IMG/VR virus record: IMGVR_UViG_3300020381_001145
Span: 1-30,515 of that record
Length of the DNA stretch: 30,515 bases
DNA from: a virus
Lineage: Duplodnaviria; Caudoviricetes
Reading direction: 5' to 3' (one strand)
Under the pieces are notes generated by a model that saw only the letters and a program-made list of their open reading frames with translations, was not told the origin of the DNA and ran no database searches. Below are positions 1-30,515 of this stretch, piece after piece. The number at the start of each line of letters is the position of its first letter. The stretch's first letter is position 1. The position numbers and the translations under genes are program-made.

Positions 1-164
1 AAAGTTTGACAGCCGATACAGATTTAAATATATCAGCTAACGGCACAGGGGCTGTAAATATTAGTGATGTAATAGTTAAACTACCAAATTTACCTACATC
101 TGATCCATCAGTGGCAGGTCAGCTATGGCGTTCCGGTAATGATGTAAAAATTAGCACTGGCTAA
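1..164 (+). CDS. 3' end of putative virion structural/tail-fibre-like protein (partial)
   Basis: My translation from base 3: SLTADTDLNISANGTGAVNISDVIVKLPNLPTSDPSVAGQLWRSGNDVKISTG*, TAA at 162-164. The beta-rich 'DLNISANGTGAV' segment and terminal 'LPTSDPxVAGQLW...KIS.G' resemble C-termini of phage fibre/structural proteins (recognition, not searched). Confidence 0.6.
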   Translation, partial: SLTADTDLNISANGTGAVNISDVIVKLPNLPTSDPSVAGQLWRSGNDVKISTG

Positions 165-838
165 TTAATAGTTCTTCCTAAGTAAAACATCTTTTTATTA
201 ATATCTAAAGTGACTAAATCTCCAGTGGCAAACCAGTCATCATAAATGCATATAGGACCTTTTACATATAACTGGTCCTCTACTATTTTGTAATCACACC
301 AAAATGTATCACCTACGATTCTTTCATCTGCTTTATCGCCAGGCAAATATTTTTTATTGATTGTCCAAGGCCCTATTTCGCTCATTCCCCAATTGGCATA
401 TACTGTTGCACCTTTATCAATAAATGCTTGTATATGTGTTGCAGGTATAGGATCACTGCCCATAGCAATGTGTTTTCCGTTTAAATCTGCTGTTTTAAAG
501 CCCTTGGTTTTAATAACTGCTTCACACATAGCAGGAGGCAGGAAGGTATGTGTATGACGCTCAAAACGTTGTAAAAAGGTAAATGCATTGAACTTTTCAA
601 TGGTAACATTGCATCCTATTGCATAGCCAGGTAATGATTGTAGTAATAATCCCCCTGCATGTGTCATTCTTGTAACTGTAAATATACTTGATTTTGAAGA
701 TATATCTTGTCCTTTTATTGCAACTTGAATACATGCGTTTAAATTATCTGGTGTTCTAAATATATCTTTTGAAGGGCCAGTTGTACCGCTACTGGAAATG
801 GTAACTCCTTCATTTAAAATCTTTCCAAAATCTATCAT
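161..838 (-). CDS. Minimal ANL-superfamily adenylation (AMP-binding) protein
   Basis: P-loop SSGTTGPSK, A4-like MTHAGGL, A5-like WGMSE, A7 ATGDL and A8 YLGR; only 225 aa, ending at the hinge. Confidence 0.8.
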   Translation of the reverse strand: MIDFGKILNEGVTISSSGTTGPSKDIFRTPDNLNACIQVAIKGQDISSKSSIFTVTRMTHAGGLLLQSLPGYAIGCNVTIEKFNAFTFLQRFERHTHTFLPPAMCEAVIKTKGFKTADLNGKHIAMGSDPIPATHIQAFIDKGATVYANWGMSEIGPWTINKKYLPGDKADERIVGDTFWCDYKIVEDQLYVKGPICIYDDWFATGDLVTLDINKKMFYLGRTIN

Positions 839-1869
839 TTTTCATACTTCTCTAAACTTCGATTTATAGTATTGTTTACTCGAACAAACAAAGAGGTCTT
901 ATTAAGCTGGTTAATGTGTTCTGCGCCTGTATATGTGCATACACTCCTTAAACCCCCTTGTATTTGCTTTAAAATGCTTTTAATAGACCCTTTACAGGGT
1001 ATTAATAGGTCTCTACCTTCGTTAGGTCTATATTCTTGTTCAGTAGGTTTAGTTTGGTTATACATTTTGGTGCTACCCAAACCGTAAAGATTTACAAACT
1101 TTCTCCCATCAATTTCTACTATATTATCACACTCTTCTGCTCTACTTACCATGCCTGCAATCATAACCATTTCCGCACCACCGGCTATTGCCTTACATAC
1201 ATCTCCTGACGTTACACATCCACCATCGGATATAATTTTGACTTTGTTGTTTTTTGCTTCTTCATAACAATCCATAATTGCACTCAATTGAGGCACACCA
1301 ACACCAACTTCAGATCTTGTTCTACATGCCGCTCCACTTCCTACGCCTACTTTTACAAAATTTGCACCTGCATCAGCAAATAATTTTATAGGCTTAGGAG
1401 TTGCTATATTTCCAGCACTTATTTGTATATGAGGGAAAGTTTCCCTATAGAGTTTTATTGTTTCTATCATGCCTTGTATATTCGCATATACGTTAGCTAT
1501 ATCTACGTTAATAAAACCTATGTCTGGATACTTAGAAACTACTTCTACTGTTTTTTCCCTATCCCAAGTTTGTACTCCACTTGTAATTGCAATAAATCTT
1601 CGGTCTGGCATTTTTTCCAATTCGATAATATGTTCTTTTGCTGTATATTCTTTATGTAGAAATGTAAAAATACGTAGCGAAGATAAAATATTTGCAATTT
1701 TATAAGTACCAGTACTCAACATATTTGCAACTATTACAGGAGTAGCCTTAGTGCCAAGCCAATCTATTTCTATGTCTACACTTTTCCTAGTAAGTGGTAT
1801 TTCACTTATACGAGGTTCTATAAGCACATCGCTAAAATCTAATTTTATATCTTCTTTAACTTTATTCAT
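835..1869 (-). CDS. guaC: GMP reductase (IMPDH/GMPR family)
   Basis: N-terminal KLDFSDVLIEP, DIAN, AGNIAT, catalytic loop KVGVGSGAACRTR, GVGVPQLSAI, ISDGG, YRPNEG, GGLRSVCTYTGA. 344 aa with no CBS domains, matching the GuaC layout. Confidence 0.85.
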   Translation of the reverse strand: MNKVKEDIKLDFSDVLIEPRISEIPLTRKSVDIEIDWLGTKATPVIVANMLSTGTYKIANILSSLRIFTFLHKEYTAKEHIIELEKMPDRRFIAITSGVQTWDREKTVEVVSKYPDIGFINVDIANVYANIQGMIETIKLYRETFPHIQISAGNIATPKPIKLFADAGANFVKVGVGSGAACRTRSEVGVGVPQLSAIMDCYEEAKNNKVKIISDGGCVTSGDVCKAIAGGAEMVMIAGMVSRAEECDNIVEIDGRKFVNLYGLGSTKMYNQTKPTEQEYRPNEGRDLLIPCKGSIKSILKQIQGGLRSVCTYTGAEHINQLNKTSLFVRVNNTINRSLEKYEK

Positions 1870-3233
1870 GTAATATTATGCTTTTCTTTAATTCTTTCTA
1901 TTGCTTTAAAAGTTGGCACTTCAATATCTTTGTTGTAATTAAATATATTAGGTTTATTAATAAATTTAAATCCAAGAGCTGTCTGAAACATAAAGTATAT
2001 ATGAGTAGTTTTATATAAACATTCCAAACTGCCTTTTTCGAATATTTTCATTTGTTCTTGTAATTTTTCCGGAATTGGTTTTTTCTTTTGATCTTGCCAA
2101 AATTTAGTGTCGTTCCTAGTTGCATATCTATAGTGCATAATTGTGAAATCTCTAAAATCTTCCACCATTTCGTATACGTAGTCATTATAATCTTTTAAGG
2201 TTTTTTTATCTTCTAGAACCTTAACTAAAAAATCTGCACTATAAATGCTACTATGTAAAGCAGTTGCTTCTAACGGTTCGATAAAACTTGCACTTAGTCC
2301 AATATAAGCATAATTGTTTTTTGCGATTTCTTTGTAACAGCCAGGAGTATATCTTACCTCTTTAATTGGCTTGACTTTATGTCCTAACCATTTTTCTGCT
2401 TCATCAATAATTTCTTCTGCTGTTGTATGTTTATTGCTAAAATTATATCCGCTTCCACAATTATCTGTCTTAGGCACTTCCCACATCCAACCGTTTTTCA
2501 TCGCACGTGAAACTGTGTAATTTTGTTTTTTTGTTGGAAGTAAAAAAGGCACTGCTCCGTCTATGTCTAACCATTCTGTATAGCTTTGGAACTCGTGTTC
2601 AAAAACTTTGTTAAATAATCTAGCAAATCCTGTGCAATCGATGTAAAAATCTGCTGAATAAGTATTTTCTTTACCCTTTAAATTTATAATTTTTCCATTT
2701 TCATTTACAACTTCTTCAATAGTGTCTATTTCTTCAAAAACCTTATTGGTTGCTAAACATCTATCTCTAAAAAACTTTCCTACATTTTTTCCGTCAAAGT
2801 GGTATGTGTGCCTTTTTACTTCTGTATAGTCGTGTATTCCGTGTTTCATTAAAAATGCATTTACACTATAATCTTCTATATTTGCATCTTCTTCAAGCAT
2901 TTTATACATAACATCTATGTCTTTTTTTGCTCCTCCTCTTATACCATCGTAATACCATCCGTCTACAAATTTCCTAAAACTTTTACCTTCACCTTGCCAG
3001 TTTTCAAAAAGTATTCCTAGCTTTACAGTTGAATTTGTTTTTTCCAAAAATTCTTTGTCATCGCCTTTAAGTATTACATCATTAAGTGATCCGGTTGCAC
3101 CTTCTCCTGTACCTATTATTGGAATTTCTCCACTGTAAATAATTTTTATAGATTTTACTGCATAAGATTTTGATAATTGGTATGCTGTTGTCCAGGCCGC
3201 TGTACCGCCGCCTACAATAATAATATTTTTCAT
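1866..3233 (-). CDS. Flavin-dependent halogenase (tryptophan halogenase family)
   Basis: GGGTAAW FAD motif, IGTGEGAT, TVKLGILFENW (catalytic Lys position), YHFDG, ADFYIDCTGF, GWMWEVP (WxWxIP variant), FIEPLEAT, HY...RNDTKFW. Confidence 0.88.
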   Translation of the reverse strand: MKNIIIVGGGTAAWTTAYQLSKSYAVKSIKIIYSGEIPIIGTGEGATGSLNDVILKGDDKEFLEKTNSTVKLGILFENWQGEGKSFRKFVDGWYYDGIRGGAKKDIDVMYKMLEEDANIEDYSVNAFLMKHGIHDYTEVKRHTYHFDGKNVGKFFRDRCLATNKVFEEIDTIEEVVNENGKIINLKGKENTYSADFYIDCTGFARLFNKVFEHEFQSYTEWLDIDGAVPFLLPTKKQNYTVSRAMKNGWMWEVPKTDNCGSGYNFSNKHTTAEEIIDEAEKWLGHKVKPIKEVRYTPGCYKEIAKNNYAYIGLSASFIEPLEATALHSSIYSADFLVKVLEDKKTLKDYNDYVYEMVEDFRDFTIMHYRYATRNDTKFWQDQKKKPIPEKLQEQMKIFEKGSLECLYKTTHIYFMFQTALGFKFINKPNIFNYNKDIEVPTFKAIERIKEKHNIT

Positions 3234-3766
3234 ATTTCAATTTCCTTTAACACTTCATTAAATTTTTTATTACATGTCCAACTTATAATAATCCTTACGT
3301 CATCATTATAATTAATTACATCATGCGGTAGATCATTCCTTATTACTGTTGGCACTTTTAATACATGTTCAAAGTCAAGTTCTAAATCACTTGTTACAAA
3401 TCCGATCATGTCATTTGATTTTAAATTTACTTTGGGTTTAGCATCACTAAAACTGTCGTATACTGTTCCATACTTTAATTCATTTTTAGATTTATAAAAC
3501 CTTGTTACCTTGGTGTCGTCACAATTATGATAAGGGATATTTAAGCTACAAGATCTTCCTAAGTCTACATGCTTAGGCCAAGATCCTTTTTTCAATTGAT
3601 AAATGTTGAACCTATTACCGAGCCATGAATATTGAGAATCATAGTTACAAACTATCTTATCATCATCCATCATATACCAATTATCAGGAATCTGTTTGCT
3701 AACAAATTTAAATAATTCTTTTGTGTCAAAGTTAGGTAATTCAAAAACATAGTTGTTTCTAATCAT
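3230..3766 (-). CDS. Putative Fe(II)/2OG-type dioxygenase (DSBH fold)
   Basis: HVD, then SLNIP strand, distal His in PHDV, and terminal Arg strand RIIISW; ATGA-coupled to both neighbours. Confidence 0.55.
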   Translation of the reverse strand: MIRNNYVFELPNFDTKELFKFVSKQIPDNWYMMDDDKIVCNYDSQYSWLGNRFNIYQLKKGSWPKHVDLGRSCSLNIPYHNCDDTKVTRFYKSKNELKYGTVYDSFSDAKPKVNLKSNDMIGFVTSDLELDFEHVLKVPTVIRNDLPHDVINYNDDVRIIISWTCNKKFNEVLKEIEI

Positions 3767-4263
3767 ATTCTTATCTCCGGATTGTATATTTTACTTACTT
3801 CATTAAATTTAGTTTCAAAACATAACTGAAATACTATTCTTGTATTATTTTTATTAGTAAAATGTACATTATGGTACTGTTCACCAGTATTCAGTATTGC
3901 ACCATATCCTTCATAATTTACGTTACATACAAATTCTTTTTTTTCGTCATAAAAATATGTTTCGCCGCAATTTTCTGTAAGGGCAAAACTAATTACAGTC
4001 TGCCTAGGTATCCAAGTACCATCAAATTCATTATGCCTATTTTTGTCTTTGTGTACAGTGCTACCAGATTCATTTACTCGTAATAGCTGACAAACACAAT
4101 CTAAGCCTGTTGTATTAAATTTTTGTAATTTGTTTGGCAGTTTAAAAAAACTAATCTTGTAGCTTATATCTACAAAAGCATCTGGCTCATATGCCAGATC
4201 TAATAATTTTTGTCTTGTGCTTTCTTTGATAGCATACGGAACAAGTTTATAATAAGGTTCCAT
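3763..4263 (-). CDS. Putative Fe(II)/2OG-type dioxygenase (DSBH fold)
   Basis: VHKD, ISFAL, ETYFY, distal His in YHNV, and RIVFQL strand. Confidence 0.55.
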   Translation of the reverse strand: MEPYYKLVPYAIKESTRQKLLDLAYEPDAFVDISYKISFFKLPNKLQKFNTTGLDCVCQLLRVNESGSTVHKDKNRHNEFDGTWIPRQTVISFALTENCGETYFYDEKKEFVCNVNYEGYGAILNTGEQYHNVHFTNKNNTRIVFQLCFETKFNEVSKIYNPEIRI

Positions 4264-5068
4264 ATTCTTCTTTTTTCTTTTCGTATTCTTTAATAAGCAT
4301 TTTTGTTACAGGTCCAGAGCGTTGTGTTTCTGTTACTCCACCGCTTGAACTTGTAATAAAAACTTCATCTGCATTTAAGAATTCTTTTTTTGAAATAGGG
4401 CGTCTAGTCAAGTCTACTATATCTTCCACTACACTCATAGTTACCCCTTTGAGAACATTTTTGTCGGCTGTATAAACTTTACTGTCAATAACAATACCTA
4501 CATTAAATCCAGGCCCTTCAGTAATGTTACCATCAACATCTACTAATACTGTTGTGTCACTTCCTTCTGGTCTATTACGCTGGCTCATTGTGAGTTCGAT
4601 CCAAGCCATGTTCTTATAAGTCTGTCCGTAGTAGTCATCATTTACACGTTTAATTTCTTCGTCTAACGCAATATTAATAATAGACTTGCTTCCGATTGGA
4701 TAACTTGGTTTAATGTACATAGCAAAATGTGTTTTACAATTTTCTAAATCTCTAGGATTACCACTGGGAGGATAACCTCTCCATGCCAAGAACCAAACAA
4801 ATGCATTCTCAATTGGATTATGCCTTGCTAGTTCCTTAGTAATTTCTAGAGGATCAACATCAGGAAGGATAAGTCCGTATCTTTCTGCACTGTTTTTAAA
4901 TCTTTGTAAATGTCTTTCGTAACAAAATGCTTTGCCGTTGTATACAGGCATTACATCATAAGTACTATCACAATGTATGAATCCAAAGTCTAAAACTGTT
5001 GGTCCAATTTCTCTTAATGGTTTATATTCTCCATTTTTGTATGCTATTAAGTCTAAAACGTCAGTCAT
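4247..5068 (-). CDS. PLP-dependent aminotransferase class IV, (R)-amine-transaminase-like
   Basis: GFIHCDSTYDV, HLQRF, AFVWFLAWRG, catalytic YKNMAW, TEGPGFNV, VLKGVT, ADEVFITSSSGGV. Start moved to ATG 5068 (8-bp overlap with upstream stop); the track gives 5098. Confidence 0.85.
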   Translation of the reverse strand: MTDVLDLIAYKNGEYKPLREIGPTVLDFGFIHCDSTYDVMPVYNGKAFCYERHLQRFKNSAERYGLILPDVDPLEITKELARHNPIENAFVWFLAWRGYPPSGNPRDLENCKTHFAMYIKPSYPIGSKSIINIALDEEIKRVNDDYYGQTYKNMAWIELTMSQRNRPEGSDTTVLVDVDGNITEGPGFNVGIVIDSKVYTADKNVLKGVTMSVVEDIVDLTRRPISKKEFLNADEVFITSSSGGVTETQRSGPVTKMLIKEYEKKKEEYGTLL

Positions 5069-5318
5069 CAAAATGTACCTTTTTAAGTTGAGGATCATCA
5101 GGCAATTTTTTCTTAAGTTCTTTGAGTCTATTAATTCTCCACTCTAATAATTTAAAGTCTAAAACCCAAGGAAAAATAGCGTGAATCAAACTTCCTATTG
5201 TTACTCCTAGTAGAAAAAAGAATTCGTCTATCGCCAGCCTAAAGTGCCACCAGTATCCAGCATCTTCTCTACCTGCCTTTTGTTTTGCTTCTTGTAAATG
5301 TTTAGGATTGTACCACAT
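5061..5318 (-). CDS. Small putative membrane protein (DUF6356-like)
   Basis: 85 aa with YWWHFRLA, a hydrophobic stretch FFFLLGVTIGSLIHAIFPW, and overlap coupling in the operon; family name is from recollection. Confidence 0.5.
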   Translation of the reverse strand: MWYNPKHLQEAKQKAGREDAGYWWHFRLAIDEFFFLLGVTIGSLIHAIFPWVLDFKLLEWRINRLKELKKKLPDDPQLKKVHFDD

Positions 5319-5859
5319 AGCTTCCTTTCAACAAATTTCTGCGTCTATTGTATTCTTTAATATTAAGTTTCCACACGGCTTGATGTGTATAGTATAACTC
5401 CATTTCACTATGCTTGTCAAGTATTTTTTGCTTTGCAAGTAAACCCATAAGTTTATGATTCCTGGCGGCTTTGCCATTTGAGTGTTCATGGTGTGTGTTA
5501 GTAGTAATATATAGCTCATCAGTAGGACAATATTCTATAAACTTGGGAATGATTTCTCTTTGTGTAATACTGTTCCAGTCTCCTTTACCTAAGCCTAGAA
5601 AAGTATCATTTTGTGGAAGTTCACAACCTCTAAAAAGTATTCGCCAAGCATTTTCACCTACCTCAGGTAATGGATGACATCCTGCCACTGCAACAATAGT
5701 TTCATTTACTATTGCACAAAAGTATTCTCCACGTTCTTTACACCAATCATACTTCATGGCTTTTAGACTAGAATTATTTTGGTAACCAAGTTTTTCTGCT
5801 TGTTTACAGAAAACTTCTAGTTGAGGTATAAGATCATCTGTAATAACTTTTATTTGCAT
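5302..5859 (-). CDS. Putative GNAT-fold acyltransferase
   Basis: YFCAIVNETIVAVAGCH hairpin followed by WRILFRGCELP and LYITTN strands, consistent with GNAT topology; no canonical motif A seen. Confidence 0.45.
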   Translation of the reverse strand: MQIKVITDDLIPQLEVFCKQAEKLGYQNNSSLKAMKYDWCKERGEYFCAIVNETIVAVAGCHPLPEVGENAWRILFRGCELPQNDTFLGLGKGDWNSITQREIIPKFIEYCPTDELYITTNTHHEHSNGKAARNHKLMGLLAKQKILDKHSEMELYYTHQAVWKLNIKEYNRRRNLLKGSYVVQS

Positions 5860-6536
5860 ATTGTAAATATACTCAATCCTATTTTACGTTCAATACCTTT
5901 ATTTGTAAAATCAGTGCTACAGTGTAAAGCAAGACTATCAAAGCACAAAACACTTCCTATTGCCCAGTCCAATGTTGTGTTAACACTGAGACCTTCAGTC
6001 CATTTATCTTTTAAATGGGAAAGATATTCTGCTTTGAAAGTGTTTTTGATGCCATTTGTATTGCAATTATGTACCTGCGAGTATTCTGTCACTGGAGCAT
6101 TATAATAAACGTTTTCTTTCTTTTGTTGTCCGTTAAAAAATTTAGCAGGTCCTCCATAATAGTATTGATCAAAAATTACTAACTTCACATCATTACTATT
6201 GCCGTATATTTTTAGAGGCAATGTAAATGCTTTGTACGATTGAGGTAAATTGAATTCATCATCATTATGAATTATATGCGGCATATTCACATCAAAAAAA
6301 TGTGCATATCTAACTTCAAATGGTAACAGTTTTTCCTGCATCGTATCAATTATAGGTACAAGTAAATCATGATTGTTGTTTATTTTAAGAACTTTAGGTC
6401 CTGTGTTTTTTTGTATAATGTTGTCTTCATTATCAAAATAGTGTTTTAATAACGAACTAGTGTCAACTATATTGTCTACAACAAAAGGATCGCTGTGAGT
6501 GAGTTTAAGTTTGTTTATACTAGCTGTATCTCGCAT
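5850..6536 (-). CDS. Putative Fe(II)-dependent dioxygenase (paralog of 13841-14647)
   Basis: PHIIHND, FTLPL, DWAIGSVLCFDSLALHCS, RKIGLSIFT. Start moved to ATG 6536 (TGATG 1-bp overlap); the track gives 6581. Confidence 0.55.
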   Translation of the reverse strand: MRDTASINKLKLTHSDPFVVDNIVDTSSLLKHYFDNEDNIIQKNTGPKVLKINNNHDLLVPIIDTMQEKLLPFEVRYAHFFDVNMPHIIHNDDEFNLPQSYKAFTLPLKIYGNSNDVKLVIFDQYYYGGPAKFFNGQQKKENVYYNAPVTEYSQVHNCNTNGIKNTFKAEYLSHLKDKWTEGLSVNTTLDWAIGSVLCFDSLALHCSTDFTNKGIERKIGLSIFTICK

Positions 6537-7294
6537 CAATAATATTTTAATACACTCATAAGTTTCATAACATTTTCCCATGTCTTAGGCACGTTAAGAA
6601 TTAAGTGATAACTTTCGTCTGTCCAGCTGTGGGTTCTATGCACTTTCCGTGTATCTACATAATAAGTTCCGTTTACTACTACGGGTCTACGTTCTTCAGA
6701 TAACCACCATTCGTAGCAGTCTGTTCCTGTCTGTTTACCTATAAATGTAATAATTCTAAAACAATCACGAGTCAAATTAGGACTATCTCTATGCGGCGGG
6801 AACCAACCACCCTGGTTGGCTTTTATTATCATAGTCCGCCCAAGCCCGCCCCAATAATCTAAGATATTGTGTAAACTTGTAAGTCTACTATATGCTTCTG
6901 TGGGAGTATTGAAATCTTTTTCTAAAAGAAATCTCCCGGCACGTTTTATAGCTTCTGGTCTGCTTAGACTGTCGTTTGGTTTGTCGCCTTCTAAACCTAC
7001 AAGTAACAATCCCTCTCTGTCATTACTGATTCCATCTCTACGCAAGTATGGTACAAACCAATCTGATATTTGTGCTATTTCTTTTTCAAATATTCTATGA
7101 TTAAATGGAAAGTTTAATAATTCAAAATCACCTAATGCTTGTAGTTGCATTTCACATTTCATATCTTCATCTGTTGGTTCGAAAATTTGAGGAGATTCTA
7201 CCCATCGGCTATGATAGTCTGCAACTTTTTTCCTATTAGACTTTTCTATTATATTAAGAGGTTTTCCGTTTTTATCAACTTTTTTTAAATCCAT
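6536..7294 (-). CDS. Fe(II)/2OG dioxygenase, Asp/Asn beta-hydroxylase-like
   Basis: GGWFPPHRD, FRII, GTYYVDTRKVHRTHS, YHLILNV: HxD...H pattern as in the Asp_Arg_Hydrox-like family. Confidence 0.65.
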   Translation of the reverse strand: MDLKKVDKNGKPLNIIEKSNRKKVADYHSRWVESPQIFEPTDEDMKCEMQLQALGDFELLNFPFNHRIFEKEIAQISDWFVPYLRRDGISNDREGLLLVGLEGDKPNDSLSRPEAIKRAGRFLLEKDFNTPTEAYSRLTSLHNILDYWGGLGRTMIIKANQGGWFPPHRDSPNLTRDCFRIITFIGKQTGTDCYEWWLSEERRPVVVNGTYYVDTRKVHRTHSWTDESYHLILNVPKTWENVMKLMSVLKYY

Positions 7295-7298
7295 ATAA

Positions 7299-8012
7299 TT
7301 AATCCTTTATTACTTTTATCACATCATCAAAACTAGGACGGGGATATGCTTTTTCTACATGTATAGGCGGAAAAGGAATATGTTTTTCCGCATCTATCCT
7401 TGGATCAAAATACTGATGTCTTGTTTCTATATCTTTTGCATAACCGATGCCCATAATAAATCTAAAATCCAACGCCCTTTCGTCTTCTGCTAGTTTAAAT
7501 ATTTCTTCAGCTCTTGTGTAATTGTTACAAATGTTTTGACACATTCCAGTTGATAATCCGCGATTGGCAAGAGCCAACATTATATAAGCACTGAAGATTC
7601 CTATTTCAATATTTTCAGTTTGTGCTTGTCTACCATTAGGATCATTTGTGCGTTTTTGTCCTATACCTAAACCATTGAATTCGCCACGTTTTGAAGTTTT
7701 CTCATATCTAGTTTCTAGATCCGATGTCCATCTTGAATTGAATCCTAACAGCCAAGGTGCTAGTACTTGAGGATTACCGTGATCAACTTCCTTGTCCATT
7801 TCCTGGTTTCTGTGACAAATCGTCATAATTTCTTTACGTATTTCTGGATCGTCATTTCTCATCAATCTAACTTGATAAGGAAACATAAGATTTTTACTAG
7901 GTATATGTTGATGAACTTCATGCAATGCATCTAAAATTAGGTTTTTATCTGGAACTGTATCTGCCCATGCAAATGTAGTGTGCCTCTCCTCAATTAATTG
8001 TGACCAATCCAT
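7299..8012 (-). CDS. Nitroreductase-fold flavoprotein
   Basis: ERHTTFAW, IPSKN..PY, NPQVLAPWLL, EIGIFSAYIMLALANRGLSTGMC, MGIGY. Confidence 0.75.
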   Translation of the reverse strand: MDWSQLIEERHTTFAWADTVPDKNLILDALHEVHQHIPSKNLMFPYQVRLMRNDDPEIRKEIMTICHRNQEMDKEVDHGNPQVLAPWLLGFNSRWTSDLETRYEKTSKRGEFNGLGIGQKRTNDPNGRQAQTENIEIGIFSAYIMLALANRGLSTGMCQNICNNYTRAEEIFKLAEDERALDFRFIMGIGYAKDIETRHQYFDPRIDAEKHIPFPPIHVEKAYPRPSFDDVIKVIKD

Positions 8013-9124
8013 TAATTTTTCCTCTTTGGTATTTTACTATCAGCACTACTTACACAACTTTTTGTAATACAAGTTTTAGGTGTCTTAAATAGCTTAAATC
8101 CTGTTTCAATGTTACCAAGAGGTGCATCATGGCACGAATAGCTACGTTTTATCGAACCGTCAGGCTCGCGGATAATAATTCCACTATATCCTGCTTGACA
8201 GTTCCATCCTTCAAAATTGTTAAAATTAAAAGCATTAAAACGTTCTGCTTGGTCCATATAATATTTATTGCCTAGGGAATCTTGTAATTCTACCTGCATG
8301 TGCCAAGGCACACTGGCATCATTTTTGCCCATTATATCTTTAGGCAGTTCAAATGTAGGTTTAGGACGGTTAACAAATTTACGTTTACTTTCTGTATAAG
8401 CACGTTGAGGCATACCGTTCCAAAGTTTTTTTAACATGTCGTCTGTGTATCCATCTACCACTTTTGATGCTGTAGGGTCTGATTGTGGTTTCAGTGTTAC
8501 GTTTATTCCTTGTTCATGAAAGAAAAGTGCGTTATCCCAATCTCTTTCAAACCATTCAGGAACCATAACCATATTGATTGTAACTTGAACATCATGTTCT
8601 TGACTAAGAATTAATTTATCAGCAAAATCCTGCATTTTTTCTTTTGTGTTAACATGTTCAGTATGTAAACTTGCAGTAATACTTGCTCTATGGAAGGGTT
8701 TTACATACTCTACATACGTTTCAAACCACTTCATAGGTCTGCTACAATTACTTGTCATATGTACGCTGGTATAATTTGTGTTTTCTACATCATCTGCTAG
8801 ATGTTTTAATATATCCAAGTATCCAGGATGGAAAGTAGGCTCTCCTCCCGACAAGGAGAAGTGGAAAGAGTTAAAACCATTATCACGAGCTTGTCTCTTT
8901 ATCTCATCGATTGTATAAAGACAGAGCTGTGTGGGCCTGTGATCTTTCTTATCTGATCTGGCGTATGGCCAACAATAACTACAGCGATAGTTACAAAAGC
9001 GACCAAGAAGCCAACTAACAGTAAACAAATCTCTGTATAAAAGCGTCCTCTGTCCGACTTGTACAATGTCGTCAAAAGGGATCTTAGTAAAGTCATAATT
9101 ACTCCATTTCAAGTCTTCATTCAT
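8012..9124 (-). CDS. Radical SAM protein, class C (N-terminal core, C-terminal Cys-rich SPASM/twitch-like domain)
   Basis: WLLGRFCNYRCSYC, SGGEPT, MTSN, SLHTE; C-terminal GWNC...SC...CITKSC. Confidence 0.92.
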   Translation of the reverse strand: MNEDLKWSNYDFTKIPFDDIVQVGQRTLLYRDLFTVSWLLGRFCNYRCSYCWPYARSDKKDHRPTQLCLYTIDEIKRQARDNGFNSFHFSLSGGEPTFHPGYLDILKHLADDVENTNYTSVHMTSNCSRPMKWFETYVEYVKPFHRASITASLHTEHVNTKEKMQDFADKLILSQEHDVQVTINMVMVPEWFERDWDNALFFHEQGINVTLKPQSDPTASKVVDGYTDDMLKKLWNGMPQRAYTESKRKFVNRPKPTFELPKDIMGKNDASVPWHMQVELQDSLGNKYYMDQAERFNAFNFNNFEGWNCQAGYSGIIIREPDGSIKRSYSCHDAPLGNIETGFKLFKTPKTCITKSCVSSADSKIPKRKN

Positions 9125-9154
9125 ATTTTAACACCTTTTTGGTATCATGCTAAG

Positions 9155-9161
9155 TATTTAT
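9155..9161 (-). promoter_or_regulatory. Putative T4-type late promoter core ATAAATA (leftward)
   Basis: Plus-strand TATTTAT 9155-9161 in the divergent intergenic region, about 30 nt upstream of ATG 9124, which has an AAGGTG SD-like site. Confidence 0.55.
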
Positions 9162-9166
9162 TGGTG

Positions 9167-9173
9167 ATAAATA
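9167..9173 (+). promoter_or_regulatory. Putative T4-type late promoter core ATAAATA (rightward)
   Basis: ATAAATA 9167-9173, 28 nt upstream of ATG 9202, with an AGGA SD-like site in between. Confidence 0.55.
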
Positions 9174-9201
9174 TTTCTAACAATAGGACTGGCTTGTAAA
9201 A

Positions 9202-9852
9202 ATGATCAAAGATTTATCTAAAATTGTTAATCACTGTCAACGTAATTGGGAATATACTCCTATACCAAACGAACATATAGATGCTATTGTAGATGCAGGT
9301 AGGAACATGCCTACCAAACAGTCCACTAAAAGTTACACAATAGTAAAAATTACCAATCCTAAAGTAATAAGTTCAATGTATGAACAGTCATATGAATCAA
9401 AAGACAAAAATCATGGATCGAACACACAAGTAGATGCACCACTTTTGTTAGCATTTTTAATGAATAAAAAAGTGATGAGAAAGGAGCCTATCAGACCAAT
9501 AAAATTTGGAGAAAACCTTACGGAAAGAGAACTAAAAGCAAAAAACATGAACCTTCAAATAACAAATATGGAGATAGGACTTAGTGCAGGTGCTTGTGCT
9601 TTGCAAGCCGCAGAACTTGGTTATAAAACAGGTTTTTGCAAATGTATATCAGATCCAGACATGCTAGTGAAAAAAATATTAGGACAAAGTCCTAAGGATT
9701 ACAGAATAATGCTTTTACTAGGTATAGGAAATCCAATACCTGATCTTGCACACAATGTTAAAAAAACTAGAACAAAAACATATAGCCATGTTCATGAAGG
9801 GAAACTCAGTAACACCTATACAAAAAAGATACCTGTTATAAGTATTACATAA
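9202..9852 (+). CDS. Nitroreductase-fold flavoprotein
   Basis: HCQRNW, MPTKQ, NTQVDAPLLL, EIGLSAGACALQAAELGYKTGFCKC, LGIGNP. Confidence 0.8.
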   Translation: MIKDLSKIVNHCQRNWEYTPIPNEHIDAIVDAGRNMPTKQSTKSYTIVKITNPKVISSMYEQSYESKDKNHGSNTQVDAPLLLAFLMNKKVMRKEPIRPIKFGENLTERELKAKNMNLQITNMEIGLSAGACALQAAELGYKTGFCKCISDPDMLVKKILGQSPKDYRIMLLLGIGNPIPDLAHNVKKTRTKTYSHVHEGKLSNTYTKKIPVISIT

Positions 9853-9863
9853 GAGGAAAGCCT

Positions 9864-10460
9864 ATGTTTGAAGAAATAGTGACAAATCGAATTACCTGCA
9901 GAAGTTTTAGCGATAAAACTGTGCCTCGGGAATATATAGACATCTTAAAAAATGCAGTTGGTTTGTCGCCTAGTAAAAATAACAAATTGCCATGCAAAGT
10001 AGTTATACTGGGTCCAAACGCCACAAGCGAAAAAAAAATGTTATACGATGCAAGCCATTGCGGTCCAACGCACCCTGAAATGAGAAACCCGCAACTACTT
10101 GCTCCTTACGTATTTTTATTCTTGCCTAGAGCAGAGGCAAAAACAGAATATGAATGGTCTGAAAAACGCTGGCAAAAACATACTTATATACAGGCAGGAA
10201 TATCTTCAGCAACATTAGTGTGGTGTGCAGAGTCATTAGGACTGTCTACAGGATACTGCGGAGCAGTTGACGGCAGTATGGGCGAAGAAGGTAGCTATGT
10301 TGCTGAGATGATAGTTGCAGTTGGCGTTGGTTACCCTAGAACAGAAATTAATGATAAACGTGTACGAAACGAGCCAAACGATACTACACTCAATAATGGC
10401 ACTTTCGATGTCGAAAAAAGAATTTCCATCAATGATTGGATTGAAGAAATCGGAACATAA
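9864..10460 (+). CDS. Nitroreductase-fold flavoprotein
   Basis: RITCRSF, SPSKNN, NPQLLAPYV, AGISSATLVWCAESLGLSTGYC, VGVGYP; GAGG SD upstream. Confidence 0.82.
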   Translation: MFEEIVTNRITCRSFSDKTVPREYIDILKNAVGLSPSKNNKLPCKVVILGPNATSEKKMLYDASHCGPTHPEMRNPQLLAPYVFLFLPRAEAKTEYEWSEKRWQKHTYIQAGISSATLVWCAESLGLSTGYCGAVDGSMGEEGSYVAEMIVAVGVGYPRTEINDKRVRNEPNDTTLNNGTFDVEKRISINDWIEEIGT

Positions 10461-10729
10461 TGAAACCAAAATGTTTACCTAAAACGCACGGTAGCCAAAC
10501 CCTTTACTTTAGTGCTACTGGCTATCTATATCCATGCTGTTGGATGGAACAAAGAAAAGCAGAAGATTATATGAGAGAAAAAGGGTTGTTAGATGAAAAA
10601 TTAAAATTGTCTAATGTAGACAATGTTGAACAAATTTTAGAAAGCAAGCCTTGGAAACAATTTATCGATACATTACAAAATAATCCTGAAGGTGCATGTA
10701 ATAGGTGCAAGGAAATGTGCGGTGAATGA
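10460..10729 (+). CDS. Stand-alone twitch/SPASM-like Fe-S domain protein
   Basis: 89 aa: KC...LYFSATGYLYPCCW...CNRCKEMCG, matching the C-terminal domains of class B rSAMs here (e.g. LFITAEGLALPCCW...CAMKCG). Confidence 0.75.
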   Translation: MKPKCLPKTHGSQTLYFSATGYLYPCCWMEQRKAEDYMREKGLLDEKLKLSNVDNVEQILESKPWKQFIDTLQNNPEGACNRCKEMCGE

Positions 10730-11414
10730 ATATATAAAATATCAAAAAACACAATGGCTTAATGTAGATATTTCTTATCGTTGTATATTAGGTTGTAGTG
10801 CATGTATGCGGAACATATTAGAAGATCCGGAAAAGAAAGGTTCAGATAGTTTAAAATACTTTAAAAATAAACTAGAAGAATCTAATGATATAAGTTTTTT
10901 AGATTTACAAAAATTAGCAGAATTTTTTCCTAAGATAAGTTTTTGTGGCGGATTAAGTGATCCAGTTTTTCATCCTCAATTTGTAGATCTTTTAAAAGTT
11001 ACAAATACGCTACCTAACAAATTTAGAATACACACAGCGGCACAACAAAAAAACCTTGAATGGTACAAAGATGCCTTTGGTGCAAACAAAAGAATAGAAT
11101 GGATTTTTGGTATAGATGGATTATCAGATACTAGTCCTATGTATAGGAAGAGACAAAATACAGATTTAATGCTAGATGCTATGAAACTTTGTTCTTCTAT
11201 GGGATTAAAAACAGAATGGCAATTCATTGTGTTTGATCACAACAACCATCAAATCAACAAGGCTAAAGAAATTTGCAAAGAAAATTTTATAAATTTACGC
11301 TTACACTACAGCAGAAGAAATCTTTCCGGCAAATTTGTCTTGCCACGAAGTGTCAACGAAAGGTATAAATTCTGGATACCAATCGAGCAAAGAAGTTCCT
11401 TGGTTTCTGTCTAA
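10722..11414 (+). CDS. Radical SAM core (class B) lacking the C-terminal twitch domain
   Basis: CILGCSACMR, FCGGLSDP, IDGLSDT..MYR, WQFIVFDHNNHQ. Probable GTG start at 10722 (AAGGA upstream, 8-bp overlap); the track gives 10692. Confidence 0.85.
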   Translation: MNEYIKYQKTQWLNVDISYRCILGCSACMRNILEDPEKKGSDSLKYFKNKLEESNDISFLDLQKLAEFFPKISFCGGLSDPVFHPQFVDLLKVTNTLPNKFRIHTAAQQKNLEWYKDAFGANKRIEWIFGIDGLSDTSPMYRKRQNTDLMLDAMKLCSSMGLKTEWQFIVFDHNNHQINKAKEICKENFINLRLHYSRRNLSGKFVLPRSVNERYKFWIPIEQRSSLVSV

Positions 11415-13844
11415 TACCAAACTATATTTTAGAAAAGTTTCCCACTTATCACTATGTTGACTATTCATGTAGTCAATACATTTTTGACCAAACAATTTTA
11501 TTCTTTTATGATTTTTATTATCTGTAAGTGTGTCTTTGTATTCGTACCATTCTCTTGTAACCTTTTCTTTTAATGGCACAGGTAAATTTTTAATGTTAAG
11601 TTCGTTAGGATATTGTACCAAACTGGTATGGTACCAAACTCCTAGGCTTTCAAAGTATTTGCATGTATCAACTAATCTAGTTATGTTTAGTAAACTTGTT
11701 GTACATGTGCCTATTACATTTATGTTTTCTAATTGTTGTAATAGTTTAATGTTCTCTTCGACTTTTTCCAATTTTCCATTCACACGCACATACTCGTAAC
11801 AACTTGGATCGCCGTCGAGACTGATCTTCACATTAATTTTTTTAAATTTTTTCCACAGATCAATAATGCTTTTACCTCTGTATTCTAGTGTTGTAAGATT
11901 GGTAGTATAGTCTAGAGCGATATTTTCAGCGTAAGGAATCATACGTTCTAACCAACCATAATGTTTTTCGTGATACAAAGGTTCTCCACCGCTTATCAAA
12001 ACTTCTCTAAGAGTTGGTCCCATGTCAACAACTTCATCTAACAACTTATCTGTTATACTAATATGACTATCGAATTTACGTTGACCCCCATACTTTGAAA
12101 CTAAATCATGCATGTCAGAATCACGCTTAACTTCTGCTTCCCATTTACTGCTATAGGTTGGAGAACAGTGTCTACACATTAGATTGCAGATATTATCAAA
12201 CCGTATTTCTACACTTTGAATTTGCGGATTTTTGTAATTAGGTGCTGTAGCAAAAGATTTAAGAGCAACTTGTCTTGTGCTTTTTATTCCACTATCTTCC
12301 ATGTCCCAACAACTTTTACAGCTAGGATGTTTAACGTTATTTAATAAATCATTACGAACTTCGGATAGTTGTTTGCCGTTCCATATGTCTTTAAGAGATT
12401 GCGTTTGATAGTCGCCTACACCATCTGGATTTCTCCAACAGGGCGTGACTTTACCTTCATGTTTGATATTGATATGGCTAAAAGGTAACGGACACTTAGT
12501 TGTTGGTATTCTTCCTATAAAAGATGTTTTTTCTATTAGAGCCTGCCCAACTTCTGGTATACTGTGCATTATACTTTGTTTTCTTATTGTGTCAAGATCG
12601 TCTGTGTATTCTCCAAACACTTTATAGTCTTCTTCAGATGGTTCTCCGTCCAAACTTTTAATCAACCTATCAACTGTATGATTTGCATGATGTATTAAAG
12701 CATGATAATCATAGTCGTCTTTTTGTATGCTTGTATCAATCAATTCAAGTAACTTTCCCCTCATTGATTCAAGGCTGTCTATTGTCTTGTTCTTGTTTGG
12801 CCATAACTTTGGTGCAAGATAACTAGGTGTTACCACACTGCCAATTGCCCATGAAAACCGTTTCCATTGTTGCGGCAATTCTCTAAGTTCATTTTTACGT
12901 GACTTTTCTCTTGCAACAGTATGAACGATTGCATCTATGTTATTGCCTTTAGCTCCTTTGAGAATGTTTATCCACCAATCAAACATATCCGATACTTGCC
13001 AAATATTATAAACATTGAAAGTTGGCGCCCATTGCACATTAAATTTTTCTTTTACCCATTGTTTGGCACTAGCTTCTACCATATTCCATTCACTGGGATA
13101 TCTTATGTAATCATTAACTTTTCCTAGTCCATCTATGCTTAAAAATAACTTAATTTCTTTAAATTTACGTAATTTTTTAAGTATTTTTTCTTTTGGTATC
13201 CAGCTACAATTCGTATAAATTTCTAAAACTATATTGTTAGGAGTTTCTATTAGATCTAATATTTCTAGAAACTGCGGATTTAACATTGGTTCTCCGCCAA
13301 CAAATTTTATTACTTCTACATCTTTAAAGTCTTCTTTAGAATATGCAAAACTTTCTACAGCATTATTTGAAACTTTGCGATCAGTATATCCGTGCTCCGC
13401 AAGAATATTTTCATCATTACTCCATGTAGTGCTCAAATGAGCATTACATGTTCTGCAGGCAAGATTGCAATATCTACCAATTCCTAATTCAATGTATTTT
13501 AGTTTTTCAGGCACTACACTGGGGATTTCGTTGAAATACATGTCATTACTAGACCAACGCATACTCTTTACATTTTTTTCTTCTTCTTTATAACATTTCC
13601 AACAACCAGGTACTTTTTCCCCTGCGAGCATTCGTCGTCTAATCTCTGTAAAATATTCCGTGTTTCTAGAATCCACCAAGGATTGTTCTTTGTGTTTTAC
13701 CTGTTTGTCATTTAAAAAATCAGCACTTAGATCAAACCTACAACAAGGTTTTATCATACCCTTGGGGGTTGTCGCAATGTGCATCCACGGTAGCATACAA
13801 AACGATTTATTTTCAACACTTATATCTCTGTTTTTTCTTTTCAA
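11301..13844 (-). CDS. Tandem double radical SAM protein (two N-terminal-twitch rSAM units, class A)
   Basis: Unit 1: CMLPW, KPCC, CWKC, CNLACRTC, GGEP. Unit 2 from about C451: CPLPF, PCW, CKSC, CNLMCRHC, GGEP. TTG start in a TTGA overlap. Confidence 0.9.
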   Translation of the reverse strand: MKRKNRDISVENKSFCMLPWMHIATTPKGMIKPCCRFDLSADFLNDKQVKHKEQSLVDSRNTEYFTEIRRRMLAGEKVPGCWKCYKEEEKNVKSMRWSSNDMYFNEIPSVVPEKLKYIELGIGRYCNLACRTCNAHLSTTWSNDENILAEHGYTDRKVSNNAVESFAYSKEDFKDVEVIKFVGGEPMLNPQFLEILDLIETPNNIVLEIYTNCSWIPKEKILKKLRKFKEIKLFLSIDGLGKVNDYIRYPSEWNMVEASAKQWVKEKFNVQWAPTFNVYNIWQVSDMFDWWINILKGAKGNNIDAIVHTVAREKSRKNELRELPQQWKRFSWAIGSVVTPSYLAPKLWPNKNKTIDSLESMRGKLLELIDTSIQKDDYDYHALIHHANHTVDRLIKSLDGEPSEEDYKVFGEYTDDLDTIRKQSIMHSIPEVGQALIEKTSFIGRIPTTKCPLPFSHINIKHEGKVTPCWRNPDGVGDYQTQSLKDIWNGKQLSEVRNDLLNNVKHPSCKSCWDMEDSGIKSTRQVALKSFATAPNYKNPQIQSVEIRFDNICNLMCRHCSPTYSSKWEAEVKRDSDMHDLVSKYGGQRKFDSHISITDKLLDEVVDMGPTLREVLISGGEPLYHEKHYGWLERMIPYAENIALDYTTNLTTLEYRGKSIIDLWKKFKKINVKISLDGDPSCYEYVRVNGKLEKVEENIKLLQQLENINVIGTCTTSLLNITRLVDTCKYFESLGVWYHTSLVQYPNELNIKNLPVPLKEKVTREWYEYKDTLTDNKNHKRIKLFGQKCIDYMNSQHSDKWETFLKYSLVLDRNQGTSLLDWYPEFIPFVDTSWQDKFAGKISSAVV

Positions 13845-14647
13845 GGCTTTTTCCGTGTTGTCATTAGTGTGAGTCCTGCTTTGAGAGTCACACCTGCTTT
13901 TACAAAGTCAACGCCACTGTGAGCTTGACATCTATCAAAAACAATCATATTACCGCGTTCCCAGTCATGCACTGCTTCTAATTCAAAGCCATCTAACCAA
14001 CGCTTGTTGAAATGTGTAAAATATTTCTCTCTCGTTTGCTCATCAAAAGTCTTGTCCCAATTATTACAAACAGTTCCATGCTTGTTATAAGCTGTCAAGC
14101 TACTGTAATCTCTAACAGTGTAATTCACGTTTGTGTCATATTTTTTGTCGCTCTTTGCAAAATTTGTACCGTACATGGTAAATCTTTGTTTCATAAGAGC
14201 AGTACCAGATAGCGGTTTTGTGTCACTGTTGGTCCAACAAACAAATATAGGGATTATAATTTGTTTGCCTGGATATGTATTTTTGTATTCATCCGGATTA
14301 CCAGTATCAATGTGTAAATTGTAAGGTGTACTTGTAACAAAAAAATTACCCTTCCAATCATCTGTATCTTCTATCTCAGGAATATATGATGAAAATTTAT
14401 CCCAAAACTTTTCTTTAATATCATTTATATTACTTTTAAAATGCAGTGTACCGTTCTGTTTTACTCGTCGGAATTCGTGATGTCTATACATTTGATCTGT
14501 CAACCATTCTAGATCATCTTCAGAAAATACATTTGTATGATTTGCACTATTGCCCCAGCTGGATTTCCACAAAGCAATGTCAACTTCATCAACTTGATGT
14601 AGAATCTTTTGTTCCGGATCGTAAGGCAGTTTTTCTATGTCACGCAT
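13841..14647 (-). CDS. Putative Fe(II)-dependent dioxygenase (paralog of 5850-6536)
   Basis: PYNLHIDTG, IIIPIF, DWERGNMIVFDRCQAHSG, KAGLTLMT. Confidence 0.55.
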   Translation of the reverse strand: MRDIEKLPYDPEQKILHQVDEVDIALWKSSWGNSANHTNVFSEDDLEWLTDQMYRHHEFRRVKQNGTLHFKSNINDIKEKFWDKFSSYIPEIEDTDDWKGNFFVTSTPYNLHIDTGNPDEYKNTYPGKQIIIPIFVCWTNSDTKPLSGTALMKQRFTMYGTNFAKSDKKYDTNVNYTVRDYSSLTAYNKHGTVCNNWDKTFDEQTREKYFTHFNKRWLDGFELEAVHDWERGNMIVFDRCQAHSGVDFVKAGVTLKAGLTLMTTRKKP

Positions 14648-15722
14648 GTTCTGTAATCTTTACTTTGCCGCCAATTGGTTTTACTTCTAGTTTCTTTAAA
14701 TTACATACTTCGGCACATCTTGTGATTTTGCCGCAAGGTCCTGTGCTAACGTTATTTTCAAAACTTGCTTCTAAATCATGCATGAAAAATTTATTTTCTA
14801 ATATGTCATCCACATCATTGTATCTAACATCGTTCCAGTTCTCATCACCGTAGTATTCAAATCGTTTTTTTAAAAATTCTCTTTGCCGCCAATCGAATCT
14901 ATATCTTGCGGCAGGAATAAAACAACACGGCCATATTTTACTGTCATAACTTATGAAATACTGCCTTGTTGTTTGTGATCTACATTCTATCTTTGCACCA
15001 TCATATTGAGCAAATTCAGTTAACAAACCTTCTACTGGCTCGCCTATGTTAAAATCTTTGGATAAAACATTTCTCTCTTTACGTTGCATGATTTTATCGT
15101 AACCTAAATCTGCTTGATTACTACGATCAACCATTATATGAAAACTTTCAAATCCCATGTCTTTGCTTATTTGTTCTGCTTTATCCGTCTGATGGCTATT
15201 CCAAGGGAATTCAATCCAACGCCAAACTGCTTCGCCGCCTGCTTCTATGAAAGCCTTTGCATTTTCTATTACTTTGTTATAATCTACTCCTTGTCTATAT
15301 ATACCCAAAGTGTCTTCTAGCCCATCAACACAAAAATAAACTTTTTTACTTTTTCCTCTACCAGTGGACAATAACTGTGCCAACTTTTGCCAATAGTCAG
15401 GATTTCTTATACCTCCATTGGTGCTTACATGTATTCTATAATGAGGATTGTTAGATATTGCAAATTCAATAAATTTGTAAAAGTCAGGATGCATCAATGG
15501 ATCATCTATACTTCCACAAAAACGTAATTGTTCTACTGTACCAAATGTTTTTGCTAAAAGGATTTTTTTAAAAGTTTTTAAATCTAGCATTTGTTTGTGC
15601 GGTATCATAGATTTTGTATGGTTGAAATTTTTATTATCGGTTCTTACACAACCCAAACACAAAGAGTTGCACATACTACTGAGTTCAAATTCTAATTGTA
15701 AAGGATCTGGATTATAATGCAT
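14640..15722 (-). CDS. Radical SAM protein, class B (C-terminal twitch)
   Basis: CNSLCLGCVR, FCGSIDDP, STNGG, DGLEDT..IYR; C-terminal EC...FISYDSKIWPCC...CAEVC. Confidence 0.92.
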   Translation of the reverse strand: MHYNPDPLQLEFELSSMCNSLCLGCVRTDNKNFNHTKSMIPHKQMLDLKTFKKILLAKTFGTVEQLRFCGSIDDPLMHPDFYKFIEFAISNNPHYRIHVSTNGGIRNPDYWQKLAQLLSTGRGKSKKVYFCVDGLEDTLGIYRQGVDYNKVIENAKAFIEAGGEAVWRWIEFPWNSHQTDKAEQISKDMGFESFHIMVDRSNQADLGYDKIMQRKERNVLSKDFNIGEPVEGLLTEFAQYDGAKIECRSQTTRQYFISYDSKIWPCCFIPAARYRFDWRQREFLKKRFEYYGDENWNDVRYNDVDDILENKFFMHDLEASFENNVSTGPCGKITRCAEVCNLKKLEVKPIGGKVKITEHA

Positions 15723-16907
15723 TTATGCTCCTGTATTTGCAAACACACTTCTGTCTACATGGCCGTCGATAGTTTCAAAATATTTGTCTTTGTATTTAGA
15801 CTTAGGGGCACATAATCCGCAACCGCAAGTATGCTTTGGACAGATTATTGTAGGCATGGTTCCTGTTGATAACTGGTCTCGCAATTTTTTTAGCATAAGA
15901 TCTGCGCCTCCTCTACCCATTCTTCCTATATACCCACGTTCGCCGCCAAACTTTGCTTGACAGGTTTGATGGTGAAATACTTTGTCTGTTTCTTGTTCGA
16001 TATGCAAAAAGAACCAATTTACACTACAATGCCAACCTTTAAATTCTCTAAAATCTACAAAAGTGCTTTTTCTAGATTCATTTCCTTTGCTTAAACACAT
16101 TTCTCTGCTACCGCAACAAGGTCGTCCTATAGTCATTCCTAGTTTTTTCTTTTCGCTAGTCTTTTCGCCAACTGCACTAAGCTGATTAGCCTCTTCAACA
16201 TCTTTGTTAAGATCTGCATTCTTTTTATTCCAAAAGTTTTTCATATAATCAATTTGTTCTTGATTGTACTTGTGTGCAAAACTTCCAGGACTATCTGCTT
16301 CTTCGCCTATGACTCGAGGCACGTAAGCAATGTTATTTTGATCCAACCATGTGCATAAGTCTTTACATTCATCAAATCTCTCAGCATGAAACATTACGTT
16401 TATACTTAGATTAAAATTACTACGTGCTTCAGCTTCTTCATTAAATTGCACAATTCGTTCTTTGGCTTGAGATTTTAATTTATCGTCTGCTTCCGTATGA
16501 TAACTTACTGTGATGTGATCCATATTTAATGCAATAGCATTTGCAATTTTTTCTGACATTGCACCATTACTAGTAAGAGCAAAACTGGCTTTCCATTTAT
16601 GTTTATATTTTGTTTGGTATTCACTTTTAAGCCATTTTGCAAATTCCATAAAATTAGGATTTACTGTTGGTTCGCCACCAGTAAATGTTATGGCGGCTAC
16701 CTTGTAAGTCCTGTACTCCATATAAGTATCAATGTATTCAAACATAAATTCAGCATTTTTCTTAAGACTATCCAAACTTGCATGTGGACTAAAGTTGTTG
16801 TGTCTAGTCACAGGACAATAACTACAATCATAATTGCAACGTCTGCCTAAATCCCAAGTGACTTGGAATACTTTGCCTGTTAGTAGGTCAACTGTATCAA
16901 AGCTCAT
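15723..16907 (-). CDS. Radical SAM protein, class C
   Basis: WDLGRRCNYDCSYC, TGGEPT, TSNG, SYHTE; RPCC...C and C-terminal GWHC...TC...CPKHTCGCGLC. Confidence 0.92.
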   Translation of the reverse strand: MSFDTVDLLTGKVFQVTWDLGRRCNYDCSYCPVTRHNNFSPHASLDSLKKNAEFMFEYIDTYMEYRTYKVAAITFTGGEPTVNPNFMEFAKWLKSEYQTKYKHKWKASFALTSNGAMSEKIANAIALNMDHITVSYHTEADDKLKSQAKERIVQFNEEAEARSNFNLSINVMFHAERFDECKDLCTWLDQNNIAYVPRVIGEEADSPGSFAHKYNQEQIDYMKNFWNKKNADLNKDVEEANQLSAVGEKTSEKKKLGMTIGRPCCGSREMCLSKGNESRKSTFVDFREFKGWHCSVNWFFLHIEQETDKVFHHQTCQAKFGGERGYIGRMGRGGADLMLKKLRDQLSTGTMPTIICPKHTCGCGLCAPKSKYKDKYFETIDGHVDRSVFANTGA

Positions 16908-18306
16908 TAAATATATCCTTCATCTCTGGAAATGTTTCTGCAAATAAAACGCCACGTTGTTGATCACATAGAGATAAAAATTCTTTCATTTCTGGCAAAC
17001 GCCTGCTCCAGTCTTCGCTTTCCATAAAACTTAAGATACCATTCAATCGTTTTATACCATATTCTGCACTACGCCATTGTTCGTATTCGACTTTGCCTTT
17101 ACGCCAACTAGGAATGCCAAGTTCCCAATTAGCTTCCCACCAAGGATACCATGCTTCATACTTGCGTCTACATTCTTTCTTGAACCATTCTGGCAAAACT
17201 TTTACATTTAAGTGTGCAGGCCAATAAACAAAATGTTGGCTTATGCCGCCTGCACCGAAAGGCCACATGTTAATTTTACGAAAGCCTTGTTCTAGCTTCC
17301 ATTGAATCAAATCCGGCAAATAATATACATTAAGAGCCTGAACTGCACAGGCTATAGTCACCTCTACATTATCAGTTGTTTCGTTATCTAGTCGATGAAA
17401 TGTTTTTACTTGATTGTCCCATTCGCTAGGATAACGTATGTAACTATTCATTTCTTTGATACTGTCAATACTGTAGTGGAACCTTACTAACTTGAAATTG
17501 CTCCACAGTTCAAATAAATCATCACGCCATTCTACACCATTTGAATTGTAGCGTAGTTCTAAATCTTTTGCATATCCCATCTTGATAGCATGTTCAAGTA
17601 TTTCGTAGTGTTCTTCAATAATAAGACTCTCGCCACCAGCAAAATAAATCTGTTGCATACTTGGCATTTGCTCATAAAACTGTTTCCAAAATGTTGGATT
17701 TTGTTTGTGCCAATTATAACTGCTTCCATTTGTGCTACCTTTGTCTTTCCATTGCATAATCTCTTTAAGTGATTCATTTTGCACCGCAGGAAATATTGCT
17801 TTGTAATCTTTGATCCAACCTGAACTATCATGCGGGCTACACATCACACAAGCCAATTGACATTTAGTTCCAAAGCGTAAATCAATATATGCTAGGTTAG
17901 GAGGTACACTACCATCTGGTTTTGTTTCTTGTAAGATTTTATCTAAGTCAACCCTTTGACTCCAATAGTGTGTTTCCCACATACGCTTTGACCTGTGTCC
18001 TGCGGCTTCTTCTTTGTAGCACTTTAAACAGCTGGGTGGCTTTTCGCCGTTGAGCATTTGTAAGCGTACATTTTTCATGTAATCACTGTTCCATGCTGTT
18101 TCAAAATCACTCACGTTTAAATTGTTAGGCTTACCGTCGTCTGTTTTTAAAATACCTACTTGTCCACCGTGTTCTTTGTCGTTAGTAGGGCCAACCGAAC
18201 TTGCGTTAGCTGTGCAACATACTCGCATACTTCCATCTGGTCTTGTGCTTAGATGCACCCACGGTAACAAACAAAAAGTATCTGATGGTAGTTCATCTTT
18301 GCTCAT
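16897..18306 (-). CDS. N-terminal-twitch radical SAM protein, class A
   Basis: FCLLPW, RVCC, CLKC, CQLACVMCSPHDSSGW, AGGES, YNSNG, YIRYPSEW, DQQRG...FPE. Confidence 0.93.
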   Translation of the reverse strand: MSKDELPSDTFCLLPWVHLSTRPDGSMRVCCTANASSVGPTNDKEHGGQVGILKTDDGKPNNLNVSDFETAWNSDYMKNVRLQMLNGEKPPSCLKCYKEEAAGHRSKRMWETHYWSQRVDLDKILQETKPDGSVPPNLAYIDLRFGTKCQLACVMCSPHDSSGWIKDYKAIFPAVQNESLKEIMQWKDKGSTNGSSYNWHKQNPTFWKQFYEQMPSMQQIYFAGGESLIIEEHYEILEHAIKMGYAKDLELRYNSNGVEWRDDLFELWSNFKLVRFHYSIDSIKEMNSYIRYPSEWDNQVKTFHRLDNETTDNVEVTIACAVQALNVYYLPDLIQWKLEQGFRKINMWPFGAGGISQHFVYWPAHLNVKVLPEWFKKECRRKYEAWYPWWEANWELGIPSWRKGKVEYEQWRSAEYGIKRLNGILSFMESEDWSRRLPEMKEFLSLCDQQRGVLFAETFPEMKDIFNEL

Positions 18307-19247
18307 TACAATTTTTCCTTTATAAATTTGTCACGTCTGTTTTCTTTACAGGTGCTTTGACATTTGGGTATGCGATTATTTCCAGTCCAACTTTTTTGTA
18401 TGTCTGTCCAGACCTTTCCTGTCATTGCTTGTTCAAGACTGACATTTTCTATATTGATATCATTCATATAATCATTTTCTGTGAGTATTTCTTCAAATCT
18501 ATCTTTTTGTTTGTTGGTTACTGCAAACTCTAACATTTTACTATTTAAGTGACAGCAAGGTATCACATTGCCCATGTGGTTAACAAAAATACGTTTTTGA
18601 TTACCATACTTACAACTTATACAAGGTGATTCTTCTACTTCTACCTTTTTATGTTTTACTCCTCCAGTGTCTTTTCTATGGCTTATAATAGTTTTGAATT
18701 CTTTAAACCCTTCTTGCTTTGCCATTTCTCTGGCAATTTCTAACTGATGTTCGTTGTGTTCAAACACAATAAACTGCCAATTAGCTCTGCCACCTGCTCC
18801 AATAAAAGCTCGCCAATTTTCTCTTACCTTTTTGAAATTACTGCCTTCTCTGTATTGTTCACTAAGTTCGTCACTGCCGTCTACTCCCCATGTTACTTTA
18901 TGGCTAAGCGGTAACAGTGTTGCTAATTTTGTCCACCATTGTGTTGTGCGTAAACTGCCATTGGTTGCAATGTTTATATGACAGTCCCAACTTGCAAAGT
19001 GTTCTATAATTTCAAAAAAGTCTGGATGTGTAGTTGGCTCATCAACACTTCCACAAAAATTAATTATTTTTATGTTGGGAAACATCTCACGTTTAAACTT
19101 TTCTTTGATAACATTTACATCAAGATATGTTTTGTTTAAAATCTTGTCTGCTTCATTACTCAGCACACGAAAACAACCTTTGCATTTGATATTGCAAAAA
19201 CTTGTAAGTTCGATATCAATCCATTCTAATGTTTCAGTTGTCCACAT
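18306..19247 (-). CDS. Radical SAM protein, class B (C-terminal twitch)
   Basis: CNIKCKGCFR, FCGSVDEP, ATNGS, WQFIVFEHNEHQ, SC...FVNHMGNVIPCC...CQSTC. Confidence 0.92.
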   Translation of the reverse strand: MWTTETLEWIDIELTSFCNIKCKGCFRVLSNEADKILNKTYLDVNVIKEKFKREMFPNIKIINFCGSVDEPTTHPDFFEIIEHFASWDCHINIATNGSLRTTQWWTKLATLLPLSHKVTWGVDGSDELSEQYREGSNFKKVRENWRAFIGAGGRANWQFIVFEHNEHQLEIAREMAKQEGFKEFKTIISHRKDTGGVKHKKVEVEESPCISCKYGNQKRIFVNHMGNVIPCCHLNSKMLEFAVTNKQKDRFEEILTENDYMNDINIENVSLEQAMTGKVWTDIQKSWTGNNRIPKCQSTCKENRRDKFIKEKL

Positions 19248-20323
19248 TATTCAAAGCACCACGGTATAGTTTTTTTACTGTTTGTTCCTCTTTTTGAATC
19301 TAGATCTAATAGATACTTTATCATAGTTGCATTACCTTCTTCATCAAATTTATAATCTTTATAAAATTCTTTAAGTCCTTGTACTCTTGTATATTTTAAA
19401 ACTCTTTGCACCACATGAGGCTTCAAACAATTTACAGACAGAAAATTAGGATGATAAAGTTTATGGATATCAGTAGTGCAACCACTCCATTTTTTCCGTA
19501 GCTTTGTTACTACTTTATCTACATTTGGCAAGTTCATTGCTTGTACAGTAATGTTAAAACTACTACTTTTAGGATTTAGATCTACTAATTGTTGGGTACT
19601 TTGACAAAATATATCATGTTGTGTAGGATACCGTATTAGTTCGTTGACACTACCCCACCCATCTATGCTTATAATAAATCTAAGTCTTTTAAACTTTTTA
19701 AGTATTTTTAAAAATGCATCTGTATTACTAACTCCATTAGTTTGAATTTCTATTATTGTATAATCACAATTCCATTTATGTTTAGACAATTTATCTAAAA
19801 AATTATGAACTGATTTCATATAGAAAGGTTCACCTCCTGCTATATAAATTTTTTCAGCTTTATCCTTGCATCTTTCGTATACCCAATCCCAATCTAAGGA
19901 CTCTCTAACCCGTTTCAATTGCTTATTCATTCCTGGCCAAAGATATTTTGAATATACATCTAAATCTTCATACCATTTGCTACTATTAAAAGGATTACAC
20001 ATAGCACATTTTAAGTTACAAGTGTTACCAGGGCGTAAATCCCATACAAGTATTCCTTTGTCACCTCTTGCTAAACTTTGCTGGCGCTTACTTGTTTTTT
20101 TGCCTACAGATTCCTTTATTATACACTCCTCACATTCTGGTCTTTTCCAATCTCCTTTAAATCCTTCTCTAATTTCGTTTATATAATCATTATCTAACAA
20201 TTCATTAATGTCTTCTACATTGGGTCCTCTTTGCTTGAATAGACAACAAGGCTTAGTAACATAACCGTCAGCTTTTTTCTCAACATATATACTGTTTATT
20301 GATTCTAAACAATTATAAGGCAT
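19247..20323 (-). CDS. N-terminal-twitch radical SAM protein, class A
   Basis: NC, KPCC, CEEC, CNLKCAMCNPFNSSKW, AGGEP, QTNG, LDSKRGT. Confidence 0.92.
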   Translation of the reverse strand: MPYNCLESINSIYVEKKADGYVTKPCCLFKQRGPNVEDINELLDNDYINEIREGFKGDWKRPECEECIIKESVGKKTSKRQQSLARGDKGILVWDLRPGNTCNLKCAMCNPFNSSKWYEDLDVYSKYLWPGMNKQLKRVRESLDWDWVYERCKDKAEKIYIAGGEPFYMKSVHNFLDKLSKHKWNCDYTIIEIQTNGVSNTDAFLKILKKFKRLRFIISIDGWGSVNELIRYPTQHDIFCQSTQQLVDLNPKSSSFNITVQAMNLPNVDKVVTKLRKKWSGCTTDIHKLYHPNFLSVNCLKPHVVQRVLKYTRVQGLKEFYKDYKFDEEGNATMIKYLLDLDSKRGTNSKKTIPWCFE

Positions 20324-21482
20324 CTAACACTTCCCCTTCTATAATTTCATACATTTCTGGATTAGCATCCTTAAAAGACATGCCATAATGGTTGTCTAAA
20401 ACTCTTGTGCTTTGTAAAAATTGATCTAGCTTGTTTTTAACTTTTCTGTCACTAAGAACAATATTTTTAAATTGTTGACTGTGACCTGTATGAAAATAAT
20501 TTGGTACCCATTTTTGTCTTATTTCTAACGGAATTTGCTCTAAACACAACCAGTCAGGTCCTCGTAAGGGACTTGGGCTAACCCGCATATCTTTCCAATC
20601 ATTGAAGTAATCAATAATTTCTTGACATTTATTTACATTAAGAATACTTATTGTAGGGTTAGCTCTAACTTCTATCTGTCCTGTGTTAGCTTTTCCATGC
20701 AGTTTGGCCCACGTGGTAATATTTTTATCTATTGTATTCCAATCAACTCCATATCTTGTGCTTTCAGCTAAAGGACCTAGACCGTCAATACTTACTCTTA
20801 TGTTAACCGATTTGAATCCAAGTAACTTATCTAATATATCTTTATGAGGCATAATAGTAGCATTAGTACAAACTTGGAATTCAATATTTTTTGGATCTGA
20901 TTTCTCACATATAGTTTCAATAAACCAATTAAAATTTTTACTATAGAAAGGTTCACCTCCTATAATTTCTACTGATTTTAAATTAGACAGATCACTGTTT
21001 TCTATAACTCTTTTTATACTCTCCGAATAATTTTGTTTTATAGGATTGGTTGTATATACCGGTTGTCCTGTAATTGATCTCAGTTCATGCACTACATCTT
21101 TGGCGCTGTTCCATTTGCTACTGTGTTTAGGAGCACAAATTCTACACATGAGATTGCATGTATAATCTAACGCTATTTGTAAATATTCTACTGTTTCACC
21201 AGTCCCGGTTATTTTTGTATTATACCAATTACGACGTGATTGTGTATTGTTTCTTTCTCTGGCCCAGCAAGTGTCACATTGTGGGATTTTTATTGTTGAT
21301 GTTTCTTTTCTTATCCGCTTTCTTAATATACTATTCAGTGCTTGTTCAAAATTTTCTATCTGACTAATATCTGGAATGTCTAATGTTTTTACGGGGTCAA
21401 AATGACAGCATGGTTTCACACGACCTTCGGCACCGTCAACTGAAATTCCTGTTGACTGTAATTTACAAATTGTATCAAGCAT
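20313..21482 (-). CDS. N-terminal-twitch radical SAM protein, class A
   Basis: IC, KPCC, CDTCW, CNLMCRICAPKHSSKW, IGGEP, TNAT, LDNHYG...NPE. Confidence 0.92.
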   Translation of the reverse strand: MLDTICKLQSTGISVDGAEGRVKPCCHFDPVKTLDIPDISQIENFEQALNSILRKRIRKETSTIKIPQCDTCWARERNNTQSRRNWYNTKITGTGETVEYLQIALDYTCNLMCRICAPKHSSKWNSAKDVVHELRSITGQPVYTTNPIKQNYSESIKRVIENSDLSNLKSVEIIGGEPFYSKNFNWFIETICEKSDPKNIEFQVCTNATIMPHKDILDKLLGFKSVNIRVSIDGLGPLAESTRYGVDWNTIDKNITTWAKLHGKANTGQIEVRANPTISILNVNKCQEIIDYFNDWKDMRVSPSPLRGPDWLCLEQIPLEIRQKWVPNYFHTGHSQQFKNIVLSDRKVKNKLDQFLQSTRVLDNHYGMSFKDANPEMYEIIEGEVLDAL

Positions 21483-22527
21483 AGTCTTTTATCTCATTAT
21501 GGTAAGCCGCATTCTTACCACAGGTGTATAAACATCTTGGCAAGTGTTTACCATGCACAGGATTCCAACTTTCTATCAGTATACTATCAAAGTAAGGATT
21601 TGTCAACACTTCGTTGATATTTTTATCAACCAAACTGTTCCAACCAACGCCAAAATCTGCATATTTCTCATTTATTCCGTGTTTGTTCCATTTGGTGCTA
21701 TCAAATAAAAAACAACACGGCCATAATTCCAGTGTACTACTAATGAATATTTCATTTTGATGGATGTATTTACAATTTATAGTTTTAATCAATTCTTGAT
21801 TTTTTTGGTGATCAACTTTCCCTTCATTGTTTTCTTTTAGGAGTTTGTTTATTTCATCCACTTGTTTTACTTTGGTGTGTTCTTTGTCTCCAGTGGTGGT
21901 AATTTTAGTTTCTAGTTTTTGATTCTTTTTTCCTATTTTAGCTATCCAATCATGATAGCTGTTACGCATGCCTGTTCTAACCTTAAAATTAAAACCTAGC
22001 TGTTGAGCATGAGATTTAGCTATTTCTAATTCGTGTTCATTATGATCAAAAACTATGTAAATCCAATCACCGATTCCGCCAGCGTTTGAGTAGGCTTCCA
22101 TGTTTCTTTCTAGCACATTAAATTTTGTGTTTACACGGTATATATGGTTTGTTTCTCTGTGGCCGTCGACACAGAAATGAACTTTTATTTTACTTGTTGC
22201 ATGGCTTACTTGAGCTAGTCTTATCCACCAGTCTGCTGTGTTGTAACTGCCGTTTGTGCTTACAACACAATAGCCGCCGTTCTCGGCTAGATATGTTAAA
22301 ATATCAGAACACTCTGGGTTAACTATTGGATCTCCTAGCACACCACATATTTTGAATTGCTTACCATCTATATATTCTTTACTAGGAAACAATCTTTGCA
22401 CATCTTTGAATGTAATGTTTTTTACTTCATATGTTCCATCTAATTGTGTTCTAGCACATCCCGGACAGGCGGCATTACAATCACTGCTTAATTCAAGCTC
22501 TATTTTATCAATATCCAAAATATTCAT
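21475..22527 (-). CDS. Radical SAM protein, class B (C-terminal twitch)
   Basis: CNAACPGCAR, ICGVLGDP, STNGS, DGHRETNHIYR, WIYIVFDHNEHE, FISSTLELWPCC...CLYTC. Confidence 0.92.
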   Translation of the reverse strand: MNILDIDKIELELSSDCNAACPGCARTQLDGTYEVKNITFKDVQRLFPSKEYIDGKQFKICGVLGDPIVNPECSDILTYLAENGGYCVVSTNGSYNTADWWIRLAQVSHATSKIKVHFCVDGHRETNHIYRVNTKFNVLERNMEAYSNAGGIGDWIYIVFDHNEHELEIAKSHAQQLGFNFKVRTGMRNSYHDWIAKIGKKNQKLETKITTTGDKEHTKVKQVDEINKLLKENNEGKVDHQKNQELIKTINCKYIHQNEIFISSTLELWPCCFLFDSTKWNKHGINEKYADFGVGWNSLVDKNINEVLTNPYFDSILIESWNPVHGKHLPRCLYTCGKNAAYHNEIKDYA

Positions 22528-22543
22528 TCTTATTATCTATGTA

Positions 22544-22551
22544 TATAAATA
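22544..22551 (+). promoter_or_regulatory. T4-type late promoter TATAAATA
   Basis: Exact TATAAATA in the 29-bp divergent gap, 5 nt upstream of ATG 22557. A one-mismatch TATACATA lies on the minus strand at 22538-22545. Confidence 0.65.
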
Positions 22552-22556
22552 TACTT

Positions 22557-23843
22557 ATGCAAAATAAATCCCCGTCAAATTCTAATCCGGACTTAACAAA
22601 ACTTACAGAACAATACGGCAGTAATTTTTGTCCTGTACCGTTTGAGCATGTAATCATATACGGTGACGAAGTAATGACCTGTTGTAAGACCAAAGTTCCT
22701 ATCGGAAATCTCAAAGATAACACACTCAAAGAAATATATGAAGGTCCTATCATAGAACAAGTAAGACAGCAATTTTTAAAAAACGAAAAACCAACACAAT
22801 GTAAAAACTGTTGGAAAGAAGAAAATGAAACTGGTTTGCCTGCGAATGTGCGTGTAAGTGCAAGTAAAATGAGTGCAGAAACTTGGACTGATGACAGTGT
22901 GACAAAACCACGAATAAAATTCTTAGACGTAGTATGGAGTAACAAATGTAACTTTGCGTGTATGGGGTGTACCCCATTGCTGAGTTCAACTATCAACAAA
23001 TTATTTAAAAAGCAATATAGTAAGTTATATAGCGATCCCGATAAAGATTATTTTGTAGATTATCAAGACTGGGAAACAAATGTTGCTCATATAAAAAGTT
23101 ATATAGAGGAATACGGAGATGAGTTACATTACATACATTTTCAAGGAGGAGAACCGTTTCTAAATAACAGCCTGTTTGATATTTTAGATCTAATGATAGA
23201 GAAAAAGATGTTTAACACTAAAATTTTATTCCATACAAATGGTAGTGTAAGTAAAACACACAAAGGCAAAGATCTAATAAAAGAATATCTTGCGAAGTGG
23301 GGAGAACAAGCTAGGGTAAATTTTAGTCTTGACGGTATCGGAACAAGAGGAGAGTATATTAGATACGGTTATCGACAGAAGACTTGGGAAAGAAATTTTG
23401 CTAAATCTTATGACAATATTCGCACAAGTATTGCCGCAAGAGCAAACGTTTTCAATATTTTGCACTTGGAAGAACTTGCATCTTATTGTAACAATAAAAA
23501 TACAAAAACTGATAAGCGTTTTGGCAGTCTGGGTCATTGGGGCAATAGTGAAAGCAATCTCGGACTAATCAAGATACACGATCCTACTAGAATCAAAGCA
23601 ATAGATTCTTTGAAAAGAATATTACAAACAGGAGATAGTCCTAAGCCTTGGCGTACTAAAATACCAAATTACATCAACTGGTTGGAAAATGATCACATGC
23701 CAGAAAAATGGGCTGTGTACAGATGGGCAAGTAGCCTAAGTGACTTTGATCAAGCTAGAGGCACAGACTTTGACCAAACGTTTCCTGAACTAGTAGAGTT
23801 CAAAAATTATGCATTTGATTGGGCCCAAGATTATAAGAATTGA
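22557..23843 (+). CDS. N-terminal-twitch radical SAM protein, class A (inverted relative to neighbours)
   Basis: FCPVPF, TCC, CKNCW, CNFACMGC, QGGEP, HTNG, EYIRYG, FDQARGTDFDQTFPE. Start moved to ATG 22557 behind the TATAAATA box; the track gives 22539. Confidence 0.92.
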   Translation: MQNKSPSNSNPDLTKLTEQYGSNFCPVPFEHVIIYGDEVMTCCKTKVPIGNLKDNTLKEIYEGPIIEQVRQQFLKNEKPTQCKNCWKEENETGLPANVRVSASKMSAETWTDDSVTKPRIKFLDVVWSNKCNFACMGCTPLLSSTINKLFKKQYSKLYSDPDKDYFVDYQDWETNVAHIKSYIEEYGDELHYIHFQGGEPFLNNSLFDILDLMIEKKMFNTKILFHTNGSVSKTHKGKDLIKEYLAKWGEQARVNFSLDGIGTRGEYIRYGYRQKTWERNFAKSYDNIRTSIAARANVFNILHLEELASYCNNKNTKTDKRFGSLGHWGNSESNLGLIKIHDPTRIKAIDSLKRILQTGDSPKPWRTKIPNYINWLENDHMPEKWAVYRWASSLSDFDQARGTDFDQTFPELVEFKNYAFDWAQDYKN

Positions 23844-24898
23844 CTTGCAAAGGGATCAAACTCTGCACCACATTTCATTGCACACACTTTAAGTTTTCCT
23901 TCGCCACAACTGTTTTTACTCCAACTGTTTTGTATATCGTCAAATATACCTGTTGCAAAAACATTAGCCAGGCCATTACGAGCATCTAATGCCTTTTTAT
24001 CTGGAATAAAATCCCATATCTGTTCTACCTTAGGATCTTTATGCCACCATTTGTACATGCGTCCAGCAGTCCAACAACAGGGCAATGCTAGTCCTTCTGC
24101 TGTGATAAACAGACTGTTTTCTTTCTTAACTTTGCAAACGATAGGAGCCGCGTCATAATATGCGTCCATGCTACCGTATTTTTCTAGTATGACTTCTTGT
24201 TTGGTAAGTGCTTTGTTTTGATATTTTTCTTCTGGCTTTTTAAGCTCTGCTGTATCTTTGCCTTTACGATCTTTGGCTTGATGCTTTTCTTTTTTGTTTG
24301 AATTTGTGTCAATAAATCTTCCAGTCTTCTTTTTCATAAAACGTTCTACACCCCATTCATTAGCAAGTGCTTCTGCTTGTTCAACTTGGTGTTGGTTATG
24401 CTCAAATATCAAATAGTCCCAACGAGCTCTCCCGCCTGCGTTTATAAATGTTCGCATGTTGCGTTCTACATTGTCCCAAACTACATTTTGTCTATATATG
24501 TGATTGGTATCTGCGAGACCATCCACAGAAAAAATAACACAACCGTTGCGGCCAAACACCTTAGCAAGGTTAGTCCAAAATTTTTCATCTTTCGCTCCTC
24601 CATTTGTATTCATACTCAACCACATGGTAGGATTAAGTTCTCTAAAGTAACTGAATATTTCTAATGTATCTTTGGCAACAATAGGATCACCTAAATTTCC
24701 ACACATATACATAGTGTCTAACTGTTTTATAAAGGAAGCAGTAAATATGTCTTTGCAGTCTTTAAGTGACAGTTCATCTAAATTGATATGCGGATTTATA
24801 CCTTCACCATTCATATTACGATCACACATAGGACATGCGGCTTGACAGTTTTGTGTTACTTCTAGATGTATTGTTTTAATGTCTTTGTATCTATACAT
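23831..24898 (-). CDS. Radical SAM protein, class B (C-terminal twitch)
   Basis: CQAACPMCDR, MCGNLGDP, NTNGG, DGLADTNHIYR, WDYLIFEHNQHQ, LFITAEGLALPCCW...CAMKCG. Confidence 0.93.
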   Translation of the reverse strand: MYRYKDIKTIHLEVTQNCQAACPMCDRNMNGEGINPHINLDELSLKDCKDIFTASFIKQLDTMYMCGNLGDPIVAKDTLEIFSYFRELNPTMWLSMNTNGGAKDEKFWTNLAKVFGRNGCVIFSVDGLADTNHIYRQNVVWDNVERNMRTFINAGGRARWDYLIFEHNQHQVEQAEALANEWGVERFMKKKTGRFIDTNSNKKEKHQAKDRKGKDTAELKKPEEKYQNKALTKQEVILEKYGSMDAYYDAAPIVCKVKKENSLFITAEGLALPCCWTAGRMYKWWHKDPKVEQIWDFIPDKKALDARNGLANVFATGIFDDIQNSWSKNSCGEGKLKVCAMKCGAEFDPFASQFL

Positions 24899-25374
24899 TA
24901 TAGCTTCCTCATTAAATTTTCAAGCTCTATGACACCAAAGGAATACTTATAGTCTATAGGATTTTTACAGAAATGGAAGCTGTCAGGATCTATAAGTTTT
25001 ATTTTATTATCTTTAGTAATAACAAAATTATCTATAGTAAGATCATCATGTGTCCAATATATGTTCTTTTCCTTTTTACTGTATTCAACACAATCTAGTA
25101 TCACTTTGAAATAACTTTCACAAATATTTAAACATAAATCTCTGTTTAAATTTTCGGTACTTTTTAAATAATTATTTACTGGACTGAAAATATCGACTTT
25201 TTCTAAAATCAATTTACTAGGCTCAAAATCTAATATTTTAACGTACAACGGATTGTCAGCTGAAAACTCTAAATAAGATTCGTACCATCCCTGTGTTTTG
25301 GTTTTATTCTTAAGATGCTTTACTACATAATCATCAAATATTTCAATAGTAGTGTTTTCTTTTTCAATTTTCAT
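24898..25374 (-). CDS. Small protein-kinase-like-fold phosphotransferase
   Basis: YVVK (beta3 Lys), LILEKV hinge, HDDLTIDN catalytic loop, LIDPD Mg-binding loop; 158 aa. Confidence 0.7.
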   Translation of the reverse strand: MKIEKENTTIEIFDDYVVKHLKNKTKTQGWYESYLEFSADNPLYVKILDFEPSKLILEKVDIFSPVNNYLKSTENLNRDLCLNICESYFKVILDCVEYSKKEKNIYWTHDDLTIDNFVITKDNKIKLIDPDSFHFCKNPIDYKYSFGVIELENLMRKL

Positions 25375-25592
25375 TCAAGTATCAACTTTATATCTTTACC
25401 GGGTCCTGTCCGACTAGGTAGATCTCCGTATTTTTCAACATACCATTTTATAACGGCCTTGTACCAATTTTGGCTGTTGTGATGTGCTTCTTTGTTAAAC
25501 TGATATATGTTGTTGTTAGTTGCCTCCATAGTACTTAACACTCTTGCACTTTCAGTTTGTAGCTCTCGAATAGTTAGATTATCTAATTCCAA
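25371..25592 (-). CDS. Hypothetical protein (73 aa)
   Basis: ATG start, overlap-coupled to both neighbours in the operon; no motif recognised. Confidence 0.7.
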   Translation of the reverse strand: MELDNLTIRELQTESARVLSTMEATNNNIYQFNKEAHHNSQNWYKAVIKWYVEKYGDLPSRTGPGKDIKLILE

Positions 25593-26496
25593 TTCTCATG
25601 TACCTCGTATATTTTTCTATATCAAGCTCTCCTGTAAACAATACTTTACTTAAAGGTGCCATTTGCTCAAAATGTAAACTATCCTTTACACAATTCACGT
25701 GTTCGTCAACATCCATAAAATCATTACTTTGTAATACAACTAGTTTACCAGTGGGTATTTTATTATACCACGTATCAAAGTTTTCGATATGTTCACAACT
25801 AGTGTTAATTATAGTGTCAGGTATATCAGTTATAGGATAACTCATACGATCATTTGCTTTACTCCAAAACTGCCAAGTGTGTTCCCTATAATCTATATCC
25901 ATAATGTCTTGCGTTATACTTTTGAATTTCCATTGATCTACAAACCAAGGTTTGTTAAAAGTTTCTGCAATATCTACACATGTTCGATCAATATCAAAAC
26001 TTCTTATTTTATCTACCTTTATATCACTTTCGAATATCATAGTGGCAAGAGTAGCATACCATCCTGCACATAAGAATACTGTACCTAAATCTACATTACA
26101 TTTTTTTAGTTCGTCAACTAACCAAAGTTTACTTTGTATTTGTCCTCTACTAAAACAATCGTTCCAAATTTTAGTTTCATTTACAAAAAAGTTTTTAAAT
26201 GCTTTTGTAAACTGTGTTTCCACAATATTATCTAGCAATGGCCAAAGTTTCCAAGTATTATCTTCTAATATAAGTTTACGTAAATCCTCATCATTTATCA
26301 ATCTAAATACACTATGCAAATTCTTATCAATTACTGCTTTACATAAATCTTCTTTATCTCCACTAACAGTCGTAGGAAGTAATCTAAAAATACTACTAAT
26401 ATCTTTATCAATATATGCTCTTCGAAGGTCAGAAATTTTACTATTAGTGGGATATAGTAATTCAAATCGATCTAGTAATTCAAATGTCTTGAGCAT
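25579..26496 (-). CDS. Class I SAM-dependent methyltransferase-like protein with N-terminal helical repeats
   Basis: SRGQIQSKLWL, motif I-like VFLCAGWYATLA, motif II IRSFDID, TQDI, IINTSCEH, LQSN. ATG 26496 with AAGGA upstream. Confidence 0.65.
   Translation of the reverse strand: MLKTFELLDRFELLYPTNSKISDLRRAYIDKDISSIFRLLPTTVSGDKEDLCKAVIDKNLHSVFRLINDEDLRKLILEDNTWKLWPLLDNIVETQFTKAFKNFFVNETKIWNDCFSRGQIQSKLWLVDELKKCNVDLGTVFLCAGWYATLATMIFESDIKVDKIRSFDIDRTCVDIAETFNKPWFVDQWKFKSITQDIMDIDYREHTWQFWSKANDRMSYPITDIPDTIINTSCEHIENFDTWYNKIPTGKLVVLQSNDFMDVDEHVNCVKDSLHFEQMAPLSKVLFTGELDIEKYTRYMRIGIR
26233..26430 (-). repeat. Three imperfect 18-aa protein repeats in the methyltransferase N-terminus
   Basis: DLRRAYIDKDISSIFRLL / DLCKAVIDKNLHSVFRLI / DLRKLILEDNTWKLWPLL. 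Confidence 0.65.
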
Positions 26497-27169
26497 CAAA
26501 CTGTTCCTTTAGCCAGTCAAAATCGTTGATTAACCCCAGATTAGCCCCGCTAGAAACGCCAAACTCCATACCAGCGGTAGCGCCTGCCAAAGCGTATTTG
26601 CCATATAATCTATCGTGTCCCACGGTTGTCCAAGTCTTGAGTCTTTCATTTGTTTCCTCCTCTTTTTGTCTGTCTATAGTTTTACTTGATAATTTTGCAC
26701 ATTCTCTAAAAGCACTTTTCCATGTGTTAAAAGGATCGGTGTTGAATGCTGTGATATTTGATATTTCATTTATTACTTTAAAATTTTTTGAAATACTTGT
26801 AGTCATATCATTTGTGCTGGTGTTCATATTTTGTGCTAGCCATGTTGGGAATAATTTTACACCTCCATAGCCGTATATTAAATCATTGATAGGATTCATA
26901 CATCGATAAACATGTACTGTATCCTTATCTTCAGTTTTGTAATCGAAATTAAAATCATCTACAATTACTGCATCTCCGTCTACAACAAAAAAATAATCTG
27001 TATTTGCTATAGTTGCCGCTTTCTTATGAGCATTGTGTATTCCTTTAATATTTTTTACCCTTCTAATTCTTTCACCAAATAGTCCTACACTATTAAATCT
27101 TTCGTAAAGATTTATAAAATTTTCTTCAGCGTTAGGTTCATTATAACTTATAAAAATTATATCATACAT
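26480..27169 (-). CDS. Putative GT-A-fold glycosyltransferase
   Basis: DIIFISYNEP, GIHNAH, FFVVDGD (DxD), GYGGVKLF, WKSAFRECAKL. Confidence 0.65.
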   Translation of the reverse strand: MYDIIFISYNEPNAEENFINLYERFNSVGLFGERIRRVKNIKGIHNAHKKAATIANTDYFFVVDGDAVIVDDFNFDYKTEDKDTVHVYRCMNPINDLIYGYGGVKLFPTWLAQNMNTSTNDMTTSISKNFKVINEISNITAFNTDPFNTWKSAFRECAKLSSKTIDRQKEEETNERLKTWTTVGHDRLYGKYALAGATAGMEFGVSSGANLGLINDFDWLKEQFDAQDI

Positions 27170-28530
27170 GCTTTACAATCCTCATAAAATTTATTCATTT
27201 CAGGAAAAGTTTTTAAAAAATCAGTACCACGCCTTTTATCATATTGTTGAATCCATTCATAAAACATACGTCTACCTTCTATAGCTTCTTTTTCAAACTC
27301 TTCTGGTTTGTCTTGTCTAACATCTAAGTCTTGAACTATTCTTATCATTTTTTGTGTTTCTCTATCATCAAATTTATTTTTTTTCATAAAAGTTATGCAA
27401 GGATAAAGATATTTTTCAACTAAATCATGTGTGGCAATTTTTGCATCCAAAAATCCAGGACTTCTTACATACGGTATATCTACAAGTATTCTTTGGTAGT
27501 GTGTTTTATTATCCAAATAAATGTCTTTAAGATCAGAAACGTATTTCAAAAACTTATAAAAACTTGGTATACTTAGGACGTTAAATGCACTCATAAAACT
27601 ACAGTTACCTTTAGTAGTCTTTAAAAAGTATTCAACATTGCTTGTAAACATTTTCCAATCCATACCAAATCTATTATATTCTGCTTGAGCTCCTATGCTT
27701 TCAGCACTTACAAAAAGTACAAATTTACTGATACATTTTTTATCTTCTAATATCTTTACCTTGTCAACAAACTGTTTCCATTTATCCCCTGGTGGACATG
27801 CGTTACTGTTAATTGATAATTCTAACTTAGGTTGAGGATTATTCAATAAGTGATCCATTACCTTCATAGTGTGTTTGCTCATTAAAGGTTCACCGCCTGT
27901 AATTCTAAAAGTGTGCATGTGTTTCACTGCTTCAGGAAACCATTTCCAAAAAGCTTCTATGTAAGGATTGTGTTCACGATTAGGTATTTGTTTTTGGTAC
28001 TGATCAGGTTCATTATATCTCCAATTAATTAAACTAAACATATACGGTCCATGTTCACTTATTTCGTCAGTCCATTTACTGCTGAAAGCAGGACCACAGT
28101 ATCCGCATTTAAAATTACATACATTACTAAAACTAACCTCTACATATCTTGGATATACATCTTCGTCTCCGGTCATTTTTGATATCTTATCAAAATCCGG
28201 CCAACTAAAAGGATCTCTACTTTTCCAAGTTCTATCACTATGCATACCAGTATTATCTTCGATACGCCAACAGTAATCACATTCTCCTGGACGTTCTCCT
28301 CGGAGCATTTGTTTTCTTACATTCTTTTTAAATCCTGTGTTATGTAATGCTCCTGGATTTGTAGCAAGATCGTTTAAATCTATAGGGTGTGCCTTAGGAT
28401 GATGACAACTATGTGTAAGTCCTGATCCAAGATGCATAGTAACCTGTGTCCATTTAGCTAGGCAAAAGCCACAGCCAACAGAATTTAACTTCTCTAAAAC
28501 ATGTTCAGGTTCTTGCCATTCAAATGTCAT
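27157..28530 (-). CDS. N-terminal-twitch radical SAM protein, class A
   Basis: FCLAKW, HSCHH, CDYCW, CNFKCGYCGPAFSSKW, TGGEP, NSN, YDKRRGTDFLKTFPE. Confidence 0.93.
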   Translation of the reverse strand: MTFEWQEPEHVLEKLNSVGCGFCLAKWTQVTMHLGSGLTHSCHHPKAHPIDLNDLATNPGALHNTGFKKNVRKQMLRGERPGECDYCWRIEDNTGMHSDRTWKSRDPFSWPDFDKISKMTGDEDVYPRYVEVSFSNVCNFKCGYCGPAFSSKWTDEISEHGPYMFSLINWRYNEPDQYQKQIPNREHNPYIEAFWKWFPEAVKHMHTFRITGGEPLMSKHTMKVMDHLLNNPQPKLELSINSNACPPGDKWKQFVDKVKILEDKKCISKFVLFVSAESIGAQAEYNRFGMDWKMFTSNVEYFLKTTKGNCSFMSAFNVLSIPSFYKFLKYVSDLKDIYLDNKTHYQRILVDIPYVRSPGFLDAKIATHDLVEKYLYPCITFMKKNKFDDRETQKMIRIVQDLDVRQDKPEEFEKEAIEGRRMFYEWIQQYDKRRGTDFLKTFPEMNKFYEDCKACMI

Positions 28531-28531
28531 T

Positions 28532-29452
28532 CTATTCTACGTCAATCACAAATTGTTGATTGCTACTCCTTGCGGGGTTTTGATATACAGTTTTAAAAAA
28601 TGCACTCTGTTCTTCATTAAGAGGTTGCACGGCAATAGGTATTCCTAATTTATCTACCAAATCACTTCCATAATTAAATATTTCTGTGTGTAATACATCT
28701 TCTGGCATTTGATCTCTATCTGCCCAAAGTTCATTTAAATGATCAAAATCTCTTACATTGACATAATCCCAGTCGGTCAACATCGTCATTACTAATCCTT
28801 CTCTGGCTCCTGCAATAGCCCAGTATCCATTCTTTACATCTGATCCTACCATTAACCAGATCCATAACCTATGTAGGTTTTTCCAATGTCCGTTTAAAAA
28901 CTCTTCATGTGATGGTTTAACTCCTCTATCTAGAGCCATCTTTACGCCTTCTCTAAAACCAGCTCTCCAGGCTTGATGTGGTGTTTCGTTATTATGTACA
29001 TCACTATAACAACTATTCTGTTGAATATATTGTATGTCCCAACAAAAATCAACCTGTGCATGTGGATTATCAGCATCTGCATTTTCGTGAGTTTTCATAT
29101 TTAAAACAAATTCTTTAGGCCAACATTTTAGTCCACCATTACCATACAATAAACCATTAATACTATTTCTTCCGCACCAACTAATTACACTACTTGTAAG
29201 ATCTGTATGCTCATCAAAATCAAGAACTTGATTAATAAAATCTTGTCTTATAGTATTGTCACCATCAACAGTCACAAATCTATCTGTTTCGCTTAATTCT
29301 GCACATGCTTTGTGTGCCGCATCTGAGCCTTTCACACCATGCACTCTTTTAGCCCAAGGAACTTTTGTTAATAAATCTGCATAATTTTTTTCTGCATTGG
29401 GTTCATCATAACTAAGATATATAATATCAATTTCTGCAATTTTTACCTTCAT
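28532..29452 (-). CDS. Putative GT-A-fold glycosyltransferase (paralog of 26480-27169)
   Basis: DIIYLSYDEP, GSDAAH, FVTVDGD, YGNGGLKCW, WRAGFREGVKM. Start moved to ATG 29452 (ATGA overlap); the track gives 29473. Confidence 0.65.
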   Translation of the reverse strand: MKVKIAEIDIIYLSYDEPNAEKNYADLLTKVPWAKRVHGVKGSDAAHKACAELSETDRFVTVDGDNTIRQDFINQVLDFDEHTDLTSSVISWCGRNSINGLLYGNGGLKCWPKEFVLNMKTHENADADNPHAQVDFCWDIQYIQQNSCYSDVHNNETPHQAWRAGFREGVKMALDRGVKPSHEEFLNGHWKNLHRLWIWLMVGSDVKNGYWAIAGAREGLVMTMLTDWDYVNVRDFDHLNELWADRDQMPEDVLHTEIFNYGSDLVDKLGIPIAVQPLNEEQSAFFKTVYQNPARSSNQQFVIDVE

Positions 29453-29991
29453 TTTGTTTCTCCATATACACAACTTGCTAGATCAACTGTTGTATAGATA
29501 TCGTAGCTATTGTGTATGCTTATAGATTTTTTTGTTTTTTCAGTAAGATCAAAACTTACCATATCATACAAAATATGAGGATCATCTTTTTTGGTAAAAC
29601 TAAAAGTGATCTTCTTGTTTACATCAATATGTGTTTTTTTCATAACATCAATTAGTTCGTCGCTAGTATTAATATAACATGTTTTGTCTTTCTTGTCAAT
29701 GTTTAATAGTATATCATAATCTATTTTACTAGACACTTTTGGTAATTTCTGATACTGAGAAGTTTCTTCAAGTACTGTTACTTTTTTTAATTTATATTCC
29801 TTACTTTTCCTATTATATACAATCAAATAATCTGACATCTTTTCTTTTAATGTTTTTATAGGTTCTACTTCTTTGTCTGACACTTCTATATAACTATCTC
29901 CTTCATTGTGCGATGGACCTATGCTTAATATTTGTCCTGTCTTTTGATCAAAAGTAACATACTGTTTTATATCTACTTTGTAGTGCTTCAT
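29449..29991 (-). CDS. Hypothetical protein
   Basis: 180-aa ORF, ATGA-coupled on both sides; no motif recognised. Confidence 0.7.
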   Translation of the reverse strand: MKHYKVDIKQYVTFDQKTGQILSIGPSHNEGDSYIEVSDKEVEPIKTLKEKMSDYLIVYNRKSKEYKLKKVTVLEETSQYQKLPKVSSKIDYDILLNIDKKDKTCYINTSDELIDVMKKTHIDVNKKITFSFTKKDDPHILYDMVSFDLTEKTKKSISIHNSYDIYTTVDLASCVYGETK

Positions 29992-30515
29992 AATACTTTG
30001 CTTTCATATTTTTTTATCACATTTTTACAAAACTTATTTTCTGTGTAATGAAAAATTCCTTGTTGAAGGAAATTTCCTACTTTTAATTCTAAATCATCTG
30101 TAATATAATAAGGAATAGAATCTGTCCAATTTAATCCTATATTACTTACATTTTGTGCTTTACTTTTCATATGAGTAAAGTTTATAAAATTATTTGTAAT
30201 ATTATTTAAATTTACGTGTAAAGATGTAATTGCATGATTTATATCCATACTAGACAATATAAATGTTTCTCCTTTGGCATTGGTTACTTTAGGTTTTGAT
30301 TTTTTTACAAATTTATTATAGTAATCTATATGATTATGACATACATTTTCTAATTGTTTGTAATAATTAAGTGCTATGTCGTTTTGTTTAAAATAATGTA
30401 TACCACAATACAAATTAGGTAATTTATTTTCAACAAATACTTTTCTATAAAAATCACTTGTAACTTCTTGATTTCTATAAGTAAAAACTTTACTTGTCAA
30501 AAATACATCATATCT
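29988..30515 (-). CDS. Partial (5'-truncated) putative glycosyltransferase-like protein
   Basis: Frame is open to the window edge (RYDVFLTSK...). LYCGIHYFK, SMD, FTHMK and FHYTE resemble the C-terminal half of GT8-like folds; any DxD region would lie outside the window. Confidence 0.4.
   Translation of the reverse strand, partial: RYDVFLTSKVFTYRNQEVTSDFYRKVFVENKLPNLYCGIHYFKQNDIALNYYKQLENVCHNHIDYYNKFVKKSKPKVTNAKGETFILSSMDINHAITSLHVNLNNITNNFINFTHMKSKAQNVSNIGLNWTDSIPYYITDDLELKVGNFLQQGIFHYTENKFCKNVIKKYESKVL

What the first reader, a model, noticed from the sequence alone, without database searches (positions are those of the whole stretch)
161..30515. Phage-like 30-kb biosynthetic island built on 14 radical SAM domains plus a full tailoring-enzyme kit
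Seen: 13 rSAM genes (14 CxxxCxxC domains) are translationally coupled with 2-3 GT-like genes, a methyltransferase, a kinase, a GNAT, a fold-IV aminotransferase, a halogenase, an adenylation domain, 5 dioxygenase-like genes and 3 nitroreductase-fold genes. The island abuts a virion-type gene and late-promoter-like boxes. Known: characterised twitch-type rSAMs (BtrN, NeoN, HygY) oxidise or epimerise sugars and aminocyclitols, and SPASM enzymes modify peptides. Inference: this is a multi-step modification pathway, most plausibly glycosylation and radical tailoring of virion proteins or attached glycans late in infection. DNA hypermodification, host-surface remodelling or a small molecule remain possible. 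I know of no characterised pathway with this composition.
Basis: partly seen in the sequence, partly recalled or inferred. Interest (0 to 1): 0.93.

Follow-up and report, generated by a model that had tools for sequence, protein, structure and literature searches.

The report
Jumbo-phage tail-fibre sugar-tailoring island
A marine giant-phage fragment carries 13 iron-sulfur "radical SAM" enzyme genes and three sugar transferases at a site that lies directly behind the tail-fibre genes in related phages, and these enzymes likely build and edit an unusual sugar coat on the virus particle, using an enzyme set that some predatory bacteria also carry.

Summary
Observation confirmed: 13 radical SAM genes (14 motifs, 0.17 expected by chance), three GT-A glycosyltransferases and tailoring genes, 99.7% coding. 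The contig is one copy of a clade-wide island of ~360-kb RaK2-like jumbo myophages. A fixed head (small protein, two glycogenin/GT8-like GTs, 180-aa protein, GT2-like GT, N-twitch rSAM) follows tail-fibre genes in 71 of 71 informative loci and in cultured phage RsoM2USA; the rest varies. The GT2-like/rSAM/methyltransferase/oxygenase part recurs in some Bdellovibrionota chromosomes; the GT8 pair was found in 0 of 6 of them. DNA is an unlikely target: RsoM2USA keeps its own hydroxymethylase and glucosyltransferase far away, and a 335-kb marine relative lacks both yet keeps the head. Late-type boxes mark 13 of 20 unit starts, but the head has a sigma70 promoter in 27 of 48 kin. Best reading (0.5, inferred): a phage-primed, radically edited glycan on virion fibres; host-envelope editing is the main rival. 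Tail-fibre islands with GTs and rSAMs, and 12-rSAM phage genomes, are in print; no product or reaction was found. The scan noted this island type before on other DNA.

The parts
1..164 (+). 3' end of a convergent gene, probably the virion-fibre gene that bounds the island
   Evidence: open frame to TAA at 162-164; no significant hit; kin carry an Mtd_N gene at this position
161..838 (-). short AMP-binding (adenylation) protein
   Evidence: PF00501 E 9e-16; 69% identical copy in G003
835..1869 (-).
   Evidence: PF00478 E 9e-59; NF003470 284 bits, below cut-off
1866..3233 (-). flavin-dependent tryptophan-halogenase-family enzyme
   Evidence: PF04820 E 8e-82
3230..3766 (-). putative Fe(II)/2OG oxygenase
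   Evidence: HVD...H motif only
3763..4263 (-). putative Fe(II)/2OG oxygenase
   Evidence: HKD...H motif; weak phrog_274 hit, labelled otherwise
4247..5098 (-). fold-type IV aminotransferase
   Evidence: PF01063 E 3e-29
5061..5318 (-). 85-aa DUF6356-like protein, the only one with a weak hydrophobic segment
5302..5859 (-). probable GNAT acyltransferase
   Evidence: PF00583 E 0.028; travels with 161, 4247 and 5061 in G003
5850..6581 (-). putative Fe(II)/2OG oxygenase, paralogue of 13841
   Evidence: HND...H motif; profile link; Bdellovibrionota homologue
6536..7294 (-). AspH-like Fe(II)/2OG hydroxylase
   Evidence: homologues hit PF05118
7299..8012 (-). nitroreductase-fold protein
   Evidence: profile link to 9202 and 9864; PF00881 E 0.088
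8012..9124 (-). radical SAM, third subfamily; 62-68% identical to Bdellovibrionota copies
9155..9175 (.). divergent pair of late-type TAAATA boxes
9202..10460 (+). two nitroreductase-family genes (9202-9852, 9864-10460)
   Evidence: PF00881 E 2.5e-9 and 1e-8
10460..11414 (+). stand-alone SPASM/twitch gene (10460-10729) plus short radical SAM (10692-11414); likely a split C-twitch enzyme
11301..13844 (-). double N-twitch radical SAM (two domains)
   Evidence: NF033640 567 bits, 2 stretches
13841..14647 (-). putative Fe(II)/2OG oxygenase
   Evidence: HID...H motif; Bdellovibrionota homologue
14640..15722 (-). radical SAM, C-terminal-cysteine (twitch-like) type
15723..16907 (-). radical SAM, third subfamily
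16897..18306 (-). N-twitch radical SAM; 59-61% identical to Bdellovibrionota copies
   Evidence: NF033640 425 bits
18306..19247 (-). radical SAM, C-twitch type
19247..21482 (-). two N-twitch radical SAM genes (19247-20323, 20313-21482)
   Evidence: NF033640 193 and 225 bits
21475..22527 (-). radical SAM, C-twitch type
22539..23843 (+). N-twitch radical SAM on the opposite strand, TATAAATA at 22544 (true start likely the ATG just after)
   Evidence: NF033640 226 bits
23831..24898 (-). radical SAM, C-twitch type; 42-47% identical to Bdellovibrionota copies
24898..25374 (-). small kinase-like protein
   Evidence: phrog_3297 E 1e-3; homologue PF03881 E 0.002
25371..25592 (-).
   Evidence: family of 16 members in kin
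25579..26499 (-). probable class I methyltransferase
   Evidence: alignment A5; homologue hits PF13649 E 5e-4
26480..27169 (-). GT2-like GT-A glycosyltransferase, short paralogue
   Evidence: 35% identical to 28532, shared DxD
27157..28530 (-). core N-twitch radical SAM
   Evidence: NF033640 313 bits; an N-twitch rSAM lies within 3 genes of the GT in 59 of 63 loci
28532..29452 (-). core GT-A glycosyltransferase with helical C-terminal part
   Evidence: AF2 pLDDT 88; Foldseek and VIA hits are GT-A enzymes; DxD invariant in 65 of 65 rows
29449..29991 (-). 180-aa two-domain protein of the phage-only head; no solved fold match
29988..30515 (-). 3' part of a glycogenin/GT8-like glycosyltransferase, cut by the contig end
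   Evidence: 90% identical to full-length L001 copy; profile hits glycogenin E 5e-7

Best explanation
This is the variable enzyme island behind the tail-fibre genes of a clade of jumbo myophages, and it likely builds a chemically edited glycan on virion fibre or baseplate proteins inside the infected cell. Shown: a fixed head of four GT-A genes, two small proteins, an N-twitch radical SAM enzyme and usually a methyltransferase, followed by swappable cassettes. Inferred steps: (1) the phage-only glycogenin/GT8-like pair, with the 115-aa and 180-aa proteins as possible adaptors, puts the first sugar(s) on Ser/Thr-rich fibre proteins; (2) the two GT2-like enzymes, shared with bacterial glycan loci, extend the chain from host or phage-made NDP-sugars; (3) the three radical SAM subfamilies oxidise, epimerise or deoxygenate sugar positions, and the methyl-, acyl-, amino-, phospho- and hydroxyl-transfer enzymes decorate them, with the nitroreductase-fold flavoproteins possibly supplying electrons; (4) swapping cassettes changes the coat between phages. 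The left cassette (adenylation, aminotransferase, GNAT, halogenase, GMP reductase) may supply a substituent or be a separate small pathway.
For: Fibre gene plus both GT8-like genes lie upstream of the core GT in 71 of 71 loci with enough DNA; the upstream genes hit tail-collar, tail-fibre and baseplate families; same order in cultured RsoM2USA. GT8 pair found in 0 of 6 Bdellovibrionota genomes that hold the shared module, 4 of 4 phage-bearing controls ring. Kin cassettes hold UDP-glucose dehydrogenase, epimerase, DegT, carbamoyl-, acetyl- and sulfotransferases. Bacterial homologues of the GT sit among GT2/GT4 genes. TAAATA precedes 13 of 20 unit-first genes against 16 of 192 internal genes in six islands, and the head in the window's nearest kin and RsoM2USA; two upstream structural genes have it in 21 of 21 and 38 of 38. 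33 of 34 window proteins lack a membrane segment. Neighbouring fibre families are 18-23% Ser+Thr against 10-14% in the enzymes. Precedent: glycoproteins detected in XacN1 of the same broad group (PMC5852040); mycobacteriophage virion glycans as cited in PMC12619734.
Against: No acceptor or reaction is shown. The head has a sigma70-type promoter in 27 of 48 distinct kin regions, so timing is not uniformly late. The same rSAM/GT/methyltransferase/oxygenase set works in bacteria with no fibre genes nearby and next to membrane proteins. Kin cassettes also hold desaturases, a fatty-acid hydroxylase and a TctA transporter, which fit lipid or small-molecule work. The Foldseek top hit, a PBCV-1 capsid GT, is fold-level only (TM 0.27-0.37), and VIA ranks several GT-A and nucleotidyltransferases as tied. 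High Ser+Thr is common in virion proteins (MCP 17%). The RsoM2USA virion gel report mentions no glycoprotein (PMC8504454 section 25; glycans were not looked for there). XacN1 lacks this GT family.
Confidence: 0.5

Rival explanations
1. Host-envelope editing: the enzymes alter cytoplasmic precursors of the host's LPS/O-antigen, capsule or lipids, to block superinfection or remodel the infected cell.
For: This is the published proposal for GT8-rich tail-fibre islands of pelagimyophages (PMC7029224). The shared module is chromosomal in some Bdellovibrionota, beside GT2 and membrane proteins. Sigma70 promoter in 27 of 48 kin. Desaturases and a fatty-acid hydroxylase in kin cassettes.
Against: No flippase or membrane GT in the window. 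The head is conserved from marine phages to a soil Ralstonia phage, whose host envelopes must differ. Late boxes dominate cassette starts.
Confidence: 0.22
2. Small-molecule or glycoside pathway(s): the island, or its cassettes separately, make diffusible metabolites.
For: Adenylation enzyme, aminotransferase, GNAT and the 85-aa gene travel as a block (69-89% identity in G003) with halogenase and GMP reductase inserted here; TctA, TauD and SAM decarboxylase in kin. Characterised twitch enzymes act on small aminocyclitols (recalled; one listing seen).
Against: Does not explain the invariant tie of the GT head to fibre genes. No exporter in the window. 13 enzymes at 21-30% mutual identity with free swapping fit combinatorial decoration better than one linear route.
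Confidence: 0.15
3. DNA hypermodification: the GTs and rSAMs decorate a modified base in phage DNA.
For: RsoM2USA has a dCMP-hydroxymethylase-like gene and so a glycosylatable base; marine kin have FolE and QueE beside the polymerase, so a modified base may exist there too. GMP reductase in the window.
Against: RsoM2USA has its own T4 beta-glucosyltransferase next to the hydroxymethylase, more than 120 kb from the GT head. A 335-kb marine kin contig and G003 have neither gene yet keep the head, so the head does not track the DNA handle. No C5-methyltransferase in RsoM2USA, control rang in 9 of 14. Bacterial homologues have no DNA-modifying neighbours among the proteins scanned.
Confidence: 0.08
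4. A neutral or weakly selected cargo dump of unrelated auxiliary genes.
For: Content varies between kin (6-12 rSAM motifs per island); five transcription units.
Against: All genes intact with uniform GC3 0.19-0.32; orthologues 60-87% identical across phages; fixed head in 71 of 71 loci; the same combination recurs in bacteria.
Confidence: 0.05

Closest known systems
Host recognition cluster (HRC) of pelagi- and cyanomyophages (PMC7029224)
   Same: Hypervariable island among tail-fibre genes with glycosyltransferases (GT8 most common) and swappable radical SAM cassettes.
   Different: Different clade (kin MCP 67-71% to RaK2-like jumbo phages); here a fixed four-GT head and 6-14 rSAM domains; that paper proposes host O-chain editing and names no enzyme subfamilies in the passages read.
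T4-like genome TARA_ERS488813_N000010 with 12 radical SAM genes (PMC5332604)
   Same: A dozen rSAM genes in one marine T4-like phage.
   Different: Read there as Fe-S metabolism; 183-kb genome; 'glycosyltransferase' does not occur in the main text.
NCBIfam NF033640 N_Twi_rSAM
   Same: 6 genes (7 domains) score above the cut-off.
   Different: A family label; my searches found no assayed member. Seven further rSAM genes belong to two other subfamilies.
Virus-encoded virion glycosylation (PBCV-1 capsid GT, STIV A197, mycobacteriophage GTs, XacN1 glycoproteins)
   Same: Virus-encoded GT-A enzymes; fold hits to the PBCV-1 and STIV proteins.
   Different: Fold-level likeness only (12-14% identity); no radical SAM array is reported for them in what I read.
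Twitch radical SAM sugar and aminocyclitol enzymes BtrN, NeoN, HygY (recalled)
   Same: Auxiliary-cluster rSAM enzymes; five window genes have C-terminal cysteine clusters.
   Different: Six genes carry the auxiliary domain N-terminally; PDB sequence search of one C-type and one N-type enzyme found none of these.
   Same: Same three rSAM subfamilies, GT2-like pair, methyltransferase, oxygenase and nitroreductase families.
   Different: No GT8 pair and no fibre genes; membrane proteins present; patchy (1 of 80 other sampled genomes of the phylum has the 8012 orthologue); uncharacterised.

Membership tests
Radical SAM superfamily | CX3CX2C motif in a radical SAM core | tested here: met
   14 motifs in 13 genes, 0.17 expected; profile hits
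Radical SAM superfamily | reductive SAM cleavage on a substrate | not testable with these tools
   needs an anaerobic assay
NF033640 N_Twi_rSAM | score above 170 bits and N-terminal cysteine cluster | tested here: met
   6 of 13 genes
BtrN/NeoN/HygY-type twitch enzymes | auxiliary cluster C-terminal to the core | tested here: inconclusive
   C-terminal cysteines in 5 genes, N-terminal in 6; no sequence hit to a solved member for the 2 genes searched
SPASM peptide maturases (RiPP) | score above a maturase model's cut-off | tested here: not met
   all maturase models shown fall far below cut-off (best 5 per protein shown)
SPASM peptide maturases (RiPP) | adjacent precursor peptide | not tested
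   ORFs under 80 aa were not surveyed, apart from the 73-aa gene
GT-A glycosyltransferases | GT-A fold with DxD motif | tested here: met
   28532: model pLDDT 88, VIA Z up to 10.4, rmsd 3.1, 140 aligned; D63/D65 invariant. Nucleotidyltransferases of the same fold score within about 1.5 Z
GT8 / glycogenin-like | profile similarity to solved GT8 members | tested here: met
   A3 hits 19 glycogenin sequences, best E 5e-7, N-terminal 100 positions only; upstream paralogue linked at 99.8%
GT8 / glycogenin-like | protein-priming activity | not testable with these tools
   inferred only; GT8 also holds LPS transferases (PMC7029224)
Pelagimyophage HRC | variable island with tail fibres, GTs and rSAM cassettes | tested here: met
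Pelagimyophage HRC | HTVC008M/cyanomyophage-type genome | tested here: not met
   kin MCP best hits are RaK2-like jumbo phages; CheckV implies about 360 kb
Pelagimyophage HRC | position between vrlC and gp14 | not tested
   kin island lies between fibre genes and an Mtd_N gene; vrlC and gp14 were not searched
T4-type glucosyl-hmC DNA modification | dCMP hydroxymethylase and DNA glucosyltransferase co-occurring with the GTs | tested here: not met
   not found in the 335-kb kin contig or G003; present but remote in RsoM2USA
C5-MTase/TET/GT DNA hypermodification | C5-methyltransferase and TET gene | tested here: inconclusive
   no C5-MTase in RsoM2USA or three kin fragments, control rang; TET search had no positive control
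Gtr-type serotype conversion | flippase and membrane glycosyltransferase (recalled) | tested here: not met
   33 of 34 proteins have no hydrophobic segment; 0 of 96, 58 and 52 kin GT sequences do
Prokaryotic viperins | score above NF038283 cut-off 180 | tested here: not met
   best 42 bits

The most novel reading that the evidence does not exclude
Jumbo phages and predatory Bdellovibrionota, two kinds of predator on Gram-negative cells, exchange a combinatorial radical-chemistry glycan-editing kit; the phages added a glycogenin-like priming module that anchors the glycan on their tail fibres, giving each phage a swappable chemical coat that tunes host attachment or concealment. N-terminal-twitch rSAM enzymes would be a new class of glycan editors.
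Probability: 0.3. Interest if true: 0.9.

Novelty: new variant of a known kind. Interest (0 to 1): 0.62.

Why it matters
Hundreds of aquatic jumbo-phage loci give about 30 kb to this island, and NF033640 has no assayed member in my searches. If the product is a virion glycan, phage host recognition and persistence in the sea depend on chemistry that genome-based host prediction ignores, and the arrays are a large source of new radical sugar chemistry. The split into a phage-only priming head and a bacteria-shared editing module says which few enzymes to assay first, and a cultured phage carries the minimal set.

Tried and rejected
Cellular origin: rejected; G000 is a virus record and kin carry gp23, portal, gp25 and a late sigma factor. 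Frame artefact or chance motifs: rejected. Fold of the 180-aa protein: no PDB match at E<=0.001, three uncharacterised viral matches; the wide VIA search could not be run, so this is not evidence of a new fold. 115-aa head protein as DUF4376 or fibre chaperone: Atlas score 0.88, a lead only; 0 of 15 members hit it in Pfam. Complex prediction of fibre protein with the head proteins was not available, so binding is untested. DpdA identity of the 516-aa gene near the polymerase in kin: no hit in Pfam, PHROGs, NCBIfam, PADLOC or PDB; it rests on recalled TGT motifs and I do not rely on it. TET search uninformative. RNA: contigs of one seawater metatranscriptome cover 22 of 30 bins of 12000-30515, two others 10 and 21; contigs cannot show strand, timing or true transcription. 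Bdellovibrionota as host: not supported beyond one binned phage contig (L117); RsoM2USA infects Ralstonia. Direction of gene transfer: trees unrooted, not tested; the third tree timed out. Moraphage core GTs (PMC12619734) could not be compared. Freeman 2023 was not held. Searches that found no paper describing this island; XacN1 supplementary Fig. S4 and subscription journals were not seen.

Full report
OBSERVATION. The window is a whole 30,515-bp virus record, about 34% GC and 99.7% coding. Thirteen genes hold 14 CX3CX2C motifs, against 0.17 in shuffles. They fall into three subfamilies at 21-30% mutual identity: six genes (seven domains) with an N-terminal twitch domain, all above the NF033640 cut-off; five with C-terminal cysteine clusters, one apparently split from its SPASM gene; and two of a third type. 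AMP-binding, halogenase, class IV aminotransferase and two nitroreductase genes are confirmed by Pfam. Methyltransferase, kinase, GNAT, the third nitroreductase and four of five dioxygenase calls rest on weak hits, homologues or motifs. The island has five transcription units; 29 of 33 junctions overlap or lie within 4 nt.

THE GLYCOSYLTRANSFERASES. 28532 folds at pLDDT 88 into a GT-A domain with an invariant DxD. Foldseek's best hit is the PBCV-1 capsid glycosyltransferase (E 1e-4, TM 0.27-0.37). VIA ranks B4GALNT1, STIV A197 and a Leptospira GT as tied at Z 10, with nucleotidyltransferases close behind. This fixes the fold, not the acceptor. 26480 is its paralogue. The cut gene at 29988 belongs to a family whose profile hits glycogenin (E 5e-7), and kin carry a second paralogue just upstream.

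WHAT IT IS. 366 viral stretches encode a relative of 28532, and 80 were fetched; the protein search filled its 8,000 candidates. In 71 of 71 loci with at least 3.8 kb upstream, a fibre-like gene and both GT8-like genes precede the GT; in 59 of 63 with enough downstream DNA an N-twitch rSAM follows within three genes. Upstream genes hit tail-collar, tail-fibre and baseplate families. Kin carry gp23, portal, gp25 and a late sigma factor, CheckV implies about 360 kb, and their capsid protein is 67-71% identical to RaK2-like jumbo phages. Five kin islands of 28-37 kb hold 6-12 rSAM motifs and varying cassettes: UDP-glucose dehydrogenase, epimerase, DegT, carbamoyl-, acetyl- and sulfotransferases, B12-rSAMs, desaturases, TctA (125 selected proteins scanned). 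Among 50,697 cultured-phage records only RsoM2USA has the GT head, in the same order behind a fibre-like gene.

TWO HALVES. Following a lead from earlier scan notes, I scanned GTDB: 24 of 76 loci fetched carry Bdellovibrionota titles, one of them a phage-type contig. Seven of the 24 hold the GT together with orthologues of 16897 (59-61%), 23831 (42-47%) and 8012 (62-65%). Five such genomes have 9-19 NF033640 genes over cut-off (hand count; 0 of 14 controls), in chromosomal arrays that also hold the methyltransferase, oxygenase and nitroreductase families and membrane proteins, with no fibre genes recognised. The module is patchy: 1 of 80 other sampled genomes of the phylum has the 8012 orthologue. 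The GT8 pair was found in 0 of 6 of these genomes while 4 of 4 phage-bearing controls rang (the genomes are MAGs of unstated completeness); the 180-aa protein had no hit in their loci. So the island is a phage-only head tied to fibre genes plus an editing module shared with bacteria. In unrooted trees phage 16897 orthologues form a clade (98/94), and Bdellovibrionota GTs fall in two groups among phage-type sequences, which hints at repeated exchange; direction was not tested.

TIMING. TAAATA precedes two upstream structural genes in 21 of 21 and 38 of 38 regions, and 13 of 20 unit-first genes against 16 of 192 internal genes in six islands (Fisher p 1.6e-8; divergent pairs are not independent, intergenic DNA is AT-rich, and two of the 20 may be spurious ORFs). 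The window has boxes at 9160, 9168 and 22544. Against a uniformly late reading, the head has a sigma70 promoter in 27 of 48 kin regions; the window's nearest kin and RsoM2USA have the late box.

DNA RIVAL. RsoM2USA has a dCMP-hydroxymethylase-like gene and a T4 beta-glucosyltransferase together, more than 120 kb from the head, and no C5-methyltransferase. A 335-kb marine kin contig and G003 have neither gene, but have FolE and QueE near the polymerase. The head stays constant while the DNA handle changes, so DNA is an unlikely acceptor; extension of a modified base is not excluded.

MECHANISM. Shown: anatomy, folds, linkage, promoter motifs, and that 33 of 34 proteins are soluble. Inferred: the GT8-like pair primes Ser/Thr-rich fibre proteins (18-23% Ser+Thr, a weak sign), the GT2-like pair extends the chain, and rSAMs and transferases edit the sugars, with cassette swapping varying the coat. 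I give this 0.5, host-envelope editing 0.22, small molecules 0.15, DNA 0.08, neutral cargo 0.05. The left cassette moves as its own block and may be separate. Binding of head proteins to the fibre could not be predicted. RNA-library contigs cover part of the island but do not show transcription.

KNOWN WORK. PMC5332604 (passages) reports a T4-like genome with 12 rSAM genes, read as Fe-S metabolism. PMC7029224 (passages) describes tail-fibre islands with GT8 genes and rSAM cassettes in pelagimyophages and proposes host O-chain editing. PMC5852040 (passages; supplementary figure not seen) reports glycoproteins in XacN1, which lacks this GT family. PMC8504454 (passages and section 25) does not mention radical SAM enzymes. 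PMC12619734 (abstract and passages) notes four core GTs in another lineage and cites mycobacteriophage virion glycosylation, which I did not read. PMC10991966 was seen as a listing only. BtrN, NeoN, HygY and Gtr features are recalled. Searches found no description of this head, its Bdellovibrionota counterpart or any assay; subscription journals are mostly not covered. Earlier scan notes describe the same island type in several other genomes; they gave leads, not support.

VERDICT. Real, widespread and chemically unexplored. New variant of a known kind, interest 0.62.

Noticed in passing
upstream of the 115-aa gene in L001-L081: Promoter switch at the head of the GT operon: 27 of 48 distinct regions have TTGACA-17-TATACT/TATAAT (0.8 expected), 21 have TAAATA (6.6 expected); three have both and three neither; the window's nearest kin have the late type.
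   Followed up: partly
L183:7607-8443 and 1890-3020 (RsoM2USA ORF10, ORF2): dCMP-hydroxymethylase-like gene (best PDB hit T4 gp42, E 1e-22; listed as putative thymidylate synthase in PMC8504454) and a T4 beta-glucosyltransferase (PF09198, E 7e-24): RsoM2USA DNA likely holds glucosyl-hmC.
   Followed up: partly
L089:7223-17585 (G003) and G007:C57:133300-140950: FolE, QueE, a 516-aa TGT-like gene (recalled motifs, no library hit) and a 357-aa gene beside the polymerase: possible 7-deazaguanine DNA modification cluster.
   Followed up: partly
G010:C1:745-775 kb, G012:C2:2131-2157 kb, G013:C3:27-47 kb, G014:C15:638-665 kb: Bdellovibrionota chromosomal arrays of 10-15 rSAM genes; 9-19 NF033640 genes over cut-off per genome (hand count), 0 of 14 control genomes over cut-off.
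   Followed up: partly
L142:9983-10915: GT homologue in a Rhodobacter MAG directly upstream of T6SS IcmF and VgrG genes.
   Followed up: no
L161-L182: Actinomycete loci with a GT26480 homologue; in the two scanned (L167, L179) it lies in an HTH regulator, GT4, GT, GT2 operon.
   Followed up: no
L157:1333-16291: Photorhabdus cluster of rSAM/SPASM, PcrB-like, NUDIX, GT4, GT26480 homologue, GT2s and an ABC exporter.
   Followed up: no
L082:13991-19567: Second N-twitch rSAM in RsoM2USA among three DUF6071 genes and a carbamoyltransferase, about 90 kb from the head.
   Followed up: no
L107-L120, L143, L154, L158: Several GTDB MAGs contain contigs with phage-type island genes, including a 335-kb contig; likely mis-binned phage DNA.
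   Followed up: partly
L092:1082-16045: 4,987-aa gene in the baseplate region of kin G003.
   Followed up: no
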